Virus record (IMG/VR): IMGVR_UViG_2563366924_000005
Location: 1 to 40,849 of that record
Direction: 5' to 3' (one strand)
Length of the DNA: 40,849 nucleotides
DNA from: a virus
Lineage: Duplodnaviria; Heunggongvirae; Uroviricota; Caudoviricetes
Position numbers and translations under genes: made by a program
Notes under the pieces: model-generated
The model's database searches: none
What the model was told of the DNA's origin: nothing
What the model saw: only the letters and a program-made list of their open reading frames with translations
Part shown: positions 1-40,849 of the stretch, piece by piece
How the letters are laid out: each line of letters opens with the position of its first letter
How positions within the stretch are numbered: position 1 is the stretch's first letter

Positions 1-933
1 ATGGACAACGACAAAATTGATCAACACAGCGACGAAATTGAAGTTGAGAGCGAAGAAAAAGAGCGCGGCAAAAAAATAGAAATAGATGAAGACCGACTCC
101 CCTCCCGGGCGATGGCAATTCATGAGCATATCCGCCAGGATGGTGAAAAAGAGCTGGAACGCGACGCAATGGCGCTACTGTGGTCAGCCATTGCGGCGGG
201 TCTGTCGATGGGCGCTTCGTTACTGGCAAAAGGGATATTTCATGTCGAACTGGAAGGTGTGCCGGGCAGCTTCTTACTGGAGAATCTCGGTTATACCTTT
301 GGTTTTATTATCGTCATAATGGCCCGCCAGCAATTATTTACCGAAAACACCGTGACTGCGGTACTACCCGTCATGCAAAAACCGACAATGAGCAACGTTG
401 GCTTACTTATGCGGTTATGGGGAGTCGTGCTGCTGGGTAATATTCTCGGGACTGGTATTGCTGCGTGGGCATTTGAATATATGCCTATCTTCAATGAAGA
501 AACTCGCGATGCATTTGTCAAAATCGGCATGGATGTGATGAAGAACACCCCCAGCGAGATGTTTGCCAACGCGATCATTTCCGGCTGGCTGATCGCCACT
601 ATGGTATGGATGTTTCCTGCAGCAGGTGCGGCAAAGATTGTGGTGATTATATTGATGACCTGGCTTATTGCCCTGGGTGACACCACCCATATCGTGGTCG
701 GTTCTGTTGAAATCCTCTATCTGGTGTTTAACGGTACGCTGCACTGGAGCGATTTCATCTGGCCCTTCGCACTACCTACTTTAGCGGGGAACATCTGCGG
801 CGGCACCTTTATCTTCGCGTTAATGAGTCATGCACAGATTCGTAACGACATGAGCAACAAGCGTAAAGCAGAAGCACGCCAAAAAGCAGAACGTGCGGAA
901 AACATTAAGAAAAATGATAAAAACCCGGCATAA
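1..933 (+). CDS. yfdC: Formate/nitrite-transporter-family inner membrane protein YfdC (host gene flanking argW)
   Basis: 310-aa ORF from window start with several hydrophobic helices; N-terminus MDNDKIDQHSDEIEVESEEKERGKK recognised from memory as E. coli YfdC; sits immediately upstream of tRNA-Arg as in E. coli. Confidence 0.8.
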   Translation: MDNDKIDQHSDEIEVESEEKERGKKIEIDEDRLPSRAMAIHEHIRQDGEKELERDAMALLWSAIAAGLSMGASLLAKGIFHVELEGVPGSFLLENLGYTFGFIIVIMARQQLFTENTVTAVLPVMQKPTMSNVGLLMRLWGVVLLGNILGTGIAAWAFEYMPIFNEETRDAFVKIGMDVMKNTPSEMFANAIISGWLIATMVWMFPAAGAAKIVVIILMTWLIALGDTTHIVVGSVEILYLVFNGTLHWSDFIWPFALPTLAGNICGGTFIFALMSHAQIRNDMSNKRKAEARQKAERAENIKKNDKNPA

Positions 934-1008
934 ATGGCGAGGGTTTAAGCAATCGAGCGGCAGCGTACTTACCCCGCACTCCATTAGCGGGTATACTCAT
1001 GCCGCATT

Positions 1009-1083
1009 GTCCTCTTAGTTAAATGGATATAACGAGCCCCTCCTAAGGGCTAATTGCAGGTTCGATTCCTGCAGGGGACACTA
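1009..1083 (+). tRNA. argW: tRNA-Arg (anticodon CCU), argW; integration target, forms attL
   Basis: Cloverleaf readable by eye: acceptor GTCCTCT/AGGGGAC, anticodon stem AGCCC/GGGCT with loop CTCCTAA (anticodon CCT), T-arm GCAGG-TTCGATT-CCTGC, discriminator A at 1080; the three bases after it (1081-1083) read CTA, not an encoded CCA. Confidence 0.85.
1054..1069. repeat. 16-nt segment of argW T-arm (ttgcaggttcgattcc), left copy of a direct repeat; candidate att core
   Basis: Exact 16/16 match to 40614-40629 (18/19 including one mismatch to the left); lies in the tRNA 3' half next to the integrase gene. Confidence 0.6.
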
Positions 1084-1244
1084 TTTATCAGTTCGCTCCC
1101 ATCCGTACCAGTACGCAAAATCCCCTGAATATCAAGCCTTCCGTAGATTCACAGTTCGTCATGGTTCGCTTCAGATCGTTGACAGCCGCACTCCGTGACG
1201 GGTAAAAAGTGGATAAAATAATTTTACCCACCGGATTTTTACCC

Positions 1245-2423
1245 ATGCTCACCGTTAAGCAGATTGAAGCAGCAAAGCCGAAAGAAAAACCATACCGCCT
1301 TCTCGATGGTAATGGCCTGTACCTTTATGTCCCTGTATCCGGGAAAAAGGTATGGCAGCTTCGCTACAAGATTGACGGTAAGGAGAAAATCCTGACTGTC
1401 GGAAAATATCCGCTTATGACTTTGCAGGAGGCAAGGGATAAAGCATGGACTGCGAGGAAAGACATCTCGGTTGGCATAGATCCGGTAAAAGCGAAAAAGG
1501 CTTCGTCTAACAACAATTCCTTTAGTGCCATTTACAAGGAATGGTACGAGCACAAGAAGCAAGTGTGGTCTGTAGGGTATGCGACTGAACTTGCCAAAAT
1601 GTTTGATGACGACATTTTACCCATCATCGGCGGTCTCGAGATTCTGGATATTGAGCCGATGCAACTGCTGGAAGTAATCCGCAGATTTGAAGATCGCGGT
1701 GCAATGGAGCGAGCCAACAAAGCCCGCAGAAGATGCGGCGAGGTTTTCCGTTACGCTATTGTCACTGGTAGGGCTAAATATAACCCGGCACCTGACCTTG
1801 CTGACGCCATGAAGGGATACCGCAAGAAAAACTTCCCGTTTCTTCCTGCAGACCAGATCCCGGCATTTAACAAAGCACTGGCAACATTTTCAGGAAGCAT
1901 CGTATCGCTCATTGCGACCAAAGTTTTACGCTACACAGCCCTAAGAACAAAAGAGCTTCGTTCCATGCTATGGAAGAACGTCGATTTTGAAAACAGGATT
2001 ATCACCATCGACGCCAGTGTGATGAAGGGACGCAAAATTCATGTGGTTCCTATGTCAGACCAGGTGGTTGAACTTCTCACTACGCTAAGCTCAATCACTA
2101 AACCAGTATCAGAGTTTGTTTTTGCCGGTCGCAACGATAAGAAGAAGCCAATCTGCGAGAACGCGGTATTGCTTGTGATCAAACAAATTGGCTATGAGGG
2201 TCTGGAAAGCGGTCACGGATTCAGGCATGAATTCAGCACGATTATGAACGAGCACGAATGGCCTGCTGATGCTATTGAAGTGCAACTGGCACATGCCAAC
2301 GGCGGATCTGTGCGCGGGATTTACAACCATGCTCGGTATCTCGATAAGCGCAGAGAAATGATGCAGTGGTGGGCGGACTGGCTTGATGAAAAGGTGGAGT
2401 GTTCCACCTTAACTATCGAATGA
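1245..2423 (+). CDS. intS: Tyrosine integrase, IntS-type (KplE1/CPS-53-like), transcribed away from argW
   Basis: ORF 1209-2423; from MLTVKQIEAAKPKEKPYRLLDGNGLYLYVPVSGKKVWQLRYKIDGKEK the protein matches my recollection of E. coli IntS; C-terminal HxxR...Y catalytic region (GHGFRHEF...RGIYNHARY); ATG at 1245 preferred, GTG at 1209 possible. Confidence 0.85.
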   Translation: MLTVKQIEAAKPKEKPYRLLDGNGLYLYVPVSGKKVWQLRYKIDGKEKILTVGKYPLMTLQEARDKAWTARKDISVGIDPVKAKKASSNNNSFSAIYKEWYEHKKQVWSVGYATELAKMFDDDILPIIGGLEILDIEPMQLLEVIRRFEDRGAMERANKARRRCGEVFRYAIVTGRAKYNPAPDLADAMKGYRKKNFPFLPADQIPAFNKALATFSGSIVSLIATKVLRYTALRTKELRSMLWKNVDFENRIITIDASVMKGRKIHVVPMSDQVVELLTTLSSITKPVSEFVFAGRNDKKKPICENAVLLVIKQIGYEGLESGHGFRHEFSTIMNEHEWPADAIEVQLAHANGGSVRGIYNHARYLDKRREMMQWWADWLDEKVECSTLTIE

Positions 2424-2492
2424 CACAAATCCTTGCAATCCAGTGCAAAGCTTTGTGTAAGAGCATCTTGTTGTTTTAATTAACAAATAAAC

Positions 2493-2519
2493 TTATTTTG
2501 ATTTTAGCAATCAAAATAA
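2493..2519. repeat. Perfect 11-bp inverted repeat (ttattttgatt / aatcaaaataa, 5-nt spacer) between convergent int and tailspike genes
   Basis: Seen directly in the AT-rich 156-bp gap between the int stop (2423) and tailspike stop (2580); possible bidirectional terminator or protein-binding site. Confidence 0.3.
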
Positions 2520-2579
2520 AATATTAACAATAATGCACAAAAAAATCACTTGCAATTTAATTGTAACATCAAATGTTCA

Positions 2580-4475
2580 TTACAATATTCTAACTTCACC
2601 GTATACGCTCAATATTTTATCAGGAACCAGATCGCTTCTACCTTTAATTTGAACATATGGCAAATCATCAGTATTTAATTCCAAATTTGTAGAAAAGAAT
2701 ACTCCACCACCACTCTGGATTGAGCTACTAAATTCAAAGAACTCACCAGACATGAATAACCCTTTCAGTCTTACACTTCCAGACTGATGATTTACAACTA
2801 TGTTCACACTTAATGTCTCAACTGAATTATGAATTGCAGATGTCTTTAGTAACAATGTTGAATTACCAAAATCTATCCACTCAAACCCATATTCACCATC
2901 AAGACCACCTGAAAATTTACCAGCATAATTACCAGTTAATATAGAGTTGACGACATTTCCGCTAACTCCATTTATTTTCTTCCTCTGGTCTATTCTGTGA
3001 TTAACTCCAAAATAACCTTCAGGAACAATTAAGTCTCTGGTACTAGACGCAACAGAGTCATAAAATTCAACCCTTACACCATGACCATAAGTGTTTTCCT
3101 TTGTTTTTAATATCCTCCCAATGTTATCAGCATTTTCAAACCTGTTACTTCCAGAAATAAATATTTCACTAGCTGGCGTATCTGCATACCCAACAAAAAA
3201 CATTGAGTCCTTAGAGATAAAATTTACATAGTTATTTTCAAGTAATGATGAAAATACATAACTACCAAAATAAACACCAACATCATCGACATTTTCGATG
3301 TATGAGTTACATAATTTGAAATCATAAACAGCGGCATTAAATTGTATGCCAACAGTGCAACCTTCAACAGAAATACCATCCATTACAAGCGATGTTACAG
3401 GCCCATCAAATCTATATTGCATTTGGGCATTTGTTGCAATCAGTCTTGTAAATTCGTTTAAATTATGCGCCCCGCTAAAAACAAATCTATCACCCAAATA
3501 TTCCTGCGGATATTCAAAAACAATATTATCCAATTTAAGGTAGTAGTTATTGTGTGAGTGAATACCAAATGATGAGCAATTGCAAAATATATTTTTAATC
3601 TCACACCCATGATGCCAGTCTTGAATCCTTAGGCAGGCTGAACTCAACCTATTATTATCTGTGCTTGATATAATAGAGAAATTTGATAATGAGATATACT
3701 TACTGTAATGTGAATCATCACTAGAACCAAAGTTGCTTACAAGCACACCGTTATCATTATAATATCCACTCTCAAAAAGAGTAATATCTGAAAGCATGTT
3801 GAATACGCAACCGCATCCATCTATAATTTTTTGCTTTGCCCTCTCAAATGTTTCATCGAAATTTTGAGGTATAATTAATGTTTTTTTTATGCCATATACC
3901 TTACCTGGAACTCCAATTATTTTTTTGTTTCCATTAAATGCCTCTTTTATTCCTGCTTGAATGTAGTCAGAGCAGTCAATATTTGATGTGTTCCCATTAA
4001 TGTCTGGCGGTATGAAATCATCAAAAGAAAGTGTTTCCCTTAATTTAATTAATGATGTCGTGCCTTTTGCATTGTTTTCACTCTGAATGAATCCTATATA
4101 TTTTGAACCATCGTTTCCAGACAATCTTTCTTCAAGCTGATCAGGGTCATACTTCAGCACATTAGGAAAATAGAATTGCTGCGCTCCATACGCATCGTAT
4201 ACAGCCATAGAATGGCCTTGCACAGTTACGAATTTGGCAATCTGTCCGTTATATACCGGATACCCGCCAGCGTTAATGATGATTGGTTGCGAAACAGGAA
4301 CGTGAGAGCCGTCTTCGTTCTCTACATAAACCTGAATCTGGTTTTCAGGATTTACCGGGTCAGTGTCAATTTTACCGATATAAATTTTGCCATTGGCTAC
4401 GGCTTTAAAAGAACGCGCCATAGTGAAGAGTTGCGAAGGCATCGATACGATCACATTGGCTGTAATGTCTGTCAT
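2580..4475 (-). CDS. Tailspike protein: P22 gp9-type N-terminal head-binding domain fused to a divergent receptor-binding/depolymerase domain
   Basis: N-terminus [47 protein letters not shown]...[15 protein letters not shown]...NVLKYDPDQ closely matches the recalled P22 tailspike N-terminus; the remaining ~500 residues are unrelated to P22 gp9 and the DNA is visibly AT-rich. Confidence 0.85.
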
Positions 4476-4575
4476 TTAATTTGCTCCAGATACAATGAAT
4501 CGCCGCAGCGTGGCCACGGTGAATTTTGGGCATAAAAAAACCCAGCCGAAGCTGGGTCGTTGCGTTGGTTATCTG

Positions 4576-5454
4576 TCAGTAGTTATGTACTGAAGGAGGT
4601 AATTCTTTATTCTTAAGTCTCATCCATGCGGAAAGATTCGTTGGTCCGTCTGGCTCATTGATATCAACATCTCGTGTGTGATTGATTAAAACGTCTCTCG
4701 CCATTCCGATAACATACGAGAATTCATGACCGTAGTCGTAGCATCTGCCGGAATAGTTCGATTGAATTTGTTTCAGCGCCGGATACAGTTCGCGGAATAA
4801 TGCCTGTGAGCGGTTAGCATAATCCCATAGCCATACAAGGCTGTTTGCTTCTTTTGCAGAAAGCTCGTTGACTTTCCTCTCTTGTTTGCCGATGAACTCT
4901 CCTTCAAGCACTACCCTGTGGATGTACTCTACGGCCAGCGGGATTTGTTCAATTGAAAGTTCATCAATGCTGTCAATACCAAAACGCTGATGAACCATAT
5001 TGTATGCATCGTCATAGCGAAGTCCTTTCTTTCCTACCAGCATGTTTACTGCATCGCGTAGCGGCGTTCTTTCCTCAACAGTGGTTTTCTTGCCTTTCAC
5101 ATACTCGCCATGTTTGCGAATTGAAGGTAGAACTTCTGCTGTTACCCACTTGCGGAATTTGTGCGGGACCGAACCTTTATTGACAGCATCGCGGCAGCGC
5201 AGAACCAATGTATACATACCTGATTCGCTAACAATGCTTAGATTCTGCTCACCACCAAGGGTGTAACTTAAAGTTACTCCCTTTTCATCGTCATCAAGTG
5301 CAGTAAGCGCCTTGCGTGAGTTAGTCAGGGTTAAAGCATCACAAACATCTTTTGCTACAAACCACGGCTCACCGCATTTGTTGATGACGCGGATTTCACT
5401 GTCGCCGAATTTGAAGATGGTGAAATCGTTTTGTGCCTTTGCTATACTTTTCAT
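4576..5454 (-). CDS. ant: Antirepressor Ant (Bro-N/AntA N-terminal domain)
   Basis: ORF 4576-5520; likely start at [11 protein letters not shown] (ATG 5454) with AGGAAA ribosome-binding site; [30 protein letters not shown] is a Bro-N-type motif; immI position next to arc and tailspike as in P22. Confidence 0.75.
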
Positions 5455-5516
5455 GTCAATATTTCCTAATCCGATTTGTTGATACCGAAGCCCTGACTGT
5501 TCCCGCAGTTGGGGCT

Positions 5517-5690
5517 TCAACTTTTTGCTAGATTACCTTTAGAACTATCCCGCCTTAAACTATCCACTAACCGCATTACCATCTCGGTATTTATTGAGCG
5601 ACCATTTTCTTTCGCTGACTTCTCGATTGCTAACTTAACCTCTAATGGGATGCGCAAAGGGTACTTTGGTGCGTCTGACTTGACTATCAT
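5517..5690 (-). CDS. arc: Arc-like ribbon-helix-helix repressor
   Basis: 57 aa from ATG at 5690 with GGAGG 5 nt upstream; ...[29 protein letters not shown] resembles P22 Arc (..REVLDLVRKVAEENGRSVNSEIYQRV..); directly upstream of ant. Confidence 0.75.
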
Positions 5691-5708
5691 ATTACCTCCA
5701 ATCAATTT

Positions 5709-5725
5709 GGTATAACCGTTATACC
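5709..5725. promoter_or_regulatory. 17-bp perfect palindrome (ggtataac-c-gttatacc) in the divergent arc/mnt control region; candidate Mnt/Arc operator
   Basis: Seen directly between the arc start (5690) and mnt start (5779); P22 Mnt is known to bind a 17-bp palindromic operator at the equivalent place. Confidence 0.35.
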
Positions 5726-5778
5726 ATTGTGATCGCAGTGATGCAATAGTAATATCACCAAAATGCTATGGAGGTGGT

Positions 5779-6015
5779 ATGTCACGCGAAGAGCCGCAAA
5801 TAAATATCAGGATTTCCAAAGAGTTAAAGGCAAAGGTTAAAGCCAGGGCGCAACATAACAAGCGTTCCATGAATGCTGAAATAATACAGATTATCGAAGA
5901 TGCTGTTTGTGGTAGATCGCTTAATAGCAATGAATTTGCTCAGAAAGAGGCTGACAAATTCAGGGATGCGCTGATTGAAACACTGAAAACCATGTATGGT
6001 AAGGATGCAAAATGA
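5779..6015 (+). CDS. mnt: Mnt-like ribbon-helix-helix maintenance repressor
   Basis: 78 aa; MSREEPQINIRISKELKAKVKARAQHNKRSMNAEIIQIIEDA resembles P22 Mnt (MARDDPHFNFRMPMEVREKLKFRAEANGRSMNSELLQIVQDA); strong GGAGGTGG ribosome-binding site; divergent from arc. Confidence 0.8.
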   Translation: MSREEPQINIRISKELKAKVKARAQHNKRSMNAEIIQIIEDAVCGRSLNSNEFAQKEADKFRDALIETLKTMYGKDAK

Positions 6016-6221
6016 ATAAAAAACAGTTTATTAAGTCAAAAACATCAAGCAAGGAAGAGCTAGAGAAAGAGCTAAACTCCCTGAAATATGCTCTGTGTCT
6101 GGTTTACTCAAGACTGCCAATGGAAGATAAAAACGCTATTTACAATGAAATGATTAGCAGCCTTGATTTTAACGATAGAGACCTAGCATCCCACCTCAAC
6201 AGCTTCCGCGTCCCTGAGTAA
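6012..6221 (+). CDS. Hypothetical protein (69 aa), translationally coupled to mnt
   Basis: ATGA start/stop overlap with mnt; AT-rich; no recognisable motif. Confidence 0.4.
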   Translation: MNKKQFIKSKTSSKEELEKELNSLKYALCLVYSRLPMEDKNAIYNEMISSLDFNDRDLASHLNSFRVPE

Positions 6222-6381
6222 TTCTGTTGCGGATTTGCTTCTTGCGGTGGTTTAGGCTGGAGAGCTTGGCTTCTGCTTCCGATATTTGCGCATCCAGATC
6301 TTTAAGTTCAAGATCTGAAAGTCGCTGGTCAAGCAGGGTTTGATTCAACTCGATGTTGTTCAGGCGTTCTTCTATGGTCAT
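6196..6381 (-). CDS. Hypothetical coiled-coil protein (61 aa)
   Basis: ORF with AAGGT ribosome-binding site upstream of ATG 6381; heptad-like sequence LSDLELKDLDAQISEAEAKLSSL; may be a shadow ORF. Confidence 0.25.
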   Translation of the reverse strand: MTIEERLNNIELNQTLLDQRLSDLELKDLDAQISEAEAKLSSLNHRKKQIRNRITQGRGSC

Positions 6382-6406
6382 ATTGTTACCTTAGTGGGAG
6401 ATTAGT

Positions 6407-6631
6407 ATGGTTTCTGCTATTTTATCGGTGCTGCTAGCGTCATTATTCATCGGAGTGGTGTTGATCTCCCCGATGCCAATAATATCAATATTATTCATCT
6501 TGATGATCGGCTGGTTGTGGCTTAAAAAGGCAAGAAACGATTATTTTTTATCCATAAGAGATAAGCAATTGGAGCTTTTCCGCTTGGGGTACACTGGCGA
6601 CTTGCCATTCTTAACATACCAAAAAAAGTAA
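6407..6631 (+). CDS. Small membrane protein (74 aa, two predicted TM helices)
   Basis: Hydrophobic segments LSVLLASLFIGVVLI and IISILFILMIGWLWL; followed by a rho-independent terminator; last gene of the mnt-side transcription unit. Confidence 0.45.
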   Translation: MVSAILSVLLASLFIGVVLISPMPIISILFILMIGWLWLKKARNDYFLSIRDKQLELFRLGYTGDLPFLTYQKK

Positions 6632-6637
6632 TAATCA

Positions 6638-6659
6638 AGCCGGGTCACTCCGGCTTTTT
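6638..6659 (+). terminator. Rho-independent terminator closing the mnt-side operon
   Basis: Stem agccgg/ccggct with 6-nt loop followed by TTTT, seen directly. Confidence 0.5.
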
Positions 6660-7010
6660 GATATGTCGCTCGCAGAACTCAACAAGCCTGCTCATTAAGT
6701 AGCAGTAAGTCTCGTTGGCTCTTCCTGGTTCAACATCAACACCGACCCTTGAGCAGATATCGAATGCCATGTGAGCGCACTCATGGGCAATGGTAGATAG
6801 TTTGCCATTGAACACGCCTATCACATGCAAAACACCATTCTCGCTGCTCATTGTATGAGACGCTCCGTTGGCATCCGAGTCCTGCACGTCCACGCCAAGT
6901 TTTTGATGCAGGCGTTGCCATTCTGGAAAGTCTCTGCAAAACACAATCGTACCGCTCTCAAAGAGCGGTACGAGCATCTTTGGTACGTTTCCAATGTTTA
7001 CTTTTTTCAT
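6645..7010 (-). CDS. Hypothetical protein with HExxH motif (putative zinc metallopeptidase-like), 121 aa
   Basis: Protein-like translation containing HECAHMAFD; weak GGA ribosome-binding site; overlaps the N-terminal extension of plus-strand ORF 6825-7361, so one of the two readings is wrong. Confidence 0.4.
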   Translation of the reverse strand: MKKVNIGNVPKMLVPLFESGTIVFCRDFPEWQRLHQKLGVDVQDSDANGASHTMSSENGVLHVIGVFNGKLSTIAHECAHMAFDICSRVGVDVEPGRANETYCYLMSRLVEFCERHIKKPE

Positions 7011-7040
7011 GGTATCCTGCGAAAAACTAAGGAGGTTGGT

Positions 7041-7361
7041 GTGTATATATCGCTATCTACCATTTTTTTCATCTGCTTAGCTATTTGGATTTTAAGAATA
7101 TGGCAGGATTGCTCTGTCAGCCATGCTGCTGCGGTGAGAAATAAAAACGCCCTCATAAAAGAAGCTGAAAACGTTGTCTTATCAATGGATCACCTTTCAT
7201 GGACCGAGATGACTACAGGGCAACAAGAGGTTTATGAGTGTGCGATTGAGCGGTTAAGGCTGCTTAAATCGTACAAAAAGAACCACGCACCCGACTCATT
7301 CCCATTCCTGAAAGAATGGCCGAGATGGTATGACCCGAAAAAAGCAACCATCAACCGCTAA
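7041..7361 (+). CDS. Membrane-anchored hypothetical protein (about 106 aa) at the sieA position
   Basis: GTG at 7041 lies 5 nt after a strong AAGGAGG site; N-terminal TM helix ISLSTIFFICLAIWILRIW; position between gp16 and mnt is where P22 carries sieA. Confidence 0.45.
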   Translation: MYISLSTIFFICLAIWILRIWQDCSVSHAAAVRNKNALIKEAENVVLSMDHLSWTEMTTGQQEVYECAIERLRLLKSYKKNHAPDSFPFLKEWPRWYDPKKATINR

Positions 7362-7369
7362 CCAACTTT

Positions 7370-9376
7370 TTACTGCTGGGCTTTCTCACTTGAAGCCTGA
7401 ATTAGAGGTGTAAGAGTTTCAGATACCCGTCTGATCGCTCTATCATAAGCAGTACTTCCTTTTGGCGTGTTTGCTAACTTTAGTAATGCGTTCCTCATCG
7501 CGCGTGACTCATAGCCCCTGCCAGCCATACCGATACCAGCTCCAACTGCCGCAACTTTTGCAAACATTGGATTTGTAACAGACGCAAGAGCTGTTATCAG
7601 CGCTGCTGGACCAGCTACCATTTGCCCTGTTAGTGGGCTTGCGGCAGCTGTAGCTGCCTGTCTAGTGGAATCAAGATATTTCATTATCCCATCAAGCTGT
7701 TTCCCATGCTCTCCTCTGAAGAACGTCTCAGCCTGCTTCCGATTCCTTTTCATTTCATTAATAAACTTCTCAACGCTAAGCTTTCCTGAATCGCTTGTCG
7801 CCTTATCCATTGCACGCTGAACAAGTGCTGCTCTAGCATTTTGACGCCCACTATCATCAAGCAATCGATAAAGTTGCGCCCTTTCCGCTGGGCTTTGGCT
7901 GAATACTAGTTTAGTGACATCTTCTGGCGTTGTTTTACCACTCTGAATAGCTTTTTGGACACGTGTATTGCTCATCATGTCGTTGAACTTTGCCCAAGAA
8001 CGATCAACACGCGACATGTTTTGCGCTTCCTTCGCACCTAGTTTTGCGCCAACCGCTTTTTTCATGTCTGTTGTGTATGCGTTATAAACAGACTGCGCAG
8101 CTTTCTCCAGCGTATCTCTATCGACCTCGTCAGGTGCTGCCATAAAGCGCTTACGTAAGTTTGTACGGTTTTCTCTAGCTAATTGCAGGTTATTTGGACC
8201 GCTGGTGATGTCATTTCTAAACTGTTGAAGGACAGAAACAGCTGAGCGGTCTTGCGATACTCCTGGGCGAGTTAACTTGGAAATCTGCTCATCAATTGCT
8301 TTCACTGTTCCAGTGATGTCAACAGGAGTATCCCCCATCAAACTGATGATCCTGTCGTACCGCTTGCCAGCAGCCTGAATAAATTGCTGCTGACCACGAG
8401 TAGCTGATTGGTAAAGTTGTGCGTCAGATATTCCACCAACATTATCGCTAAATGTTCTAACTAAATCTTCCCTGGCCTTTTGCTGTGCATTTCTTATCCC
8501 ACCTGTTCCGGCTATTGGGATTCGCTCAGCCATAGCTCGTGCTTGCTTACCAATATTTGTTCCCGGTTCCACAAGATCTGTTGTCATCAGTGGCAAGTTG
8601 TTCTGCTTGGCAAAGTCAATCTGAGCTTGTTTTTCAGGAGCAATCTTACCCATAGCAGAACGAGACACTGCGCTTGCGGTGTTTTCTACACCCTTCAGTA
8701 CCCCACCAAGACCAGCAGAAATTGCAGTTTGAACTGGATTAACATTCTCACCGCCAGCGATCTTAGTGGCACCCTGTAAAGCTAAATCAGTAGCGCCTGA
8801 TTTTAGTGTTGCACCTACAACAGACGCAGCTCTACCTGCTGGAGTGAATGCAAGAGCATTTGCCAAGAATGACGTTATATCCTGCGGTGACAAACCAGGC
8901 TTGTTAAGTGCATATTCCCCTGAAGGAAGGGTGACTATGGAATTTCCCTTCTCATCCTTCCGGATTTTCCCGCCAATACTTTGCAGTATTTTCTCCTGTG
9001 AAGCGTCTGAACCAAATAGCTGCCCCAATCCAGCACGCAGCGCATCAGTGCTTAAGCTATTAAGCTCTGGAGCAGACCCAACATTTTGCAGTCTCTCCAT
9101 TTCTGGTGTCATTCGGCTTTCACCGGTAACGGCATCGCGCATTGCAGCACCTAAAACAGCCCCTTGCTCAGCAGAGCGATCTAGTCCTTCCTTCTGCTGA
9201 GTGGCAATCTGTGCATATCCTGATGCAAGTGAGTTGTCTGCTGGCGATTGCTGAACACCTTGTTGTGTTGGTGCTGACTGACCAGCAAAATACTCATCAA
9301 TGGCGGTGCCAATATCTTCGGTGCTCGTACCATCAGGAAAGGTAAATGTCTTACCGTTTGCAGTTACTTTCATCAT
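7370..9376 (-). CDS. Ejection/DNA-transfer protein, P22 gp16 homolog
   Basis: 668-aa ORF in the P22 gp16 slot (gp7-gp20-gp16 order conserved); Gly/Ala/Gln-rich composition typical of ejection proteins. Confidence 0.7.
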
Positions 9377-10788
9377 TCCACCGTAAATTGAATGCCTGAT
9401 TTTGAGGTATATGATCCAACCTGATTCCGTGGTTCTCCTGAAGGTGTCGAATCTTGTGCTGGCGCTGCGTCAGTATTCATTGACATATACCGCTTAACGG
9501 CACTCCCCAATGATTCACCTTTTTTAACATCCAACCCCAATATCTGACCGCCATTACGCGATTGTCCAGGGTTGCCATTCGCGCTCATCCACTCAGCTTT
9601 AAACTCATTAAACTGCGCGTTTCGTCGCTCAAGGTTTGCCATTGCATCAAGCCATCTTGCGACAGTCTCAGGGTTATCCATGTCAGTTGGTGCACCCTGA
9701 CGAACGATCTCAACGTCTTTATCCGTTGCTGGGCCGGGAGGTAGGAATTTAAGAACCTGACTGTTAACAAGGGCATTTTGGCGAATGCGCAAATCACGCA
9801 ATGTCGTATCGCTTCCGGTAAGTTTTGCGAACATGTTCTGTGCGTTACCGAACAAACCTGTCGTTGGTTTTTCTGCTCTGAACTGTTGAGCAAGCGCACT
9901 CATAGAATTGGCTGAGTTTGATGATGCTGTGGCATTGTTTACAGCCGTCTCGATGCCTTTTTCCATATTTACTGACAGCTTAGGTGCTTCGCTAATCAAC
10001 TGCTGAGCCTTTTCCTGCGCTTGCTGCATCTTAAACCCGAACTCTTGCTGATCCAGAGCCAAGCGTTGTGCTGCGATATTGTGCCCAGTCATTGCTGACT
10101 GATAGGAAAGGTTTTGCCCTCTCGCCTGAAGTGCTTCACCAGCCTGATTGCTGCGGATTGTCTCTGCCAGCCTGCCTCTGTCAATTTCACGACCAGCCAT
10201 CTTATCCTGAACAGCAAACGCCTTTTCTGGTCCAAGCGCACCGAGAGACATAGTAGTCAGCATGTGTGATAGCTGCTCTGGATTCTGGATACCTGTCTGA
10301 ATCATCCAGTCAGCATTCGCCCCCACGCGATTTAACCTGTCCTTGTTGTCAGTAATGAATTTACTGTAGGCTTCCGGTCCCTGAGAAAGAGCGACGTTAG
10401 CCCTCATGGCTAAATCGCCCATATCGTTGCGTTGCTGATCATTAAGACCGGAAAACGCCTGTTGTGCCTGTGCAACAAACGCTGGATTTTCCTGGGCAAA
10501 CTTAAATAGTCCCGATGGATCACCAGAAGCCCATGCATCAGCGTGAACCTTATTGAACGCACTAATCGCTTTCTGTTGCTGTTCCTGATTGTAAATATCA
10601 GCAACTCCAGCCAGACCACGTAACGCGGTCAGACCAACGTTATTTGCACCTGAGCGAGCCAGTTCATTGTTTTCGCGGATCAGACCAAGCGTTGCGTTAA
10701 TGTCGCTTGCCTTTGGCGCATTCTCATTTTGCGTACCGATGCCAGCCAGAAAACCACCAGAATTAATACCCTGTTGCCACGTAGCCAT
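9373..10788 (-). CDS. Ejection protein, P22 gp20 homolog
   Basis: 471 aa, the same length as P22 gp20; synteny; overlapping stop/start with gp16. Confidence 0.7.
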
Positions 10789-10798
10789 TGATTACCCC

Positions 10799-11491
10799 TT
10801 AAAACAACGAGCCAAGCAGACCAAGACCGCCGCCGATCGCAGCCCCCCACGGAGTTGATGAACCAATTAATTTCGCAAGTCCGGCCCCAGCAATAGCACC
10901 AGACGCACCTCCGCCAATAGCAGATTGCATTGCTGATGGTCTGTTGGCATTTGCCGCTGCAAGAGCCGCACTTTGCTGCGAAATCTGACTCATATTGTTG
11001 GCATATGTTTGCCCGGCGTTTGCCTGACCTTGCAGTGCGCCAAGACCAATATTTGCCAGATTCTGGTAGTTGTTCATCTGACCAGACAGCCACTGCTGAC
11101 CAAGCGTTGGTGCGATTGTTGCTAACTGATTACCGGTTGCAGTGGAACCCAATCCACCTGTTGCTTCCGCTGCCGCCAGACTCTGATAGCGAGCCTGACC
11201 AGCAAGATCTTTGTACTGCTGAGAGTTGTAATACTGGTTAAGTGCCTGACCTTGCCCTTCCAGAGACGATAAGTTCTCGAGGCTACCGACATACTTATCA
11301 GCCAGAGGAGTAAACGGCTTCAGGTTGTTCATGATGGTGTTGAACTGCTGATTTTGCAGGTCTGCGGCATACTTCTGAGCTTCTGCTGCATACTTTGCGC
11401 TTTTATCAGAACTGCCACCTTTCCCGCCTTTTTCAGGGCAATAAGGTTCCTCGCCACGCAGTTTTCTGCCTAGCTTAAATGCATATAACAT
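10799..11491 (-). CDS. Ejection protein, P22 gp7 homolog
   Basis: 230 aa (P22 gp7 is 229 aa); synteny between gp14 and gp20. Confidence 0.7.
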   Translation of the reverse strand: MLYAFKLGRKLRGEEPYCPEKGGKGGSSDKSAKYAAEAQKYAADLQNQQFNTIMNNLKPFTPLADKYVGSLENLSSLEGQGQALNQYYNSQQYKDLAGQARYQSLAAAEATGGLGSTATGNQLATIAPTLGQQWLSGQMNNYQNLANIGLGALQGQANAGQTYANNMSQISQQSAALAAANANRPSAMQSAIGGGASGAIAGAGLAKLIGSSTPWGAAIGGGLGLLGSLF

Positions 11492-11493
11492 GG

Positions 11494-11949
11494 CTATCTC
11501 CTGTGATTCAGGAAGTCGATTAGTTCTTCGCGTGTGGCGCTGTAAAAAGTCACGTCATCCACGCCTTTGAAGTATTTCTTGATGGTTCCTACACGCTTAA
11601 GGCCAATCATTGCGCAGTAAATCTGCCCGTGGCGGAATTTGCGTGCGGCGAACGATGTGACGCACTGAACGGTGGTGTTAGTCAGAATGTATCGCCAGAA
11701 CGCCAGCCCGATTTCCTTGCTGAATCCACGAACCTCTGGCAGGTACATGGCGTGGCAATCGAATGTCAGCGGCTGAATCTCCTGATAGTAAACAATGCCG
11801 CCGAACTGCCCGTGCACGTTCACCTCAAAGTAACGGCAATCATGTTTATAGTCGTATCCATCACCGTTGTTGCTCCCGGCGATAATGTCAGGGTGATTTC
11901 CGACTGCTTCGATCAGGTCGATGTTTCGCGTTGGTTTGAATGTAATCAT
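11494..11949 (-). CDS. Tail accessory / head-completion protein, P22 gp14 homolog
   Basis: 151 aa in the gp14 slot between tail needle gp26 and gp7. Confidence 0.6.
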   Translation of the reverse strand: MITFKPTRNIDLIEAVGNHPDIIAGSNNGDGYDYKHDCRYFEVNVHGQFGGIVYYQEIQPLTFDCHAMYLPEVRGFSKEIGLAFWRYILTNTTVQCVTSFAARKFRHGQIYCAMIGLKRVGTIKKYFKGVDDVTFYSATREELIDFLNHRR

Positions 11950-12587
11950 CAGTCAATCAACCCATGTGCACGCAAGGCGTCTTCCAAAGCCTTAGTGCGC
12001 CGACGCTCAGCAATTAGAGCATTGGCTATAGCCTGGATTTCAGATTGCGTGTAAGTATCGCTAACGGTGAATGTCAGGTCAGCATTGAATACGCCTTTAT
12101 TCGCCGTACCTGTTGCCGCGGTCCATCCAGTCTGGCGAGCGCCAACAACTTTTGTACCGTTAACAGAATAACTTCCTGATACGTTAAGGGATGAGGCAAG
12201 AGTTTGAGTTCCTGCTCTGCTGAGTGAAACATAATCACCGATTATCTCTGATACCTTACCGTCGATATCCTGAACTTTTATTTTCAGACCATTAACATCA
12301 TTCTCTATTTCAAGAAGCTTTACTTTTATTCCTGAAATATCCTCTTCTGTTTTTGCAATTCTTTTTTCGTGCTCATCAAGAATTACATCCTGCTCATCAT
12401 TTCTGACCTGCGCATCATAAGCACCGCCTCCTGCCTGATTTGCCTTTTCTGCAATGGAGCCAACATCAGTACCCTGATTTATGACATACAGAAGGTAAGA
12501 CTGACTGAATATGTTGCGAGGGAGAATAGATGCATCAATGCGTGTAGCCTGAACCACGACAGGCTTATTAAGTGACGGGTCTGCCAT
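11949..12587 (-). CDS. Tail needle protein, P22 gp26 homolog
   Basis: N-terminus [36 protein letters not shown] and C-terminus [22 protein letters not shown]...[36 protein letters not shown] nearly identical to recalled P22 gp26; central coiled-coil. Confidence 0.85.
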
Positions 12588-12590
12588 ATT

Positions 12591-14009
12591 TTACTCCAGA
12601 CGAATTTGACACCCGGATAGTGTTACTGGTGACTTCGTGATAACGCGCAATTTGAAACCAATGTTTTTCCTGATGCGCCCTACTTTCTTCCACAAAACGC
12701 GTTTGTCGTAAACGAACGGTTCATTCTGCTCAATCATCTGCTCACGCCCGTAATTGATTCCGTCAGTGGTTGCAGAGAGGAACAGGCGGTCGGCGTACTG
12801 AGCTACGCCAGTGGATGATTCCACCTCCAGATCAAAGCATCTGGCGTTATCTGCTTTGAAGAGTGGAGTAAACAGCAGGTGTTCCTGCTGCTTGTCATAC
12901 TGGCTGCTGATATCGAATTGCAGTTTCCCGGTCACCGATTCCAGCTTATCGCCACACGTTATCTGATGGCCTTCGTAAATGAAGTCGATAGCGCGGTACA
13001 CATCGTCATACAGGCCTGTTTTCAGCACACACCATTGCGGACCATTGGCGCTTGAAGATGCGTCGTACACGAGAACATGGCGCGGAAGGTGGATAATCAG
13101 CAACTCATGAGCATCAAAGCGCAGAGACTCCATCACGCCATCAGCCAGTTCATCAGCAGTGTAGGAGCGGAGGATTTTCTCAATGCTCGCGCTGGCGATT
13201 GGTGATACCTGACCGGAGCCGATGATGTAAACAGACGGCGCACCTGTTGCCGGATTGCTGATGAACGCATACGAGTCAGCAAACGGCGTTTTGCAGTAAG
13301 TCCCGGCAATGCCTTTCTGCACCATCAGTGATGGCTGTGCGACATACAAAGCGGCACCAACGGTGGTTGCACCTGTCAGGGAAAAATATTCAATCGTCGA
13401 TGAGCCAAAGCAGACGATGAAGTCTCGCCATGTACCTATGCCGATGATGCCGTCCGGCTGAGACTCGGCACGATATTGTGCACTGTAGCGGTCAGGATGC
13501 GATTCATCTTCAAGGTCAGTGATAAACCATGAATCAGTGCCGTCTTTTGACCACGCATAACGCCCACGTAAGCGCGTAATGTCGCGAACTGAACCTAACT
13601 CATACTGAGTGAATCCACTGTCTGTAGGCCAGTTTGAGACGGTTTTAACCGTGCCATCATAGCGATACTCGACCAGTTGACCATTAACGCCTACCGCCTG
13701 TGATGTCCGACCATGCGCCATTGATACACGACCACTTCCGGCAACGTCACCGACTTCACTTTCTCCTTTGTACAGCTTGCCACCACACACACGATAAACA
13801 GCACTCTGCGCCATGTTGTACTCGACGCCTCGCGATACTCCGTTCACATCAGAACGTTTGGCAATGCCCGGGAATGAGCGAAGATATCCGCTGCTGTTGA
13901 GGATTTCTTTGGGTGTAGCCAGCATATTCACTGGCAGATAGTCGATATAGTCGGCGTTTCGAAAGTCTTTGCCGACACCTTTCATAAGCGGAAGTTGCTG
14001 AATCGGCAT
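12591..14009 (-). CDS. Tail hub protein, P22 gp10 homolog
   Basis: 472 aa, the same length as P22 gp10; synteny between gp4 and gp26. Confidence 0.75.
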   Translation of the reverse strand: MPIQQLPLMKGVGKDFRNADYIDYLPVNMLATPKEILNSSGYLRSFPGIAKRSDVNGVSRGVEYNMAQSAVYRVCGGKLYKGESEVGDVAGSGRVSMAHGRTSQAVGVNGQLVEYRYDGTVKTVSNWPTDSGFTQYELGSVRDITRLRGRYAWSKDGTDSWFITDLEDESHPDRYSAQYRAESQPDGIIGIGTWRDFIVCFGSSTIEYFSLTGATTVGAALYVAQPSLMVQKGIAGTYCKTPFADSYAFISNPATGAPSVYIIGSGQVSPIASASIEKILRSYTADELADGVMESLRFDAHELLIIHLPRHVLVYDASSSANGPQWCVLKTGLYDDVYRAIDFIYEGHQITCGDKLESVTGKLQFDISSQYDKQQEHLLFTPLFKADNARCFDLEVESSTGVAQYADRLFLSATTDGINYGREQMIEQNEPFVYDKRVLWKKVGRIRKNIGFKLRVITKSPVTLSGCQIRLE

Positions 14010-14018
14010 TTATTCACC

Positions 14019-14480
14019 TCACGTACTCGGATCATCTTTCTCGATGTAAAACCGATTCCACGTAAACGCGCTTTTGTTACCACTACCGCGAGGCATGTCA
14101 TTTCGCCGCTCAAGTGGTGGTATTTTGGTTAAAGCGATACAGATTGTCTGATATGCACTGTCAGCAGCGGTAAGGAGAGCGTCTGACGGCTGAATGACGT
14201 TATCCATGCACACTTGCACAGCGAGTTTCAAAGCGACGCCATCATTTGCCCATGCAGGGATACCTGAATCATCGTCAGGTAACGGCATGATGCCGTTTTC
14301 TGTATCAGCAAACTGATATCCAAGCTCGATACCTTTAGCCTGCCATGCTGCCATCATGTCTTCGAGGTCATTAATGGCATCTTCAATTGCCTGAGGGTCA
14401 GCATCTGTCAACGTGGCATTGGAATACAGCCCGGCTTTTCGTAAAGCCTTAAGAACGAGATCACCCTTCGTTTTCGCCAT
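14019..14480 (-). CDS. Head-to-tail adaptor, P22 gp4 homolog
   Basis: 153 aa in the gp4 slot downstream of coat. Confidence 0.65.
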   Translation of the reverse strand: MAKTKGDLVLKALRKAGLYSNATLTDADPQAIEDAINDLEDMMAAWQAKGIELGYQFADTENGIMPLPDDDSGIPAWANDGVALKLAVQVCMDNVIQPSDALLTAADSAYQTICIALTKIPPLERRNDMPRGSGNKSAFTWNRFYIEKDDPST

Positions 14481-14649
14481 CTTCTTCCGCCTTAGCCACT
14501 TTATGCTTCGTTGCGGTTTCTTCAGGAGTTTTTACCCAGCCTTTTTTCAGGTGAGATTTAACTTCTTCGTCATCAACAATGATGTAATCGACAGCAAACT
14601 GACCACAGGTGATCATGTTGCCAGGCTTATAGAGCATTGTTCGTGCCAT
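14461..14649 (-). CDS. Small hypothetical protein (62 aa) between coat and gp4
   Basis: ORF only; lysine- and glutamate-rich; plausible small late gene but unverified. Confidence 0.3.
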   Translation of the reverse strand: MARTMLYKPGNMITCGQFAVDYIIVDDEEVKSHLKKGWVKTPEETATKHKVAKAEEDGENEG

Positions 14650-14688
14650 TGTCTTCTCCCAATAAAAATGGGGCCGAAGCCCCTTAGA

Positions 14689-15948
14689 TTACTGGTTAGC
14701 CAGTACCAGGCCGGTAAACTCTGGAACCAATACACTTGCGCCAGCCAGCGTGGTGAATCGCGTCCACGTCTTACCTGCTTTGGCATCGAACTGGTAAGCC
14801 ATGATGATGGTCGCCCCCTGCTCGGTAGTTGCCGTCATAACCTGCGGGCCCTGCCCGGTCGGGAATGCCAGCTTGCCGTACATCAGCTCTACAGATCCCT
14901 CAGCAAAGAAGATGTTGGAAGCCGCAGCCTTCTTGTTGAGAATGGTGATCGCCGCGTTATTCGCCGGATTGGCGGTAACGTTCTGGTAAGGAATAGACGG
15001 CGCATCAGCGTTGTTTGGTGGCAGAATTTTCGGGCTGATGGTAACGGTGGTGCCATTTACCGCCAGGACGCGGAATACCTGCGACTGGCCTGTATCCACC
15101 TTCTTGATCATGTGGACACTATTAACGCCTGCGATAGTGAATGCATCACCAACAGCCAGCACGCCAGCAGTAGACACGGTGATGTCGCCCTGACGGTTAT
15201 CAGTAGGTGCGCCGTTGGAGTCCATTGCGGTAACTTTATGCGCTACTGCGCCACCAAGAGTTACGGCGGTGGCAGAACCTGCCTTCATCTCGCCAGCATA
15301 ATCAACACGGAAGCTGTCGAAGGATGCCACAGGTGGGATCTGAGCTTTCTCATACGCCGTCAGCGTTGCGCCAACTGCATATGCGCGAGAGCCAAGCTCT
15401 TTAGCCAGGTCTTTGTAGTTGAACGGGTTGTAGAACGCTTTGCGCTGCCCACCCTGCGGCACACCAATAGAGAGCATCATTGCGTCAATGCCTGCAGATG
15501 CGTTCCAGAGGTCTTCGCCGAGAGTCTTGCCGGTTGATGCCGAACCAATGGTGACCATGTTGGTAGCGCGGGCGGCCACCTCATCGACGATCAGGTTATC
15601 AACCCACGCTGCCAGCTGACGACCCGCCGCTTTACCAGCTTGCTCCTTATGCCATGGATCGCGCATTTCTTTTGCGTCCAGCTCGTAGATAACGTTTTCT
15701 GGCTCGCGGAAACGCGCAGGTACCTGACGCTGAACGAGTGAGTTTGCAGTTGCTGCGGTCAGATCTAGGCCGCTAACGGTTTTCAGATGGTAACCTTGAG
15801 GGCGATAAACTACGTCGCCTGCGCGTTGCATTTCAGTGTCGCCCGGGCGGAACTTGCTGCACTCACGGGATACTACGTTTGATGCCTCGAATCCATCAAT
15901 GACGTTTTCAAATAGGATTTCAAGGTCTTTAGTTAACTGATTAGGCAT
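14689..15948 (-). CDS. Major capsid (coat) protein, P22 gp5-like
   Basis: 419 aa (P22 coat is 430 aa) directly downstream of the scaffolding gene; synteny. Confidence 0.7.
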   Translation of the reverse strand: MPNQLTKDLEILFENVIDGFEASNVVSRECSKFRPGDTEMQRAGDVVYRPQGYHLKTVSGLDLTAATANSLVQRQVPARFREPENVIYELDAKEMRDPWHKEQAGKAAGRQLAAWVDNLIVDEVAARATNMVTIGSASTGKTLGEDLWNASAGIDAMMLSIGVPQGGQRKAFYNPFNYKDLAKELGSRAYAVGATLTAYEKAQIPPVASFDSFRVDYAGEMKAGSATAVTLGGAVAHKVTAMDSNGAPTDNRQGDITVSTAGVLAVGDAFTIAGVNSVHMIKKVDTGQSQVFRVLAVNGTTVTISPKILPPNNADAPSIPYQNVTANPANNAAITILNKKAAASNIFFAEGSVELMYGKLAFPTGQGPQVMTATTEQGATIIMAYQFDAKAGKTWTRFTTLAGASVLVPEFTGLVLANQ

Positions 15949-15968
15949 ACTTTTTTAGCTCCGATGGA

Positions 15969-16865
15969 TTATTTTTTAGCTTTATTCTTCGCCGCTCGGT
16001 ATGCGGTGTAATCACCGGTGGCGCGCGCTTTTTCGAGAAGTTTGTCGAGATTATTAATTGCAGCGCCATTGCTCCCCTTAACTGTCGGGGTTGTGGCTGC
16101 CGTGGTTTTTGCTTTTGGCATGATTCTGGCCTTCGATTCGATACGTTCCAGCAGACGACCAATTGCTACGGGGTTGGTAGCTTCTGCCAGTTGCTTGCGC
16201 AGTTCAGCGTTGCGACCGAGCGCCAGAACAACGATTTCCGGCTTCTCTGACTCAAACAGGATCGCGTTTTGTGTCTCGATGGGGATTTCCTCGAGTACGG
16301 CCTGCTCAGCTTCCTGATAGCCAGGAACTTTGAGAGCCTTAACACGTTGCTGATATTTGGATAATCGCTCTTGATAGGCAGCCTGAAGCTCCTGCTCCTT
16401 CTGCTTGCGAGCCATCTCCTGTTGCTGGTACTTGCCGTTATCCTCTGCCCACTTAGTCATGCGTTGCTGATAGATTTCTTCATCGAAACCGATGTCCTCA
16501 TCATCCAGTTTTGGCATTCGCGGTGGTTGAGTGATTACCGGCTGCTGCTCGACGGGTTTCTGAGACTGACGCATCAGCTCTTTCAGCTCACGGTCTTTCT
16601 CTTTAATCGTCTTGCGCAGGTGTTTTACCAGTCCATGCTCTGCGCCATCTTCGCTGGTTGGCGAATCCAGCTTTTCGTCACCAAAGTAGAATTCCTGTTC
16701 TGATTCGTCGTCATCAGTTTCAGTAGCTTCCTCTGCATCATTGCCGGAGGACTCACTGCCATCTTCTGTTTCGACTTCTTCAGCCAGTTCGACATCATCA
16801 GGAATCTGCTCTGACGCGTCGGTTTCGATTTCAACTTCTGGTGTGTTTTCTGCCATCTGGTCCAT
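15969..16865 (-). CDS. Scaffolding protein, P22 gp8-like
   Basis: 298 aa; highly acidic N-terminus, coiled-coil middle, basic C-terminal helix-turn-helix-like tail (...GDYTAYRAAKNKAKK) resembling the P22 gp8 coat-binding end. Confidence 0.75.
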   Translation of the reverse strand: MDQMAENTPEVEIETDASEQIPDDVELAEEVETEDGSESSGNDAEEATETDDDESEQEFYFGDEKLDSPTSEDGAEHGLVKHLRKTIKEKDRELKELMRQSQKPVEQQPVITQPPRMPKLDDEDIGFDEEIYQQRMTKWAEDNGKYQQQEMARKQKEQELQAAYQERLSKYQQRVKALKVPGYQEAEQAVLEEIPIETQNAILFESEKPEIVVLALGRNAELRKQLAEATNPVAIGRLLERIESKARIMPKAKTTAATTPTVKGSNGAAINNLDKLLEKARATGDYTAYRAAKNKAKK

Positions 16866-16955
16866 TTGTTACCCCTGTTTACTCGATGTTCAGCCCATCG
16901 GAAGGCAATAGGGTGCCAGGCCTCATAAAGACAGCCATTGCACGTTATGGGTTAA

Positions 16956-19172
16956 TTACTGCTGTGGTTGTTGCTGAGTTGATTTTTGCAGGATGCTGCT
17001 GATGTCCATGCGCTGCGCATGGCCCTGTGCCTGACTTTTCAGGACAAGCTCTGCATCAGCACGGGCATTGTCTCCTTGCTGTTGCTGGAACTGTCCGAGC
17101 AGTTTCAGAGCCTCGCGGATATCAGATTTCTGCTGGCTATCAGCAGATGCGAGGATTTTCACAACGTTTGCCGCTGCAACCTGAGCATCAGTCTGTGCCT
17201 GGAATGCTTTAACCTGAATGGCTGCCTGCTCGTTCTGCGCTTTCTGCAATTCAGCCTGACCAGCAAGAAGCTGACCTTGCGCAGCAACCATAGCCGGATC
17301 TGGCTGACTGGCCTGTTGTTGTTTCGCCTGCTCAACCATCTGCTGTTCTTCTGGCGTTCTCGGCTTGATAACTCCAGACAGAAGCAACTGATTGCGGTTG
17401 TATTCTTTAAGGTCGTCCATCCCTTCGCCGTCCATATTGTCGAGGATCATCGACGATACAAGGTCGTGTTTCGGCGTTCCGGGCGGGATAAGTGCCAGCA
17501 TGGAAAGTAACGACTTAACCGTTGCGTCACGGCGAGTAGCGAACGACTGACCGACATCGACAGTCACTTCATAGTTACCCTGCGAAAGGTCGTTAAGCGC
17601 GATAACCTGCCCTGTCTGACGGTCAACCACTTCACCAGTCATCAGCGCCACGTCATCGCTGCCGTCCTCATTAACGATACGCATCGGCGTATCACTGCCA
17701 TAGACCTCACGCGCCATAGAAAGCCACACAACGCCAGCGCGGCGCATGGATTTAGCCATGTTGTCCATGTAGATATAGGACTGCGTGTCCATCCTGTTAA
17801 AAATGCTATCAACGGTATCGGTGGCGACGTTGCTCGGCATGTTCTCAAACTGCGACGCACCTGTAATTTGCTGAATAGCCGTTCCGGTGTACTGCAATAG
17901 CCCGGCAAGAGCTGGAGGCATTTGTGTCGGAGGCGTATAACTGCTGACCTGAGCCTGCGCTGTAATATCTCCGTTTTTGTTTTTCAGACTGACCATCGGC
18001 AGGAACGCCGGGCGCTTTTTGTTTCGCTCCGCCCAATGAGTGGCGAGAGTACCAGGAATCATGTCAACATCAACTACAGGAATGCCATCACCGCCAGCCT
18101 GAGTAGCGTTATCTGCAATCATGGAAACCATCAGGTTCTCAAGACGCTGTGCATCCATCGCTTTTGCTGCGTGGCCTTCAATTCGCTCCTGATTATCAAC
18201 AAATGAGCGACGCCCATATACCGGGATGAGAGGAATATGTTCACCCGGAATACGCTTCGGTTCTTCCAGCCATTCAGCGCCAGACAGAAGACCGCAATAA
18301 ACGCGGCGCTTCTTCACCGTTCGCTCGCCAATCAGTTCGAATGCACCATCGGTCAGCTCGTCGACAATATCTTTGATTTGCTCTTCATCATAGATTGCCG
18401 TTTCTCCGCTAACAGGGTTGCGCCACGCCGTGAGCTTCACCTTCTCTATGCGGACTTCATAGTAGCGACCAACATAGATAGCATCAGGAGTTGACCAGTC
18501 ATATTGAGTGCCAGTGTCATCACGAGAAAGACTTGCAGCGATGGAATCAGGGTATTCAGCTTCGAACGCTTTAGGCGTCATGGAGAACATTTCCATAGCC
18601 CACATAGCATCAGAGCGGTCATATTGCTTGCTGTCCTGATCGAAGAAGACGCATGTCGCTGGGTCGTAAACAGGAAGAAGGCTGATGCGTCGCTGCTCGT
18701 TACTTGGGTCCATTTCATCTTCGTAATCGGCACACATGCGGAAACAACCGAATCCGCCCGTTACAGCATCATCAAATGCGTTATCACACGCTTCGCCACC
18801 TGATGTTTCCTGATAGTCAGCGCGGAATTTGCCGTTCATCTTTTCGGCTAACGCTTCCGATGCCTTATCGTCCTTCGGCCTGAATTTAACGCTGATGCGA
18901 TTCTGTCGATACTCGCCAATGATGCGATCACATTCACGGGCAATCTTATTCAATTCAAAACGCGGATAATGCTCGAACCTGCCTTCATCAAATGAGTAAC
19001 CAGCGTTTGTGCTGCCTTCCCACTGTGCGCCGGACACCCGGACGAAACGTTGAGCCTCAATAATCTGCTCACGCATATCCTGCGTTGCTGACCAGGCATT
19101 ATCAAAGTTGCACAGCACCTTGCGATGCCAGTCAGTCATCTTTCTATCATCAGCCATCATCCAACTCCGCAA
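16956..19172 (-). CDS. Portal protein, P22 gp1 homolog
   Basis: 738 aa; motifs GEHIPLIPVYG, PAMVAAQGQLLAGQAELQKAQNEQ and ARADAELVLKSQAQGHAQRMDISSILQ match recalled P22 portal ([61 protein letters not shown]). Confidence 0.85.
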   Translation of the reverse strand: MRSWMMADDRKMTDWHRKVLCNFDNAWSATQDMREQIIEAQRFVRVSGAQWEGSTNAGYSFDEGRFEHYPRFELNKIARECDRIIGEYRQNRISVKFRPKDDKASEALAEKMNGKFRADYQETSGGEACDNAFDDAVTGGFGCFRMCADYEDEMDPSNEQRRISLLPVYDPATCVFFDQDSKQYDRSDAMWAMEMFSMTPKAFEAEYPDSIAASLSRDDTGTQYDWSTPDAIYVGRYYEVRIEKVKLTAWRNPVSGETAIYDEEQIKDIVDELTDGAFELIGERTVKKRRVYCGLLSGAEWLEEPKRIPGEHIPLIPVYGRRSFVDNQERIEGHAAKAMDAQRLENLMVSMIADNATQAGGDGIPVVDVDMIPGTLATHWAERNKKRPAFLPMVSLKNKNGDITAQAQVSSYTPPTQMPPALAGLLQYTGTAIQQITGASQFENMPSNVATDTVDSIFNRMDTQSYIYMDNMAKSMRRAGVVWLSMAREVYGSDTPMRIVNEDGSDDVALMTGEVVDRQTGQVIALNDLSQGNYEVTVDVGQSFATRRDATVKSLLSMLALIPPGTPKHDLVSSMILDNMDGEGMDDLKEYNRNQLLLSGVIKPRTPEEQQMVEQAKQQQASQPDPAMVAAQGQLLAGQAELQKAQNEQAAIQVKAFQAQTDAQVAAANVVKILASADSQQKSDIREALKLLGQFQQQQGDNARADAELVLKSQAQGHAQRMDISSILQKSTQQQPQQ

Positions 19173-20653
19173 GGTATGTTGTAGCTTGAGTAATCAATCT
19201 CTTTAGGATCTTTGATGTCTCGCATCTGTATTGCAAAACGCCTCATCATGTAGCCATAGCGAACAGCAGAAAGGATGTCGTCATTTAGCTTGACGATCTT
19301 CCCGTTCTCATCGCGGTGATACAGGCGAAACTCTTCAAAGAATGGCTCGCAGGTGTTAAATACCTTGAAACGACCGTCGAGCATCATGTCGCGTATCTCT
19401 GCTATCCCGGGTTCGACCGCATTACCTCCATCAGGCCATGTTGCATGATCTGGCAACATATCGAACCCAGCGTCGGCGTATTGTTCCTTGAGCTGAGCGC
19501 CGCCTCCCTTTTCGTGCTGATGCCCGTCATGAGGCCAAGCCGTAGGGGTGTTTTTGCTCCATGCTTTAACAGCACTCCATGCCTCTGTCGCCTTCTTCTG
19601 TTTGGCCTTCCAGACGCGAGAAAGATAAATCACGTCCTCGTCTTTATCCCACCAAAGCTGGATGTGTGCCTGTGGGTGATCCCATCCGAAGTCCATTGCA
19701 TTGATGACGTAGAAGTGATCAGGACACTCGAACGGCTGACACTTAATAGTCTCTTCCGGTATCTGGAAGATTCGACCACTACCCATCGTAGGAATACCGC
19801 GAGCACGCGCCTCTCTCTCATGCTCAGGATAGGATGCGATGATTTGCTCTTTCTGCTCGTCGGTATAGTGCTCAGCGTCATAGATGGTCATGTTGACCAC
19901 TTTCTGCGACTTGCTGGGATTCTTCAGGAACTTGGTAACAACGTCAGACATCCCCATCAGCGGGGTAAACGTCAGAATTGAGAATTGCCCGTATTTGTTG
20001 GTACGGGTAAGACCTTCGCCATAAATGCTGTATGGTGGCTCTTCGTCAAACCACACGCCGTGGATTGTGTCACCCTGCCAGCGAGCGCGGCCTTGCGAGT
20101 ATGGTTTGAAGTAGCAGATTGAAATGCCATCTTCAACGCCATCAGCCGTGTGATGCTTAACCAGAAGGTGATCAACAAGGTTCGGAAAGAAAGGAGACTT
20201 CTTCCAGCTAATGATGTCCTCTTTCGGTATTGAACCGTAGCCCGGCTCATCATTCTCTTCAATACGACCGCACAGGATGCGTTGAGTCGTTTTGGTTACC
20301 GTCTCGTTTGTCTCGCCACCAATCCAGAAGACAACAGGCTCATAGAAACGCTTACCTTTCCACTCACCGCCATATTTACCATCAGCAGGATAGCCTTTTG
20401 TGCCCGGATAACGCCCTGTAAGGTGAAACGCGACTTCAGCAGCACCAGTAAATGACTTACCAAGCTGGTTACCAGCCATAAAACAGCGCTCTGGATAGTC
20501 ATGTCCGGCGTCGATGAACTCACGCTGTTTGCTGTATGGCGTAAATTCATATAGCAGGTGTGTGTTCCGGTAGTTCTCTTCTTCTTCGAGTAGCTCGAGC
20601 AACTCGATTTGCTCTTCGTCGCTCAGGTTATCAAGAATCGCGTCCAGTTCCAC
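19157..20653 (-). CDS. Terminase large subunit, P22 gp2 homolog
   Basis: 498 aa; N-terminus [37 protein letters not shown]... matches recalled P22 gp2; overlaps the portal start. Confidence 0.85.
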
Positions 20654-21119
20654 GGTTGAATAGCTCCTTGATACGAGAGCGCCGCTTATCGCGATCTCCC
20701 TTATCAGGTGTCACGTCTTCAACTTGCGACTGCTCTTTGAGGCCCAAATCACGGGCGATGATGTTAGCGTTGAGAAGGTCAGCGGCTGCGCCAGAGAATT
20801 TCTGGTCGTAGATGATGTCTTCCGCTCGTGATGTGACGTCAGAAAAACCTTCCATTGACCGGAAGGTTCCCCATGTTTGCCTGGTGATATCAAGGAAGGT
20901 ACACAATCCTGAAATAGTCATGGCTCGCATCTTAGGGACATTAGCCTTAATTATTTCTCCCTGATATGAAAATACCTTGCCCTCCCATAGCGGGTTATCA
21001 TCAGCCCACTCGAAGTATTCACAACAAGCAGCCCACAGCGCCTCAGGCGATTCGAATTTAGGGTTTCGCCCATGACTACTGCGGGCCTCCCAAAATCGGT
21101 TGCCCTTTGGTGCTGCCAT
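20631..21119 (-). CDS. Terminase small subunit, P22 gp3 homolog
   Basis: 162 aa; N-terminus [38 protein letters not shown] and C-terminus [39 protein letters not shown] essentially identical to recalled P22 gp3. Confidence 0.9.
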
Positions 21120-21124
21120 ATTGA

Positions 21125-21613
21125 TTATTTCCCTTCTGTTTGCTTCCCAGCGGGGAACGAATCAACGCTGCCGCCGGAATAGCAGTCAAGATCAATTGCG
21201 ACTTGTACCGCTTCTCTCGCATTTTTGCCGCAGTGCATGGCTGTGCGAGCAATCAGCCAACCACTACCAATGGCATACGGTTCAACCTGTCGCGAAATAC
21301 TCGCCCGCGTTTCGCCTTTCTCTTTTGAGATGATGTAAGCACGACCAGCACCGATGATAGCAAGCGCGGTGAAAGAGAATGTCGGGAGAAATTCTGATGC
21401 ATACGTCAGGTTGTTCTTAAGCAGTTCCTGCAATTCCATCTCCGCGCCGCAATCACCAGAACAACCTAATGCAACCACTTTACTGCCGCAAACCTCCCAC
21501 CCAGATTCTGGCGGTGTGTAAATCTTTTGTTCTGTATACGAACACACAACATCACCAGATGATGCCTGGGTGTCAGATGCCAGGGTCTTTCCATCCCATG
21601 CAATAGTGGTCAT
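21125..21613 (-). CDS. HslV/proteasome-beta-like Ntn-hydrolase (putative threonine peptidase)
   Basis: 162 aa starting MTTIAWDG (Thr right after Met, as in HslV MTTIVSV); [18 protein letters not shown] aligns with HslV AGFAGGTADAFTLFELF; AIGSG motif present; sits between the lysis cassette and terminase. Confidence 0.6.
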
Positions 21614-21614
21614 A

Positions 21615-21857
21615 TCATGCTCCGGTGGTGAACAGGTCTAACGCTTCCTTCGATTTACGCACCGCTTCAATAGTTCGGGTCGTGATATCTGAATTAGCGC
21701 CGCCTGACTGGAAGTGAATTTTGAATAGCTCAAGCTTCAGCTCGTCAGTGCCAATGAACTGAAATGCTTCTTCTGCGGCTGCGTTCTGGTTCATGACCAG
21801 TTTGTAAATCTCTAACTGGAATTTCTGTTCTTCAGTCATGGGAATAACCTCTGCCAT
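21615..21857 (-). CDS. Hypothetical protein (80 aa) coupled to the HslV-like gene
   Basis: Its stop overlaps the HslV-like start; no recognisable motif. Confidence 0.45.
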   Translation of the reverse strand: MAEVIPMTEEQKFQLEIYKLVMNQNAAAEEAFQFIGTDELKLELFKIHFQSGGANSDITTRTIEAVRKSKEALDLFTTGA

Positions 21858-22160
21858 TGTTGGCTCCGTTTATCCGTTAAAAGGGATATCAGTTAAGTTA
21901 TCCCGTGTAGGGTATAAGCTATTGTCGAGACCACTCATTGAATGGTCTCTGCAATAACCGATGTCTTTCCATCAGTCCGCCACCACAAAGAATCTTTTTT
22001 GCCATAAGGCTGGAGGTTCATCTTTCAGTGGCTGCCAGTGTTATTTCCCCACTTTCTGGCTTGGGTTGCTTCGTGGTACTGCCGTTAACTGGTGACCTAG
22101 AATAAATTCCGGTTTCATTATCAAGCCCACCCGTAGATGGGCTTTGTAATGCCTACATGG

Positions 22161-22631
22161 TTAAATGATTTGCCAGTCTTCTGCTAGAACATCAGTCTGA
22201 CTAGCCAGCCACGGTACTAATTTATCGTCCGCTGTCTTCATGCAAATGCATGGCAGCGTCACAAGGCCATTAACTCCGTCCAGGTCACACTCAAACCCCC
22301 AAGCATTCTGCTGGATAATGAACAGATATATCCCCTTACCATTCCAGCCAGCACGGGCAACTTTATTCCCCAACTTGAGCGCTTCAATGGCAAGGCCGAA
22401 ACTTAGCCCTGATACCGGACGATAAGCCTTTTCGAATACTTCTTTTGGACTCCAGCTAACGTAGCCATCAAAGCGATCGGTGTTAGGTTTTCCGCCATCA
22501 AGATATTCAACCAGATAGCCTTCATCCTCGCCGTTTTCTCCGGCAGGAAGCTGCCAGCCACGAAAATCGTTATATGCCTGTCTCGTCATCGGAAAGGCGT
22601 TAATCAGTTTTACGCCAATATGCTGGGTCAT
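22161..22631 (-). CDS. DUF2829-domain protein (Tad2-type fold) with N-terminal extension
   Basis: C-terminal half ...ALKLGNKVARAGWNGKG...VTLPCICMKTADDKLVPWLASQTDVLAEDWQII matches the DUF2829 signature as I recall it (GWNGKG ... YIxMKT...LVPWxxSQTDLLAEDWEI); preceded by a terminator after Rz. Confidence 0.6.
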   Translation of the reverse strand: MTQHIGVKLINAFPMTRQAYNDFRGWQLPAGENGEDEGYLVEYLDGGKPNTDRFDGYVSWSPKEVFEKAYRPVSGLSFGLAIEALKLGNKVARAGWNGKGIYLFIIQQNAWGFECDLDGVNGLVTLPCICMKTADDKLVPWLASQTDVLAEDWQII

Positions 22632-22652
22632 AAAATTACCTATAGAGTTGGG

Positions 22653-22677
22653 AATAAAAAGCCCCGCATCGCGAGGC
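22653..22677 (-). terminator. Rho-independent terminator downstream of Rz/Rz1
   Basis: On the minus strand: stem gcctcgc/gcggggc (one G-U pair) with loop gat, followed by TTTTT. Confidence 0.45.
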
Positions 22678-22709
22678 TCATTAAATGGACTTTGTGATTT
22701 GCAAAAAAA

Positions 22710-23177
22710 TTATTTCAGGCATTGCGTCCTGATGTATTCCTGCAGGTAGTTAACCTGCGCGGTTATCCTGTCGATTCCACTTCGGAGACGGTAATAATTG
22801 AGTTCAGCATCTGCTGTAAGTCTTGGGCTTTCTCCATCGCCCATGCTGCTGGCTCCGGTCGTTGACTTTGCACAGGTGGCGGCGACTTGCAGCCGCTTAC
22901 GGCCAGCAATGACATCGCTATGCAGACGCTCAATGGTTTCTTTCGCATCAGCCAGTTCTCCGGTGTATTTGGCATCCAGTGCAGCGACATCACGCTGGCG
23001 GGTCTGCATGTCTTTAATGGTGGCGGTCGCCAGGAGGAGTTTCTCAGTGGCCTTATCGCGCTGGTCTCTGTAAGTGATGGCGTTGTCGCGGTAGTGGTTC
23101 ACGAAGAAAGCCAGTGCGCCGATTAACGCCAGCACCAGCAACTGCAGCCAGTAACGCTTAACCAGTGCGCTAATCAT
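22710..23177 (-). CDS. Rz i-spanin (P22 gene 15-like)
   Basis: 155 aa, N-terminal TM anchor ([16 protein letters not shown]), coiled-coil periplasmic part; contains the embedded Rz1 reading frame; follows lysozyme. Confidence 0.75.
22763..22948 (-). CDS. Rz1 o-spanin lipoprotein, embedded in Rz in another frame
   Basis: [20 protein letters not shown] lipobox signal followed by a proline-rich segment; classic embedded Rz1 architecture. Confidence 0.7.
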
Positions 23178-23623
23178 GACAGGAACAGAGCTCGCTCTGC
23201 CTTGCGGCGATTCGTGAGCCCCGGCATCACCTTTCCGCCTGATTTATTCCAGCGCAGAAATTCATCTGCCGCGCCTTTTATATCGCCAGCATTCAGCTTT
23301 TTCAGCAGTGTAGATGTGGAAAGAGCACGCGACCCAACGTTGTAAGCGAACGACACCAGTGCGTCGAACTGGCCTTGTGTCAGCTTCACCCTGACAACTT
23401 TCAGCACGTCATTCTCATAACCAACAAGCCCTGTTTTCAGAAGCCTGTCAGCGGTTTGCTGGTCGATAGTCATACCGCGCTTTACTGGCTTTCCGTCAAC
23501 CGGATGGGTCCAGCCATAGCCGATGGTCCACGGCGCATCTCCCGTTCCGGGGTCGGGGTAAGCAGTCAGCCGACAACCTTCAAATTTTTTTATCAGAGCA
23601 ATTCCGTCAGGACTGGTTTGCAT
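23174..23623 (-). CDS. Endolysin, T4-lysozyme-type (glycoside hydrolase family 24)
   Basis: ORF 23174-23695; from [39 protein letters not shown] the sequence shows the lysozyme catalytic E...D...T motif; downstream of holin. Confidence 0.8.
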
Positions 23624-23960
23624 CGTCAACTCCCGCCTTTTTTGCTGCAAGTTTTTTAATAAGATTGCCGATCGAATCGGTGCCGATGTATCCAATAAAG
23701 ACGCTGGCTATGTAGGCGAGGTTGCTGCTCAGGCCGATAAAGTCCAGAAGGTCACGAACGAACCAGGCAATCATCGCGCACATCAGCGCATCAATTAGCG
23801 TTTTTGTTACCGCGCCGCCGTTATAGCGACCACGCAGATACGCCATGATAAAAGCCAGCATTGCACCAATACCCTGCTCCTTGGCGGCAAGTAGCGCAGC
23901 GATGAAATCTTGTTTGTATGGCAATTTTTTCTCCCTACGCCTGGCACGCGAATTGACCAT
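23607..23960 (-). CDS. Class I holin, lambda S-like
   Basis: ...[93 protein letters not shown] closely matches recalled lambda S. Confidence 0.8.
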
Positions 23961-24435
23961 GATATTTCCCCCTAAACTCTGAGATTACCAACTCAGCAAG
24001 TTCGAGATCATCGAAGTAACCCAACCAGATCTGCTTCTTATTTCTACTTCCGCAAACTCTCCATTTCCCATTCTTAACATCAAGCCTGACGCCCTTTATG
24101 GGATTCTTTCCTCCGGATGGTTTGCGTCTGTTATATTGATTTTCTGATTTGGTCGATAATCTGAGGTTTTTAATGCCATTGTTTAATGGGTTTCTATCTA
24201 AATGATCCACGTCCATTTCTGGCATGCATCCATATACATACAACCAAGCCAGCCGATGCTCTTTATAGATTTTCCCATCTATACGTATTTGCCTGTAACC
24301 AGATCCATTAATCGTTCCAGCTCTTGAGCCAACTTTAATTCTGCGATTGCTGGATTTAACCCAAGTAAAAACCCCTGAAACAGGATCATAGTGCATAAGG
24401 CTTTTCAGGACTTGCTGAGTGATTACCATTTTCAT
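23935..24435 (-). CDS. HNH homing-endonuclease-like protein (HNH plus AP2-type DNA-binding domain), copy 1
   Basis: Start MKMVITQQ with GGAGGTGA ribosome-binding site; motifs [24 protein letters not shown] and [12 protein letters not shown]; inserted between tRNA-Asn and holin; AT-rich. Confidence 0.75.
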
Positions 24436-24617
24436 AGGCCTCACCTCCGATTTTCCGGATGGTGCTGTGTGTGTTTGTAGGGGAAAGGCCGTCAGACTCT
24501 GATTGCTACATGGCATCTGAAAATGATATCTGCGGCCTGCAATAAAAAAGCCCACGGCGCGGTGGGCAATAGAGGGTAGTGCGTTGAGCTTTTGCTCTTA
24601 TGGTCCTGGTAGGTATT

Positions 24618-24692
24618 TGGCGGGACAGCGTGGACTCGAACCACGATAAGAAGGTTAACAGCCTTCCGTAATGACCTTTATACGACTGACCC
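24618..24692 (-). tRNA. tRNA-Asn-like gene (anticodon GTT) between Q and the lysis genes
   Basis: Minus-strand read GGGTCAG-TC-GTAT-AAAGGTCA-TTAC-G-GAAGG-CTGTTAA-CCTTC-TTAT-CGTGG-TTCGAGT-CCACG-CTGTCCC-G-CCA: perfect anticodon and T arms, U33, GG in D-loop, encoded CCA; one T-T mismatch each in acceptor and D stems; 4-nt variable loop. Confidence 0.5.
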
Positions 24693-24755
24693 AAATAAAA
24701 AAAGCCACCGTTGCAACTTAAGAGTCACTAACGGCAGCTTACCCTCTAATTATGG

Positions 24756-25274
24756 CTAAATGGCTAATTGCATGTCAAGGTTTTTAACAGCAACATGCTT
24801 AACTTTCTCAACACGTTTACGCATTTTGAAAGCATTTTGCATTGGTTGGTACAAAACAAATAATGACGCTTTCAGGATGTCGTCAATTTCATTTCTACAG
24901 GTTGCCAGTGAAGGTTTTCTCCATCCCTCGCCACCACGTCCACACATCTTGCGTGGCTTTGCAGTCGCGTGATAGTAGGATGCAATTGCTCGCTTAGATG
25001 AACCATGAGCGTAGTAGCTGAGGAGGATGCCAAAGGCTTTCTTGTCAATGTACATGACGGAATCGACGACCTGAGAAATCAACATTCCATCGTCATCATT
25101 ACACATTGGCCTTGTAATAACTCTTCCCGGCTCTACGCTCTCCATGAACTTCGCTATTACGCTGCTCATGCGCTTTTCCAGACGACCTGAATAAACCCAT
25201 GCGCCCCATAGTTCAAGCCATCCATTCAGCCAATCGTGCTGCTCTTTGGTGAGGTTTATTTCTCTTATGCTCAT
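24756..25274 (-). CDS. Late-gene antiterminator Q (QuuD-type)
   Basis: 172 aa; WLELWGAWV and CNDDDGMLIS motifs resemble QuuD-type Q proteins as I recall them; position just upstream of the lysis cassette and downstream of ninH/rusA. Confidence 0.65.
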   Translation of the reverse strand: MSIREINLTKEQHDWLNGWLELWGAWVYSGRLEKRMSSVIAKFMESVEPGRVITRPMCNDDDGMLISQVVDSVMYIDKKAFGILLSYYAHGSSKRAIASYYHATAKPRKMCGRGGEGWRKPSLATCRNEIDDILKASLFVLYQPMQNAFKMRKRVEKVKHVAVKNLDMQLAI

Positions 25275-25459
25275 CGTCTTCCCCTCTTGCCCTGTTTGAC
25301 CATCAGGACGCCGTTAACTATTACGTGACGCTCGCCTTTGCTGTCTCGGTTGTACTTAAGCACTGTTCCTCTTGCGCAGGAAAGCATCCTCGCCACTTCG
25401 GTCTGATTGCCTCGTGTCTGGATAAGAAGCTCTGGTATCGTTTGAATTGTGGCGTTCAT
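25271..25459 (-). CDS. ninH: NinH
   Basis: 62 aa; IQTIPELLIQTRGNQTEVARMLSCARGTVLKY..VIVNGVLMV matches recalled lambda NinH (VKTIPDMLVEAYGNQTEVARRLKCSRGTVRKY..AIVNDVLMV). Confidence 0.75.
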   Translation of the reverse strand: MNATIQTIPELLIQTRGNQTEVARMLSCARGTVLKYNRDSKGERHVIVNGVLMVKQGKRGRR

Positions 25460-25818
25460 GCGTTCTCCAGTTCGGTGATTTTTATTCCAAGCCTTCCGCC
25501 TGGTACTTTCACACCACGAATTACGCGAATGTCATCGAATTGCTCGTCGTCTTCCGCAAATCCGGCGTGGATAAGGGAGTCGAGTAAACCTTTCAGGATG
25601 TTGTCGAGGTCACGGCGGCGGGAGTCTGGAACGTCTGCGATGACTTTGATGCGGAGTCGTGATTTGGTGAAAATGTCTAACTTAAGTTGGCGGATGATTT
25701 GCTGAACGTCTTTTCGGTATTTCTGGCCTTTATCGCTGATGTAGTATTGGCTTCCCCGTCTTCGCCAGTAGGTGTTCAGCGACGGTGGGTACGGAAGTGT
25801 GAATCTGTATTCTGCCAT
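25456..25818 (-). CDS. rusA: RusA-family Holliday-junction resolvase
   Basis: 120 aa; LPYPPSLNTYW...VPDSRRRDLDNILKGLLDSLIHAGF..DDEQ...GGRLGIKITEL matches the RusA pattern (PDRRRRDLDNL). Confidence 0.8.
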   Translation of the reverse strand: MAEYRFTLPYPPSLNTYWRRRGSQYYISDKGQKYRKDVQQIIRQLKLDIFTKSRLRIKVIADVPDSRRRDLDNILKGLLDSLIHAGFAEDDEQFDDIRVIRGVKVPGGRLGIKITELENA

Positions 25819-26343
25819 TTATCCTCTCCCATGATTATGGTGATACCCCAATCGTGATTCCGCCAATTTTCTGGCATTAACGGCTAGAGATATGTCATCG
25901 TATAATCCAAGAAATATCTTTTTATTATCACTGTTTATATATGCGCCCCACTTTTTATTCTTCTTATAGTAGGCAACACCCATTACTCCAGAGCGATTAT
26001 TAATAGGCTTTTTTCTGTTCCTTGAGTTCTGTTTATCATCTACAACGCGCAAATTGCATATTCTGTTATCGCTTTTAATTCCATTTATGTGGTCAATTTC
26101 CCCATCAGGTTCTCTTCCATAAAAGGATATCCATGCGATTCTATGAGCTCGACAAACTTTTTTATTTACAGATATACGAACGTATCCTTTTTCATCTATA
26201 GAACCAGCAATCTTACCGGCATATGTTGAATTCCAGCACTCTCTTACACTTTCTCTTCTTTTGTATATAAACAAACCTGTTTCGCTATTATATTCATACA
26301 ATTCATTGATTTCTTTTTGTGTTGGATATCTTTTGCCGTTCAT
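25819..26343 (-). CDS. HNH homing-endonuclease-like protein (HNH plus AP2-type domain), copy 2
   Basis: 174 aa; GYVRISVNKKVCRAHRIAWISFYG and EIDHINGIKSDN motifs; same architecture as 23935-24435; very AT-rich; abuts rusA and the upstream gene with no spacer. Confidence 0.75.
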   Translation of the reverse strand: MNGKRYPTQKEINELYEYNSETGLFIYKRRESVRECWNSTYAGKIAGSIDEKGYVRISVNKKVCRAHRIAWISFYGREPDGEIDHINGIKSDNRICNLRVVDDKQNSRNRKKPINNRSGVMGVAYYKKNKKWGAYINSDNKKIFLGLYDDISLAVNARKLAESRLGYHHNHGRG

Positions 26344-26630
26344 GACTTAATCTTCCCCTCCTTCAGCAGTATCGCCTGCGTCCTGATCACGCCTTCGAGG
26401 TGGTAAAGTCTGGCGTCTTTGTTGTCGAGATTATGGGTGCGTCGGTCGATCTCCGCGTGGCAGTCACTACAAGCCCATGCGCCGATCAGGTCGTCAGGCT
26501 TCATTCCCGTTCCGCAAATTCCAGCCATCCGGTAATGTGCCAGAACTGTAGTTTCAGGATTACCATTGCATACGCCGTAAATACGTACCTGGCATTCTCT
26601 GCAGCGTGCTTCTTTGCGTAGGTTAGCCAT
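26340..26630 (-). CDS. Nin-region cysteine-rich (putative zinc-binding) protein
   Basis: 96 aa with CxxC...C...CxxC...H pattern (RCRECQ, GVCNG, CSDCH); a family commonly found in lambdoid nin regions; exact family unverified. Confidence 0.45.
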   Translation of the reverse strand: MANLRKEARCRECQVRIYGVCNGNPETTVLAHYRMAGICGTGMKPDDLIGAWACSDCHAEIDRRTHNLDNKDARLYHLEGVIRTQAILLKEGKIKS

Positions 26631-27352
26631 TAAGCAGCCTCACCGGTTACTTTCAGCATTCCGTTATCGAGCAGCTTTCTGGTCAGCCACTGTTGACCAC
26701 GCCCGGTGATTTTTGTGGTGAACGATATCTGTATTCCGTGATTTGTATTGACCGCTGTTTCTTTCACTGCGAAATAGCCGCGATCCATATATTCCTGCAT
26801 TGGCACATTGCGCCGGGAACCTGAAGCAATAAGGATTTTGTGATCGCGCATCCACGCAAACAGTTTGTTTGGACCAATTCCAACAACCTTTGCAAAGTTT
26901 CCAATCAAAATTCCGCTGGCCTCGCCAACGCGATCGGCAAACTCAACTTTAGGTGCGGCAATTGCGAGCTGGTTTTCCAGTTGCATTTTCTGCTCAGCAA
27001 GGTCAGCAGCAAGGCGCAACGCTTCCGGTAGCGTTTTTGGGATATTAACCGCAGCTTCTTCAAGCTCTCGCCAACGGTCAACAAGGCGAGCGGTGAACTC
27101 TGGCGACAACTGGGCAACAACGACAATACTGTCTCGCTTACCTTGTTCGCCCTCGAAGACGTAATGCTCGTACTGAACATTGAACCCTAAGTTATTGATT
27201 CTTTCGGAAACCTCAATTTGAGGAAGCCGGATAACACCATTTTTAGCCAGCGTTTCGATGGTACGTTTCACATTGTCATGACGCTTACCCACCAACTCAG
27301 CGATTTCAATGCTTGTCATTTTGATGGCATTGCCATTTATTAACTCATTCAT
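26630..27352 (-). CDS. Rha/Roi-family regulatory protein with antirepressor-like C-terminal domain
   Basis: 240 aa; N-terminal MTSIEIAELVGKRHDNVKRTIETL resembles the phage Rha HTH domain; C-terminal part resembles a KilA-C/Ant-type domain; nin-region position. Confidence 0.65.
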   Translation of the reverse strand: MNELINGNAIKMTSIEIAELVGKRHDNVKRTIETLAKNGVIRLPQIEVSERINNLGFNVQYEHYVFEGEQGKRDSIVVVAQLSPEFTARLVDRWRELEEAAVNIPKTLPEALRLAADLAEQKMQLENQLAIAAPKVEFADRVGEASGILIGNFAKVVGIGPNKLFAWMRDHKILIASGSRRNVPMQEYMDRGYFAVKETAVNTNHGIQISFTTKITGRGQQWLTRKLLDNGMLKVTGEAA

Positions 27353-27557
27353 CGTCTTCTTCCTCGTACATTGAGCTATTCGGATCGCTCATCAGTTCTG
27401 CGCAGCACGCTTCACACACGTGAACTTCCAGCACATGCAGCTTCTGACCGCAGTTAGCGCACGTTAAAGCCCGCTCGACGCTTTCTTGTTCGTAACTTCG
27501 ATTTGGGTCAATCACCTTGTATTCCTCGCACGATTTCTTAGCCACCGGATATCCCAC
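27345..27557 (-). CDS. ninF: NinF-like protein
   Basis: [37 protein letters not shown] matches recalled NinF; true start may be internal because the ORF overlaps ninE. Confidence 0.6.
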
Positions 27558-27694
27558 AGGTGAGCCGTGTAGTTGAAGGTTTTTACGTCAGATTCTTTTG
27601 GGATTGGCTTGCGTTTATTTCTGGAGCGTTTCGTTGGAAGGTATTTGCAGTTTTCGCAGATGATGTCGGTGATACTTCGTCGCTGTCGTCTCAT
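27512..27694 (-). CDS. ninE: NinE
   Basis: From [52 protein letters not shown] matches recalled lambda NinE; start taken at the internal ATG of ORF 27512-27784. Confidence 0.7.
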
Positions 27695-28218
27695 GCCGCC
27701 CTCCTGACGCCCTGCCAGATCGCCATCAATGCCGCTTTGGATACGGTAGTAAACATCCGTCGAGGACTGATAAACGGTCGCCAAATCAGCAGCATGGAGC
27801 CTTTGCTGTTTCCCTTCTTCTCCAGCCCTGTCGATGGTTCGATAAAATTAATCCGTCCATCAGTGATAATGCGAACTTCGTCGACACTCTCCAGAGCCTT
27901 GCTGAACCATCCGACTGACATATCCTCTGGCACAAGCATAACTACCGTCTGTCGCTGTTGTATGCACTGCTCAGCGGCTTTTTCCACCCACGGCCTGATA
28001 TTGCTGTACGGTGGGTTATTCCAGATTGCACCGTGGCTTATCCACTCAGAATTTAGCGCGTCGTCAGCCTCAGTTAGCCAGTGAGCGCACAGAGCATTTT
28101 TGTCGCTCGCTGCCGAATCCAGCCAGAATCCAAACTCAATATCCAGTGCATCAAAAAGCCAAAGCGGCGTTTGCCAGCAGTCCTTGTCGTGTGCTGGCGT
28201 ATTTGATTTGATAGTCAT
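27691..28218 (-). CDS. Orphan DNA N6-adenine methyltransferase (phage Dam-like)
   Basis: ORF 27691-28245; NPPY motif (WNNPPYS) typical of N6-adenine/N4-cytosine methyltransferases; no adjacent restriction gene; nin-region position. Confidence 0.7.
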
Positions 28219-28661
28219 GCAGCCTTCCCTTTTCGTTGTGACCATTCATACTCTCGCCGGGAGTCATCACTCCATCGCACGTTGCGCTCTGAGCCGAACC
28301 AGAACATGATTTCGATAAGCTCAGTCATGTTGGCCTTTCGCATTTTGCTGGTACGCACGCCAAGCATGACAACGCCACCATCGATACCAGGCACACTTCG
28401 TTGCTCCAGTTTTTTGGTCTTAAGCCACAGGGCAGTGAACAGGTCTTTCCAGTCTTCCGGCGCCAGCCGTTGACCATGCCATAGCACCTGACGCGAAACA
28501 TCGTTCAGCATCGGCCACATACGGTCATTCTGCGCTTTGCTGCGTTTGGGTTCTCTAACGTGGACTTCGTGGGGTGACTTGTCGTCGATGGGTAGTGAGA
28601 GTATTGCGTCTATGGCGTTATTTCTGATTGCTTCGTTGCGAAGCATGTATATTTGCTTCAT
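28215..28661 (-). CDS. ninB: NinB (Orf-family recombination mediator)
   Basis: ORF 28215-28679; ...RSKAQNDRMWPMLNDVSRQVLWHGQRLAPEDWKDLFTA...SKMRKANMTELIEIMFWFGSERNVRWSD matches recalled lambda NinB (..QNRKLWACLGDVSRQVEWHGRWLDAESWKCVFTA..). Confidence 0.75.
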   Translation of the reverse strand: MKQIYMLRNEAIRNNAIDAILSLPIDDKSPHEVHVREPKRSKAQNDRMWPMLNDVSRQVLWHGQRLAPEDWKDLFTALWLKTKKLEQRSVPGIDGGVVMLGVRTSKMRKANMTELIEIMFWFGSERNVRWSDDSRREYEWSQRKGKAA

Positions 28662-28668
28662 CGTTACC

Positions 28669-28875
28669 TCAACTAACAAAACGCCACGCCATTTTTGCTA
28701 CAGCGACAGGCATAACACCGATAATCACCCAGACAAATGCAGCGCCAAACAACGTATACCATGGGTCTTTACCGTCATTCACAAGACGAATGTAGCTATG
28801 CAGAACAATAAAAAACGTCAGAAGAATCCATCCAACGCCAACGCATTTGAGTGCGACGAGCATAAACTCAGCCAC
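28669..28875 (-). CDS. Small membrane protein (about 65 aa, two TM helices)
   Basis: Hydrophobic segments GVGWILLTFFIVL and FGAAFVWVIIGVMPVAV; start is GTG 28875 or ATG 28863. Confidence 0.4.
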   Translation of the reverse strand: MAEFMLVALKCVGVGWILLTFFIVLHSYIRLVNDGKDPWYTLFGAAFVWVIIGVMPVAVAKMAWRFVS

Positions 28876-37099: not shown

Positions 37100-37414
37100 A
37101 TGAAAAAGACTCCATGGGAGAAATGGGAAGTCGATTTCTTGCGCGAAGTATCGGCGACAATGCCAGTTGAAGTTATCGCTGAAAAACTGGAAAGGACTGA
37201 AAAAGCAGTAATGGCGAAAGCAACAAGGATTGGCGCTGACATTGTTAGCCGACTTCGTGGAAGACGCTGGACAAGAGCCGAAGTATCACTTTTCGGTAAG
37301 TTCTCCGCAGAAGAAATAGCAATTGCAACCTGCCGCTCAATTTATTCAGTAAGAGCTATGCGATACAAGCTAAAAAAACTCGATGAAGAAAGAGCAGGCA
37401 TACGAATAAATTAA
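37100..37414 (+). CDS. Hypothetical protein (104 aa)
   Basis: ORF in the early-left operon. Confidence 0.4.
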   Translation: MKKTPWEKWEVDFLREVSATMPVEVIAEKLERTEKAVMAKATRIGADIVSRLRGRRWTRAEVSLFGKFSAEEIAIATCRSIYSVRAMRYKLKKLDEERAGIRIN

Positions 37415-37430
37415 CATGGAGTAATTAACA

Positions 37431-37712
37431 ATGAAGCTGAACATCGACCTCGGAAAATACGTTATTACTGGAACAAAATACGACCTGATTCTTAATGAAA
37501 GAGGAATTATCAAAGAAGGCGAGAATGCAGGGAAAGAAAGACTAAGCCGTATCGGTTATTACAGCAAGTTTGAGCATCTGGTTAAAGAGTTATGCAACCG
37601 TGAAATTCTGTTATCTCAGGCGCAGACGCTACAGGATATTCAGCAACATATCGAGACTTTAGGTGTGTCACTTAGCATGGCTATTGACCAGCTCGTGGAG
37701 AGTAAATCATGA
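37431..37712 (+). CDS. Hypothetical protein (93 aa)
   Basis: ORF in the early-left operon. Confidence 0.4.
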
Positions 37713-37869
37713 GAGGACTTGCATACAATCCCGGCATTCTTCCGGCAGAAATTATTATTCGCCAACGCGTAAAGCCAATGCCATCGAGAGAGGAATTACT
37801 TAAGAGAAATTCTTTTCCATCAGTGAATCAAAACAAATATCTGAATGCGATGTGGCGGAGTGGGAAGAA

Positions 37870-38448
37870 ATGAAACAAATGTCACTAATTGAGATGGATG
37901 GTTTTCTGAAAGGTAAATGCATCCCACGAGATTTAAAGGTTAACGAAACAAACGCTGAATATCTTGTCCGTAAGTTCGGCGAACTTGAATCAAAACTGGA
38001 AACGGCGTTGCGGGAGTGTCGTTCTGCTGGAATCACGATTGATAACCTTGAGGCCAAGTGCGCGGCGCTGGCAGCGGAGAATGCGATGTTGAAGCAACGG
38101 ACACAGCAACTTATCAACATCATTAGTAATACTGACAATGACTACTGCATGTGTGGTTCTGCTATGAAAGACCACGTGCACGGCGGATGTGGTTATCCTA
38201 CTGGCATGTTCGATTATTACTACAACCAGTGGCTGGAGTCAGATAACAAAACCCCAGCCACCGACGCTTTCCTGGCTGAAGTGCGGGCGCAGTGCCTCAA
38301 CGCTTTCATCCAGCATCACAGTGCAGAACTGGATGCGCATATTAAAAACGGTGGTGAGCAGTTCGACGAAAAATCAGTACGCATCAGAGACATCATCGTC
38401 TCAGCCCGCTTGTTCAGGGAGCAAATTCGCAAAGGAGCCGCGCTATGA
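37870..38448 (+). CDS. Hypothetical protein (about 192 aa) with cysteine/histidine cluster
   Basis: ORF 37852-38448, start preferred at ATG 37870 (MKQMSLIEM); [20 protein letters not shown] motif. Confidence 0.4.
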
Positions 38449-38717
38449 GCAAATCATACATCGTTATTCAGCAGTACTGGTGGTGCAACGAGAAAGGCCA
38501 TGGAGTTGAATACACGACAGACGGCGTTGACTTCGATAAGCGCGATAAGGCAATCAAGCATGGTCTGAAAACACAAGGTAGTGATGATTTCAACATCGGC
38601 GTTATCGAAGGCGGTAAGCTTGTTTCCTTCGACTGGATGAATGAGCCAGTGGGTGAAAGTGCAGAGACACTTGCTGAAATTGCAGAAGCCATCGGTTACG
38701 AAGGAACCGCCCAATGA
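38445..38717 (+). CDS. Hypothetical protein (90 aa)
   Basis: ORF, translationally coupled (ATGA overlaps at both ends). Confidence 0.4.
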   Translation: MSKSYIVIQQYWWCNEKGHGVEYTTDGVDFDKRDKAIKHGLKTQGSDDFNIGVIEGGKLVSFDWMNEPVGESAETLAEIAEAIGYEGTAQ

Positions 38718-39115
38718 GCAACATCGACAAACAGGCGTTAAATCAAGAAAAAATTGAATGGCTCAATAAATTAGCTGATATGGAGTATTGCAAAAGCAAT
38801 CCTGGGCATTGGCTGATGAGCTTGAAGGATACAAACATGCTTGCGAAATTGGCTCTGCGCTCAGTGGCGCTGCTGGCATCGCTGGAAGCCGCAGAGAAGC
38901 GAATCGCTGAACTGGAAGCGAATAAGTGTAAGCCAGTGATGTTTATTGATGGCGATATATCGCCTGCTGACGCTGACAAGTTGGCTGCTGTAATTCGCGA
39001 GTTCAACGAAGAAACAGAAACCCCTGCGGCTCGAATGGCGCGGATTATTCGCGAGAACCCGCATCCAACTAACATGTGCGATATGCCAGCCGCTGGCATC
39101 GGTAAGGGGGAGTGA
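38714..39115 (+). CDS. Hypothetical protein (133 aa)
   Basis: ORF, translationally coupled. Confidence 0.4.
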   Translation: MSNIDKQALNQEKIEWLNKLADMEYCKSNPGHWLMSLKDTNMLAKLALRSVALLASLEAAEKRIAELEANKCKPVMFIDGDISPADADKLAAVIREFNEETETPAARMARIIRENPHPTNMCDMPAAGIGKGE

Positions 39116-39546
39116 TGCTTCAACATCAAATGCAGCCAACATTTAACACCTGCATGGCTACCTGCGTTGCAATGGTTGCCGGTCAACCTGTCGATGAGGT
39201 AGTGGAACGCTGGCATCAGAAATTCCACGACAAAACAGACTGGCTCGACGACGCGCTGGATTATTACAAAATCCCGTATTTTTATGGAAGCCAGCGCAAG
39301 GCCGAATTGCTTTACGGGTTTATTTACTTCCTGACCGTTCCGTCACTGAACATCAAAGGCGTCCTGCATCAGATTCTGATGTCGTTAACGGCAGAACGCG
39401 GCATAGAAGTATTTGACCCGGCAATGGGTCGGCCAGGATCAAAATATTACGTTTGGGGTGAAGCGCAGAACGATGATCAATTCGGCGTTATCTCCTGGTG
39501 CGTCGATTTATCGGTTCCGGTAGTGCAACAGAAAGGTGAGGACTAA
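39112..39546 (+). CDS. Putative papain-fold cysteine peptidase, C39-like
   Basis: N-terminal QPTFNTCMATCVAMVAG resembles the C39 Q...C-G-A-C motif; a His (GVLHQIL) followed 16 residues later by Asp-Pro (EVFDP) matches the C39 His/Asp spacing. Confidence 0.45.
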   Translation: MMLQHQMQPTFNTCMATCVAMVAGQPVDEVVERWHQKFHDKTDWLDDALDYYKIPYFYGSQRKAELLYGFIYFLTVPSLNIKGVLHQILMSLTAERGIEVFDPAMGRPGSKYYVWGEAQNDDQFGVISWCVDLSVPVVQQKGED

Positions 39547-39549
39547 CCC

Positions 39550-40323
39550 ATGATCACTATTACCAAAGAACGTATTGAATTGTTCATTAAAAATCCGCTT
39601 GAAAACGGGCTTACCCGTGGTGAACAAATGGAACTGGCACGGATTGCGCTGGCATCGCTCGAAGCGGAGCCGGTGGCGTGGTTGCTGTCAGGAGGCGGGG
39701 CAAAAAACAACGTCAGCTTCGATAGTGGCAATGCTTATGCCGACCCGCTGCGAGAAGTAACGCCGCTTTACACCGCCCCGCCAGCGCCGGTATCTGTGCC
39801 CGCTGCGATGGAAATTGATGATGACTTTGACAGCGCGTTTGAACACGGAAAAGCTGTCGGCTGGAACGCCTATCGCGCCGCCATGCTTCAGGCCGAACCT
39901 GTAAGTAATAGTGATGAGTTACCGCTGGACTATCTGCAAGGACACAAAGACGGCCTGGAGTGGGCTGCACAATTGGCAGAAGCCAATCATCCGCAAACAG
40001 GTGACTGGTTATACGACGACCCAATCGATCTTGCCAGGGCGATTCGCAAAGGTCCGGATATGCCTACTGTTCAGGGTGGCAACTATCCGGTAACTCCGGA
40101 TGGTTGGATAAGCTGTAGTGAGCGAATGCCTGAAAAGGGCCAGAACGTGCTTATTTCGGTGAATTTCGATAGCTCTCTGGTTGAACCGCTAATATGCTCC
40201 GCACGCTATACCGGAAGCACCTTTCGGCGCGGAGATGCAACGATTAAGCCTGGTAATGATATTGAGCAGGCAACTCACTGGATGCCGCTACCGGAACCGC
40301 CGCAGGAGGTAAACCGTGGCTAA
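39550..40323 (+). CDS. DUF551-domain protein (Ea-type early protein)
   Basis: C-terminal ...QATHWMPLPEPPQE is the hallmark ending of DUF551; 257 aa. Confidence 0.55.
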   Translation: MITITKERIELFIKNPLENGLTRGEQMELARIALASLEAEPVAWLLSGGGAKNNVSFDSGNAYADPLREVTPLYTAPPAPVSVPAAMEIDDDFDSAFEHGKAVGWNAYRAAMLQAEPVSNSDELPLDYLQGHKDGLEWAAQLAEANHPQTGDWLYDDPIDLARAIRKGPDMPTVQGGNYPVTPDGWISCSERMPEKGQNVLISVNFDSSLVEPLICSARYTGSTFRRGDATIKPGNDIEQATHWMPLPEPPQEVNRG

Positions 40324-40423
40324 CCTGCAACTTGCCGTTAAAGGTGAATAACAATCCTCGCACTCGCGGGGATTTCTTTTATCTGAACTCGCTACGGCGA
40401 GTTTTGCTTTATGGAGATGATAA

Positions 40424-40591
40424 ATGCACTTTCGAGTCACAGGTGAATGGAATGGAGAGCCATTCAACAGGGTTATCGAAGCAGAGGACATCAACGACTG
40501 CTATAACCACTGGATGCTATGGGCGCAGATAGCACATGCAGACGTAACCAATATTCGAATTGAAGAACTGAAAGAACACCAAGCCGCCTGA
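40424..40591 (+). CDS. Small hypothetical protein (55 aa)
   Basis: GGAG ribosome-binding site then ATG 40424; stop codon embedded in the terminator hairpin; alternative ORF 40332-40532 in another frame starts with TTG and is less likely. Confidence 0.3.
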   Translation: MHFRVTGEWNGEPFNRVIEAEDINDCYNHWMLWAQIAHADVTNIRIEELKEHQAA

Positions 40592-40606
40592 TGGCGGTTT
40601 TTTATT
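40584..40606 (+). terminator. Rho-independent terminator upstream of torI
   Basis: Stem ccgcc/ggcgg, loop tgat, followed by tttttt, seen directly. Confidence 0.6.
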
Positions 40607-40613
40607 GCCTGAT

Positions 40614-40629
40614 TTGCAGGTTCGATTCC
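40614..40629. repeat. Second copy of the argW T-arm 16-mer (ttgcaggttcgattcc), 19 bp upstream of the torI start codon
   Basis: Exact match to 1054-1069; the flanking sequence is not tRNA-like (followed by ctattcggagatagcactc-ATG). Confidence 0.6.
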
Positions 40630-40648
40630 CTATTCGGAGATAGCACTC

Positions 40649-40849
40649 ATGCAACACGAACTACAGCCTGATTCACTGGTTGATTTGAAATTCATCATGG
40701 CTGATACTGGCTTTGGTAAAACCTTCATCTATGACCGGATTAAGTCCGGCGACCTGCCAAAAGCCAAAGTTATCCACGGGCGAGCAAGATGGTTATATCG
40801 TGACCATTGTGAATTCAAAAATAAGCTCTTAAGCCGCGCCAATGGGTAA
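40649..40849 (+). CDS. torI: TorI excisionase / recombination directionality factor
   Basis: 66 aa, MQHELQPDSLVDLKFIMADTGFGKTFIYDRIKSGDLPKAKVIHGRARWLYRDHCEFKNKLLSRANG, recognised as E. coli TorI; winged-helix excisionase; window ends at its stop codon. Confidence 0.9.
   Translation: MQHELQPDSLVDLKFIMADTGFGKTFIYDRIKSGDLPKAKVIHGRARWLYRDHCEFKNKLLSRANG

Follow-up and report, generated by a model that had tools for sequence, protein, structure and literature searches.

A complete-looking P22-like prophage in argW with the IntS/TorI module and two private point mutations in its integration system

The argW site of E. coli K-12 holds the KplE1/CPS-53 remnant, and the question raised by the locus studied here is whether it carries, at the same site, an apparently intact P22-like prophage with the IntS/TorI module, as had been predicted for the window (the whole analysed stretch of 40,849 nt). 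We have little doubt that the region is a 39.85-kb temperate P22-like phage (Lederbergvirus) which has inserted into argW at its 3' end. It is an ordinary, complete-looking P22-type prophage, unusual only in that its integration system bears two private point mutations.

On the host side of attL, yfdC is followed by argW and then by the prophage, and the integration genes occupy both ends of the element:
1-933, plus strand: yfdC, host context and not phage (99% protein identity to K-12 YfdC; K-12 annotation)
1009-1083, plus: argW tRNA-Arg(CCT), 3' end rebuilt by the prophage (ARAGORN, 1009-1081; Rfam tRNA, 63.4 bits; alignment to K-12 and phiv205-1)
1069-1084, plus: attL core CTGCAGGGGACACTAT (agrees with the canonical core at 15 of 16 positions; C-to-T at 1082, core position 14)
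1085-1244, plus: attL phage arm with TAAA-containing arm-type repeats, overlapping the intS promoter (98% identical to K-12 attL)
1245-2423, plus: intS tyrosine integrase, 392 aa (99% protein identity to K-12 IntS)
40649-40849, plus: torI excisionase (RDF), the last prophage gene (protein 66/66 identical to K-12; 100% to Sf6 and Louie)

The original prediction had let the prophage span 1009-40849. A prophage at argW was indeed found, but homology to Sf6, Louie, N7 and the 0H24 episome sets in only at 1069, the base that opens the att core. Phage DNA begins there, and 1009-1068 is host argW. Because the window stops at the torI stop codon, which supplies its last base, the right junction falls outside it. 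This junction was located on the source scaffold L009 (GCA_000351345.1), which is identical to the window over 7300 nt in a stretch that does not include the left end: 74 nt separate torI from an exact attR core (L009 7374-7389), after which come dsdC, dsdX and dsdA. By inserting at the argW 3' end, the phage has duplicated the core CTGCAGGGGACACCAT, with 15 of 16 matches in attL and an exact copy in attR; this 16-nt att core has been published (PMC2951348). Through the C-to-T change at 1082, the encoded 3' end of argW reads CTA and not CCA. The T is private to this element, as attP, attL and attR of all relatives carry C, and T at core position 14 is absent from all 1872 complete E. coli genomes with this attL arm.

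The second private mutation lies in intS, whose canonical stop codon (2400-2402) is changed from TGA to TGT by A-to-T at 2402, which adds seven residues (CSTLTIE). Compared with the 385-aa K-12 protein, the 392-aa IntS has two substitutions, Q134L and Q364R, plus this C-terminal extension. The intS promoter lies within attL (-35 TTGACA at 1179-1184 and -10 TAAAAA at 1203-1208, with conserved 18-bp spacing), and its hexamers agree with the published description (PMC2951348). When attP was rebuilt from attR and attL, the resulting 453 bp aligned without gaps, at 97-98% identity, to the real attP regions of Sf6, Louie, N7 and the circular episome. As predicted, int and the excisionase gene sit at opposite prophage ends, 38 kb apart, with attP between them and the int promoter inside attL, and not in the adjacent, co-transcribed int-xis arrangement of the lambda/P22 type; in the P22 record, int (3104-4267) and xis (4144-4494) are adjacent. 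The assembly of a close relative is a free circle of 39.4 kb that has the order torI-attP-intS. This layout is not new, having long been published for KplE1, HK620, Sf6 and CUS-3 (PMC2951348, PMC3509656) as well as Kapi1 (PMC8787464), and the Sf6 GenBank record annotates the same arrangement.

The interval between intS and torI holds a complete set of P22-type genes. The 13 virion genes of the P22 type are all there, each as a full-length ORF, and follow the canonical order (terS, terL, portal, scaffold, coat, gp4, gp10, gp26, gp14, gp7, gp20, gp16, tailspike) along the minus strand from 21119 to 2580:
20631-21119, minus: terminase small subunit, gp3 (Pfam GP3_package)
19157-20653, minus: terminase large subunit, gp2 (Pfam Terminase_6N/6C)
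16956-19148, minus: portal (Pfam P22_portal 2-594/594; 99% identical to CUS-3)
15969-16865, minus: scaffold (Pfam Phage-scaffold)
14689-15948, minus: coat, 419 aa (Pfam P22_CoatProtein 3-419/423)
14461-14649, minus: small ORF beside gp4
14019-14480, minus: gp4 (Pfam P22_Tail-4)
12591-14009, minus: gp10 (Pfam Phage_stabilise 1-469/469)
11949-12587, minus: tail needle gp26, 212 aa (99.5% identical to Sf101 along all 212 aa)
11494-11949, minus: gp14 (Pfam DUF2824, full length)
10799-11491, minus: gp7 ejection protein (Pfam P22_gp7, full length)
9373-10788, minus: gp20 ejection protein, 471 aa (Pfam Inj_translocase, residues 12-228; full length against relatives)
7370-9376, minus: gp16 ejection protein (phrog_770 1-663/668)
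2580-4475, minus: tailspike, 631 aa (N-terminal P22 head-binding domain and beta-helix receptor-binding domain, low GC, 33%)

Inspection of all 13 genes detected no frameshift or truncation in any of them. The Pfam/PHROG matches are full length in all but three, namely the scaffold (C-terminal half), gp20 (N-terminal translocase domain) and the needle, which was checked against Sf101, itself an isolated plaque-forming phage; such full-length family matches for most virion proteins, as well as the P22 sar RNA described below, bear out the P22-like assignment. The virion genes are also full length beside those of isolated phages: the TerS-TerL-portal-scaffold block shows 96.6% identity to the isolated plaque-forming phage EC.P3 (PQ657771), and the gp14-gp16 block, which encodes the ejection proteins, 98.4% nucleotide identity to the isolated plaque-forming phage N7 (MH717096). 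TerL is a hybrid of a P22-type body and a CUS-3-type C-terminal tail, and the same hybrid occurs in EC.P3. Three candidate defects were rejected: the divergent TerL C-terminus, since the CUS-3-type tail fits the portal and EC.P3 has an identical one; the short needle (212 aa), which is full length compared with Sf101, phage L and ST64T; and the coat protein, only 67% identical to CUS-3, which has a full-length Pfam match and belongs to a 419-aa type found on hundreds of contigs.

The tailspike head-binding domain matches Pfam PF09008 over positions 1-113/113 (E 1.2e-66), as well as the N-domains of Sf6 gp14 and P22 gp9 in the PDB (E 1e-65 to 1e-45). In a tblastn search of sequenced phages, only the N-terminal ~200 aa matched and the receptor domain was absent; megablast gave no match for this domain in complete E. 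coli genomes. A broader protein search found it in a 75-member cluster from draft E. coli genomes and in a Xenorhabdus protein (54% identical). Because the domain occurs in no sequenced phage, its glycan specificity is probably uncharacterised. The interval from intS to the tailspike, only 156 nt, is too short for any O-antigen conversion gene. Next to the tailspike gene, the immI region holds an antirepressor, Arc/Mnt repressors and sar RNA, as in P22:
4576-6015, both strands: immI region (Pfam and Rfam)
4576-5454, minus: antirepressor ant (Pfam Bro-N/P22_AR_C)
5456-5522, plus: sar antisense RNA (Rfam sar, 71.6 bits; gathering score 43)
5517-5705, minus: arc (Pfam Arc)
5779-6015, plus: mnt-like Arc-family repressor (Pfam Arc)
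6012-6221, plus; 6196-6381, minus; 6645-7010, minus; 7041-7361, plus: small accessory ORFs between immI and gp16 (PHROGs of unknown function)

These small ORFs (6012-7361) are 99-100% identical to the 0H24 episome, and PADLOC gave nothing significant for defence genes in the accessory ORFs. The lysis cassette, Q, nin region, replication genes, cI/cro/cII/cIII/N and a RecT module make up the remainder of the element:
21125-22631, minus: accessory ORFs (162-aa ORF, DUF2560, Tad2-like/DUF2829 protein at 22161-22631)
22710-23177, minus: Rz with embedded Rz1 lipoprotein (Pfam Phage_lysis; Rz1 lipobox LAVSGC)
23174-23623, minus: endolysin (Pfam Phage_lysozyme)
23607-23930, minus: holin (Pfam Phage_holin_3_1)
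23935-24555, minus: HNH endonuclease ORF in the late leader (Pfam HNH_3, 1.3e-14)
24618-24692, minus: tRNA-Asn, then a conserved late leader/terminator
24756-25274, minus: Q antiterminator
25271-28875, minus: nin region (ninH, RusA, HNH at 25819-26343, YbcO, Roi, ninF-like, Dam methylase, NinB, small ORF)
28966-31848, minus: replication block, first ORF MarR-like
29253-30164, minus: DnaC-like helicase loader
30149-31045, minus: replication initiator
31048-31848, minus: HNH endonuclease of the replication block
31870-32223, minus: cII (Pfam Phage_CII)
32283-32498, minus: cro (Pfam HTH_3)
32568-33269, plus: cI, LexA-type repressor (Pfam Peptidase_S24 and HTH_3)
33762-34094, plus: N (Pfam N36)
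35151-35321, plus: cIII (phrog_550); the immC/early block also has a DUF7446 gene
35406-40591, plus: early-left accessory and recombination genes (Gp157-like, ead/Ea22-like, DUF551 and others)
35711-36622, plus: RecT of the early-left module

In the late leader, the HNH ORF aligns to the place where Sf6 and the 0H24 episome have a tRNA-Thr, and the immC/early regulators (31870-35321) are 99% identical to phage Louie. The predicted full complement of virion, lysis, replication and immunity genes was thus recovered, with a structural block free of frameshifts; given the attL core and intS stop mutations, however, "intact" is a statement about ORFs only.

In the free phage circle, attP would occupy the ~245-bp gap between torI and intS, and IntS would recombine its 16-bp core with the identical end of argW, a reaction that makes intS the first prophage gene. 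This gene reads away from attL under its own promoter, and torI, the last gene, closes the early-left operon beside attR. Transcription of the two would be separate, with IntS kept low and self-repressed, and derepression of the LexA-type cI would allow N-antiterminated early-left transcription to reach torI and so bring about excision. By analogy, this regulation of excision is taken over from the KplE1 work and may apply here. The other modules needed for the lytic cycle are all present as full-length ORFs, and the prophage may well be able to excise and form particles. Actual inducibility seems to us somewhat probable, and no more than that in view of the two private changes that the recombination module carries.

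A rival reading is a freshly "grounded" prophage, with lytic genes intact and excision impaired by the attL-core mutation and/or the seven-residue IntS extension, which would be on its first step towards a KplE1-like remnant. Both single-base changes fall within the ~1.4-kb recombination module, IntS carries its two substitutions too, and the exact 392-aa protein was found on one contig only in the protein search. KplE1 excision works only within a narrow range of IntS concentration (PMC2951348), a sign that the system may be easily perturbed. However, several strains have IntS proteins of other lengths (396 and 386 aa), which points to tolerance of natural C-terminal variation, and four or five substitutions in 1.4 kb are similar to the 2-4% divergence elsewhere. 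Moreover, attP can be read as inverted hexamers GATGTC/GACACC around a 7-bp spacer (TGCAGGG), and by this reading of the dyad symmetry, which is our own, position 1082 would lie in a predicted core-type binding site and not in the strand-exchange overlap. We consider a grounded state unlikely, and it is quite improbable that attL core C14T and the intS stop loss have just immobilised an otherwise complete prophage. Such a prophage would be a snapshot of the first step of domestication, with K-12 KplE1 as the end product at the same site.

Sequencing or assembly errors in an otherwise canonical module would also account for two single-base substitutions seen nowhere else in a draft scaffold. 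Yet the scaffold copy, which was stored independently, does not differ from the window in their shared 7300 nt (the left end lying outside them), and high-coverage short-read assemblies rarely carry substitution errors, so that we regard such errors as very improbable. It is scarcely conceivable that the element is a defective CPS-53/KplE1-like remnant that merely looks complete. Besides the two point mutations nothing favours this, whereas the element measures 39.85 kb against 10,215 bp for CPS-53 (in line with the roughly 10 kb originally given for the K-12 remnant), all P22 virion, lysis, regulatory and replication genes are full-length ORFs with full-length profile matches, no IS element was found in the prophage, and the virion block (7370-21857) is densely filled with ORFs.

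The complete-looking P22-type prophage is a new mosaic of segments from Louie, EC.P3, N7, CUS-3, Sf101 and the circular 0H24 episome. A search of 50,697 phage records together with 5,426 complete E. coli genomes gave no entry covering at least 80% of either window half, which makes the element a unique mosaic; the best single record, Louie (PQ850616), covers 62% of the right arm (window 20000-40849) at 98% identity. The 0H24 circular episome (NZ_CP081778) matches immI and gp16 at 99.4%, and taken block by block Louie, EC.P3, N7 and this episome are the closest relatives. The middle of the coat gene, the tailspike receptor domain, two HNH genes, the ninB variant and several early-left ORFs had no nucleotide match in Louie, EC.P3, N7 or 0H24. 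As the whole combination occurs in no isolated phage, compatibility of the parts is deduced block by block. HK620, Sf6, CUS-3 and Kapi1 likewise integrate in argW with the same 16-bp att core, a P22-type virion, a lambdoid early region, and the same module (IntS ~99% and TorI, called HkaC or Sf6 gp18, 100% identical; attP between int and RDF). Sf6, CUS-3 and Kapi1 match only 20-47% of each window half at the nucleotide level, and HK620 was compared by its tailspike only. The element differs from these four phages in its tailspike receptor domain, in the private attL core and intS stop mutations, and in lacking any conversion gene (oac, neuO or gtr-type) in the int-tailspike interval. With P22 it shares virion gene set and order (88% nucleotide identity across conserved virion genes), the tailspike head-binding domain and immI with sar RNA; P22 differs in its integrase, in int and xis being adjacent and co-oriented beside attP, and in also having gtrABC. 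KplE1, whose recombination module is the experimentally characterised one, shares the integration site, the attL/attR arms (98-99%), IntS (99%) and TorI (100%), but lacks the virion, lysis and immunity genes that are all present here.

The general biological weight of this element is small, as P22-like argW prophages with the IntS/TorI module are common and their unusual int/attP/RDF layout has already been dissected experimentally in published work. Its main uses are as a complete counterpart to the K-12 KplE1 remnant and as the carrier of a tailspike receptor-binding domain so far in no sequenced phage; should excision be impaired by the two private mutations, the element would also be a natural test case for the sensitivity of the recombination system. 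Among the 5426 complete E. coli genomes, 853 (~16%) carry a full-length P22-type gp10 gene and 1872 (~35%) this argW attL arm.

The original prediction described a P22-like prophage at argW with the IntS/TorI recombination module, and the analysis confirmed this observation and supported its reading. The features on which the following account draws are listed below.

Selected features of the window
1-933, host gene yfdC, with 99% protein identity to K-12
1009-1081, argW, tRNA-Arg(CCT), downstream of yfdC
2580-3870, receptor-binding domain of the tailspike (residues ~200-631), 33% GC
5456-5522, plus strand, sar antisense RNA (Rfam RF00262, 71.6 bits), located upstream of the ant start (5454), in antisense orientation to it, and overlapping the arc stop
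6012-7361, both strands, four small ORFs between immI and gp16, in PHROG families of unknown function
22161-22631, minus strand, Tad2-like (Thoeris anti-defense 2 / DUF2829) ORF of 156 aa between the lysis cassette and the packaging genes
23935-24555, minus strand, HNH endonuclease ORF
25819-26343, minus strand, HNH endonuclease ORF
31048-31848, minus strand, HNH endonuclease ORF
40649-40849, torI, whose stop codon ends on the final base of the window

The phage DNA was found to start at position 1069, which is the exact start of nucleotide homology to Sf6, Louie, N7 and the circular 0H24 episome. At the other end, the junction lies past the torI stop and attR is outside the window; it was sought in public assemblies via the exact early-left protein (39550-40323). 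This protein is present on a single scaffold, KB732598.1 of GCA_000351345.1, and the fetched locus opens with 7300 nt that match the final 7300 nt of the window exactly. There, the canonical att core CTGCAGGGGACACCAT is followed by dsdC, dsdX and dsdA, and these surroundings on the dsdC side match those of the attR of CPS-53 (KplE1), the cryptic prophage remnant of K-12. Because this attR core is located 74 nt beyond the torI stop in the source scaffold, the distance between the two cores, and with it the prophage length, is about 39.85 kb.

IntS shares 99% identity with the K-12 integrase, and TorI does not differ from K-12 TorI. The two genes sit at opposite prophage ends, whereas int and xis of P22 are adjacent, which bears out the predicted departure from the P22 layout. 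By joining the left arm of attR from the source scaffold to the right arm of attL from the window, attP was rebuilt as a 453-bp torI-core-intS segment, which aligned without gaps and with 97-98% identity to the true attP of Sf6, Louie, N7 and the 0H24 circle. This gap-free alignment therefore places the free-phage attP in the ~245-bp gap between torI and intS, as had been predicted for the circular phage. Such an int/attP/RDF layout is established knowledge: the argW module is conserved in KplE1, HK620, Sf6 and CUS-3, with uncoupled transcription of int and the RDF (Panis et al.; PMC2951348, PMC3509656); attP of Kapi1 lies between int and xis, which puts the genes at either prophage end (PMC8787464); and in Sf6 the GenBank annotation puts the attP core between int and the TorI homologue, gene 18. 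In KplE1, intS is transcribed from its own attL promoter and repressed by IntS and TorI, and torI, whose expression is separate, drives excision (PMC2951348). A KplE1-type intS promoter (TTGACA, 18 nt, TAAAAA) is kept inside attL at 1179-1208, and by analogy regulation may follow the KplE1 scheme, with an attL-borne intS promoter, repression by IntS and TorI, and separate expression of torI.

The virion, lysis, replication and immunity genes that had been predicted for an apparently intact prophage are all present as full-length ORFs. These include all 13 P22 virion genes in the canonical P22 gene order (terS, terL, portal, scaffold, coat, gp4, gp10, gp26, gp14, gp7, gp20, gp16 and tailspike), most of whose products gave end-to-end Pfam/PHROG matches (portal 2-594/594, gp10 1-469/469, gp7 1-230/230, coat 3-419/423, gp16 1-663/668). 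The profile matches of scaffold and gp20 were limited to the C-terminal half and the N-terminal translocase domain, respectively, with both ORFs full length relative to those of relatives. Candidate defects in this block were rejected: the short needle (212 aa) has the full length of the Sf101 / ST64T / phage L type, the atypical coat is a common 419-aa variant, and the diverged TerL C-terminus is a CUS-3-type tail found as the same hybrid in the isolated phage EC.P3. In line with the prediction, no virion gene showed a frameshift or truncation. TerL has a P22-type body with the last ~15 residues CUS-3-type (C-terminal end at 19157-19200) and adjoins a CUS-3-type portal (16956-19148), a recombination joint that appears to keep the TerL tail with its cognate portal. 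Also found were a complete lysis module (holin, endolysin and Rz with an embedded Rz1 lipoprotein), late control (Q, a conserved late leader and tRNA-Asn), a complete nin region, a replication module (O-like initiator and DnaC-like loader), the regulators cI (HTH and S24 peptidase domains), cro, cII, cIII and N, and a P22-type immI with ant, arc, an mnt-like repressor and the sar antisense RNA. The placement of the sar RNA supports a putatively working immI circuit. No IS elements or truncated genes were found in the prophage.

The term intact is qualified by two private single-base changes, one at 1082 in the attL core and one in the intS stop codon. The attL core (1069-1084) reads CTGCAGGGGACACTAT, with a C-to-T change at position 14 of 16, so that argW encodes CTA in place of CCA at its 3' end. 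None of the relatives examined has this T in attP, attL or attR, and neither does any complete E. coli genome with this attL arm. In intS, the stop codon TGA is changed to TGT (2400-2402), giving an IntS of 392 aa instead of the usual 385 (added tail CSTLTIE), which also carries Q134L and Q364R. The exact 392-aa protein is present on one contig only; other IntS length variants exist in nature. A less likely rival view is that the prophage is grounded, its lytic genes being intact and its excision impaired by one or both of these mutations. The sequence of attP can be read as a dyad of inverted hexamers, GATGTC / GACACC, around a 7-bp spacer, TGCAGGG, and on the lambda model we infer that 1082 would lie in a core-type binding site and not in the strand-exchange overlap. 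On balance, we lean towards a prophage that is actually inducible.

The phage group is well characterised, and the element is an ordinary member of it. Its attL arm occurs at argW in 1872 of the 5426 complete E. coli genomes, a gp10 gene of the P22 type is present at full length in 853 of the 5426, and the assemblies of strains 0H24 and 0H25 contain a close relative as a free circle of 39.4 kb. The 0H24 record NZ_CP081778.1 ('plasmid unnamed4') is labelled a plasmid but is really an excised P22-like phage with the order torI-attP-intS; both strains also hold the integrated copy at argW.

In a megablast search against 50,697 phage records, P22-like (Lederbergvirus) and lambdoid phages matched in the hundreds; no record covered at least 80% of either window half, nor did any complete E. 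coli genome. The nearest relatives were Louie for the right arm (98%), the 0H24 episome for immI and gp16 (99.4%), N7 for the ejection proteins (98.4%), EC.P3 for the packaging and head block (96.6%) and Sf101 for the tail needle (99.5%). At the protein level, portal, scaffold and gp4 show 99%, 96% and 100% identity to CUS-3; for gp10 the figure is 98.5% against each of CUS-3, 0H24 and Louie. Judged from these matches, the element is a patchwork of known phage segments in a new mosaic combination.

The N-terminal part of the tailspike is the P22 head-binding domain. Searches of sequenced phages and of complete E. coli genomes gave no match to its receptor-binding domain; the cluster to which this domain belongs has 75 members, in draft E. 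coli genomes, and its next relative is a Xenorhabdus ehlersii protein (54% identical). The receptor-binding part is confidently predicted to fold into a parallel beta-helix, as in the tailspikes of Sf6, HK620 and CBA120. The gap between intS and the tailspike spans only 156 nt (2424-2579), without the oac, gtr or neuO-type O-antigen/capsule conversion gene that Sf6, P22 and CUS-3 have there.

Among the accessory genes, the HNH ORF at 23935-24555 comes after a strong terminator-like hairpin in the late leader, where it replaces the tRNA-Thr of Sf6 and the 0H24 episome; neither this ORF nor that at 25819-26343 had a nucleotide match in eight fetched relatives. PADLOC detected no defence genes among ten accessory ORFs scanned and gave no match for the small-ORF cluster at 6012-7361, which occupies the position of the sieA-type exclusion genes in P22. 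A Louie gene with an anti-CRISPR annotation matches the Tad2-like ORF at 99% identity.

Follow-up and report, generated by a model that had tools for sequence, protein, structure and literature searches.

A private C-to-T substitution in the attL core of an IntS/TorI-type prophage leaves argW without an encoded CCA end

Analysis of the window, a 40,849-nucleotide stretch of viral DNA from IMG/VR record IMGVR_UViG_2563366924_000005, reveals a tRNA-Arg(CCU) gene, argW, in which the discriminator base is followed by CTA instead of CCA. The reading that we favor, with a probability of about 70%, is that the T at position 1082 is a genuine private C-to-T substitution at base 14 of the attL core of an IntS/TorI P22-like prophage, that the argW transcript would be trimmed and then repaired by CCA addition, and that recombination would be little affected. 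The system is well known, the CTA end being a private allele of it, and there are clear precedents for CCA-less argW genes.

The gene itself is well defined. ARAGORN called tRNA-Arg(CCT) at 1009–1081, and the Rfam model RF00005 matched over its full length at 1009–1080 with 63.4 bits (gathering score, 29), the match ending on the discriminator A. Together with the same bases in argW of K-12 and BL21, these calls place argW, from base 1 to discriminator A73, at 1009–1080 on the plus strand. Upstream lies the host flank with yfdC (1–933, plus strand), a 310-residue ORF collinear with the annotated yfdC of K-12, BL21, and ABWA45. Read directly, positions 1070–1083 are TGCAGGGGACACTA. Window 1009–1081 is the same as argW in K-12, BL21, and 13C1065T, with the identity starting before the tRNA start, and at the position of the window CTA these three sequences, as well as CUS-3 and HK620, have CCA. 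The cloverleaf with the acceptor stem and discriminator of a canonical E. coli tRNA gene is present in argW, and the genomically encoded C74-C75-A76 of such a gene is absent. tRNA positions 74 to 76 (1081–1083, plus strand) read C-T-A, as established by sequence comparison and an independent re-assembly; C74 and A76 are kept and C75 is replaced by T (ACTA), so that no CCA is encoded. The original prediction, that CTA follows an intact acceptor strand and discriminator, was exact, and the sole change relative to K-12, BL21, and 13C1065T is the C-to-T at 1082, which is tRNA position 75. Folding of the tRNA together with its trailer gave nothing notable (z = −0.96), and no terminator-like site was found nearby downstream of argW.

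The altered base lies within a prophage attachment site. The KplE1 prophage is bordered by a duplicated 16-nucleotide core, CTGCAGGGGACACCAT (PMC2951348), and the feature annotated as the attP core in HK620 maps to window 1069–1084. The published KplE1 core and the HK620 mapping together define the attL copy at 1069–1084 on the plus strand, which reads CTGCAGGGGACACTAT, matches the canonical core at 15 of 16 bases, and has T1082 as its base 14. Adjoining it is the P' arm of attL (1085–1244, plus strand), collinear with the attL of K-12 and the attP of HK620. The arm overlaps the intS promoter region and contains a promoter-like site at 1195–1222, in keeping with KplE1, where the intS promoter overlaps attL (PMC2951348). 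Two variants were noted in the arm, A1113, which is private, and G1195, which is rare. The integrase gene intS follows at 1245–2423 on the plus strand, adjoining attL and transcribed away from the tRNA; it encodes a 392-residue tyrosine integrase with the Pfam domains Arm-DNA-bind_3, Phage_int_M, and Phage_integrase. The excisionase gene torI, encoding the recombination directionality factor, occupies 40649–40849 on the plus strand at the far end of the prophage, just inside attR. The DNA there is the same as that annotated as torI in ABWA45, and the window ends with the torI stop codon. With integration in the 3' end of argW and a duplicated core (15/16 in attL, 16/16 in attR), this arrangement of sequence features identifies the stretch as the attL of an IntS/TorI prophage of the KplE1-HK620-Sf6-CUS-3 type in argW.

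To which side of the junction the T belongs can be read from the two prophage ends. Window 1–1081 is 100% identical to ABWA45, the nearest relative of the int region among complete genomes, and the first difference falls at 1082, followed by others at 1113, 1146, 1153, 1170, and 1195. The attR was found in the source genome (GCA_000351345.1, scaffold KB732598.1), 74 nucleotides after torI and thus beyond the window end. It reads GTAGATGT-CTGCAGGGGACACCAT-CCTTGTG, followed by the dsdC-side host flank, with all 16 core bases canonical and CCAT retained. Because host identity stops at 1081 and attR keeps CCAT, T1082 is placed on the phage-derived side of the attL junction. This upholds the part of the original prediction in which a phage-supplied arm replaces the host 3' end; what did not hold is that the arm as such accounts for the CTA, since in all the other E. 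coli phages of this family that were sampled the arm supplies CCAT and the T is a private mutation. A T in attL and a C in attR, the pattern expected for a T on the P' side of strand exchange, are equally compatible with arrival of the T in attP and with its later origin in attL.

The only repeat that could have suggested an attR inside the window is a 16-mer of the argW T-arm, TTGCAGGTTCGATTCC, at 1054–1069, which recurs exactly at 40614–40629, 20 nucleotides upstream of the torI start; it is not the recombination core, and an attR within the window was rejected. In argW, this 16-mer directly abuts the true att core, and in the phage about 295 nucleotides, including torI, lie between the two. 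Both ABWA45 and HK620 retain the 16-mer, and in HK620 it shares bases with a promoter annotated as the cII-activated "phage integration" promoter. In the GenBank record of CUS-3, the 16-mer is given as the attL/attR core, so that torI falls beyond the limits of the prophage as annotated. From its sequence and placement, the 16-mer might be what remains of a longer, tRNA-like ancestral attP.

The prophage is a full-length mosaic P22-like genome. Its IntS is identical to that of K-12 at 383 of 385 positions, and the stop codon TGA has become TGT (window 2400–2423), which adds the seven residues CSTLTIE and accounts for the length of 392 rather than 385 residues. The T at 2402 was found in some comparators too, the Q364R substitution (position 2335) is private, and the exact window IntS protein was present in one NCBI contig only. 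Several further features were observed along the prophage. A tRNA-Asn(GTT) gene on the minus strand (24618–24692; Rfam, 55.3 bits) encodes CCA, unlike the rebuilt argW. A full-length match to the sar RNA (RF00262, 71.6 bits), the antisense RNA of P22 immI, lies at 5456–5522 on the plus strand and overlaps the start of a minus-strand ORF of 314 residues, to which the Logan gene call assigns Bro-N and P22_AR_C domains. The early region contains exact tandem duplications of 18 and 21 nucleotides, at 28899–28934 and 30503–30544, with a cluster of 47-nucleotide imperfect repeats nearby (30569–30720). In ABWA45 (NZ_CP022154.1, 3563003–3638200), the distance from attL to the torI-attR end is about 75 kb, and the argW locus of that genome is probably a composite or tandem insertion, not one 40-kb prophage.

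To place the CTA allele among known sequences, large collections were searched. A 53-mer with 26 nucleotides on each side of the T, designed so that a megablast seed is possible only when the T is present, was compared with 5,426 complete E. coli genomes and 50,697 phage records and matched none of them. Likewise, no full-length match to a 44-mer with CTA at its end was present among 5,425 complete E. coli genomes, whatever the occupancy of argW. Exact-pattern scans of IMG/VR for the CTA form gave no match, and the CCAT form, used as a positive control, gave at least 120. Prophage-free argW, as represented by one empty site examined at the level of single bases, agrees with the original prediction: this site, in BL21, where argW lies beside dsdC, reads CCA, and no complete E. 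coli genome has CTA. A metagenome search for the CTA form returned one match, in a diverged relative from a different host genus. Metagenome contig Ga0308161_1016108 (L046) carries at 480–1837 an IntS-type prophage, its integrase 82% identical, adjoining an Enterobacter-like argW; its attL, ...GGGGACACTAT, is the only other CTA found in the collections searched.

The same searches give a background against which the substitution can be judged. An attL and intS of the window type occur in about 1,700–1,860 complete genomes, and C75 does not vary across the more than 1,700 E. coli attL copies compared, while positions in the adjoining arm do. This invariance hints at purifying selection, so that T1082 could carry a cost. 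Four private positions (1082, 1113, 2335, and 2430) fall within window 1070–2430, compared with a median of one among 108 comparators, 12% of which have four or more. A raised load of private mutations in the recombination module was rejected on these counts, by which T1082 belongs to a small set of ordinary private substitutions.

An argW gene without an encoded CCA is found elsewhere in the species. In E. coli CE0021a (L004, NZ_CP119006.1, 3070–3200), a different island has rebuilt argW as ...GGGGACAC-TTTAAAG, with no encoded CCA, and the gene is annotated by PGAP as a 72-nucleotide tRNA-Arg. The integrase of this island is a 424-residue tyrosine recombinase about 30% identical to IntS. The CE0021a-type junction, ACAC-TTT, is present in 62–72 of the 5,426 complete E. 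coli genomes. In CE0021a and the other E. coli genomes examined, the CCA-less argW is the sole copy of the gene, and an argW probe found a single matching place in all but one of 5,425 genomes. The expectation in the original prediction that E. coli tRNA genes normally encode CCA thus stands for K-12 and fails for the genomes that carry this island.

CCA-less forms are also present outside E. coli. In 39 Enterobacterales species representatives from GTDB (L007–L045), including Enterobacter, Klebsiella, Citrobacter, Kluyvera, Lelliottia, and Rosenbergiella, the 3' end of the tRNA-Arg(CCU) gene is ...GGGGACAC-T(T/C/A), and CCA is not encoded. Integrated islands were considered as the cause at these loci and set aside for most of them: a match to, or a remnant of, IntS or the CE0021a integrase lay downstream in 4 of the 39, several loci having short downstream sequence only. 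Of five neighboring proteins assessed with Pfam, four were ordinary and not integrases (a DosC-like GGDEF diguanylate cyclase, Mqo, the type VI secretion protein VasL, and a periplasmic binding protein), and the fifth matched no family. Judged from these loci, the CCA-less argW appears to be native in several Enterobacterales genera.

What the substitution would mean for the tRNA can be reasoned from known biochemistry. All tRNA genes of E. coli K-12 encode CCA, and loss of cca has only a mild phenotype; RNase T is halted by C residues at the 3' end, and repair of shortened ends by the CCA-adding enzyme is well established (PMC5824355, PMC6468291, PMC2241853). The argW precursor of this strain would read ...A73-C74-U75-A76-UUUAUC... 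and would lack the CC stop signal. The 3' exonucleases, mainly RNase T, RNase PH, and others, would be expected to trim it to ...A73-C74, an end that is expected because RNase T is blocked by a 3' C. The CCA-adding enzyme would then add C75 and A76, as in normal end repair, to give a normal tRNA-Arg(CCU). By this route argW would still be functional but dependent on cca, and the dependence on repair, which the original prediction had proposed, is a sound inference from what is known of these enzymes.

The main competing view is that T1082 inactivates argW, in that the ...ACUA precursor would be neither matured nor charged, AGG would be read only by the argU tRNA-Arg(UCU), and argW would persist as a tolerated pseudogene. 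The tRNA of argU can read AGG, and loss of argW could accordingly be tolerated. That C75 does not vary in any other E. coli attL copy suggests selection and also speaks for inactivation, as does the lack of a nearby downstream terminator-like site, which would leave a long trailer that takes several processing steps to remove. However, the tRNA body is unaltered, the CCA-adding enzyme is well known to repair shortened ends, and CCA-less argW genes persist both in the E. coli genomes with the CE0021a-type junction and in the 39 other species; that such a gene is the sole copy in the E. coli genomes examined argues for maturation. We consequently consider inactivation of argW unlikely.

A second alternative is that it is the prophage, not the tRNA, on which the T has its effect. 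Either the difference between the attL core and the attR core would make excision by IntS and TorI less efficient and so help to lock the prophage in place, or the T would be a transmissible attP allele. The two cores do differ at base 14 of 16, the published model stresses core identity (PMC2951348), and the integrase copy carries both the stop-loss extension and the private Q364R. The effect on excision would depend on where the strands are exchanged, and the overlap is not located in the open-access papers on KplE1. In the attP of HK620, imperfect inverted repeats, GATGTC and GACACC, can be read directly on either side of TGCAGGG, and TGCAGGGGACAC is the only block common to all att sites of the family. 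Because of these repeats and the family-wide block, we placed a putative 7-bp overlap region, TGCAGGG, at 1070–1076, and a putative phage-side (C') core-type half-site for IntS, GACACTAT, which includes T1082, at 1077–1084, neither with an assigned strand.

With this placement, T1082 would lie in the C' half-site and outside the 7-bp overlap, and integration and excision would be little affected. Related IntS-type sites carry a T at the same core position, reading CTAT in L046, CTTG in Chronis, CTTA in RCIP0114, and CTTC in Rosenbergiella L011, and these relatives have integrases 67–82% identical or int-region DNA about 76% identical to that of the window. In addition, no second lysogen with the T and no free phage with it was found in the collections searched, and the count of private variants is unremarkable. 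An effect on the prophage is therefore improbable, and recombination is probably little affected by T1082, as judged from the symmetry of the site. With excision, the T would go with the phage in attP, and CCA (CCAT) would be restored at the host site. If base 14 were instead inside the overlap, the heterology between attL and attR could strongly reduce excision. The version in which the T is carried by attP and is transmissible, such that each lysogen would receive CTA and its tRNA-Arg(CCU), and with it AGG decoding, would become dependent on cca until excision restored CCA, we hold to be very improbable. If true, the phage would be imposing on a rare-codon tRNA a handicap, or a control point, that could be reversed; in a possible related scenario, the core mismatch would throttle excision.

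The sequencing error that the original prediction had allowed for is unlikely. The Logan re-assembly of SRR647274 (L171), made from raw reads, matches the window at 5,423 of 5,423 bases, T1082 included, and reproduces the private A1113 and the private base at 2335 as well. A matching Logan contig was reported for four samples, which may not be independent as isolates. The context of T1082, GACACCATTT, contains no Dam (GATC) site, no Dcm (CCWGG) site, and no homopolymer run on direct reading, and the large prophage ORFs are uninterrupted, which indicates that the sequence is not of low quality. Although the evidence concerns one base in one strain only, these observations make it most improbable that the true base is C and argW canonical.

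Taken alone, the trimmed and CCA-repaired argW that we favor matters little, being the outcome of a single private base change in a well-characterized attL, a consequence that the host should be able to repair. It does illustrate that the 3' end of a prophage-occupied tRNA gene is phage DNA and evolves with the phage. The textbook rule that every tRNA gene of E. coli encodes CCA is true for K-12 and fails for the species: roughly 1% of complete genomes, and many related species too, have a CCA-less argW. In this strain, maturation of a chromosomal E. coli tRNA from a gene with a C75U change could be followed in a natural setting.

Comparing the window with known systems, the closest counterpart is the KplE1 (CPS-53)/HK620/Sf6/CUS-3 module, with which the prophage shares both the target gene and the 16-nucleotide core. 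The KplE1/HK620-type layout is also common to both, running from argW through the core, the P' arm with the intS promoter, and intS to torI at the far end, with attR 74 nucleotides beyond. Unlike the KplE1/HK620 module, the window has the T-bearing attL core and an argW rebuilt without C75. Compared with K-12, in which KplE1 is a 10-kb remnant and IntS lacks the seven-residue C-terminal extension, the window prophage is complete in length and its IntS is extended. The CE0021a-type island resembles the window in being an integrated element that rebuilds argW without an encoded CCA. However, it uses another integrase family member and another arm, the lack of CCA is usual for the element rather than a private point mutation, and the replacement takes in A76 as well as C75. 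The T of the window is shared by contig L046, which reads CTAT, and by the Klebsiella phages Chronis and RCIP0114. In other Enterobacterales the CCA-less end looks native, whereas in E. coli the empty site of BL21 has CCA and the CTA form is absent from the complete genomes. Finally, CCA-less precursors are processed in other systems. The tRNA precursors of phage T4 that lack CCA are trimmed with the participation of RNase BN before CCA is added. For these T4 tRNAs in E. coli, as for many B. subtilis tRNAs, the expected route would be the same as that proposed here, namely removal of the trailer followed by enzymatic addition of CCA. Unlike them, the argW of the window keeps C74 and an out-of-place A76, and we infer that only CA would have to be rebuilt.

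Follow-up and report, generated by a model that had tools for sequence, protein, structure and literature searches.

The bodies of tailspikes set the host range of phages, and they find use both as reagents for detecting particular serogroups and as depolymerase therapeutics. Several described systems can be set beside the gene analysed here. The tailspike gp14 of Sf6 (PDB 7sg7, 2vbk), a protein of 623 aa with the catalytic pair E366/D399, is built from an anchor, a neck, a right-handed beta-helix and a C-terminal beta domain, and its gene stands beside int. The HK620 tailspike (PDB 2vji, 4xop) is specific for the O18A1 O-antigen. CUS-3 (CP000711) is an argW-integrated P22-like prophage with the layout attL-int-tailspike(-)-ant(-), and the body of its tailspike is an endosialidase that acts on the K1 capsule. 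The modularity of anchor and receptor-binding domain is known for Lederbergvirus prophages, whose receptor-binding domains cluster by O-serogroup (PMC10408124).

Here we analyse a tailspike gene in a stretch of 40,849 nucleotides, hereafter the window, which is IMG/VR virus record IMGVR_UViG_2563366924_000005. That receptor-binding domains are swapped behind a conserved anchor is well established; what is new in this gene is the body, a rare and uncharacterised module. We consider it likely that the gene is the functional tailspike of an intact P22-like (Lederbergvirus-type) argW prophage of ~39.6 kb, and that it carries a foreign body that recognises, and probably cleaves, a polysaccharide.

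The tailspike gene and its prophage

The first-pass annotation of the window had placed the tailspike at 2580-4475, and these coordinates proved exact: they enclose one uninterrupted minus-strand ORF, which encodes 631 aa followed by a stop codon (Table 1). The identical database protein is titled [quoted passage not shown], and a search of the available literature by its accessions found no mention of it. The 90%-identity cluster of the tailspike contains 75 sequences, all of them from E. coli drafts or read assemblies. A ribosome-binding site, GGAG, lies 7 nt ahead of the ATG, and the leader also includes a terminator-like hairpin at 4539-4558, 3' of ant. At the other end of the gene, the left 35 bp of the spacer that separates the stop codons of intS and the tailspike are conserved in E. 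coli, with a weak terminator-like hairpin at 2431-2450.

Table 1. Coordinates of the tailspike gene, its parts and its neighbours in the window
Feature	Position	Strand	Remark
intS-type integrase	1209..2423	+	Conserved left flank of cassette
Spacer, intS stop to tailspike stop	2424..2579	.	GC 0.256; 156 bp
AT-rich foreign cassette: body and ~120 bp of 3' non-coding DNA	2459..4118	.	GC 0.326
Tailspike ORF, complete	2580..4475	-	Identical to WP_001549436.1 / ELD69589.1
Predicted C-terminal beta domain, residues 540-631	2583..2858	-	Ends in family-conserved G-E-x-R motif
Predicted irregular distal region, residues 448-539, with the lowest-confidence loop	2859..3134	-	pLDDT 48-82
Predicted N-terminal cap helix and right-handed parallel beta-helix body, residues 151-447	3135..4025	-	AlphaFold2 model
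Candidate catalytic centre E371, Y392, E394	3294..3365	-	Invariant in 51 family members
Linker/neck with recombination junction, residues 114-150	4026..4136	-	Homology end 4119-4138; pLDDT 54-59
P22-type head-binding (tail-docking) domain, residues 1-113	4137..4475	-	Pfam PF09008
Upstream leader of tailspike	4476..4575	-	Hairpin and ribosome-binding site
P22-type antirepressor (Bro-N + P22_AR_C)	4576..5520	-	Conserved right-flank neighbour

The window is a segment of the E. coli chromosome that begins with yfdC, followed by tRNA-Arg (argW) and intS. A 16-bp att core, TTGCAGGTTCGATTCC, which in CUS-3 carries the annotation attL, lies at 1054-1069 and again at 40614-40629; the repeat therefore delimits an element of ~39.6 kb at argW, both ends of which are inside the window. 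The P22-type virion module is complete, with terminase, portal, coat, gp10, gp7 and a gp20-type translocase, and ant and Arc-type regulators are also present. The tailspike gene is located at the end of this module, beside the immI/ant region. The layout is that of CUS-3, which differs in having neuO between int and the tailspike gene.

Other features of the element were observed. A tRNA-Asn gene (anticodon GTT) at 24618-24692 (-) lies inside the prophage and is therefore phage-borne. The 668-aa ORF at 7370-9376 (-) gave no Pfam match in our search, whereas the precomputed annotation of the identical locus assigns it to PF26808 (Phage_P22_gp16); the discrepancy is probably due to a difference in library version. 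A moron-like region (5517-7361), made up of clustered small ORFs in both orientations, separates ant/arc from the genes for the ejection proteins and includes a 74-aa ORF with a hydrophobic, membrane-like appearance (6407-6631) and a 121-aa ORF (6645-7010). A contig assembled from SRR15075498 (L002) carries, at 116-8011, the same tailspike and int, followed directly by early-left genes (Ead/Ea22, anti-RecBCD, Kil). The order is the one that the phage has when excised and circular, and it suggests either induction in that sample or assembly across att.

The head-binding domain

The N-terminus had been described in the first-pass annotation as near-identical to that of P22 gp9. The P22-type domain itself was confirmed, as residues 1-113 match positions 1-113 of the 113-position profile of Pfam PF09008 (Head_binding) with an E value of 1.2e-66. 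The near-identity does not hold, because only 85 of 113 residues (75%) are shared with P22 gp9, and Sf6 gp14 is closer, with 103 of 113 (91%). A search of PDB likewise returned Sf6 gp14 as the best solved relative of the N-terminus (7sg7, residues 1-119), followed by the P22 gp9 entries. The domain is 92-94% identical to those of CUS-3 and phage Gally, and ~97% identical to that of P0061, a common 638-aa tailspike of E. coli and Salmonella. Residues 1-113 would serve to dock the spike onto the phage tail.

Exchange of an AT-rich cassette

The part of the gene beyond the anchor had been called AT-rich, and its composition bears this out far past chance. The GC content of 2459-4118 is 0.326, compared with a mean of 0.473 (sd 0.03, minimum 0.407) in 3,587 same-size windows elsewhere in the stretch, corresponding to a z of -4.85. 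GC3 is 0.437 in codons 1-119 and 0.258 in codons 120-631; the shift is thus located at synonymous sites, and amino-acid content is not its sole cause. Some dip is typical of the class, since other E. coli P22-type bodies also have a low GC3 of 0.28-0.36. In the relatives of the body, the module has a GC of 0.41-0.44, near that of its own flanks, as against 0.336 in the window copy, which indicates that none of the sampled relatives is the direct donor.

The shift in GC is abrupt and falls at the domain boundary. Homology to E. coli DNA stops on the left at ~2458, 35 bp beyond the intS stop, and resumes on the right at 4119-4138, enclosing a cassette of ~1.66 kb. No match to 2459-4118 was found in 5,426 complete E. 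coli genomes by megablast or by sensitive blastn. CUS-3 shows the same homology breakpoint (window 4137), with an anchor 92.7% identical to that of the window and a body unrelated in sequence.

Exchange can be seen directly in a comparison with a sister prophage, that of E. coli CAVP773 (NZ_CM176349.1). Its DNA is 99.05% identical to the window over 4138-6975, which covers the head-binding region, ant and arc, and its intS is 96.5% identical, but nothing matches between intS and the head-binding region, and its tailspike body is unrelated to that of the window (BLASTP E 0.96). A second locus (L001) has the same body as the window, with 97.5% identity over 1-4908, and a diverged ant region. These comparisons demonstrate that the body and its 3' spacer move as a unit between conserved flanks. 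As a natural case of cassette exchange, the CAVP773/window pair is unusually clean, and its breakpoints are defined. The locus in CAVP773 (708-2501) encodes an unrelated 589-aa tailspike body, and an extra 68-aa ORF lies between intS and the tailspike gene.

The earlier suggestion of a horizontally acquired module is thus borne out by the compositional shift, the sharp breakpoints and the unrelated body between near-identical flanks in CAVP773. The description of the tailspike as chimeric was correct in that an anchor is joined to an unrelated body; however, this is no anomaly but the normal state of all P22-type tailspikes, and the case in the window matches the modularity described for Lederbergvirus prophages (PMC10408124). 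The cassette was probably gained by recombination, bounded on one side by the conserved sequence that encodes the head-binding domain and on the other by the 3' end of intS. The "boundary sequence" bsq1 of CUS-3 was considered as the recombination site and rejected, since it lies upstream of the gene and not at the intragenic junction.

The AT-richness could alternatively result from relaxed selection, if the gene were a remnant decaying inside a defective prophage; some members of the 90% cluster are indeed truncated (197-405 aa). We give this explanation hardly any credence. The 631-aa ORF is intact and is kept at 97-100% in independent E. coli assemblies, and homologues at 36-53% identity retain full length. 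The prophage has its full virion module and both att cores, the GC shift coincides sharply with the domain boundary, and the SRR15075498 contig has the excised or circular gene order.

Sequence relatives of the receptor-binding body

The first-pass annotation had found no resemblance of the body to P22 gp9, and our searches agree. No significant match to P22 gp9 was detected beyond the anchor, as only residues 1-115 align and the second HMMER domain scores -1.5. The body alone found nothing significant among the PDB sequences (best E 1.8), and in the PDB searches, with the sequence and with a profile, matches were confined to the anchor and to an N-terminal cap that is generic among beta-helix proteins, those of the profile to the cap region. 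Sf6 gp14, which shares the overall architecture, has no significant sequence similarity past ~residue 119; the structural match is at the level of fold only (TM about 0.4-0.47, 11-13% identity), and its catalytic pair is not alignable to the body in the window. The body of HK620 is ~10% identical (TM 0.31-0.38), and its O-antigen specificity is not transferable.

The body is also rare among phages and bacteria. In 50,697 phage records, no relative above ~25% identity was found; the matches were to Vibrio phage tail proteins and one Proteus phage. A word-indexed search returned one near-identical cluster, followed by relatives of at most 53% identity, and an exhaustive phmmer search of 1.84 billion cluster representatives yielded 79 proteins at E <= 1e-3, 42 of them at E <= 1e-30. 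When 185,579 species-representative genomes were scanned with a tighter family alignment, relatives were found only in Xenorhabdus ehlersii, a Lentisphaeria MAG and a Paenibacillus, and IMG/VR supplied three further loci of the family. A profile search with the full-length tailspike alignment gained almost nothing, as it was flooded by matches to the head-binding domain. No near-identity to a characterised tailspike emerged: outside its own 90% cluster, the nearest protein is at most 53% identical and is uncharacterised.

The relatives carry differing N-termini. Besides a P22-like prophage in Xenorhabdus, their contexts are a contractile-tail (myovirus) baseplate module and a T4-like phage of 154 kb that has several spikes; in these two, the module follows a different adaptor. 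The closest full-length architectural twin is the uncharacterised WP_244208742.1 of Xenorhabdus ehlersii, which combines a PF09008 anchor with a homologous body, 48-49% identical over residues 120-631, and is encoded in the P22-like prophage. It belongs to a different genus, and the GC of its module is 0.41, near that of its flanks, in contrast to the AT-rich copy in the window. Directly downstream of this tailspike gene lies an Acyl_transf_3 gene (9053-10114 of locus L011), whereas the window has the 156-bp spacer at this place. The placement of the Acyl_transf_3 gene resembles that of oac in Sf6, a layout of O-antigen modification and serotype conversion. The body of P0061 is a distant homologue, with 22% identity over 293 aa and a pairwise E of 2e-11. 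In contrast to the body in the window, P0061 is far commoner, occurring in hundreds of contigs, and the two diverge fully after ~residue 400.

Predicted fold and candidate active site

An AlphaFold2 model of the monomer, built on a 27-sequence alignment, has a pLDDT of 87.4 and a pTM of 0.78. In the model, a short helical neck leads into a cap helix, and a long series of short beta-strands follows (residues ~185-447, pLDDT 90-98); the distal part beyond them is irregular, and the chain ends in a C-terminal beta domain. A beta-helix had been put forward as the fold to look for, and the model shows the body to be a right-handed parallel beta-helix. Residues ~150 to 631 would form this beta-helix together with the C-terminal beta domain, presumably as a trimer, as parts of a spike.

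A Pfam search of the protein reached no catalytic family. PF12708 (Pect-lyase_RHGA_epim, pectate-lyase-like) had no match in the protein at E <= 1, while it was matched by 9 of 24 relatives, with E values down to 4e-12, only via the N-terminal cap region. The structural neighbours do not distinguish between a hydrolase, a lyase and a binder.

Conservation points to a candidate active site. Only eight positions are invariant when 51 family members, with identities down to 21%, are aligned: N338, L339, E371, Y392, E394, Y517, T545 and R629. E371 (codon 3363-3365) lies in the motif SVEG, and Y392 (3300-3302) and E394 (3294-3296) lie in the motif YIEN. The glutamates lie on consecutive high-confidence strands with a spacing of 23 residues, or about one helix rung, and both motifs are also present in the distant body of P0061. 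The conservation and the rung spacing suggest that E371 and E394 are the likely catalytic residues. Two carboxylates that are invariant from Paenibacillus to E. coli fit catalytic residues better than glycan-specific contacts. From the predicted fold and the two invariant glutamates, we infer that the body is probably a depolymerase, in which E371 and E394 on adjacent rungs would be the likely agents of cleavage.

The body might instead be a receptor binder without enzymatic activity, comparable to an adhesin-like beta-helix. This seems improbable, as binding alone would hardly explain why a pair of glutamates and a tyrosine, placed on adjacent rungs, stay invariant in 51 homologues. In addition, to our knowledge, almost all solved P22-type tailspikes, including those of P22, Sf6 and HK620, are enzymes that destroy their receptors.

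More tentatively, the body may represent an undescribed carbohydrate-active enzyme family, although we would not yet favour this view. Such a family would be marked by a beta-helix with Glu-x22-Glu on adjacent rungs, would count no solved or characterised protein among its members, would extend across podoviruses, myoviruses and bacterial phyla, and in E. coli would set the receptor specificity for a rare, as yet unassigned O or K serogroup.

The receptor of the body

The depolymerase that we favour would recognise, and probably cleave, a polysaccharide on the host surface; its most probable target is the O-antigen of an E. coli serogroup that is uncommon. Two observations count towards this reading: the Acyl_transf_3 layout in Xenorhabdus, and the clustering of Lederbergvirus receptor-binding domains by O-serogroup (PMC10408124).

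The organisation of int, tailspike and ant is identical in CUS-3, where the body is capsule-specific, and members of the family occur in the genomes of Paenibacillus and Lentisphaeria, in which an enterobacterial O-antigen is impossible as a target. A body directed at a capsular (K-antigen) or other exopolysaccharide, as in the endosialidase tailspike of CUS-3, would account for both facts. However, most of the characterised receptor-binding domains of Lederbergvirus follow the O-serogroup (PMC10408124), the gene next to the Xenorhabdus homologue is placed like an O-antigen acetylase, and known capsule depolymerases are similar to the body in shared fold only. We therefore regard a capsular or exopolysaccharide target as unlikely, and the O-antigen as the more probable of the two.

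Colanic acid was also considered, because the body alone matches phrog_8280 with an E value of 1.1e-83, and this profile, the best PHROG match, is labelled "tail spike protein with colonic acid degradation activity". The profile is a heterogeneous one of full-length P22-type tailspikes, however, and it is also matched by the bodies of P0061 and of another tailspike, P0039, whose specificities are presumably different. The one colanidase with experimental verification in our comparison is gp150 of phi92 (PMC13450770). It belongs to phrog_6117, has no BLASTP similarity to the body (best E 0.61), and shares with it only the beta-helix tailspike fold, its structure (PDB 6e0v) ranking 45th in Foldseek with a TM of 0.30. 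A literature search for the phrase of the label found no paper using it. Given this and the comparison with gp150, the label of phrog_8280 is unsupported, and a colanic-acid depolymerase is very improbable as an account of the body. An O-antigen depolymerase is still the reading that we prefer.

Assignment of the glycan would add a new specificity to the catalogue of E. coli tailspikes, and possibly a new enzyme family; the value of the body in the window lies in these additions and not in a new principle. A body related to that of P0061, at 68.5% identity, is present in the isolated phage vB_EcoP_P64441 (PQ847473.1, 32089-33579), which could give an experimental handle on the superfamily.

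Follow-up and report, generated by a model that had tools for sequence, protein, structure and literature searches.

The window, here the whole 40,849-nucleotide stretch of DNA that was analysed, represents an E. coli prophage or phage of the P22-like (Lederbergvirus) type, and its closest records are Lederbergvirus phages. Between its divergent arc and mnt genes lies a perfect palindrome at the place where P22 carries its Mnt operator. The locus raises the questions of which of the two repressors this element serves and whether its sequence reflects an operator specificity distinct from that of P22.

Organisation and distribution of the immI module

A full P22-type immI module, comprising ant, the sar RNA, arc and the divergent mnt, was identified around the control region that the first-pass annotation had designated as immunity I (Table 1). 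The arc gene begins with an ATG at 5690 (minus strand) and mnt with one at 5779 (plus strand), and the palindrome lies in between, as that annotation had described. The module adjoins a tailspike gene with a P22-type N-terminal domain (2580-4475, minus strand), as in the P22-like late operon. Only ~100 bp separate the tailspike gene from ant in the window (4476-4575), at the place where Escherichia phage Kapi1 has an HNH endonuclease gene (L001, 966-1466). At the DNA level, ant is about 90-97% identical to its counterparts in P22-like phages. The sar antisense RNA spans the arc-ant junction and the Psar-like site is the sole sigma-70 consensus match of a promoter scan covering 5400-6300; judging from the sequence, the antisense layer of ant control is intact in this immI class.

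Both repressor genes encode Arc-family ribbon-helix-helix proteins, with identities of 38% between the arc homologue and P22 Arc and 36% between the mnt homologue and P22 Mnt. The best solved relative of the mnt product is P22 Mnt itself (1mnt_A, E 8.4e-9; residues 3-72 aligned). The gene is preceded by a GGAGG Shine-Dalgarno sequence at 5770-5774. Mnt identity within the window's class goes down to 58%; residues 1-11 (MSREEPQINIR) are invariant, and in the part C-terminal to the ribbon-helix-helix domain, the tetramerisation region of P22 Mnt, the invariant residues include F61, A64, L65, E67, T68 and M72. L69 and K70 are common to the Mnt proteins of the window, P22 and Salmonella phage Emek. 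The 69-residue open reading frame that follows mnt had no match in a Pfam search and is probably co-transcribed with mnt and expressed in the lysogen.

Table 1. Features of the immI region of the window and the evidence for each.
Feature	Coordinates	Strand	Evidence
Psar-like promoter, GTGAAA-17-TATACT, TG before -10	5420-5448	+	consensus match only; just upstream of sar
ant (antirepressor), 292 aa from ATG at 5454	4576-5454	-	Pfam Bro-N 5.9e-20, P22_AR_C 1.1e-28
sar antisense RNA	5456-5522	+	Rfam RF00262, 71.6 bits against a gathering score of 43, E 2e-14, full-length
sar terminator-like hairpin, T run after	5487-5518	+	terminator scan
arc homologue, 57 aa, recognition strand P-K-Y-P-L-R-I-P	5517-5690	-	Pfam Arc 2e-12
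Dyad, proposed Mnt operator	5708-5726, centre 5717		existence, shuffles, P22 position, footprint, co-variation with Mnt strand, kept symmetry
Proposed Pant extended -10, TGG TATAAC, in dyad right arm	5718-5726	-	sequence and conservation
Proposed Pmnt -35, TTGTGA	5727-5732	+	offset from dyad centre (10 bp) as for the annotated P22 Pmnt -35, TTGAGA
Candidate Arc operator, 21-bp partial dyad GTGATGCAATAGTAATATCAC	5738-5758, centre 5748		6/10 symmetric pairs; low confidence
Proposed Pant -35, TTGCAT	5741-5746	-	TGCAA (5742-5746) invariant, variable bases around
Proposed Pmnt -10, TAATAT	5750-5755	+	17 bp from -35; TAnTAT conserved in family
mnt homologue, 78 aa, N terminus MSREEPQINIR	5779-6015	+	Pfam Arc 5.7e-13
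69-aa open reading frame, overlaps mnt stop codon (ATGA)	6012-6221	+	homologous frames annotated in Kapi1 and Emek

Of 5,426 complete E. coli genomes, 53 contain a match to the 499-bp arc-mnt segment; at least 80% of the segment is covered in 44, and many of the matches are 100% identical, strain 124 (NZ_CP048344) being one of the strains with an identical module. The same class is present in Klebsiella phage ST899-OXA48phi17.1 and Cronobacter phage ES2. The immI regions of P22-like phages and prophages have been treated as "ant moron" types (Villafane et al. 2008, PMC2629481). The closest sequenced phage is Kapi1 (MT813197), which presents 97.8% DNA identity over ant-arc-mnt but differs from the window by the loss of 65 bp (window 5680-5744; about 2680 in L001). 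This deletion, also observed in one IMG/VR contig (L052 and L214), takes out the dyad in its entirety along with the start and ribosome-binding site of arc, the Pmnt -35 and the core of Pant, such that ant should be permanently silent and mnt left without its -35. The Kapi1 paper does not discuss the immI region. The Kapi1 proteins are annotated merely as "Arc family regulatory protein", and public records use "Arc family DNA-binding protein".

A perfect 19-bp dyad in the arc-mnt spacer

The palindrome GGTATAACCGTTATACC of the first-pass annotation was found exactly at 5709-5725; its 17 bp do lie inside a perfect dyad, although the true length is 19 bp rather than 17. The complete element, TGGTATAAC-C-GTTATACCA, comprises two 9-bp arms around C5717, lies within the 88-bp arc-mnt spacer (5691-5778) and is the longest perfect palindrome of the 40.8-kb window. 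Shuffled 40.8-kb windows contain ~1.45 palindromes with arms of at least 8 bp, and the presence of a palindrome somewhere in the window is thus unremarkable. Three more perfect palindromes with 8-bp arms were located at 14281-14297, 17006-17022 and 39083-39099, a number near that expectation. When the 88-bp spacer was shuffled 100,000 times, arms of at least 9 bp were obtained in 0.1% and arms of at least 8 bp in 0.4% of cases, giving a chance of ~0.001 for a perfect palindrome of the dyad's length within the spacer. A search of the window allowing up to 3 mismatches revealed no second copy.

Alignment of the spacers of the window's class revealed four conserved blocks: the arc ribosome-binding site, TTT followed by the dyad and CCATTGT, TGCAA, and GTAnTATnAC. 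The family alignment also shows conservation of the arc start codon ATG and of GGAGG at 5695-5699. The second block is conserved as TTT..TATAAC-N-GTTATACCATTGT, and positions 5732-5737 are free to vary. Two otherwise near-identical prophages (L045/L205 and L049/L209) carry the substitution A5723G in the right arm (GTTATGCC), which breaks the dyad and puts C in place of the first T in the -10 proposed for Pant; a natural promoter-down or operator variant is a possible reading.

Position relative to the P22 operator and the proposed overlapping promoters

The fully annotated P22-pbi record (AF527608) was used as the P22 reference. In P22, 17 bases separate the arc start from the operator AGGTCCAC-C-GTGGACCT; next come ATTGAGA, with the Pmnt -35 inside it, the 21-bp Arc operator and the Pant -35. 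The corresponding gap in the window is 18 bases and leads to GGTATAAC-C-GTTATACC and then ATTGTGA. Order and distances therefore agree as far as the Pmnt -35, and the dyad occupies the site of the P22 Mnt operator between the arc start and that hexamer, as had been proposed. The dyad centre lies 10 bp from the TTG of the Pmnt -35 in both phages and ~25 bp from the arc start codon, and in the window mnt begins 53 bp to the right of the dyad. The two loci also share the divergent mnt/arc-ant layout, a homologous ribbon-helix-helix repressor (1MNT), sar RNA and ant downstream, and the AC-N-GT core of the operator. The half-sites are different, AGGTCCAC in P22 and TGGTATAAC in the window. The sequence AGGTCCAC-N-GTGGACCT is absent from the window spacer, where only the AC-N-GT core is common and the best match to the P22 Mnt operator reaches only 8/17, in agreement with the earlier claim of a different sequence. 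The recognition strands of the two Mnt proteins differ as well, H-F-N-F-R in P22 and Q-I-N-I-R in the window.

The proposed Pmnt, TTGTGA-17-TAATAT, parallels TTGAGA-17-TATCAT of P22. On the opposite strand, 12/12 family sequences retain the right arm together with its 17-bp spacing from TTGCA, with minus-strand TTGCA(T/C/G) conserved at 5746-5741 and the intervening spacer sequence variable, the pattern expected of a promoter. The consensus promoter scan of 5400-6300 reported neither the proposed Pant nor the proposed Pmnt, the Pant -10 being missed because the last base of its hexamer is C. Pant would start near 5711, with a 21-nt leader ahead of arc; the predicted start of Pmnt is near 5762. 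The window operator thus appears to coincide with the extended -10 of Pant (TGGTATAAC), in contrast with the P22 operator, which covers +1 to +17. The P22 Pant -35, TTGACA to the right of the Arc operator, is without counterpart in the window, as are the P22 Pant hexamers generally. A Pant arranged as in P22 would have its -35 to the right of the second element and its -10 at 5732-5737; it was rejected, as these bases are variable or without hexamers.

No clear conserved dyad for Arc was found in the spacer alignment of the class. The partial dyad at 5738-5758, whose symmetry is tied for second best in the spacer, is a low-confidence candidate: its outer GT and AC are conserved and are not accounted for by promoter hexamers, its centre is 31 bp from the dyad centre, as compared with 28 bp for the P22 Arc operator, and it scores only 5.7 bits on a matrix of the Arc-position elements of other classes. 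GTGAT repeats in 5729-5742 were considered as an Arc site and rejected, since they are not conserved in relatives. Arc-position elements vary widely from one immI class to another despite a constant Arc strand PQFNLRW (L094, L120, L072, Emek and P22); examples are TAGAGTGCTTCTA in P22 (L003, 3745-3765), TATCACCGTTATA in L094 and TACTACCGTTCTA in Emek (L002, 2448-2468). Several Arc-position elements have the AC-N-GT core typical of Mnt-position dyads.

These features suggest how the region may work. By analogy with P22, the Mnt homologue would probably be a tetramer placing one ribbon-helix-helix dimer on each half-site. In the lysogen, Mnt bound to the dyad would cover the -10 and start of Pant, the promoter of arc and ant, and would block RNA polymerase there, so that the antirepressor would not be made. 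Pant and Pmnt would overlap back to back as in P22, and blocking Pant should consequently favour Pmnt. Arc on the candidate site would lie over the Pmnt -10 as well as the Pant -35, in keeping with P22, where Arc represses both promoters.

Dyads and Mnt recognition strands across immI classes

Approximately 100 loci encoding Mnt relatives were gathered from IMG/VR, metagenomes, genomes and GenBank phages. A dyad N6-AC-N-GT-N6 followed by (A/C)TTG is present in each of the 40 distinct immI-type control regions, and in every one (40/40) the dyad centre is 10 bp from the TTG of the -35. Each Mnt class has its own dyad at the equivalent place, with the AC-N-GT core constant. The strand PHFNFR (P22 type) is accompanied by the arm GGTCCAC in 22/26 distinct loci, PQFKLR by GAACCAC in 6/7, and PQIN[IV]R, the window's class, by (G/A)(G/A)TATAAC in 14/16, the window itself pairing PQINIR with GTATAAC. 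PQFNVR is accompanied by TAGTAC at one locus (Emek) and PQLRIR, which occurs in other phage contexts, by GCCCCAC at many loci. The loci off the strand-arm pattern are those in which the arc side is deleted or replaced.

The symmetry of the element is retained as its sequence changes. Six of the eight symmetric position pairs are altered on both sides across classes, and strictly complementary cells amount to 82%, as compared with 21-26% for slid-partner controls. The Arc strand PQFNLRW is unchanged across four of the dyad types. As read from these alignments, the arms change in concert on both sides and track the Mnt recognition strand. The association of strand and operator could partly reflect linkage rather than function, because operator and mnt are only 60 bp apart and are co-inherited.

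The Emek module shares the architecture of the window and has its own dyad, GATAGTAC-C-GTACTACT, with the Mnt strand QFNVR and a 15/21 match to the window dyad. It differs in the half-site bases at positions 3-4 from the centre; its Arc (PQFNLRW) and its Pant, with TTGACA to the right of the second element, are both of the P22 type. A large Mnt-like group (MSREDPQLRIRLP...; L129-L136 and L227-L283, IMG/VR and metagenome loci) sits in other phage contexts and displays two to three upstream GCCCCAC-N-GTGGGGC-like dyads interleaved with TTGACA-like hexamers; the AC-N-GT logic thus extends to a wider family.

Probable assignment of the dyad to Mnt

The dyad is interpreted as the operator of the Mnt-like repressor encoded to its right, with a probability of roughly three in four. 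P22 Mnt reportedly contacts DNA, in the work of Knight and Sauer, through Arg2, His6, Asn8 and Arg10, and position 6 is viewed as the specificity-determining "master residue" of Mnt. The window Mnt keeps Arg, Asn and Arg at these contact positions and has Gln in place of His6 (MSREEPQINIR). From these residues, the window Mnt is a homologue with a different recognition strand and would not have the P22 specificity. The three DNA-facing strand positions thus read Gln-Asn-Arg, as in P22 Arc, where these side chains make base contacts at three strand positions, and not His-Asn-Arg as in P22 Mnt. Elements assigned to Gln-Asn-Arg proteins mostly have TA at half-site positions 5-6, in the forms TAGA, TATC, TATA and TAGT, and this is so for P22 Arc, L094 Arc, Emek Mnt and the window Mnt. 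The exception is the PQFNFR/PQFNLR Mnt classes, whose right arms are GACC. His-Asn-Arg is paired with GTCC and Gln-Lys-Arg with AACC. The Arc-operator-like look of the window dyad is therefore attributed to the presence of the P22 Arc triad in the window Mnt.

It is conceivable, if unlikely, that the dyad serves the Arc homologue, or both repressors, with Mnt binding elsewhere, for example at 5738-5758. On the matrix of Arc-position elements from other classes the dyad scores 10.9 bits, the top of the spacer and rank 3 of 81,658 window positions; its score on the Mnt-position matrix, in which CCAC sites predominate, is poor. Agreement with the P22 Arc operator amounts to 13/21 bases and with the P22 Mnt operator to 8/17. 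The window half-site (A/T)TGGTATAAC agrees with the half-sites of P22 Arc, ATGATAGAAG and ATAGTAGAGT, at 7/10 and 6/10. The half-site TATAAC is identical to the right half of the L094 Arc-position element. The match to the L120 Arc-position element is 15/21, equal to that of Emek, the best Mnt-position dyad, and similarity alone cannot assign the protein, given the opposite results on the two matrices. Recombinants pairing the window's Arc type with another Mnt type were not found in IMG/VR scans or by tblastn of the phage collection; all matches carry one coupled Arc/Mnt/dyad set, and within this class co-variation consequently cannot separate the two proteins.

Other observations argue for Mnt as the owner. 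The dyad lies where the Mnt operator is located in P22 and in all other classes, and the element found there changes with Mnt even among classes sharing the Arc strand PQFNLRW. The likeness to Arc sites is explained by the Gln-Asn-Arg of Mnt, whereas the window Arc carries the triad Lys-Pro/Asn-Arg: its strand in the class is PKY[P/N][L/M]RIP, and the Pro/Asn position varies while the dyad stays fixed. Mnt-position dyads are near-perfect palindromes like that of the window, whereas Arc-position elements are only partly symmetric; the window dyad also differs from the P22 Arc operator in its AC-N-GT core and its location at the Mnt-operator position. The window Mnt, for its part, differs from P22 Arc in its longer, Mnt-like C-terminal part (78 residues, with the 1mnt alignment extending through residue 72). 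The first-pass annotation had ascribed a distinct operator specificity to Arc and Mnt together. The part concerning Mnt is supported, the strand QINIR as opposed to HFNFR co-varying with the operator, but the joint assignment does not, the dyad being attributed to Mnt. A distinct specificity of Arc may be inferred from its strand, KYPLRI in the window as compared with QFNLRW.

Two further explanations dispense with a repressor. The palindrome might be mainly a promoter feature, consisting of back-to-back extended -10 elements (TGGTATAAC on each strand) with symmetry as a by-product. TGnTATAAC does occur on both strands alike, and among relatives conservation is stricter in the right arm, the one that Pant would use, than in the left. 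A rightward promoter using the left arm would nevertheless be without a usable -35, the symmetry of the left arm is retained in most relatives, and the GC-rich dyads GGTCCAC and GAACCAC at the equivalent place cannot be -10 elements, which makes this explanation very improbable. Even slighter is the likelihood that the palindrome is an RNA or DNA hairpin (a terminator, a processing site or a recombination site) or a product of chance. The sequence folds on either strand with -10 to -15 kcal/mol (z -2.7 and -4.7), but this is true of any palindrome; there is no T run 3' of it on either strand, the terminator scan gave no match there and, given the predicted starts, no arc or mnt mRNA would include the two arms together. 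A role as terminator or hairpin was rejected on the terminator scan and folding results, and chance is opposed by the probability of ~0.001 and by the conservation and symmetric replacement of the element across classes.

Implications for immI control

The dyad, read as the Mnt operator, is most likely an ordinary regulatory element of a well-known kind with a recognition sequence so far uncharacterised. Operator classes of immI were not described in the literature examined. What is new is an immI module that appears to have a Mnt-operator specificity of its own, along with a Pant that is somewhat rearranged; the type of system itself is known. One more specificity class, fairly widespread, is added to a textbook repressor-operator system, and the understanding of how immI works is left unchanged. 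Prophages of this class are predicted not to cross-react with P22-type immI control.

The classes together constitute a natural table of recognition-strand residues against operator bases and a possible source of orthogonal small repressors. Tentatively, one scaffold may underlie a series of natural immI modules with at least five or six repressor-operator specificities, each distinct from the others. In the window's member of such a series, Mnt would have acquired the Gln-Asn-Arg triad of P22 Arc and, with it, an Arc-like TATA-box half-site. This half-site would at once be the extended -10 of the very promoter under repression, and repressor and sigma factor would compete for the same bases. 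If this is true, the immI modules would amount to a natural, ready-made code of recognition by ribbon-helix-helix proteins and would supply a set of orthogonal pairs of repressor and operator.

What the first reader, a model, noticed from the sequence alone, without database searches (positions are those of the whole stretch)
6012..7361. Accessory small-gene island at the sieA position
Between mnt and gp16 lie five small ORFs in alternating orientation. Two are mnt-coupled plus-strand genes ending at a terminator, one of them a two-TM membrane protein. There is also a membrane-anchored 106-aa protein and a 121-aa HExxH-motif protein. P22 carries superinfection-exclusion genes at this position, and none of these proteins resembles P22 SieA to my eye, so they are candidate exclusion or defence genes.
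Basis: partly seen in the sequence, partly recalled or inferred. Interest (0 to 1): 0.6.

Follow-up and report, generated by a model that had tools for sequence, protein, structure and literature searches.

The report
Swappable small genes beside phage immI
This stretch of a P22-like prophage is the already described, highly variable "ant moron" region: five genuine small genes assembled from several swapped modules, of which only one sits in the exact slot where P22 keeps its superinfection-exclusion gene, and another is a tiny zinc-protease-like protein that P22 itself also encodes.

Summary
All five ORFs exist and are real genes; substitution patterns show purifying selection on each. They are not one island. 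Window 6012-7361 is the variable part of the known "ant moron" between genes 16 and 9 of P22-like phages, built from at least four exchangeable blocks.

Plus-strand genes A (69 aa), C (74 aa, 2 TM) and E (106 aa, 1 TM) lie in the prophage-type units (mnt operon; sieA-type promoter). Minus-strand genes B (61 aa coiled coil) and D (121 aa) are co-oriented with the late operon.

Only E occupies the sieA slot. It shares with P22 sieA and HK620 hkcB a 98%-identical upstream region, the Shine-Dalgarno sequence and the GTG start codon. In 92 viral contigs that 42-nt junction precedes 11 unrelated small proteins, 10 with a TM segment or signal peptide. E is not a SieA homologue. Exclusion remains a positional inference.

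D is HkcC, 100% identical to an ORF in P22 and HK620. It is a mini-zincin with invariant HExxH plus Glu, and also occurs in late operons and virulent phages. It is therefore unlikely to be a sieA substitute.

Verdict: observation confirmed, interpretation partly supported, new cassette in a known kind of region, modest interest.

The parts
5779..6015 (+). mnt (Arc/Mnt-family repressor). Context gene that heads the plus-strand operon.
   Evidence: PF03869 Arc, E = 5.7e-13. Annotated as an Arc-family or mnt gene in Kapi1, Emek and E. coli 0H26.
6012..6221 (+). Gene A: 69-aa soluble helical protein, ATGA-coupled to mnt. Function unknown (phrog_16466).
   Evidence: ORF. phrog_16466 E = 4.6e-51. 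100% identical to Kapi1_062. 2:0 and 5:1 synonymous to non-synonymous. Travels with B in Kapi1, Emek and Salmonella prophages.
6196..6381 (-). Gene B: 61-aa coiled-coil protein on the late-operon strand. Its 3' end overlaps the 3' end of A by 26 nt (phrog_7586).
   Evidence: ORF. phrog_7586 E = 3.3e-44. 7:0, 7:0 and 11:1 synonymous to non-synonymous. The XhlA match is sub-threshold (E = 0.056) and there is no hydrophobic span.
6407..6631 (+). Gene C: 74-aa protein with two hydrophobic spans. Last gene before t_mnt, in the place of P22 orf59a.
   Evidence: ORF. Hydropathy. Only 4 clusters at 92% identity or more. 24:7 synonymous to non-synonymous in frame against L109, versus 0-12 to 18-30 in the other frames. 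Found left of hkcC in 9 of 56 IMG/VR loci, against 46 with orf59a.
6637..6659 (.). Bidirectional intrinsic terminator (P22 t_mnt, HK620 tORF59A). Ends the mnt-A-C unit and overlaps the hkcC stop codon.
   Evidence: Found. -12.6 and -12.1 kcal/mol on the two strands, z = -3.3 and -4.1. 23 of 23 nt identical to the annotated P22 t_mnt.
6645..7010 (-). Gene D = hkcC: 121-aa cytoplasmic mini-zincin with H76-E77-x-x-H80 and E100. Co-oriented with the late operon.
6623..7044 (.). Conserved block shared with P22 and HK620 at 98% nucleotide identity: terminator, hkcC and the sieA-type upstream region up to the start codon.
   Evidence: Both edges are sharp mosaic junctions.
6980..7010 (+). Equivalent of the annotated 'P sieA' promoter of P22 (30 of 31 nt identical). 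It lies inside the first codons of hkcC.
   Evidence: Transferred from the P22-pbi annotation. In P22, 85 bp upstream plus sieA was sufficient for exclusion (PMC10883804). The promoter itself is called putative there.
7002..7043 (+). 42-nt 'adaptor': TGGTATCCT (an extended -10-like motif, my inference), AAGGAGG and the GTG start. This is the left junction of the sieA-slot cassette.
   Evidence: Exact in 92 IMG/VR contigs. It is followed by 11 unrelated ORF families. Similarity ends right after GTG in 88 of 92. On the left it ends at 0-1 bp in 34 contigs, or runs about 376 bp through hkcC in 45.
7041..7361 (+). Gene E: 106-aa protein with an N-terminal membrane anchor and a helical domain (phrog_10450). 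It is the cassette in the sieA/hkcB slot, convergent with gene 16.
   Evidence: ORF. Same GTG as sieA and hkcB. N7 has ATG at that codon. 14 clusters. phrog_10450 E = 2.5e-52. AF2 pLDDT 85, helices 5-48 and 59-77. Always next to one gp16 type. A homologue lies downstream of cI in mEp043.
7370..9376 (-). Gene 16 (ejection / DNA-transfer protein, 668 aa). Context gene that marks the late-operon strand.
   Evidence: phrog_770 E = 1.6e-177. PF26808 Phage_P22_gp16 in homologous loci.

Best explanation
Window 6012-7361 is the accessory part of the 'ant moron' (immI region) of a P22-like prophage. It is a mosaic of exchangeable modules, and the genes on its two strands belong to two different expression programmes.

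(1) Plus strand, prophage-type units.
- P_mnt drives mnt, A, an antisense pass over B, then C, ending at the t_mnt hairpin.
- Separately, the sieA-type upstream region (promoter, Shine-Dalgarno sequence, GTG) drives E.
- E is a cassette in the slot that holds sieA in P22 and hkcB in HK620. It encodes a small inner-membrane-anchored helical protein.
- E most probably has a short N-terminus outside and its C-terminal domain in the cytoplasm (positive-inside rule, inferred).
- Its most likely role is to protect the lysogen at the cell envelope. I put superinfection exclusion or another anti-phage effect at about 40%, and an injection block of the SieA kind at about 25%.

(2) Minus strand, co-oriented with the late operon (20, 16 ... 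arc, ant, 9).
- D (HkcC) and B are most simply transcribed by late read-through.
- HkcC is a cytoplasmic mini-gluzincin-like metallohydrolase, with HExxH plus a Glu 20 residues after the second His.
- It belongs to a widespread phage family. I infer that it acts in the lytic cycle on an unknown host or phage protein and is not an exclusion gene.

What is shown: gene reality, mosaic junctions, the shared expression signals, the cassette diversity, the catalytic-motif invariance and the fold.
What is inferred: time of expression, membrane topology and every biochemical or biological function.
For: Region identity.
- ant, arc, sar and mnt lie to the left; gp16 and gp20 to the right.
- The tailspike and all late genes are on the minus strand.

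Mosaicism.
- 5744-6382 matches Kapi1 and 5993-6384 matches Emek.
- 6196-7043 matches S.Kent 1-2-1.
- 6623-7044 matches P22 and HK620 at 98%.
- 7023-7400 matches N7.
- The whole array occurs at 99.6-99.9% in only 7 of 5426 E. coli genomes.

E in the sieA slot.
- The upstream region, AAGGAGG and GTG are shared with sieA and hkcB, and similarity stops at the start codon.
- In P22, 85 bp upstream plus sieA suffices for exclusion (PMC10883804).
- The 42-nt junction precedes 11 unrelated families in 92 contigs, 10 of them with a TM segment or signal peptide, and one of them SieA.

E in lysogenic transcription units elsewhere.
- It lies at the end of the mnt operon in N7, L007 and L008.
- A phrog_10450 homologue lies directly after cI, before PL, in the lambda-like siphovirus mEp043. 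That is the rexAB position.

D.
- 100% identical to HkcC of HK620 and P22.
- H76, E77, H80 and E100 are the only invariant residues in 70 diverse members.
- The model is confident.
- 27 phage fold matches, including virulent phages.
- Relatives are packed inside late operons: ST64T between gene 15 and gene 3, mEp021, L114, and the tail operons of L009 and L011.
- One relative lies between the ligase and the RNA polymerase of an Autographiviridae phage.
Against: - No expression data exist for this prophage.
- In the Kapi1 lysogen, whose mnt-A-B DNA is 98% identical, mnt mRNA was below detection (PMC12922286). Strong P_mnt-driven expression of A and C cannot be assumed.
- sieA itself is only weakly transcribed in P22 lysogens and rises on induction (PMC10883804).
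- P_sieA is called 'putative' in the literature, and my extended -10 reading is unverified.
- The consensus promoter scan found no sigma-70 site for any gene here, including the known ones. It therefore neither supports nor excludes own promoters for B and D.
- Morons expressed in lysogens are also often co-oriented with late operons, so orientation alone does not prove late expression of D.
- E has no detectable similarity to SieA or to any other protein of known function.
- E has one TM segment where SieA is described with three to five.
- Its homologue in a siphovirus argues against a mechanism tied to the carrier's own gp16-type conduit.
Confidence: 0.6

Rival explanations
1. One reading: all five genes form one prophage-expressed superinfection-exclusion or defence island that replaces sieA.
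For: The genes are accessory, small and partly membrane-bound. They lie where P22 has sieA. No virion or assembly family matches.
Against: - The five genes belong to separately exchanged blocks.
- D is present in P22 next to sieA, and in late operons and virulent phages.
- B and D are antisense to the lysogenic units.
- There are no PADLOC matches apart from low-complexity coiled-coil noise for B.
Confidence: 0.07
2. E is a prophage-expressed membrane protein with a non-exclusion role. Candidates are an abortive-infection sensor or effector, a toxin-like or holin-like modulator, or a lysogenic-conversion factor affecting envelope physiology.
For: - The architecture is the same as in the best explanation.
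- A homologue lies in the rex position of mEp043. Lambda keeps an abortive-infection system (RexAB) there rather than an injection block (own knowledge).
- The predicted bulk of the protein is cytoplasmic (inference).
Against: Nothing distinguishes this reading from exclusion computationally. E has no similarity to RexA/B, SieB or any PADLOC model.
Confidence: 0.3
3. HkcC (D) is an ImmA/IrrE-type anti-repressor protease. It would belong functionally to immI, cleaving Mnt, Arc or the C2 repressor to switch the prophage to lytic growth.
For: - It has HExxH plus a downstream Glu.
- IrrE and CapP appear among the weak fold hits, and 'IrrE protein' entries appear in BFVD at E of about 0.05.
- The gene lies in an immunity region.
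Against: - No PF06114 (M78) match in any of 70 members.
- Relatives occur far from any repressor: upstream of terminase, inside tail operons, and in virulent Autographiviridae.
- HK620 keeps hkcC although its mnt and ant are only remnants.
Confidence: 0.08
4. HkcC and the convergent small gene (orf59a in P22, C here) form a two-gene unit, for example a lytic-phase protease held in check by a prophage-expressed partner. The D-C pair of this window would then be a variant of that unit.
For: - hkcC and orf59a stay together as a convergent pair in P22-likes (46 of 56 loci).
- The pair also occurs in two siphovirus-type prophages and in a metagenomic contig where HkcC is only 43% identical.
- They share a bidirectional terminator.
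Against: - C is unrelated to Orf59a and has two TM segments, whereas HkcC is soluble.
- HkcC paralogues upstream of terminase have no such partner.
- No interaction evidence exists.
Confidence: 0.15
5. The true gene at 6825-7361 is the 178-aa ORF called in the RefSeq (PGAP) records of E. coli 0H26 and relatives, and hkcC is a spurious antisense ORF.
For: The ORF exists and is the annotated CDS in NZ_CP081786.
Against: - Variants are 27 synonymous to 7 non-synonymous in the hkcC frame, but 1 to 19 in the ORF178 extension.
- HkcC has hundreds of homologues with an invariant catalytic motif.
- E homologues start at the GTG/ATG at 7041, preceded by their own Shine-Dalgarno sequence, in loci that have no extension.
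Confidence: 0.01

Closest known systems
[quoted passage not shown] 2008, PMC2629481)
   Same: - Same position, with ant-arc-sar-mnt to the left and gene 16 to the right.
- Same property of carrying different sets of small genes in related phages.
- P22's own set (sieA, hkcC, 59a) overlaps this one through hkcC and the sieA-type upstream region.
   Different: - This gene combination (A, B, C, HkcC, E) is rare: 7 of 5426 complete E. coli genomes.
- E, C, A and B have no described function.
- The exact junction at the start codon, and the number of cassette families behind it, are measured here. I did not find them in the papers read.
P22 SieA superinfection-exclusion protein, types A, B and C (Leavitt et al. 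2024, PMC10883804)
   Same: - E uses the same upstream region, Shine-Dalgarno sequence and start codon.
- E lies in the same orientation against the 3' end of gene 16 and is predicted to be membrane-bound.
   Different: - No sequence or profile similarity.
- One TM segment instead of three to five.
- No FxRYPxEAxxFNK motif.
- 106 aa against 162-164 or more.
- E is linked to a gp16 type that aligns with P22 gp16 only over its first ~35 residues.
HK620 HkcB and the other single-pass cassettes of the same slot
   Same: Same slot and the same architecture: a short N-terminal hydrophobic anchor followed by a helical domain of about 85 residues.
   Different: Unrelated in sequence (hhalign probability 0.5%). 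The function of HkcB is also unknown.
HK620 HkcC / phrog_1365 and, more distantly, minimal zincins (gluzincin-type HExxH+E; SprT-like and IrrE/ImmA-like phage proteins)
   Same: - D is identical to HkcC.
- It has HExxH and a Glu 20 residues after the second His. That is the spacing of thermolysin H146-E166 (own knowledge).
- The model has a beta-sheet followed by two helices that carry these residues.
- Zincins appear among the best fold hits.
   Different: - Not matched by any Pfam or NCBIfam peptidase model, nor by PDB sequence search.
- Only 121 residues long.
- Activity and substrate are unknown.
Lambda rexAB / HK97 gp15-type prophage-expressed morons
   Same: - A homologue of E sits between cI and PL in mEp043, the rex position.
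- hkcC-orf59a modules sit between the tail chaperone genes and the tape-measure gene in L009 and L011. That is the position of the HK97 gene 15 moron (HK97 position from own knowledge).
   Different: There is no sequence relationship to RexA/B or gp15. These are positional analogies only.

Membership tests
ant moron / immI accessory region of P22-like phages | [quoted passage not shown] | tested here: met
   gp16 at 7370-9376 (-). Tailspike ORF at 2580-4475 (-). ant, arc, sar and mnt lie between them.
ant moron / immI accessory region of P22-like phages | Gene content differs between otherwise syntenic relatives (high genetic flux) | tested here: met
   Different blocks match Kapi1/Emek, S.Kent, P22/HK620 and N7. 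There are 11 cassette families at one junction.
SieA (types A/B/C) | Detectable sequence homology to P22 or HS1 SieA | tested here: not met
   blastp found no significant hit for any of A-E. hhalign of the E profile against SieA gave probability 0.1%.
SieA (types A/B/C) | Three to five transmembrane helices (the source paper states three TM domains for P22 SieA, one more in types B and C) | tested here: not met
   E has one hydrophobic span (residues ~1-26) and C has two. Family description from PMC10883804.
SieA (types A/B/C) | Conserved cytoplasmic motif FxRYPxEAxxFNK | tested here: not met
   The motif is absent from all five translated sequences. Motif from PMC10883804.
SieA (types A/B/C) | Blocks DNA injection by P22-like phages; escape mutations map in gp16 and gp20 | not testable with these tools
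   Needs plating and injection assays.
SieA-slot cassette (positional class defined here) | ORF starts at the GTG of the conserved 42-nt junction and runs convergent to gene 16 | tested here: met
HkcC / phrog_1365 | Full-length homology to HK620 HkcC | tested here: met
   121 of 121 identical. phrog_1365 E = 1.4e-39.
Zincin (gluzincin-type) metallopeptidase | HExxH on a helix plus a third ligand Glu on the next helix | tested here: met
   H76, E77, H80 and E100 are the only invariant columns in 70 members. The model has helices 71-89 and 100-116.
Zincin (gluzincin-type) metallopeptidase | Zincin fold recognised by structure comparison | tested here: inconclusive
Zincin (gluzincin-type) metallopeptidase | Zinc binding and peptide-bond hydrolysis | not testable with these tools
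   Needs biochemistry.
ImmA/IrrE (peptidase M78) | Match to PF06114, and a gene next to its cognate repressor | tested here: not met
   No PF06114 hit in D or in 70 relatives. Relatives lie in late operons and in virulent phages.
XhlA (PF10779), considered for gene B | Pfam match above the gathering score, and a membrane-spanning segment | tested here: not met
   14.1 bits against a cut-off of 34.7. No hydrophobic span.
Known anti-phage defence systems (PADLOC-DB) | Match to any defence-protein model | tested here: not met
   No hit for A, C, D or E. B has only coiled-coil noise (PbeC 16 bits, JetC 12 bits).

The most novel reading that the evidence does not exclude
The 42-nt junction (promoter-proximal element, Shine-Dalgarno sequence, GTG) marks a dedicated hypervariable cassette slot. 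P22-like phages would use it to swap at least 11 unrelated small envelope proteins, each a distinct superinfection-exclusion or defence determinant matched to the neighbouring gp16 C-terminus. E would then be a new single-pass class of injection blocker, with relatives in the rex position of lambdoid siphoviruses. In parallel, HkcC would be an active late-expressed mini-metalloprotease, overlooked in P22 for decades, that destroys a host defence or regulatory protein and is paired with the prophage-expressed Orf59a.
Probability: 0.15. Interest if true: 0.7.

Novelty: new member of a known kind. Interest (0 to 1): 0.38.

Why it matters
[quoted passage not shown] Only about a third of the sequenced P22-like phages counted in that paper carry it (22 of 66).
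- The slot analysis shows what the others carry instead. A small set of unrelated, mostly membrane or secreted proteins sit behind identical expression signals and can be tested one by one with the published galK single-copy assay.
- E is one such candidate, and it has a relative in the rex position of a lambda-like phage.
- Separately, HkcC is a conserved protease-like protein present in the model phage P22. It is omitted from several reference annotations and mis-called in RefSeq E. coli records.
- Its invariant HExxH...E tetrad, and its spread to virulent phages, make it a tractable unknown of phage lytic biology.
- None of this changes concepts. It refines a known variable region and yields testable candidates.

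Tried and rejected
- Pfam, NCBIfam and PADLOC scans of A-E gave nothing above threshold. PHROGs gave only unknown-function families.
- PDB sequence searches with the HkcC profiles gave nothing significant (0 hits; best E = 0.16). The E profile matched only designed helical filaments at E = 0.07.
- Foldseek against afdb50 was unavailable.
- The BFVD fold search for E gave no match below E = 1. The E model is a simple helical hairpin, so fold search is uninformative.
- hhalign of E against HkcB and SieA showed no relationship.
- Pfam scan of 70 HkcC relatives gave one SprT-like hit at 1e-4 and none to M78. I therefore do not file HkcC under SprT or ImmA/IrrE.
- XhlA for B was rejected: the match is sub-threshold and there is no TM segment.
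- The 178-aa PGAP ORF was rejected on substitution patterns.
- The consensus promoter scan found no site for any gene in the region, not even P_mnt, P_ant or P_sieA. It was not used as evidence either way.
- Rfam over 5300-7500 found only sar, outside the finding.
- Distant blastn of 6012-6640 found only four phage records, all near-identical.
- The supplementary expression tables of the Kapi1 RNA-seq paper are not held, so per-gene values for Kapi1_061 and Kapi1_062 could not be read.
- A literature search for hkcC, hkcB and orf59a found only the epsilon34 and SieA papers. Both call them genes of unknown function.
Full report
OBSERVATION

- A: 6012-6221 (+), 69 aa. Its ATG overlaps the mnt stop codon (ATGA).
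- B: 6196-6381 (-), 61 aa. It overlaps the 3' end of A by 26 nt.
- C: 6407-6631 (+), 74 aa.
- D: 6645-7010 (-), 121 aa, containing HECAH.
- E: 7041-7361 (+), 106 aa. It starts at a GTG 5 nt after AGGAGG.

Hydropathy gives two hydrophobic spans in C, one N-terminal span in E, and none in A, B or D.

The hairpin at 6637-6656 followed by a T-run was found by the terminator scan. It folds at -12.6 kcal/mol, z = -3.3. Over 6637-6659 it is identical to the annotated t_mnt of P22.

All five ORFs are real genes by substitution pattern.
- D: 34 distinct variants in 63 copies are 27 synonymous and 7 non-synonymous.
- B: 7:0, 7:0 and 11:1.
- A: 2:0 and 5:1.
- C: 24:7 against an 84%-identical metagenomic copy. 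The same changes score 0-12 synonymous to 18-30 non-synonymous in the five other frames.
- E: 69% amino-acid identity at 65% nucleotide identity.

The RefSeq records of closely related E. coli prophages instead call a 178-aa ORF (6825-7361) and omit D. The variants that fall in that ORF's extension are 1 synonymous to 19 non-synonymous there. That call is therefore wrong.

CONTEXT

The interval lies in the immI region of a P22-like (Lederbergvirus-type) prophage.
- ant: 4576-5520 (-).
- arc: about 5517-5705 (-).
- sar antisense RNA: 5456-5522 (+), Rfam 71.6 bits.
- mnt: 5779-6015 (+).
- To the right: gene 16 at 7370-9376 (-) and gene 20.
- The tailspike ORF (2580-4475) and the whole morphogenetic block are on the minus strand.

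B and D are therefore co-oriented with the late operon. mnt, A, C and E are antisense to it.

The literature already names this region the "ant moron". It describes it as the most variable part of the late operon of P22-like phages. [quoted passage not shown]

MOSAIC STRUCTURE

No phage record covers 80% or more of 5700-7400. Different blocks match different phages:
- 5744-6382 (mnt, A, B): Kapi1 at 98%.
- 5993-6384: Emek at 96%.
- 6196-7043 (B, C, D): S.Kent 1-2-1 at 97%.
- 6623-7044 (terminator, D, upstream region of E): P22 and HK620 at 98%.
- 7023-7400 (E and the end of gene 16): N7 at 97%.

The full array occurs at 99.6-99.9% in 10 records from 7 of 5426 complete E. coli genomes. Salmonella prophages carry the same mnt-A-B-C-D array, but with a different cassette and a different gp16.

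GENE E AND THE sieA SLOT

Aligning the window with P22 and HK620 shows near-identity through the terminator, D, the annotated P_sieA, AAGGAGG and the GTG. Similarity is lost completely three bases later. E, SieA (164 aa) and HkcB (109 aa) therefore share their expression signals and start codon but are unrelated. N7 has ATG at the same codon, which confirms the start.

In P22, a fragment holding 85 bp upstream plus sieA was sufficient for full exclusion in single copy. The authors still call the promoter putative (PMC10883804). From the three-way alignment I count 4 differences from P22 in those 85 bp.

I searched IMG/VR for the 42-nt junction (window 7002-7043) and found 92 contigs. The ORF starting at the shared GTG falls into 11 unrelated families:
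- HkcB-like: 19.
- A second 109-aa anchored coiled coil: 17.
- A 129-aa signal-peptide protein: 15.
- SieA: 13.
- A 75-aa 2-TM protein: 9.
- A 62-aa 2-TM protein: 7.
- E: 5.
- Four rarer families.

These counts include the three reference sequences (P22 SieA, HK620 HkcB, the window's E) that I added to the clustering. By my inspection of the representative sequences, ten of the eleven have a signal peptide or a TM segment. Apart from SieA, none of the nine cassette families scanned has an informative Pfam assignment. One matches the uncharacterised YobH-like family above its cut-off, and one has a sub-threshold DivIC match.

Similarity to the window ends immediately after GTG in 88 of 92 contigs. 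On the left it ends either at the edge of the 42-nt block (34 contigs) or about 376 bp further, after hkcC and the terminator (45 contigs).

Cassette family and gp16 C-terminal type are strongly linked. E occurs only with its own gp16 type (5 of 5). The P22-type gp16 is found with four different cassettes.

The E family itself is small, with 14 clusters.
- In N7, L007 and L008 it is again the last plus-strand gene before a 660-668-aa gp16, which co-diverges with it. There it lies at the end of the mnt operon, without hkcC.
- A 30%-identical member of the same PHROG (phrog_10450) lies directly after the cI repressor gene and before PL in mEp043. mEp043 is a lambda-like siphovirus. This is the position of rexAB in lambda (own knowledge).

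The AF2 model of E (pLDDT 85) has one long helix (5-48) containing the anchor, a second helix (59-77) and an extended conserved tail with KKNHAP...WPxW. It has no fold match. E has no charged residue before the anchor and several Arg/Lys after it. That suggests the C-terminal domain is cytoplasmic (inference).

E fails every testable defining feature of the SieA family as described in PMC10883804:
- No homology.
- One TM segment instead of three to five.
- No FxRYPxEAxxFNK motif.

GENE D = HkcC

D is 121 of 121 identical to HK620 HkcC. It is equally identical to an ORF in P22 that most P22 records leave unannotated, lying between t_mnt and sieA. It is therefore not something this phage has instead of sieA.

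Family and motif.
- Close relatives form 32 clusters.
- A profile search finds 547 representatives at E of 1e-3 or better, nearly all stand-alone proteins of 110-140 aa.
- In 70 members that are 23-44% identical to D, the only invariant residues are H76, E77, H80 and E100.
- That is HExxH plus a Glu 20 residues after the second His, the spacing of thermolysin H146-E166 (own knowledge).

Structure.
- The AF2 model is confident (pLDDT 89, pTM 0.83). It has a small sheet followed by helices 71-89 and 100-116, which carry these residues.
- BFVD gives 27 matches at E of 1e-3 or better. They include proteins of virulent and jumbo phages, a few named SprT-like, metalloprotease or IrrE.
- No Pfam or NCBIfam peptidase model is matched.

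I call it a mini-gluzincin-like metallohydrolase. The motif and fold are shown. Activity and substrate are not.

Genomic contexts argue for a lytic-cycle role.
- Paralogues of the same PHROG are packed without gaps between lysis gene 15 and terminase gene 3 in ST64T. ε34 and phage L also carry copies, but I did not examine their position.
- Others lie just upstream of terminase in mEp021 and L114.
- Orthologues at 57-60% identity sit inside the tail operons of Klebsiella and Rosenbergiella prophages.
- One lies between the ligase and RNA polymerase genes of an Autographiviridae phage.

In P22-likes the only conserved sequence upstream of hkcC is the 30-bp gap to the cassette, whose coding sequence differs from phage to phage. 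A conserved private promoter is therefore unlikely, and late read-through is the simplest source of its mRNA (inference).

GENES A, B AND C

A and B travel together as a 3'-overlapping convergent pair in Kapi1, Emek, Salmonella prophages and this window.
- A is a soluble helical protein, translationally coupled to mnt.
- B is a coiled coil on the late strand. Its XhlA match is below threshold and it has no TM segment.

C occupies the place of orf59a as the last gene before t_mnt. Among 56 IMG/VR loci with an intact hkcC, 46 have orf59a there and 9 have C. The function of all three is unknown.

EXPRESSION LOGIC (INFERENCE)

The region interleaves two programmes.
- Prophage-type plus-strand units: P_mnt drives mnt-A-C to t_mnt, and the sieA-type promoter drives E.
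- Late-operon-sense minus-strand genes: D and B.

Caveats:
- In the Kapi1 lysogen, mnt mRNA was not detected. Kapi1's mnt-A-B DNA is 98% identical to the window (PMC12922286).
- sieA is weakly transcribed in P22 lysogens and rises on induction (PMC10883804).
- Morons expressed in lysogens can also be co-oriented with late operons.

COMPARISON AND VERDICT

The thing as a whole is a member of a known kind, the ant moron.
- E is a new, uncharacterised cassette of the sieA slot and not a SieA family member.
- D is the known but uncharacterised HkcC, here recognised as a conserved HExxH...E protein.
- No gene matches a known defence family.

Interest is modest. The finding is mostly explained by a described variable region. 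It does yield a clean, testable set of candidate exclusion genes and an overlooked protease-like protein of P22.

Noticed in passing
window 5456-5522 (+): A sar antisense RNA (Rfam RF00262, 71.6 bits, full length) overlaps the 5' end of ant. The immI circuit (ant, arc, sar, mnt) looks complete in this prophage.
   Followed up: no
window 5708-5726: A perfect 9-bp-arm inverted repeat, TGGTATAAC-C-GTTATACCA, lies between arc and mnt. It is probably the Mnt/Arc operator of this immI type. It differs from the P22 operators (sequence printed).
   Followed up: no
window 6825-7361; L004 4126-4662: RefSeq (PGAP) records of E. coli 0H26 and relatives annotate a 178-aa ORF that runs antisense through hkcC, and they omit hkcC. 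Several P22 records also leave hkcC unannotated. Substitution patterns show that the extension is spurious.
   Followed up: yes
L001 2330-2888; L009 5001-5563; L011 5001-5556; L115 544-1131: hkcC and a convergent 59-aa gene (P22 orf59a, phrog_3202, weak YjzC-like match) stay together. The pair occurs in P22-likes, in two siphovirus-type prophages (inside the tail operon, before the tape-measure gene) and in a contig where HkcC is only 43% identical. This suggests a functional pair. In the window orf59a is replaced by gene C.
   Followed up: partly
L014 2501-2890 (ST64T orf-129); L015 2477-3061 (mEp021_49); L114 4001-4387: HkcC relatives lie just upstream of the small terminase gene, tightly packed in the late operon; orf-129 is confirmed in phrog_1365. 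Some P22-like records carry two HkcC-like copies.
   Followed up: partly
IMG/VR loci L017-L108, versus window 7002-7043 and 7370-7970: Cassette family and the type of the gp16 C-terminal 200 residues are strongly linked. E goes only with its own type, HkcB-like only with another, and the P22 type with four cassettes. SieA escape mutations map to the C-terminal regions of gp16 and gp20 (PMC10883804). The linkage could therefore be functional, or simply due to adjacency.
   Followed up: partly
IMG/VR loci with left extension 0-1 bp (e.g. those giving 'MKKVNIFCLLHI*'): In about 34-36 of 92 contigs the 42-nt junction is kept but hkcC is cut off after about 6 codons. It is replaced by other minus-strand cargo, including a lipoprotein gene (MKRIIGVVAGAMMLSGC...).
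   Followed up: no
L006 2432-2728 (mEp043_049): A homologue of E (phrog_10450, 30% identity, same N-terminal anchor) sits between cI and PL of a lambda-like siphovirus, the rexAB position.
   Followed up: partly
L003 (Kapi1) and PMC12922286: Published RNA-seq of the Kapi1 lysogen reports mnt as not expressed. Kapi1 has a near-identical mnt-A-B block. [quoted passage not shown]
   Followed up: partly

Follow-up and report, generated by a model that had tools for sequence, protein, structure and literature searches.

A proteasome-like hydrolase gene of the PPH family in a P22-like phage, located between ORF80 and the small terminase gene

The gene described here encodes a 162-aa protein that is predicted to adopt the fold of proteasome beta subunits and HslV, and it is carried by a P22-like phage directly between ORF80, a resident gene of P22-type phages, and the small terminase gene. 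It likely represents a single-gene accessory cassette of the PPH family, inserted in the slot between ORF80 and terminase, expressed late and probably specifying an accessory peptidase of which ORF80 is not an obligate subunit. Peptidases of this kind have already been described, as the PPH family (PMC8665760) and as PHROG 1040, and annotation pipelines label them "peptidase HslV family". An earlier note on this DNA had proposed that the 162-aa and 80-aa reading frames form a two-gene cargo module, a view that the distribution of the two families does not bear out.

Organization of the locus

Gene content, together with Pfam and PHROG matches, identifies the window (the whole stretch of 40,849 nucleotides that was analyzed) as a P22-like phage. 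The relevant features are as follows.

21125..21613, minus strand: PPH-family gene for a proteasome-beta/HslV-like N-terminal-threonine hydrolase of 162 aa (open reading frame and family matches)
21615..21857, minus strand: ORF80, a DUF2560 gene of 80 aa (Pfam PF10834, 1.1e-43)
21611..21623, minus strand: ORF80-PPH coupling junction, GGAG-CA-TGA-T-ATG (sequence)
21117..21135, minus strand: 3' junction between PPH and gp3, AAGGGAAATAA-tcaat-ATG (sequence)
20631..21119, minus strand: small terminase gp3, the downstream boundary of the variable slot (Pfam PF16677, 8.3e-31; phrog_606, 3.5e-71)
22161..22631, minus strand: accessory gene of 156 aa with a Tad2-like/DUF2829 C-terminal domain (Pfam PF11195, 9.9e-26)
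22710-23177, minus strand: Rz
23174-23695, minus strand: endolysin
23607-23960, minus strand: holin
24749..24778, minus strand: late-promoter-like site TTGACA-18-CATAAT, 11/12 matches (consensus scan only)
24567-24550, minus strand: terminator-like hairpin after the late-promoter-like site (consensus scan only)

The order of transcription is holin, endolysin, Rz, the Tad2-like gene, the 80-aa ORF, the 162-aa ORF, gp3, TerL, and portal, which confirms the previously reported location between lysis cassette and terminase; both small frames lie on the minus strand. The Tad2-like gene at 22161..22631 belongs to the same lysis-to-terminase region, and its annotation in phage Louie reads "anti-CRISPR protein".

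At the junction of the two small genes, the reading frames do not overlap, contrary to what had been noted earlier: the TGA codon of ORF80 (21617-21615) is followed by a single spacer base (21614) and then by the ATG codon of PPH (21613-21611). A Shine-Dalgarno-like GGAG (21623-21620) is found inside the final codons of ORF80. On the other side, the stop codon of PPH (21127-21125) is separated by a 5-nt spacer from the start codon of gp3 (21119-21117), and the position of the purine-rich 3' end of PPH would suit a ribosome-binding site for gp3. This 3' junction is also seen in other prophages, either before a P22-type gp3 or before a small terminase of the Sf6 type.

A consensus scan found no further promoter-like site on the same strand between the late-promoter-like site and PPH. 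Since this promoter-like site is located upstream of the lysis genes, and by reference to the usual lambdoid and P22 organization, ORF80 and PPH would belong to the late operon. Because of this position, of the lack of a promoter-like site of its own and of a ribosome-binding site lying in ORF80, PPH would most likely be made late in lytic growth, from the Q-dependent late operon, and by translational coupling to ORF80.

A predicted N-terminal-threonine hydrolase of the PPH family

Used as a single sequence, the 162-aa protein gave no usable match in Pfam, NCBIfam, PADLOC, or the PDB. In particular, no Pfam family, including PF00227 (Proteasome), was matched at E<=1, and the only NCBIfam hit was arc_protsome_B, with 14.8 bits against a cutoff of 224. 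Hence, the homology is visible only through the PHROG model or a family profile. The protein matches PHROG 1040, "peptidase HslV family", with an E value of 3e-37, and a profile built from 45 homologues matches the solved structures of an archaeal proteasome beta subunit (1e-9) and of HslV (1e-8). A model calculated with AF2 from the alignment of the 45 homologues has a pLDDT of 95.2 and a pTM of 0.89, and the top hits of this model in a Foldseek search of the PDB are all proteasome beta subunits, HslV, or BPH. The structure prediction that had been recommended as a check therefore returned an Ntn-hydrolase fold and, along with the PHROG match, the family profile and a complete predicted catalytic set, it supports the view that the protein is an Ntn hydrolase of the proteasome-beta/HslV type.

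As stated in the earlier note, the protein begins with MTTIA (MTTIAWDG in full), with a threonine right after the initiator methionine. Of the two motifs put forward at the same time, AIGSG is present, within YAIGSGW, whereas GxxGG is not, the sequence near the oxyanion glycine reading G-C-S-G-D. The predicted catalytic residues, with their equivalents in brackets, are T2 (Thr1), D14 (Asp17), K30 (Lys33), G53 (Gly47), G116-S117-G118 (Ser129 region), D143 (Asp166), and S146 (Ser169). No variation is seen at T2, D14, K30, and G53 in the alignment of the 45 homologues. In a wider set of 241 relatives, Thr or Ser follows the methionine in 240, the equivalents of Asp17, Lys33, and Gly47 are each found in 239, the Gly-Ser-Gly motif is near-invariant, and the Asp166 equivalent is present in 219. 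The residue equivalent to position 45 of the S1 pocket, for its part, varies widely across these relatives. A dN/dS ratio of about 0.08 between the PPH gene of the window and its 91%-identical orthologue in phage Dewey indicates a real gene under purifying selection and, like the PHROG and profile matches, is not what chance would give. PPH almost certainly encodes an active enzyme.

In E. coli HslV, removal of the methionine by methionine aminopeptidase exposes the N-terminal threonine. As the threonine of the phage protein also directly follows the initiator methionine, the host methionine aminopeptidase should remove Met1 and expose the threonine as N-terminal nucleophile. By analogy with the family, Asp14 and Lys30 would then complete the catalytic triad, and Gly53 would form the oxyanion hole.

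Three structural features characterize the protein further. From S4 to the following strand (81-88), the AF2 model has only one helix (57-66), where HslV and proteasome subunits have two, so that H2 is missing from the model; the profile alignment to HslV accordingly displays a gap of about 16 residues at the position of H2. The model retains H1 as well as H3/H4. At the S3/S4 site, it has an insert of about 14 residues (~33-47), which takes the form of a short hairpin and is specific to an enterobacterial clade that includes the window copy. Finally, the protein has no propeptide, the core that matches the profile spans residues 1-153, and a short disordered tail ends the chain.

The published PPH proteins have about 140 residues and were placed in group I, near BPH and HslV; they are devoid of propeptide and of H2, and they were found in tailed phages and prophages (PMC8665760). 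The published set is represented by WP_042125023.1 and corresponds to the Mendeley dataset t48yhff7hs (PMC8665760). The 162-aa protein fits this family by the features described, the match to PHROG 1040 being the only sequence proxy for membership. It is a compact proteasome-like subunit without propeptide, its presumed nucleophile comes right after the methionine, H2 is absent from both the AF2 model (pLDDT 95) and the profile alignment, Thr1, Asp17, Lys33, and the oxyanion Gly47 all have their equivalents, and its P22-like origin agrees with the occurrence of the family in tailed phages and prophages of Proteobacteria. Compared with other members, of about 140-147 aa, the window copy is longer because of its S3/S4 insert and its C-terminal tail, and it is distinguished by its location in a P22-like phage, where ORF80 and the small terminase gene flank it.

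The family is far larger today than at publication. About 9061 clusters at 50% identity match the PPH profile (E<=1e-10). Among the best 150 matches, 142 were newly returned (P0100-P0241); they have a median length of 147 aa, 139 of them begin with Met-Thr or Met-Ser, and nearly all of their alignments begin at residue 1. Depending on the query, PPH matches were obtained in 107-490 of 50,697 phage records, and 179 IMG/VR loci were also found. Literature searches returned no functional study of PPH or of HslV-like proteins from phages and, in the literature searched, no biochemical or genetic data on any PPH.

The closest structural relatives of PPH are degradative peptidases, HslV, proteasome beta subunits, and BPH. 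Like HslV (ClpQ), the phage protein begins with Met-Thr-Thr-Ile, carries an AIGSG motif and belongs to a similar size class, but the identity between the two is only about 20%. Moreover, HslV, a dodecamer of two hexameric rings, has a complete alpha-beta-beta-alpha sandwich with H1 and H2, which is not found in the PPH model as H2 is lacking there. In HslV, the pocket for the C-terminal tail of HslU involves Phe54, Phe57, Ala79/Lys80, and Gln114 (PMC6429459), and the region missing from PPH is the one that holds Ala79/Lys80. A search of the window with tblastn for an HslU-like protein gave no match, no AAA+ gene is present in the window, and none is adjacent to PPH in any of 93 PPH loci. Assignment of the protein to HslV proper was thus ruled out by the failed family models, the missing H2 and the absence of an AAA+ partner in the window. 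BPH (PDB 5ovs/5ovt) differs by its size (about 185-200 aa), by the presence of H2 and a long acidic pore loop, and by being chromosomal whereas PPH is phage-borne.

ORF80, the variable slot and the contexts of PPH

The 80-aa ORF is 97.5% identical to ORF80 of P22, with equal length and the same map position. There is no real difference between the two; only the following gene differs, a 59-codon ORF of phrog_3546 in P22 and PPH in the window. The earlier statement that P22 has no such gene at this place consequently holds for the 162-aa protein, for which tblastn found no counterpart in P22, and fails for its 80-aa neighbor. The AF2 model of ORF80 consists of four helices (pLDDT 84.5). A structure search of the PDB with this model gave no significant match, every E value being above 1, and literature searches found no functional work on DUF2560.

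Homology of the window to P22 stops precisely at both ends of the PPH ORF. In P22, the corresponding "spacer" of 204 nt contains no remnant of PPH. That it could be a decayed PPH gene was considered and rejected, as it holds a different and real ORF: an unannotated frame of 59 codons, which belongs to phrog_3546 over its full length (1.8e-42) and follows ORF80 through the same TGA-T-start junction. Among some 170 records of P22-like phages, a single one contains PPH. DNA matching this region is present in about 2568 of 5426 complete E. coli genomes, and the ORF80-PPH-terminase arrangement in only about 7. Since ORF80 usually occurs without PPH, and since the junction leads to another ORF in P22, PPH appears as one among alternative cargos of a variable late-operon slot. 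The sampled distribution also supports that PPH is not a conserved virion-assembly component of related phages, an eventuality that had been named as a reason to abandon the initial proposal.

DUF2560 is found in 169 phage records, and phage Dewey is the only one among the P22-like records that also has PPH. In that phage, the two genes are not adjacent, an ORF of 95 aa lying in between. The record of phage Louie contains the Tad2-like gene and ends with ORF80 as its last gene; no PPH gene is present in it. Among the 23 PPH lineages sampled, the DUF2560 profile detects homologues only in the loci of three (lineages 0, 3, and 5) and none in the other 20. Pairs of the two genes retain the junction GGAGCnTGAyATG even when their PPH and ORF80 are, respectively, only 64-73% and 28-61% identical to the window copies, and the pair is found before different terminase modules. 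Translational coupling and a long co-residence within this sub-lineage are therefore plausible, and the coupling announced in the earlier note stands as regards the junction; it does not make ORF80 a dedicated cargo partner. Even in the closest clade, the arrangement varies: the order is reversed in one locus (L040), the pair is interrupted in Dewey and in two other loci (L025/L026), and ORF80 is missing from five loci that have PPH (L027, L033, L038, L039, and L046). Co-occurrence across the range of either family, as would be expected of an obligate module, is not observed. ORF80 is a resident P22-type gene that anchors the edge of the slot, and a role as dedicated partner is not supported.

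The contexts of PPH were surveyed more widely in 93 loci of 23 lineages, drawn from IMG/VR, GenBank phages, E. coli prophages, and metagenome contigs. After clustering of all the ORFs of these loci, no neighbor family was found to be broadly shared across the 23 lineages, and recurrence is limited to genes for terminase, portal, and lysis. The PPH gene of lambdoid and P22-like elements lies between the lysis cassette and the packaging genes, typically directly upstream of a small terminase gene that can belong to four families (P22 gp3, Sf6 type, phrog_1206, and phrog_5334). In a Klebsiella/Salmonella siphophage lineage, it is located between TerL and portal; in Jedunavirus-like phages, it belongs to a small opposite-strand island within the structural module; and in other phages its neighbors are small genes of early type, with an Acb3 homologue six genes upstream in one case. 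The neighbors of PPH thus include a Tad2-like gene in the window and Acb3 and AcrVA2-like genes elsewhere. Genes unrelated to defense (Rha, HNH) are also carried in the PPH region. Comparison of the small ORF found before PPH in phage Dewey with its counterpart in Klebsiella phage IME346 showed no relationship.

Jumbo phages form a particular case. On some of their contigs, two or three tandem PPH paralogues are found beside DUF7484 and near PhuZ. PPH and an HslU-like AAA+ protein are both encoded by Erwinia and Salmonella jumbo phages (ChrisDB, Caitlin, Huxley, Machina, SPAsTU, and others), the HslU-like genes being about 100 kb away from PPH. In Erwinia phage RAY, gp116 was described as a protein of the "HslVU protease family" and reported to be located in the phage nucleus. 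As a candidate PPH it was rejected, gp116 being an HslU-like ATPase; its two 179-aa neighbors have no match to the PPH profile. No PPH of RAY was among the matches listed, and none was found beside the HslU-like gene.

Possible roles of the phage enzyme

In the reading that we favor, the slot between the resident ORF80 and the small terminase gene would accommodate PPH in the window phage and another ORF in P22, and ORF80 would act as a neighbor and as an anchor for expression. The enzyme would cleave peptide bonds, probably as a ring oligomer, by analogy with HslV and BPH. Because PPH lacks H2 and the phage has no AAA+ unfoldase, we favor a stand-alone or non-canonically partnered peptidase, the substrates of which would be peptides or loosely folded host or phage proteins. 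Canonical docking to host HslU is rated below BPH-like action on its own since the H2 and pocket region with Ala79 and Lys80 is missing. As to the biological role, an accessory function in host takeover or counter-defense, rather than in virion morphogenesis, appears most likely, this being the least certain part of the proposal. It is suggested by the sporadic spread of the gene, its accessory slot and its anti-defense-like neighbors, which amounts to guilt by association only. PADLOC returned no match for PPH; the link to defense is one of neighborhood alone.

A more specific version of this role can be formulated, in which PPH would be a late counter-defense or host-takeover mini-proteasome that destroys an immune protein of the host, unaided or with a host unfoldase that it captures. 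We regard this version as unlikely. The target could be a sensor that responds to late proteins, for instance terminase or portal, a candidate proposed in view of the fact that PPH precedes the terminase and portal genes in many lambdoid phages, and the tandem paralogues of nucleus-forming jumbo phages would form hetero-oligomeric rings; both suggestions share the low probability of the whole. If true, it would provide the first function for a viral proteasome homologue.

Other explanations have to be weighed against the single accessory gene. ORF80 and PPH could be the two obligate components of one module, with ORF80 as regulator, adaptor, inhibitor, or substrate. The gap of 1 nt, the ribosome-binding site of PPH inside ORF80, the retention of the junction in diverged pairs and the travel of the pair before different terminase modules all agree with this idea. 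Nevertheless, ORF80 exists without PPH in P22, in Louie, in thousands of prophages, in about 168 of the 169 phage records, and in nearly all of the approximately 2500 E. coli genomes with matching DNA; in P22 the same junction couples it to a different ORF; the loci of 20 of the 23 PPH lineages lack any DUF2560 homologue; and the closest clade itself shows an inserted gene (Dewey), a reversed order (L040) and the loss of ORF80 (five loci). An obligate pair is thus decidedly unlikely. It is also rather doubtful that PPH replaces HslV on host HslU (ClpY), or on the HslU-like ATPase of jumbo phages, thereby redirecting ATP-dependent proteolysis. The PPH-bearing jumbo phages that also encode an HslU-like AAA+ protein speak in favor of such a surrogate, and the tandem paralogues suggest ring assemblies, but H2 is missing while the pocket for the HslU tail includes Ala79 and Lys80 in that region (PMC6429459), the protein scores below the thresholds of the HslV and proteasome families, and the window has no AAA+ gene. 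In addition, the HslU-like genes of jumbo phages are some 100 kb distant from PPH, and one is also present in RAY, where PPH is not among the matches listed.

The location of the gene raises the question of a morphogenesis protease, processing prohead or scaffold and heading the block of packaging and head genes. PPH would indeed belong to the late operon, and it lies immediately upstream of terminase in many lambdoid and P22-like contexts, or between TerL and portal in the Klebsiella/Salmonella siphophages. Against this, only one of about 170 P22-like records has the gene, and close relatives assemble without it; distant phages carry it in small accessory islands or early-gene arrays; and the 162-aa protein resembles no known prohead protease family, with no match to any of them in Pfam or PHROG. 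Besides, the scaffold of P22 is recycled without proteolysis. Such a role seems to us extremely unlikely. A last possibility is that PPH is a specific ligase or transpeptidase of the connectase type, or an amidase with a small molecule or a protein modification as its target. Connectase carries an insertion at the S3/S4 site that lies over its active site and determines specificity (PMC8665760), and the insert of the enterobacterial clade is located at the same site; the equivalent of S1-pocket position 45 also varies widely across the family. However, connectase has a two-helix lid, whereas the PPH insert is a short hairpin, both H1 and H3/H4 are retained in PPH, which sets it apart from connectase, and the closest structural relatives are all degradative. 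We therefore consider this hypothesis highly unlikely.

For the window, the outcome is mostly one of clarification, since a recognized accessory gene is found beside an ordinary P22 gene. Its wider interest lies in the family: PPH is the only primarily viral family of proteasome-like proteins, with about 9000 clusters at 50% identity and a presence in roughly 1% of sequenced phage genomes. The copy described here belongs to a genetically tractable P22-like coliphage, and a 91%-identical copy exists in the isolated phage Dewey, which makes for a convenient system in which the function of a phage mini-proteasome may be addressed.

The PPH slot in P22 and the start of the late operon

In P22, the 204-nt "spacer" extending from ORF80, the 80-aa DUF2560 gene, to gene 3 holds an unannotated ORF that is matched over its full length by phrog_3546. 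This ORF is joined to ORF80 by a TGA-T-start junction (the ORF80 stop, one base, then the next start codon), and the identical junction is used by PPH, the proteasome-like peptidase gene, in the window.

Features of P22 and of the window late operon
P22 (AF217253), 2620-2822 (-): unannotated 59-codon ORF, GTG start, phrog_3546 (1.8e-42)
Window, 22161-22631 (-): gene of a 156-aa accessory protein, between Rz and ORF80
Window, 22659-22679 (-): strong terminator-like hairpin with a stem of 9 pairs (6 G-C), then a T run
Window, 23935-24555 (-): HNH endonuclease ORF, phrog_99 (1.7e-65)

The HNH ORF is flanked by the holin gene on one side and, on the other, by a late-promoter-like site (24778-24749) and a terminator-like hairpin (24567-24550); at this place, the start of the late operon, it looks like a homing-type insertion. 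The hairpin at 22659-22679 lies inside the operon, between Rz and the Tad2-like gene, and its read-through presumably needs Q-type antitermination.

Anti-defence-type genes near PPH

The C-terminal half of the 156-aa protein is a Tad2-like/DUF2829 domain (Pfam PF11195, 9.9e-26). The same gene is found in phage Louie, within DNA 99% identical to the window stretch, where it is labelled "anti-CRISPR protein". This gene, two genes 5' of PPH, is a candidate anti-defence gene.

Distant PPH copies, too, have anti-defence-type genes in their vicinity: in L010 (2982-3803) an Acb3 homologue six genes 5' of PPH, and in L097 (10991-11507) an AcrVA2-like gene about 6.5 kb 3' of PPH.

Terminase genes beside PPH in other elements

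In the L007 locus (NZ_CP062855.1, 3080-3505 (-)), the RefSeq name "ubiquitin carboxyl-hydrolase" of the 141-aa WP_194153723.1 is probably a misannotation, because this protein is 89% identical to one with a Pfam Sf6_terminase match (7e-44) and its gene occupies the expected small-terminase position.

In one metagenomic phage (L013, 4800-6642), the first 8 nt of the large terminase gene lie inside the gene of a 148-aa PPH. This PPH gene takes the expected place of a small terminase gene, and none was identified near PPH in this locus.

PPH paralogues and HslU-like proteins in jumbo phages

An HslU-like AAA+ protein is also encoded in PPH-carrying Erwinia and Salmonella jumbo phages, about 100 kb from PPH (GenBank phages ChrisDB, Caitlin, Huxley, Machina, pEa_SNUABM_4, pEa_SNUABM_43, and SPAsTU). 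RAY gp116 (L095, 1353-3062), for which a phage-nucleus location was reported, is an HslU-like protein whose gene neighbours are not PPH.

Jumbo-phage contigs (22-235 kb) each carry two or three PPH paralogues, in tandem or closely clustered, and some of these begin with Met-Ser or Met-Thr-Ile.

Clustered PPH paralogues
L061: 6001-7209
L062: 3219-4492
L065: 6001-7954
L071 and L073: 5081-7124

A DUF7484 gene adjoins the paralogues, and the tubulin PhuZ is encoded nearby in L062, L065, and L071. This arrangement suggests hetero-oligomeric assemblies in nucleus-forming phages.

Follow-up and report, generated by a model that had tools for sequence, protein, structure and literature searches.

What is the function of a 156-amino-acid protein that a temperate, P22-like phage encodes between its lysis and its packaging genes? 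This question is raised by a gene in a stretch of 40,849 nucleotides from a tailed virus (IMG/VR record IMGVR_UViG_2563366924_000005), hereafter called the window. The initial annotation had proposed the product as a candidate anti-defence sponge, and this is still the best reading, the protein having the sequence, the modelled fold and the pocket residues of Tad2. The Tad2 identity as such is routine, since it is also reached by Pfam, by PGAP and, for the orthologue Kapi1_043, by a paper of 2026. The Tad2 family and the hypothesis on Kapi1_043 are already known; what invites further attention is the N-terminal domain, to which we refer as domain X.

The gene is located on the minus strand at 22161..22631 (stop codon included) and starts with an ATG, 7 nt upstream of which a Shine-Dalgarno-like AGGT (22638..22641, minus strand) can be read from the sequence. 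The interval originally assigned to it, 22161-22677, does contain the coding sequence, together with the leader and most of a terminator, the gene itself being confined to 22161..22631. Over its full length the product matches PHROG 872 (E 6.6e-68). It consists of domain X (aa 1-75; 22407..22631, minus strand), followed by a Tad2/DUF2829 domain (aa 77-156; 22164..22403, minus strand) that was identified by PF11195, a PDB search and Foldseek. All neighbouring genes are encoded on the same, minus strand. Upstream, they comprise a Q antiterminator (24756-25274; PF06530), a homing-endonuclease-like HNH/AP2 endonuclease (HNH_3 and AP2; 23935-24555), a holin (23607-23960), a lysozyme (23174-23695) and Rz (22710-23177; PF03245, E 5.5e-39), in which an Rz1-like open reading frame is embedded (22763-22993). 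Downstream, a non-coding linker of 303 bp (21858..22160, minus strand) is followed by a DUF2560 gene (21615-21857), an HslV-like gene (21125-21613; 162 aa; PHROG 1040 'peptidase HslV family', E 3e-37), the small terminase gene gp3 (20631-21119) and the large terminase gene (19157-20653). In this order the genes make up the late operon of a P22-like phage, in whose leader region the endonuclease frame lies, between the Q antiterminator and the holin. The HslV-like frame, which has no Pfam match, lies between DUF2560 and the small terminase as another variable cargo gene of the slot, and phage Dewey has one too. The nearest record is Escherichia phage Louie, with 99% identity over this region. 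Near-identical genes of Louie (CDS0064; L001:639-1109) and Huey have been automatically annotated as 'anti-CRISPR protein', because the DUF2829 domain is common to AcrIIA7; for these E. coli phage copies the label is probably wrong.

The presence of DUF2829 in the C-terminal half, as originally claimed, is borne out by profile match, modelled fold and pocket residues alike. Residues 77-156 match PF11195 (Tad2-like) with 90.5 bits and an E-value of 9.9e-26 over positions 2-73 of the 73 profile positions, the curated cut-off of this family being 25 bits. A sequence search of the PDB retrieved SPO1 Tad2 (8sme/8wje; E 1.4e-16), to which, among solved relatives, its sequence is closest (46% identical over 82 residues), as well as ModTad2, SptTad2, HgmTad2/AcrIIA7 and pdAcrIIA7. 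An AlphaFold2 model of the monomer, built from 65 homologues, has a mean pLDDT of 90 and displays the Tad2 fold, with an antiparallel sheet after an N-terminal helix. Foldseek, a comparison with Tad2 that the initial annotation had itself put forward as a check, matched this model to the solved structures of ModTad2, SptTad2, SPO1 Tad2 and HgmTad2 at E-values of 6e-8 to 5e-6, with target TM-scores of 0.62-0.85 (9EIB, 8WJD, 8WJE, 8SMF and 8KBI). Besides these solved Tad2 structures, the full-length model gave no match below E 0.9.

In SPO1 Tad2, gcADPR is contacted by W25, N26, I63, T65, D67, H71, W73, S76, T78 and D79 (bioRxiv 10.1101/2023.05.01.538930). According to the HMMER alignment, these residues map to W96, N97, M131, T133, D135, V139, W141, S144, T146 and D147 of the window protein, so that eight of the ten contacts are identical (W25, N26, T65, D67, W73, S76, T78 and D79) and two positions are unlike SPO1 (I63M and H71V). 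The identical contacts include W25, N26, W73 and D79, from which most van der Waals and polar contacts originate; this W, N, W and D are invariant across the 65 homologues with the X-Tad2 architecture, in which the remaining contacts vary little. The insertion between strands β2 and β3 counts 21 residues; no member of the subfamily has a shorter one, the median being 27 and the maximum 41. HgmTad2 and SptTad2 depend for their extra cyclic-dinucleotide pocket on an insertion (~41 residues) about twice as long as that of SPO1 Tad2, and because the insertion is short here, such an HgmTad2-type pocket is, as far as the sequence tells, unlikely in this protein. Since Tad2 homologues vary in their ligand (His-ADPR, N7-cADPR, cCMP/cUMP and cyclic dinucleotides), gcADPR is just the most probable ligand for the X-Tad2 protein. 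SPO1 Tad2 (Gp34.65; 8SME/8SMF/8SMG, 8WJE) thus shares with it the DUF2829 fold, the key gcADPR contacts and a similarly short β2-β3 insertion. It differs in being a single domain of 89 amino acids, to which the window protein adds an N-terminal domain of 75 amino acids, and the window phage, unlike SPO1, is a temperate, P22-like phage of a Gram-negative host.

Of the N-terminal extension of 80 residues that had been described, the extra domain is real and the length needs correction to 75-76 residues. It is moreover not peculiar to this protein, being a widespread independent domain of several sponge families. Modelled alone, domain X is a small β/α domain with the order strand-helix-strand-strand-helix (pLDDT 94.7). 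It is conserved above the Tad2 half, with 22 invariant positions in 65 sequences, among which K8, R17, Y20, N21, W26, E32, D36, E42, Y43, D45, G46, G47, N50, Y57, S59, W60, S61, P62 and Y70, and at the sequence level this conservation would seem to exceed the apparent need of a simple dimerisation tag. With 8 K+R versus 11 D+E the domain is net negative. It has no match in Pfam or NCBIfam, even at E <= 10, and no sequence match in the PDB.

A structural counterpart was found in RyR Tad, which is gp68 of Pectobacterium phage vB_PatP_CB1 and for which a crystal structure and truncations are available (bioRxiv 10.64898/2026.06.04.730250). The N-terminal domain of RyR Tad is domain-swapped, with strand β1 of one protomer completing the five-stranded sheet of its partner, and aids dimerisation; residues 1-86 of gp68 alone showed no apparent effect on type I Thoeris, the only system reported (bioRxiv 10.64898/2026.06.04.730250). 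An X HMM matches residues 2-80 of gp68 with 35 bits (E 2e-7 in a million-sequence search space), a distant homology, and a Foldseek search of BFVD with the X model found a RyR-domain protein of Yersinia phage TG1 (probability 1.0, TM-score 0.67). Because of these two matches, domain X is assigned, as judged from profile and model, to the same family as the N-terminal domain of RyR Tad. Both proteins thus consist of an X homologue followed by a gcADPR-binding sponge domain, but the C-terminal sponge of RyR Tad is an all-helical RyR repeat (PF02026) instead of Tad2, RyR Tad is a dimer and its X domain lacks the DGG-x-PN loop. Residues 2-5 of the window protein form a strand in the full-length model and none in the model of the isolated domain, which may hint at a β1 swap.

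Several known domains were considered for domain X and rejected. Acb4 was suggested by tblastn, which aligned the Pm86 Acb4-Tad2 fusion over the full length; however, the N-terminus of the Pm86 protein is PF13876 and the alignment of X with it is spurious. The X HMM does not match the Pm86 fusion, domain X gives no profile match to PF13876 even at E <= 10, and both occur as separate domains within single proteins of Pseudomonas phage inbricus and Rhizobium phage RHph_X3_15. Lockin, an elongated β protein that forms hexamers and is reported to be missing from INPHARED phages, was ruled out: X is fused upstream of Lockin-like domains, and it is present in 137 INPHARED records. Sequestin was rejected as well, and the helical head of pdAcrIIA7 was discarded on length and secondary structure.

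In order to delineate how widely domain X occurs, its profile was searched among 1.84 billion representatives, which yielded 2981 clusters (50% identity) at E <= 1e-3, of which 1404 also pass E <= 1e-10. Pfam searches on the best 150 of the 2981 clusters identified Tad2 in 54, Sequestin (PF21825) in 41, Acb4 (PF13876) in 15 and an Acb2/Tad1 hairpin in one, with X preceding Tad2 in 53 of the 54 Tad2 carriers; four members of these best 150 are proteins of at most 100 amino acids. Altogether, domain X partners at least six kinds of sponge, namely Tad2, Sequestin, Acb4, RyR Tad, Lockin and the Acb2/Tad1 hairpin. Acb4 is a tetrameric cGAMP sponge. Sequestin, a 3'cADPR sponge, was discovered because Pfam architectures show it joined to Tad2 and Acb4 (Tal et al., bioRxiv 10.1101/2025.07.12.664507). 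Combinations of three domains are encoded by inbricus (X-Acb4-Sequestin) and RHph_X3_15 (Acb4-X-Sequestin). In the supplement of that study, at least 85 Sequestin and 2 Lockin homologues also have the motifs of X, a domain that its text does not mention, presumably because a Pfam entry is missing. The X motifs were not found in three supplementary files of a study with 18 tested Tad2 homologues (bioRxiv 2025.08.24.671296), files that may lack sequences. Free-standing X genes exist too (73-78 amino acids). In Erwinia phage phiEaP8 such a gene lies beside the virion RNA polymerase gene, which is the position of the X-Tad2 gene in N4, and in one metagenomic phage it lies between ribonucleotide reductase and glutaredoxin genes, no Tad2 being nearby. 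Homologues with the X-Tad2 architecture number thousands; the best 120 listed are 140-215 amino acids long, almost every one of them aligning along the entire query, and 95 phage records cover at least 80% of it. In one metagenomic protein of 354 amino acids (P0316) an HNH_3 and AP2 endonuclease module sits between X and Tad2, possibly a homing endonuclease that has invaded the junction of both domains.

The X-Tad2 architecture is found in coliphage N4 gp49 (ABK54417, 160 aa; X HMM E 3e-30) and in 'DUF2829 domain-containing proteins' of N4-like and Vibrio phages, Klebsiella, Raoultella and Citrobacter, this group differing from the window protein by an identity of about 46-54%. The N4 gene also has another setting, as it is located beside Acb4 and the virion RNA polymerase and not between lysis and packaging genes; the gene before gp49 is gp48 (EF056009 numbering), which encodes Acb4. 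Both gp48 and gp49 lie within the 'anti-signalling hotspot' of a 2026 preprint (bioRxiv 10.64898/2026.06.04.730250). In the literature we found no experimental study of N4 gp49 and no paper that ties gp49 to Tad2. In the N4 record (L010:2109-2962; EF056009 33632-34485), gp48 is PF13876 and gp49 is X-Tad2, while Pfam names PF13876 'N4 Gp49'; such source-dependent numbering of N4 genes could mislead annotation transfer. The Acb4-Tad2 fusion of the Pasteurella phage Pm86 likewise has two domains ending in Tad2, the Tad2 halves of both proteins aligning well, and its gene comes directly behind the lysis genes in a phage that is temperate too, but its N-terminal domain is Acb4 (PF13876, E 3.6e-29). 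The tetrameric pdAcrIIA7 (9KZR) also combines a DUF2829 core with an N-terminal add-on; in its case the add-on is a helical head of 48 residues unrelated to X, the insertion is long and tracrRNA binding has been proposed.

The closest comparison is offered by Kapi1_043 of Escherichia phage vB_EcoP_Kapi1, an orthologue with 75% identity from a P22-like phage, where it occupies the same slot. The two proteins are identical over residues 1-86 and over their last 28 residues, and the downstream linker is the same; Kapi1_043, however, counts 173 amino acids, its β2-β3 insertion is replaced and 17 residues longer, and the upstream lysis genes differ. The gene is an intragenic mosaic: between window positions 22240-22340 (aa ~100-130) and Kapi1_043 (L012:2001-2519), the β2-β3 insertions are unrelated, with 21 versus about 38 residues. 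A related copy is present in 56 of the 5426 complete E. coli genomes (about 1%), and in most of these copies the 5' 296 nt are ~93% identical and the remainder is divergent. Because the β2-β3 loop forms a second ligand pocket in other Tad2 proteins (HgmTad2, ModTad2), the insertion may be under diversifying selection or exchanged as a cassette. In lysogen cultures Kapi1_043 is the most highly expressed Kapi1 gene under all conditions, and it has been proposed as a putative Tad2-like anti-defence gene in this 2026 transcriptome paper (PMC12922286), with which the interpretation given in the initial annotation coincides. Since the capsid and scaffold genes of Kapi1 are highly expressed too, induced cells contribute to the Kapi1_043 signal, which could equally be a hairpin-protected, stable transcript from spontaneously induced cells.

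The gene had further been described as following a rho-independent terminator after Rz/Rz1, and such a terminator is indeed found between Rz and the gene (22651..22679, minus strand). It consists of a hairpin (22679..22659) with a 9-bp stem, including 6 GC pairs, and a 3-nt loop, followed by the U-tract TTTTTATT (-15 kcal/mol), and the hairpin with UUUUUAUU makes a textbook intrinsic terminator. It is located 30 nt downstream of the stop codon of Rz and 27 nt upstream of the ATG. On the other side, 10 nt past the stop codon of the gene, a stable hairpin with a weak U-tract (22116..22151, minus strand; -20.4 kcal/mol, z -5.5) is possibly a 3' stabiliser or a weak terminator, so that two hairpins bracket the X-Tad2 gene. 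Homology between the window and Kapi1 starts about 60 nt before the ATG: both have a hairpin at the same place, with other stem and loop bases, and the lysis genes upstream are unrelated. Conversely, a Citrobacter phage has the lysis genes in common up to about 22656 and lacks the X-Tad2 gene. Because the homology to both phages breaks there, we consider the upstream hairpin to be the recombination joint of the cassette. The downstream joint is the 303-bp linker (21858..22160), which about 200 lambdoid and P22-like phages share at 90-97% conservation (HK022, mEp234, P22, L, epsilon34) and which holds no minus-strand open reading frame of at least 30 amino acids; in the linker-bearing phages HK022, P22, L and epsilon34 the X-Tad2 gene was not detected. 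In some records the 3' end of rha, or an annotated terminator, coincides in part with the linker, and some part of an 891-bp query that includes it (21840-22730) matches about half of the complete E. coli genomes. No Rfam match at E <= 1 was obtained for a structured RNA in the linker or the leader. A simple consensus scan of the minus strand from Rz to the ATG detected no sigma-70-like promoter, a scan that a weak or atypical promoter could escape.

As to the 'classic moron' arrangement attributed to the gene, the slot is variable among relatives, the joints on both sides are conserved and hairpins flank the gene, all of which fit this description; the promoter of its own that would complete it was not found. 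The term 'insulated' has doubtful support, because the gene is part of the late operon downstream of the Q antiterminator, and Q-modified RNA polymerase should read through the terminator.

Taken together, we consider it likely that the protein is a Tad2-type sponge of TIR-made ADP-ribose signals, in which domain X acts as a clamp or cross-link or adds a second activity, and which is encoded by a late-operon cassette. The analysis established which domains are present and in what architecture, their modelled fold, the conservation of the pocket, the distribution and the genomic context, and from these and the characterised relatives we infer the oligomeric state, the ligand, the targeted defence system and the mode of expression. 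By analogy with solved Tad2 proteins, the Tad2 domain would assemble into a homotetramer with pockets between its protomers. This tetramer would trap TIR-made ADP-ribose signals, most likely 1''-3' gcADPR (3'cADPR) and 1''-2' gcADPR, by which the ThsA effector of type I Thoeris would stay off and the infected cell would not abort. Domain X would most likely clamp or cross-link the oligomer, or add a second activity; its pairing would most likely occur through a strand swap, and a tetramer with two X dimers would be compatible with the symmetry of Tad2 tetramers. Located between the lysis and packaging genes, the cassette is probably transcribed from the Q-antiterminated late operon, and the hairpins on either side may stabilise its mRNA. 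Several observations count against this explanation. Tad2 homologues vary in ligand, two of the SPO1 contact positions are replaced, domain X is more conserved than a plain dimerisation tag would seem to require, and its homology to the N-terminal domain of gp68 is distant. Sponges are expected to act early, for which a position in the late operon is unusual, and MP1, the host of Kapi1, has no Thoeris (PMC12922286).

Domain X could instead itself be a sponge or an anti-defence module, in which case the protein would block two things at once, as does the Pm86 Acb4-Tad2 fusion, which blocks both type I Thoeris and type I CBASS (Tal et al., bioRxiv 10.1101/2025.07.12.664507). We hold this only as a tentative possibility. 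It draws on the fusion of X to at least six sponge families, and almost exclusively to sponges, the same logic of being fused to known sponges that yielded Sequestin, on the free-standing occurrence of X as frames of 73-78 amino acids, including those of phiEaP8 and the metagenomic phage, and on a conservation exceeding that of the Tad2 half. Yet gp68_N (residues 1-86) was without apparent activity against type I Thoeris, the sole system reported, and X is net negative, whereas the pockets of known sponges are positively charged. It is conceivable, though we regard it with reserve, that domain X is an overlooked anti-defence module, either a new sponge or a partner that shields sponges from host counter-measures such as decoy-based sensing; fusion-based screens would have missed the domain because it lacks a Pfam model. 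A change of ligand, with Tad2 as a sponge for His-ADPR (type II Thoeris), N7-cADPR (type IV), cCMP/cUMP (Pycsar) or cyclic dinucleotides (CBASS), appears rather unlikely. Individual Tad2 homologues do bind each of these, and the pocket-building β2-β3 insertion is precisely the part that varies between the window and Kapi1 alleles and in E. coli prophages. Against it stand the SPO1-like gcADPR pocket with eight of ten contacts identical, SPO1 Tad2 as the closest solved relative by sequence, and the shortness of the insertion, 21 residues, that of HgmTad2 being about twice SPO1's.

Two readings depart from sequestration of signals altogether. An accessory function in the late operon, by which the protein would bind a nucleotide or NAD metabolite and for instance tune lysis or packaging without inhibiting any defence, is suggested by the location of the gene between lysis and packaging genes and by the stand-alone X of one phage among nucleotide-metabolism genes; given that gene presence varies among close relatives, that all characterised members of the Tad2 family act against defence systems and that X has anti-defence sponges as its partners in fusions, we judge it highly improbable. 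Still harder to credit is an anti-CRISPR of the AcrIIA7 type. AcrIIA7 proteins share the DUF2829 core, Louie CDS0064 (99% identical) bears the label mentioned above and pdAcrIIA7 likewise has an N-terminal add-on, but that label is an automatic annotation, the pdAcrIIA7 head of 48 residues forms two long helices and suppresses Acr activity, being unrelated to the 75-residue β/α domain X, and the literature describes the anti-Cas9 activity of HgmTad2 as not reproducible. Moreover, to our knowledge E. coli hosts carry type I CRISPR systems, and not a type II-A Cas9 with tracrRNA.

If the preferred reading as a Tad2-type sponge is true, temperate P22-like coliphages hold a sponge for Thoeris signals in the slot between lysis and packaging genes, and as these phages are temperate, lysogeny would spread this sponge among E. 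coli. The more useful lead is domain X, with about 3000 clusters, at least six kinds of sponge as partners and one test against one system. Its function would either account for a design element that recurs among phage sponges or bring in another family of inhibitors.

What the first reader, a model, noticed from the sequence alone, without database searches (positions are those of the whole stretch)
23935..24435. HNH/AP2 homing-endonuclease-like gene inserted between tRNA-Asn and holin
An AT-rich free-standing HNH gene overlaps the holin start by 26 nt. This is selfish-element cargo in a slot that is otherwise conserved in P22-like phages.
Basis: partly seen in the sequence, partly recalled or inferred. 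Interest (0 to 1): 0.4.

Follow-up and report, generated by a model that had tools for sequence, protein, structure and literature searches.

The report
Homing endonuclease gene in holin start
A small selfish nuclease gene has inserted into the start codon of this prophage's lysis-timing (holin) gene, taking over that gene's ribosome-binding site and supplying a replacement; it is an ordinary kind of mobile element in an unusually precise and recurrent position.

Summary
Window 24435..23935 (minus strand) encodes a 166-aa protein with an HNH_3 nuclease domain (E 8.6e-15) and a C-terminal AP2-like DNA-binding fold. Its catalytic residues align with those of I-HmuI.

It is a 505-nt insertion (24426..23922). 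HEG-less relatives with identical flanks read SD-ATG-AAA-ATG-CCA-TAC, the lambda-S-type Met-Lys-Met dual start. In the window the nuclease ORF begins with that ribosome-binding site and Met-Lys-Met. It ends with TAG + GGAGAAAAAA + TTG, which restarts a 105-aa holin. So the 26-nt "overlap" depends on an in-frame ATG that lies inside the insert.

Relatives at 57-99% protein identity sit at the same point in three holin lineages. All have stop-GGRGG-10 nt-TTG/GTG. Across 23 prophage loci the gene is 99.4-100% identical, while the flanks fall to 39% upstream and 74% in the holin. That is the signature of a mobile homing endonuclease gene.

Cleavage, homing and the effect on lysis timing are untested. 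This is a new member of a known kind, of modest interest. A second HNH gene in the window (26343..25819) has captured the rusA start in the same way.

The parts
24749..24778 (-). Late promoter pR'-like site (TTGACA-18-CATAAT) at the end of the Q gene. It is the likely source of the transcript that carries the tRNA, the nuclease gene and the lysis genes.
   Evidence: 11 of 12 matches. The position corresponds to the annotated P R' of Sf6 in the 97%-identical stretch.
24618..24692 (-). tRNA-Asn (anticodon GTT)
   Evidence: ARAGORN. Rfam tRNA, 55.3 bits.
24550..24567 (-). Terminator-like GC hairpin followed by a T run, between tRNA-Asn and the nuclease gene. It is native: it is also present in the HEG-less relative.
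   Evidence: The flank aligns with Citrobacter phage Omnitron.
24439..24464 (-). The holin's original translation-initiation region: a hairpin (CACCAUCCGGAAAAUCGGAGGUG) that contains the SD GGAGGUGAGG. It now serves the nuclease ORF.
   Evidence: Identical in the HEG-less E. coli and Omnitron alleles. Predicted hairpin (-17.2 kcal/mol, z -1.45, weak).
24427..24435 (-). ATG AAA ATG: the holin's Met-Lys-Met dual-start codons, now the first three codons of the nuclease.
   Evidence: The empty alleles read ATG AAA ATG CCA TAC. The window reads ATG AAA ATG GTA ATC.
23922..24426 (-). The 505-nt insert: the nuclease coding sequence from codon 4, its stop codon, a 10-nt SD spacer and TTG. The boundaries are ambiguous by 2 nt because TG is repeated at both ends.
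   Evidence: Alignment with the HEG-less alleles L001 and L038.
23935..24435 (-). HNH_3/AP2 homing-endonuclease gene, 166 aa
24136..24261 (-). HNH_3 nuclease core (residues 59-100), including D77, H78, N86 and N99
   Evidence: Pfam. Alignment to I-HmuI 1u3e. Invariant columns.
23950..24099 (-). AP2-like DNA-binding domain (residues ~113-162): a three-stranded sheet plus a helix
   Evidence: Pfam AP2 is sub-threshold. AF2 model at pLDDT 92.9. Foldseek matches to AtERF1 1gcc (TMt 0.69, 1.8 A) and the TEM1 AP2 domain.
23925..23937 (-). Exit cassette: the TAG stop overlapping a new SD (UAGGGAG), plus the spacer. Exactly 10 nt lie between the stop and the holin start in every lineage.
23607..23924 (-). 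Holin (lambda S type) read from TTG: 105 aa, identical to the HEG-less holin from its second Met onward
23958..23960 (-). In-frame ATG inside the nuclease 3' end (codons His-Gly, CAT GG), preceded by AGGGGG. It would give a 117-aa holin with the extension [12 protein letters not shown]. Whether it is used is unknown.
   Evidence: Gene callers use this start in all database copies.
23174..23623 (-). Endolysin (Phage_lysozyme), 149 aa from the ATG at 23623
25819..26343 (-). Second, unrelated-lineage HNH_3 gene (174 aa, 32% identical), inserted in the start of rusA in the same manner

Best explanation
This is a free-standing homing endonuclease gene (HEG) of the HNH_3 + AP2 type. It belongs to a lineage that targets the initiation codon of class I (lambda-S-like) holin genes of enterobacterial lambdoid prophages.

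Shown by sequence comparison:
- A 505-nt element lies within the second Met codon of the holin's Met-Lys-Met dual start.
- The nuclease ORF is translated from the holin's own SD and start codons, on the Q-dependent late transcript. No promoter of its own was found.
- The element's last 13 nt (GGAGAAAAAA + TTG) directly follow the TAG stop and give the displaced holin a new SD and a non-ATG start. The holin protein is unchanged from Pro2 onward.

Inferred:
- When a HEG-carrying phage meets a HEG-less one with this holin (co-infection, or a co-resident prophage after induction), the enzyme is made late. Its AP2 domain recognises the intact start region, and the HNH site nicks or cuts it.
- Recombinational repair from the HEG-carrying copy then copies the element in, together with about 20 nt of adjoining holin sequence.
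- The carrier is immune because the insertion itself splits the site. Window flanks are identical to those of empty alleles, so immunity does not rest on flank substitutions.
- A side effect is loss of the S107-type antiholin start and a switch of the holin to a weak TTG/GTG start, possibly coupled to termination of nuclease translation 10 nt upstream.
For: Family and integrity:
- HNH_3 at 54.5 bits.
- D77, H78 and N99 align with I-HmuI D74, H75 and N96 and are (near-)invariant in 89 homologues.
- The AF2 model has pLDDT 92.9. Foldseek's top hit is I-HmuI (E 4.6e-4), and the C-terminal domain matches AP2/ERF domains at 1.4-2.0 A.
- Between lineages pN is 0.14-0.33 while pS is 0.72-0.99, i.e. 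saturated, so the protein is under purifying selection.

Insertion:
- Citrobacter phage Omnitron and 18 complete E. coli genomes hold the empty site, with flanks up to 99.6% identical.
- They read SD-ATG AAA ATG CCA TAC.
- The window holin read from TTG is identical to the HEG-less holin.

Recurrence:
- Relatives at 99, 77, 71, 61, 58 and 57% identity, plus a chimera sharing the C-terminal domain (56% overall), all lie directly 5' of a holin.
- The holins are PF05106 of 105 aa, PF05106 of 117 aa, or PF16083. The Q proteins and endolysins differ.
- The six full-length lineages whose junctions were read have stop + GGRGG + 10 nt + TTG/GTG + CCN.
- Empty counterparts in two further lineages have M-R-M-P or (TTG)-K-R-M-P starts.

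Mobility:
- In 23 loci the HEG is 99.4-100% identical in nucleotides.
- Over the same loci the upstream 400 nt are 39-100% identical, the holin 74-100% and the lysozyme 66-100%.
- Identity begins exactly at the ATG and ends about 21 nt after the TTG.
- The exact protein variants occur in about 180 and 200 blocks of the assembly collection, mostly E. coli and Citrobacter.
- One genome holds it in two different prophages.

Not an intron: only the tRNA hits Rfam, and the ORF fills the insert.

Specificity: relatives at 33-41% identity are not next to holins.
Against: - No enzymatic or genetic test was possible. The cleavage site, nick versus double-strand break, and homing itself are all inferred.
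- In many loci the HEG, holin and lysozyme are all about 100% identical. Part of its spread is therefore ordinary exchange of the whole lysis module.
- The element is rare. None was found in 50,697 phage records or in 5,426 complete E. coli genomes. That is odd for an efficient drive, unless encounters between suitable phages are infrequent or carriage is costly.
- The target site is not defined. The idea that insertion alone gives immunity rests only on the identity of the flanks.
Confidence: 0.8

Rival explanations
1. A passenger gene. It is an HNH gene that inserted once, is no longer mobile or no longer active as a site-specific nuclease, and is spread only by the ordinary module shuffling of lambdoid prophages together with the holin-lysozyme cassette.
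For: Lambdoid genomes are mosaics. In 12 or more of the 23 loci the holin and lysozyme are as conserved as the HEG. Two prophages of one genome share a 3.9-kb block at 98.4% identity that includes it. The element is rare in curated collections.
Against: - The HEG stays 99.4-100% identical where the adjoining holin drops to 74% and the upstream leader is unrelated.
- The identity block starts at the ATG and ends about 21 nt into the holin.
- Three holin lineages are occupied at the same codon by HEGs only 57-77% identical.
- The catalytic residues are intact and the protein is under strong purifying selection.
Confidence: 0.12
2. A phage-beneficial late function rather than a selfish element. 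Examples would be an HK97-gp74-like HNH that assists terminase, or a nuclease that excludes competing phages or degrades host DNA.
For: It is the first ORF of the late operon and is translated from a strong, regulated RBS. Cutting HEG-less rivals would in effect be marker exclusion.
Against: - It is dispensable: near-identical phages lack it.
- The family is HNH_3 + AP2, not the PF01844 HNH found next to terminases. One relative carries such a PF01844 gene separately (L047).
- It occurs with P22-type, Terminase_3, Terminase_2 and lambda GpA packaging modules alike.
- Its position tracks the holin, not the terminase.
Confidence: 0.05
3. The ancestral state. The nuclease gene was originally part of the lysis cassette, and the 'empty' alleles arose by precise deletion.
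For: Presence/absence alone does not give polarity.
Against: - Empty alleles carry a complete, functional-looking Met-Lys/Arg-Met dual start in three holin lineages. They are the overwhelming majority: 220 phage records match the holin region and none has the gene.
- Repeated deletions would each have had to regenerate an in-frame ATG exactly.
- The HEG's GC content (41%) differs from that of the cassette (50%).
Confidence: 0.03

Closest known systems
I-HmuI (Bacillus phage SPO1 intron-encoded HNH endonuclease, PDB 1U3E)
   Same: It is the best structural and sequence match among solved structures. It shares the same DH...N...N catalytic layout and the same small size, with a nuclease domain followed by a DNA-binding region.
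   Different: I-HmuI is encoded inside a group I intron of a DNA polymerase gene, and its C-terminal DNA-binding part is not an AP2 domain. Here there is no intron and the C-terminus is AP2-like. Identity is only 23%. That I-HmuI is a nicking enzyme is from my own knowledge; whether this enzyme nicks or cuts both strands is unknown.
HNH-AP2 homing endonucleases of phages, cyanobacteria and protists (Magnani et al. 2004, cited in PMC10448857; 'IPA-HNH' HEGs of vibriophage ICP1)
   Same: The domain architecture is the same, N-terminal HNH plus C-terminal AP2. The genes are free-standing in phage genomes and lie at boundaries of genetic exchange, as described in PMC10448857. Here the boundary between the Q/tRNA module and the lysis module falls at the HEG.
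   Different: Those described are mostly in virulent phages. tblastn finds this family in 3,399 phage records, but none above 50% identity. This lineage lives in temperate lambdoid prophages and has one fixed target, the holin start. The ICP1 genes are too divergent to hit Pfam HNH_3, whereas this one hits it strongly.
Free-standing HEGs of T4-like phages (Seg, Mob; review PMC2988022)
   Same: These are intronless nuclease genes found between or at the ends of conserved genes. They are polymorphic in presence and spread by cleavage of the HEG-less allele with co-conversion of flanking markers.
   Different: They belong to different nuclease families (GIY-YIG for Seg, and other HNH types). From my own knowledge they usually cut at some distance from the insertion point, and immunity comes from sequence differences in the neighbouring gene. 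Here the flanks of occupied and empty alleles are identical, and the element sits inside a start codon.
Lambda S dual-start motif (S107 antiholin / S105 holin)
   Same: The HEG-less alleles have the same Met-Lys-Met-Pro start and an SD-containing hairpin. Sf6 annotates the equivalent pair as holin inhibitor and holin.
   Different: In the window the two Met codons belong to the nuclease. The holin has a single TTG start, or a new 12-residue extension from an ATG within the insert.
HK97 gp74-type HNH endonucleases next to terminase genes
   Same: Both are small HNH proteins of lambdoid-type phages expressed with the late genes.
   Different: That group belongs to a different Pfam family (PF01844) and has no AP2 domain. 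It lies next to the terminase and cos and is needed for packaging (my own knowledge). The gene here is dispensable and tied to the holin.

Membership tests
HNH_3 (PF13392), I-HmuI-like beta-beta-alpha-metal nucleases | Profile match above the curated threshold | tested here: met
   54.5 bits against a cut-off of 24.8, E 8.6e-15, residues 59-100.
HNH_3 (PF13392), I-HmuI-like beta-beta-alpha-metal nucleases | Catalytic Asp-His and metal-binding Asn present | tested here: met
   D77-H78, N86 and N99 align with I-HmuI D74-H75, N83 and N96. D77 and H78 are invariant and N86 and N99 at least 90% conserved in 89 sequences. The roles of the I-HmuI residues are from my own knowledge.
HNH_3 (PF13392), I-HmuI-like beta-beta-alpha-metal nucleases | Fold resembles a solved member | tested here: met
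   Foldseek's top PDB hit is 1u3e, with E 4.6e-4 and probability 1.00. TM is only 0.42, as expected for an extended two-domain protein.
HNH_3 (PF13392), I-HmuI-like beta-beta-alpha-metal nucleases | Metal-dependent DNA nicking or cleavage | not testable with these tools
   Needs purified protein.
AP2 DNA-binding domain (PF00847) | Profile match above the curated threshold | tested here: not met
   25.1 bits against a cut-off of 33.3 (E 2.2e-5), residues 113-148.
AP2 DNA-binding domain (PF00847) | Three-stranded antiparallel sheet packed on a helix, superposable on AP2/ERF domains | tested here: met
   Model strands 116-119, 124-131 and 134-141 plus helix 144-162. AtERF1 1gcc gives TMt 0.69 and rmsd 1.8 A over 55 columns. 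TEM1 7et5 gives rmsd 1.4 A.
Free-standing homing endonuclease gene (mobile) | Presence/absence polymorphism at one precise site between otherwise near-identical genomes | tested here: met
   Window against Omnitron and the E. coli KCJ3K291 prophage, with flanks identical at the junction.
Free-standing homing endonuclease gene (mobile) | The element is more conserved than its flanks across genomic backgrounds | tested here: met
   HEG 99.4-100% identical, against upstream 39-100%, holin 74-100% and lysozyme 66-100% in 23 loci.
Free-standing homing endonuclease gene (mobile) | Not inside an intron or intein | tested here: met
   There is no Rfam intron. The 505-nt insert is 492 nt of ORF plus 13 nt. 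It is separated from the holin ORF by a stop codon and a frame change.
Free-standing homing endonuclease gene (mobile) | The enzyme cleaves the empty allele and is copied in by repair (super-Mendelian inheritance) | not testable with these tools
   Requires cleavage assays and phage crosses.
Terminase-associated HNH (HK97 gp74 type) | PF01844-type HNH adjacent to terminase/cos | tested here: not met
   There is no PF01844 hit. The gene lies before the holin, and it occurs with four different terminase types.
Lambda-S class I holin with dual-start regulation | PF05106 holin | tested here: met
   E 5.6e-30.
Lambda-S class I holin with dual-start regulation | Two in-frame Met codons separated by Lys/Arg at the holin N-terminus | tested here: not met
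   The motif is present in empty alleles. In the window it is fused to the nuclease ORF, and the holin restarts at TTG.

The most novel reading that the evidence does not exclude
The element is more than a parasite in a neutral slot. It is a HEG lineage adapted to the holin initiation codon, and it rewires the lysis clock. It removes the S107-type antiholin start and imposes a weak TTG/GTG start, which is never ATG in six diverged lineages and always lies exactly 10 nt after the nuclease stop. This would couple holin synthesis to translation of the nuclease. In the window's sub-lineage it would also create a substitute antiholin: the in-frame ATG at 23960, preceded by AGGGGG, would add [12 protein letters not shown] (net charge +5) to the holin N-terminus. 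HEG carriage would then change lysis timing, and the non-ATG start would be maintained by selection, either for dosage compensation or to avoid rebuilding the nuclease's own target.
Probability: 0.25. Interest if true: 0.6.

Novelty: new member of a known kind. Interest (0 to 1): 0.4.

Why it matters
HNH-AP2 homing endonuclease genes are common in phages, so the gene itself is ordinary. Three things make this case useful.

- **A defined candidate target.** The sequence across the holin start (...GGCCTATGAAAATG|CCATACAAACAAGATTTCAT...) is a short candidate site, and natural occupied and empty alleles have identical flanks. Specificity and homing of this poorly characterised enzyme family could be tested directly in lambda/P22-type phages.
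- **A natural experiment on the dual start.** Isogenic-like prophages differ only in whether the Met-Lys-Met antiholin/holin start is intact or replaced by a single TTG start.
- **A correction to annotation.** Databases call the holin of every carrier as a 117-aa protein overlapping the nuclease gene. The conserved protein is 105 aa, read from TTG.

The case also shows, twice in one prophage, that members of this family insert by capturing a target gene's ribosome-binding site and start codon and handing back a substitute.

Tried and rejected
- **DNA search of the insert.** blastn against 50,697 phage records found nothing. Megablast against 5,426 complete E. coli genomes found only empty sites. 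Carriers had to be found through the protein collections instead.
- **Species-representative genomes.** This scan gave only 4 loci, none of them a full-length close relative.
- **Group I/II intron or other RNA element.** Rfam at a permissive threshold finds only tRNA-Asn in 23500..25400.
- **A promoter for the nuclease itself.** The only strong sigma-70-like site is pR' at the end of Q.
- **RNA structure at the new holin start.** None was found. The region folds less well than shuffled controls (z +1.42), and the retained upstream SD hairpin is only weakly supported (z -1.45).
- **Sequence search of PDB.** On its own it gave only a marginal I-HmuI hit (E 0.11). The structure prediction was needed to firm this up.
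- **dN/dS.** It could not be computed for most lineage pairs because synonymous sites are saturated, so only pN and pS are reported.
- **Literature.** Six full-text searches (and reading in 35-37) found no report of a homing endonuclease gene in a holin start codon. That library is incomplete, so this is not proof of absence.
- **Selection on the ATG at 23960.** I asked whether its open frame is under selection. It is open in four diverged lineages and absent in two (His codon CAC). Roughly 1 in 10 would be open by chance, so this is not decisive.

Full report
**1. What is there**

On the minus strand the gene order is:
- Q antiterminator, phage-21/Sf6 type, PF06530 (25274..24756);
- a pR'-like promoter (24778..24749);
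- tRNA-Asn (24692..24618);
- a terminator-like hairpin (24567..24550);
- the ORF in question (24435..23935);
- a lambda-S-type holin;
- a lysozyme;
- Rz/Rz1;
- a Tad2-like gene.

The window as a whole is a P22-like enterobacterial prophage. One E. coli assembly (GCA_000351345.1, locus L050) is 100% identical over all four segments compared.

The ORF encodes 166 aa. Pfam HNH_3 scores 54.5 bits against a cut-off of 24.8. AP2 scores 25.1 bits, below its cut-off of 33.3. GC content is 41.3% for the gene, 46.7% for the window and 50% for the holin.

**2. It is an intact nuclease of the I-HmuI type with an AP2-like DNA-binding domain**

- The only PDB sequence relative is I-HmuI (1u3e). In that alignment D77-H78, N86 and N99 fall on I-HmuI D74-H75, N83 and N96.
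- D77 and H78 are invariant, and N86 and N99 at least 90% conserved, in an alignment of 89 homologues.
- An AlphaFold model built on that alignment is confident, with mean pLDDT 92.9.
- Foldseek's best PDB match is I-HmuI (E 4.6e-4). The C-terminal sheet-plus-helix superposes on plant AP2/ERF domains at 1.4-2.0 A.
- The stated refutation, absence of catalytic residues, fails.

**3. Where exactly it is inserted**

Citrobacter phage Omnitron and 18 complete E. coli genomes have the same flanks without the gene.

The empty alleles read:
`...CCGGAAAATCGGAGGTGAGGCCT ATG AAA ATG CCA TAC AAA CAA GAT...`
This is a holin beginning Met-Lys-Met-Pro, the lambda S107/S105-type dual start. Sf6 annotates the equivalent pair as holin inhibitor and holin.

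The window reads:
`...GGAGGTGAGGCCT ATG AAA ATG [GTA ATC ... GCG TAG GGAGAAAAAA TTG] CCA TAC AAA CAA GAT...`

The consequences are:
- The insert is 505 nt (24426..23922), with a 2-nt ambiguity at its ends.
- It is nothing but the nuclease ORF from codon 4, plus 13 nt.
- The nuclease uses the holin's SD, its SD-containing hairpin and its Met-Lys-Met codons.
- The 13 nt that follow the TAG stop provide a new SD (UAGGGAG) and a TTG start.
- Read from that TTG, the holin is 105 aa and identical to the HEG-less holin from its second Met onward.

That ATG is part of the insert: it is formed by the His-Gly codons CAT GG of the nuclease.

**4. The same architecture recurs in diverged lineages**

The closest proteins in a 5.8-billion-sequence collection are 99, 77, 71, 61, 58 and 57% identical, together with a chimera that is 56% identical overall.

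- Every one lies directly 5' of a holin. The holins are PF05106 of 105 aa, a 117-aa PF05106 subtype, or PF16083.
- The lambdoid contexts differ: three Q families, and either lysozyme or GH19 endolysin.
- In the six full-length lineages whose junctions were read, the nuclease stop (TAG, TGA or TAA) is followed by GGAGG or a similar motif. Exactly 10 nt separate the stop from a TTG or GTG codon, never ATG, and this is followed by the holin's Pro codon.
- Upstream, the nuclease begins with M-K-M, M-R-M or M-K-R-M behind a GGAGGTG-type SD in most lineages.
- Empty counterparts were found for two further lineages. Klebsiella phage ST405-OXA48phi1.3 has ATG CGA ATG CCC TAC. Erwinia phage vB_EhrS_49 has TTG AAA AGA ATG CCA GAT.
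- Relatives at 33-41% identity are not next to holins.
- Between lineages, synonymous sites are saturated (pS 0.72-0.99) while pN is 0.14-0.33. The protein has therefore been kept functional over a long association with this site.

**5. Evidence for mobility**

- The exact protein variants P0121 and P0122 occur in about 180 and 200 blocks of the assembly collection. Most are E. coli, with some Citrobacter.
- In 23 sampled loci the gene is 99.4-100% identical in nucleotides.
- In the same loci the 400 nt upstream are 39-100% identical, the holin 74-100% and the lysozyme 66-100%.
- In pairwise alignments the block of identity begins exactly at the ATG and ends about 21 nt after the TTG. Beyond that point, holin codons about 8-25 carry patchy alternative sequences. 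This is compatible with co-conversion tracts.
- Carriers have P22-type, Terminase_3, Terminase_2 and lambda GpA terminases.
- One genome has the element in two different prophages, which share a 3.9-kb block.
- The insert contains no intron-like RNA and no promoter of its own.

**6. Most likely mechanism**

Shown: the anatomy, the polymorphism, and conservation of the gene independent of its flanks.

Inferred:
- The enzyme is made late from pR', using the holin's translation signals.
- It recognises the intact holin start region in HEG-less phage DNA and nicks or cuts it.
- Repair from the carrier copies the element in.
- Occupied and empty alleles are identical on both sides of the insert. 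Immunity of the carrier must therefore come from interruption of the site, as with intron-borne enzymes, and not from flank substitutions.

Not shown: any cleavage, the exact site, or the effect on lysis.

**7. Consequences for the holin (speculative)**

The antiholin start is lost, and the holin start becomes TTG, possibly coupled to termination 10 nt upstream.

The ATG at 23960 has a good SD-like AGGGGG 7 nt upstream. It would add [12 protein letters not shown] to the holin. By analogy with lambda S107, where one extra positive charge makes an antiholin (established knowledge), this product could act as an inhibitor.

The ATG and its open frame are present in four diverged lineages and absent in two, so the evidence is weak.

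**8. Comparison with what is known**

- HNH-AP2 homing endonucleases are a recognised family. Phage nuclease genes are known to lie at recombination boundaries (PMC10448857).
- Free-standing HEGs are well described in T4-like phages (PMC2988022).
- tblastn finds the family in 3,399 phage records, but none above 50% identity to this protein. The insert's DNA is absent from 50,697 phage records.
- NCBI already annotates the protein as 'HNH endonuclease' in E. coli and Citrobacter.
- I found no paper describing a HEG in a holin start codon, but the library is incomplete.
- My classification is a new member of a known kind, with a noteworthy, conserved mode of insertion.

**9. Rivals**

- A now-immobile passenger spread only by module shuffling remains possible for part of the distribution. 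It does not explain the sharp identity boundaries or the independent occupation of three holin lineages.
- A packaging-helper or other beneficial HNH is unlikely: the family is wrong, the gene is dispensable, and its position tracks the holin.
- Ancestral presence with repeated precise deletion is unlikely.

**10. Verdict**

Interest is modest (0.4). Confidence in the homing-endonuclease explanation is 0.8.

Noticed in passing
window 25819..26343 (-): A second HNH_3 gene (174 aa, GC about 0.35, 32% identical to the first) is also an insertion that relatives L020 and L021 lack. It takes over the SD and first two codons (ATG AAC) of rusA and hands back GGGAGAGGA-TAA-ATG. Unlike at the holin site, the first ~39 nt of rusA are densely substituted relative to the empty allele (10 of 39, against 97.5% identity further on). 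This could be target-site immunisation or co-conversion.
   Followed up: partly
window 22161..22631 (-): A Tad2-like (anti-Thoeris, PF11195, E 9.9e-26) gene lies directly after Rz/Rz1 in the late operon. The same position is occupied in relatives L015, L050 and L052.
   Followed up: no
L015 499..999 (Logan ERR3062173); L052 2080..2592: A chimeric nuclease gene. Its nuclease domain comes from a different HNH-AP2 gene, one that lies between Q and the holin HEG in L052. It is fused at the K(Y/N)GKWR motif to the AP2 domain and exit cassette of the holin HEG. The likely origin is a deletion by recombination between tandem HEGs. It is a natural swap of nuclease and DNA-binding modules.
   Followed up: partly
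L047, L048 and L052, about 2080..2721: Some carriers have a third HNH_3 gene (169-170 aa) between Q and the holin HEG, in the tRNA region. The Q-to-holin interval is therefore a hot spot for this gene family.
   Followed up: no
L047 and L048 (both from GCA_902505335.1, one contig): Two different prophages of one genome share a 3.9-kb block at 98.4% identity (rusA to Rz) that includes the HEG. Outside the block they differ: one has a lambda GpA terminase, the other a KilA-N and PF01844-HNH region.
   Followed up: partly
L018 3001..3084 (Enterobacter MAG): A copy of the HEG that is interrupted after about 84 nt by unrelated sequence. This may be an IS insertion or an assembly break.
   Followed up: no
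window 23850..23900 (-), holin codons ~8-25: Among HEG carriers this short stretch exists in at least three alternative versions, while the rest of the holin is identical. It is a patchy mosaic next to the insertion site.
   Followed up: partly
window 1009..1081 (+): A tRNA-Arg (CCT) gene lies near the window's start. It may be the host attachment-site tRNA of this prophage.
   Followed up: no
window 23607..23960 (-) and all database copies: Gene callers annotate the holin of every HEG carrier as 117 aa starting at the ATG inside the nuclease gene. The homologous start is the TTG/GTG 36 nt downstream. This is likely a systematic mis-annotation.
   Followed up: yes

Follow-up and report, generated by a model that had tools for sequence, protein, structure and literature searches.

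A phage-21-type tRNA-Asn gene behind the late leader terminator of a P22-like Escherichia coli prophage, and its possible role as a stand-in for nuclease-cut host tRNA

tRNA genes at the start of lambdoid late operons

Stx phages, such as the lambdoid phage 933W, carry the tRNA cluster ileZ-argN-argO between the late antiterminator with its promoter PR' and the lysis genes. These tRNAs are rare-codon isoacceptors for Ile and Arg, usually explained by codon bias, and they belong to another Q/PR' family and are unrelated in sequence to the gene described here. A different cassette is found in phage 21 and its relatives. The curated record of phage 21 lists, in order, pR', a Q-binding element, a terminator (PMID 1704887), tRNA-Asn, tRNA-Thr and S21, and the record of Sf6 lists PR', qut, tR', a tRNA-Asn described as "similar to phage 21" and tRNA-Thr. 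The paper on SfI reports the tRNA pair in Sf6, ST64T, PS3 and p21, and that on epsilon34 describes prophages with Asn and Thr together and others with Asn alone, for example Para1 (PMC2629481). The cassette supplies Asn GUU and Thr UGU isoacceptors, both with altered anticodon stems, and work from 2025-2026 on PARIS and P2 Old bears on its purpose. The enzymes concerned, PARIS AriB and P2 Old, are Toprim nucleases that cut in the anticodon stem and are borne by P2-like phages and P4 satellites.

Here we describe the tRNA-Asn gene of this type in a stretch of phage DNA of 40,849 bp, referred to below as the window. Its 75 nt recur unchanged in phages 21, Sf6, SfI, L, ST64T, PS3, BTP1, HK446, Kapi1, mEp506 and Bas106, where the copies are mostly annotated as tRNA-Asn (explicitly so in phage 21, Sf6, SfI, L, BTP1 and Bas106), and in 368 of 5,426 complete E. 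coli genomes (about 7%), in which the PGAP annotation is that of a normal tRNA-Asn. Neither the gene nor its position is new, both having been annotated and published before; the novelty implied by the original prediction, which was made from the sequence alone, was overestimated, this exact gene having long been annotated or discussed in Sf6, phage 21, SfI, L, ST64T and PS3. Its statement that P22 itself has no tRNA was correct, in that ARAGORN found none in the Q-to-lysis region of P22 (36500-41724) and the literature states likewise (PMC8022706).

The composition of the cassette was surveyed at 39 loci among the matches listed from an IMG/VR pattern scan (at least 120 stretches), which form a sample rather than a census. 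Within this set of listed matches, tRNA-Asn was first and intact at 39 of 39 loci while the partner tRNAs varied; Thr(UGU) followed Asn at 31 of the 39, and forms with Asn only, to which the window belongs, were a minority (5/39). tRNA-Asn is the first and constant member of a late-leader tRNA cassette of the phage 21 type, and the window holds a reduced variant of it, since tRNA-Thr is absent and Asn-only forms are known. Several loci depart from the common pair. In phage L (MW013502) a "tRNA-Leu(TAA)" is deposited after tRNA-Asn (1648..1719 of the extracted locus), at which ARAGORN makes no call; its beginning resembles that of the Thr gene (GCTGGTTTAGCTC), and it looks like a degenerate derivative of the gene at the Thr position. 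Expanded cassettes occupy the same place in Klebsiella phage Mulock and at three further loci (L041, L034 and L123), with the orders Asn-Phe(GAA)-Thr(UGU)-Arg(UCU) and Asn...Gly(UCC); Gly(UCC) is one of the tRNAs that P2 Old depletes most (preprint 10.64898/2026.07.10.737580). Klebsiella phage 2b LV-2017 has two different tRNA-Asn(GUU) genes downstream of Q (1501..1575 and 2396..2470 of its locus), one of the phage 21 family but ending in ACA at its 3' end, without CCA, and a second, unrelated one that is followed by tRNA-Arg(UCU).

The gene and its surroundings in the window

The left end of the window (1..2423) is host DNA carrying yfdC and argW (1009..1081), and then an intS-type integrase ORF (1209..2423). 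A sar antisense RNA at 5456..5522 on the plus strand (Rfam RF00262, 71.6 bits) points to a P22-type immI (ant/arc) region, and together with yfdC, argW and the integrase it identifies a P22-like E. coli prophage at the argW site. A search of this prophage for a trigger of the RecBCD-inhibitor type found two candidates in the early-left region, a RecT-like annealase (35711..36622, plus strand) and a Mu Gam-like end-protection protein (36600..37088, plus strand); RecBCD-interfering functions are among the reported triggers of P2 Old.

The tRNA gene and the elements upstream of it are as follows.

24756..25274, minus strand: Q-type late antiterminator gene in the position of P22 gene 23, of the phage-21/Sf6 gp59 type (ORF list, Pfam PF06530)
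24749..24778, minus strand: late promoter PR', TTGACA-18-CATAAT (promoter scan, 11/12 matches; function by homology)
24693..24740, minus strand: leader terminator tR', a hairpin (24740..24702) and then a U-tract
24618..24692, minus strand: tRNA-Asn(GUU) gene, 75 nt, with encoded CCA and discriminator G73 (ARAGORN, Rfam, identity to annotated genes, covariation)

ARAGORN makes two tRNA calls in the whole window, the host argW gene for tRNA-Arg(CCU) at 1009..1081 on the plus strand and, with coordinates of exactly 24618..24692 on the minus strand, a tRNA-Asn whose anticodon is gtt. Rfam RF00005 matches the latter with 55.3 bits, the gathering score being 29 (E = 2.2e-9, model positions 1-71 of 71). 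Read on the minus strand, the tRNA is GGGUCAG-UC-GUAU-AAAGGUCA-UUAC-G-GAAGG-CUGUUAA-CCUUC-UUAU-CGUGG-UUCGAGU-CCACG-CUGUCCC-G-CCA. The anticodon stem of 5 bp and the T stem are perfect, the variable loop has 4 nt, and U4·U69 and U13·U22 are mismatched; 4:69 and 13:22 are also the non-canonical pairs under the Rfam model, with no others. The anticodon loop CUGUUAA presents G34-U35-U36, and the 3' end, ...CUGUCCC-G-CCA, provides the discriminator G73 and a CCA encoded in the DNA. G73 is an identity element in E. coli tRNA-Asn. All of U8, A14, G18G19, A21, U33, G53, U54-U55-C56, A58 and C61 are present, and they are invariant across the alignment of 21 members described below. As a single sequence the tRNA folds unremarkably (z = -1.74), and the support for it accordingly comes from tRNA models and covariation rather than from thermodynamics. 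The original prediction of a 75-nt minus-strand cloverleaf with anticodon GTT and encoded CCA agrees with both programs at these coordinates, and the features it had read from the letters (one T-T mismatch in each of the acceptor and D stems, perfect anticodon and T arms, a 4-nt variable loop) are borne out by the sequence and the Rfam pairs. It had proposed tRNA prediction tools as a check: ARAGORN here, tRNAscan-SE in the papers on phages L and SfI and PGAP in the E. coli genomes all call the tRNA, and there was no pseudogene call.

The antiterminator gene scores 89.8 bits with PF06530 (Phage_antitermQ; cutoff 26), and its region has DNA matches of 98-100%, Sf6 and Bas106 included, that are annotated as antitermination protein Q. 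The -35 hexamer of PR' falls within the 3' end of Q, and a promoter at the same position is annotated as PR' in Sf6 and phage 21. Between the PR' hexamers lies a direct repeat, ATTAGCCA/TTTAGCCA (24753..24769, minus strand). This repeat aligns with the repeats of the phage 21 Q-binding element, ATTGAGCA/AATGAGCA, and differs from them in sequence; in direct alignment the promoter and Q-binding segment of the window is Sf6-like and unlike that of phage 21. The tR' hairpin, which exceeds the loop limit of the terminator scan and was therefore folded separately, reaches -20.2 kcal/mol (z = -5.42; 0/200 shuffles equally stable), and its U-tract ends 1 nt ahead of tRNA nucleotide +1. From the hairpin through the U-tract to the tRNA the identity to phage 21, whose terminator is annotated with PMID 1704887, is 100%, and tR' is annotated at the equivalent site in Sf6. 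The layout in the window, PR' to tR' to tRNA, is the order curated in both of these phages. Over the 75 nt, identity among the window, phage 21, Sf6, L and Bas106 is 100%, while the promoter and downstream flanks diverge. The aligned but differing repeat between the PR' hexamers fits a Q that recognizes other DNA and has been joined to an unchanged tR'-tRNA block, with the mosaic junction placed just upstream of the terminator.

Downstream of the tRNA, the following features were located.

24601..24612, minus strand: probable remnant of the 3' end of the partner tRNA-Thr, CTACCAGGACCA (alignment; a weak, short match)
24540..24567, minus strand: second terminator-like hairpin, GCCCACCGCGCCGTGGGC and TTTTTTATTG (terminator scan; downstream of the tRNA)
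23935..24435, minus strand: HNH endonuclease gene, 166 aa, with ribosome-binding site GGAGGTGA at 24447..24440 (Pfam HNH_3)
22710..23960, minus strand: lysis cassette of the same late operon (ORF list; DNA match to phage Louie)
23607..23960, minus strand: holin ORF, start uncertain
23174..23695, minus strand: endolysin (ORF list)
22710..23177, minus strand: Rz/Rz1 (ORF list)

The CCA is followed by a 5-nt spacer, AATAC, as between Asn and Thr in Sf6 and phage 21, and then by CTACCAGGACCA, which resembles AACCAGCACCA, the 3' end of the tRNA-Thr of Sf6 and phage 21, in a weak match of 12 nt. This suggests that about 64 nt of a partner tRNA-Thr were deleted in the window. No second tRNA downstream of tRNA-Asn, Thr(UGU) included, was called by ARAGORN in the window. 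Homology to Sf6, phage 21 and Bas106 ends 2-5 nt past the CCA, and the junction after tRNA-Asn is 100% identical in Citrobacter phage Omnitron (CP115737). The region of the second hairpin is about 80% like the post-tRNA segment of phages L and ST64T, which has an annotated terminator. About 100 nt past this second terminator starts the HNH gene, just upstream of the holin gene, with 54.5 bits for HNH_3 (cutoff 24.8) and a weak AP2 match. An HNH_3 paralogue lies in the nin region upstream of Q (25819..26343, minus strand), so that HNH ORFs flank the Q-tRNA module on both sides, and HNH genes are also dispersed among the tRNA genes of T5, which hints at homing-endonuclease traffic at tRNA cassettes. 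The lysis genes show a 99.8% DNA match to Escherichia phage Louie, in which holin/anti-holin, endolysin and Rz-like spanin are annotated. The placement between Q and the lysis genes given by the original prediction thus stands, with the Pfam-supported Q upstream and holin, endolysin and spanin downstream on the minus strand.

From this arrangement a course of expression can be proposed. RNA polymerase would initiate at PR' and normally stop at tR', as the geometry seen here and the identity to the phage 21 leader point to. Q-modified polymerase would pass tR', and the late transcript would then have the tRNA in its 5'-proximal part, with the lysis and virion genes behind it. Because it lies directly after the Q-controlled terminator, the tRNA is probably made only late in infection, judged again by identity to the phage 21 leader. 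Host RNase P and 3' processing enzymes would free the 75-nt tRNA from the transcript, and no CCA addition should be needed, as CCA is encoded. The host AsnRS would charge it by way of the anticodon GUU and the discriminator G73, both of which are seen in the sequence, and the charged tRNA would decode AAC and AAU in late protein synthesis.

Conservation of the cloverleaf and alternative readings

The IMG/VR pattern scan searched for tRNA-Asn with a 4-nt variable loop, the pattern fixing both loops and two T-stem pairs. It gave a distinct family with the D-arm GUCGUAUAAAGGUNAUUACGG and the variable loop UUAU in common and with varying acceptor, anticodon and T stems. For covariation, 21 distinct members, ungapped and including that of Klebsiella phage Mulock, were taken from among the matches listed. 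In these 21 members 92.5% of the cloverleaf cells are paired, a figure that drops to 35-51% if the partners are shifted by 1 to 3 columns, and 15 of the 21 pairs show changes on both sides; compensatory covariation is seen in three of the four stems. The covariation score is 0.638, compared with 0.18 in shuffles (0/500 reach the observed score) and at most 0.18 in the slid controls; with related sequences, shuffling makes the significance look greater than it is, and the slid controls, which are the fairer ones, give a clear result. Pairs 6:67, 7:66 and 28:42 switch by double substitution between the window and Mulock. The two mismatches behave otherwise: U13·U22 is invariant in 21/21 members, and the 4:69 mismatch is present in 10/10 copies of the enterobacterial type. 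Being conserved while neighbouring pairs covary, both mismatches are traits of the lineage and not decay. The discriminator G is retained in 20/21 members. On this comparative evidence the sequence is judged to be under selection as a tRNA, and we are highly confident that it is a working tRNA gene.

The original prediction had allowed that the gene might be either functional or a decaying relic. Its functional half is upheld by the compensatory changes and the conserved mismatches, and the relic half is not. According to the latter, a non-functional tRNA-like sequence would persist as a passenger through linkage to the essential tR' and spread with that block. The two stem mismatches and the short variable loop would suit such a history, and so would the 100% identity of the tR'+tRNA block between phage 21 and P22-like phages, which recent horizontal spread could explain, and the fate of the neighbouring second tRNA, which does decay or vanish (the "Leu" of phage L is not called, and the Thr of the window is deleted). 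However, three of the four stems covary strongly by compensatory change, 92.5% of cells being paired, and the mismatches are conserved features rather than random damage, which led us to reject the pseudogene reading; GUU, G73 and all tertiary nucleotides are retained, and Asn is intact in 39/39 surveyed loci among the matches listed although its partners vary. We consider it very improbable. Slightly less probable again is that the gene serves primarily as an element of RNA processing or stability, at which entry of RNase P or RNase E trims the leader of the late mRNA or which shields its 5' end, decoding being secondary. Processing signals that resemble tRNA are known in polycistronic RNAs of other systems, and the position of the gene, at the extreme 5' end of a long late transcript between the leader terminator and a second hairpin, is one where such a signal could act. 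Yet the late operons of P22 and lambda work without it, and processing alone would not need an Asn anticodon and a G73 that are conserved across a diverged family.

A further reading takes the tRNA to be a decoding one and its purpose to be pure codon supplementation, that is, more Asn decoding for the late burst of structural proteins, unrelated to host defences. The tRNA heads the late operon, and Asn accounts for 50.1 per 1000 codons in the late ORFs of the window, with 84 per 1000 in the ORF at the tailspike position (2580..4475) and 83 per 1000 in the ORF at 9373..10788. AAC makes up 78% of the Asn codons in the 419-aa ORF at the coat position (14689..15948), and in the coat gene of phage L, for which supplementation has been suggested, it accounts for 24 of 25 (PMC8022706). 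Against this, neither AAC nor AAU is a rare codon, and tRNA-Asn is encoded by four identical genes in E. coli K-12. In the comparison of codon usage that the original prediction had proposed, a small K-12 sample uses Asn at 35-50 per 1000, so that any enrichment in the window ORFs is at most modest, and this prophage's early genes, at 47.7 per 1000, are nearly as high. Supplementation also leaves unexplained why the window tRNA is 62% identical to the host tRNA-Asn and differs from it in the anticodon stem. As the enrichment is modest and the K-12 sample small, we keep it as a rival and not as the leading explanation, and as the whole purpose of the gene we think it rather unlikely.

A possible stand-in for cleaved host tRNA-Asn, and the closest known systems

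Our overall best explanation, which we put forward tentatively, is that of a functional tRNA-Asn, presumably made late and in dependence on Q, which may serve as a counter-defence stand-in. Its selective reason, a claim resting on sequence comparison and on analogy and one that we hold with more reserve, may be to provide a cleavage-resistant substitute for the host tRNA-Asn cut by PARIS AriB and P2 Old. The stand-in would act together with the partner tRNA-Thr(UGU), which is lost from the window, and simple supplementation of Asn decoding may add to the benefit.

The nucleases have been characterized in some detail. AriB targets the tRNAs for Lys (UUU), for Thr (UGU) and for Asn (GUU) in E. 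coli, cutting between positions 40 and 41 beside U36AAU39C40; cleavage is abolished by the change U39>A and inhibited by a change at position 41, and full rescue needs the T5 versions of all three tRNAs, Asn included (PMC12409363). Lambda is restricted by PARIS (PMC9122126). P2 Old, the classic system by which lambda is excluded, cleaves tRNAs in which CNG motifs at 28-30 and 40-42 are paired; thrU is its preferred substrate, and the other tRNAs that were probed included tRNA-Asn(GUU) (PMC12445682). The tRNA-Thr of phage 21, which comes from the same cassette, protects experimentally against Old (PMC12445682), and that of HK446, a phage with the identical tRNA-Asn, gives strong counter-defence against it (preprint 10.64898/2026.07.10.737580).

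The window tRNA has the same anticodon as the host tRNA-Asn(GUU), the reported AriB target. The host genes asnT/U/V/W read UAAUC↓C (arrow, cleavage site) and have the paired motifs CGG/CCG. At the same positions the window tRNA has UAAC39-C40-U41 and AAG/CUU, so that U39 is lost, position 41 is changed and neither CNG motif is present. It would resist by virtue of C39/U41 and the missing paired CNG motifs. The tRNA-Thr of the cassette has UAAGCG, compared with UAAUCA in the host thrU. A nuclease-resistant spare is therefore plausible on sequence grounds, the determinants of AriB and Old being missing and the partner tRNA-Thr being active against Old. By extension, Asn GUU and Thr UGU may form a compact cassette against Toprim tRNases at the start of the late operon of lambdoid and P22-like temperate phages, a proposal by analogy that we regard as possible but doubtful; such a two-gene cassette would replace exactly the host tRNAs that are destroyed by P2/P4-borne nucleases (AriB, Old or relatives).

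Several observations weigh against a role of the tRNA-Asn in counter-defence. The cassette is without tRNA-Lys(UUU), the main target of AriB, and Asn comes second to it as a target of this nuclease. The five tRNAs that are depleted most strongly after Old activation do not include Asn (preprint 10.64898/2026.07.10.737580), and the anti-Old half of the hypothesis is weaker for Asn, which is not one of Old's main targets. Both CNG motifs are kept in the Klebsiella-phage (Mulock) version, so their loss is not family-wide. The absence of U39 carries little weight, as a tRNA that has diverged stands a good chance of showing it, and since a T5 tRNA-Lys with its cleavage site restored was still not cut by AriB (PMC12409363), the bases at 39-41 do not suffice for a prediction. 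The experimentally validated half of the cassette, tRNA-Thr, is gone from the window. Moreover, that the sequence is 100% identical among enterobacterial phages could be due to the tR'-tRNA block having spread recently, and not to selection acting on the tRNA. If the resistant-spare interpretation is true, minimal, late-timed tRNA counter-defence modules would occur also in small temperate phages and not just in large virulent ones, and natural variants such as this Thr-less prophage would be predicted to differ in their sensitivity to P2/P4-borne defences.

Among known systems, the cassette of phages 21, Sf6, SfI, ST64T, L and BTP1 has the identical 75 nt directly after tR' and a Q of the phage 21 family upstream, as in the window. 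Unlike the window, in which about 12 nt of a probable tRNA-Thr 3' end remain, the phage 21/Sf6-type cassette has tRNA-Thr(UGU) present; the window in turn differs in having an HNH endonuclease gene before the holin gene and, compared with phage 21, an Sf6-like promoter and Q-binding region. The tRNA-Thr(UGU) of phage 21 and HK446 shares with the tRNA-Asn the cassette, the transcription unit and an anticodon stem altered with respect to the host isoacceptor, whereas it accepts another amino acid, is experimentally active against Old and is absent from the window. The E. coli genes asnT, asnU, asnV and asnW have the anticodon loop CUGUUAA, G73, the T-loop UUCGAGU and CCA in common with the window tRNA. 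However, the host tRNA-Asn is 76 nt long, its variable loop has 5 nt and its acceptor and D stems are paired throughout, and its anticodon stem GCGGA/UCCGU, which includes the paired CNG as well as UAAUC↓C, the motif for AriB, differs from that of the window. The tRNA-Asn(GUU) of T5 has the same anticodon as the window tRNA and is likewise without U39 and both CNG motifs (UAAGUU); it differs in that it is 61% identical and is one of more than 20 clustered tRNAs of a virulent phage, where its contribution to the rescue from PARIS has been demonstrated.
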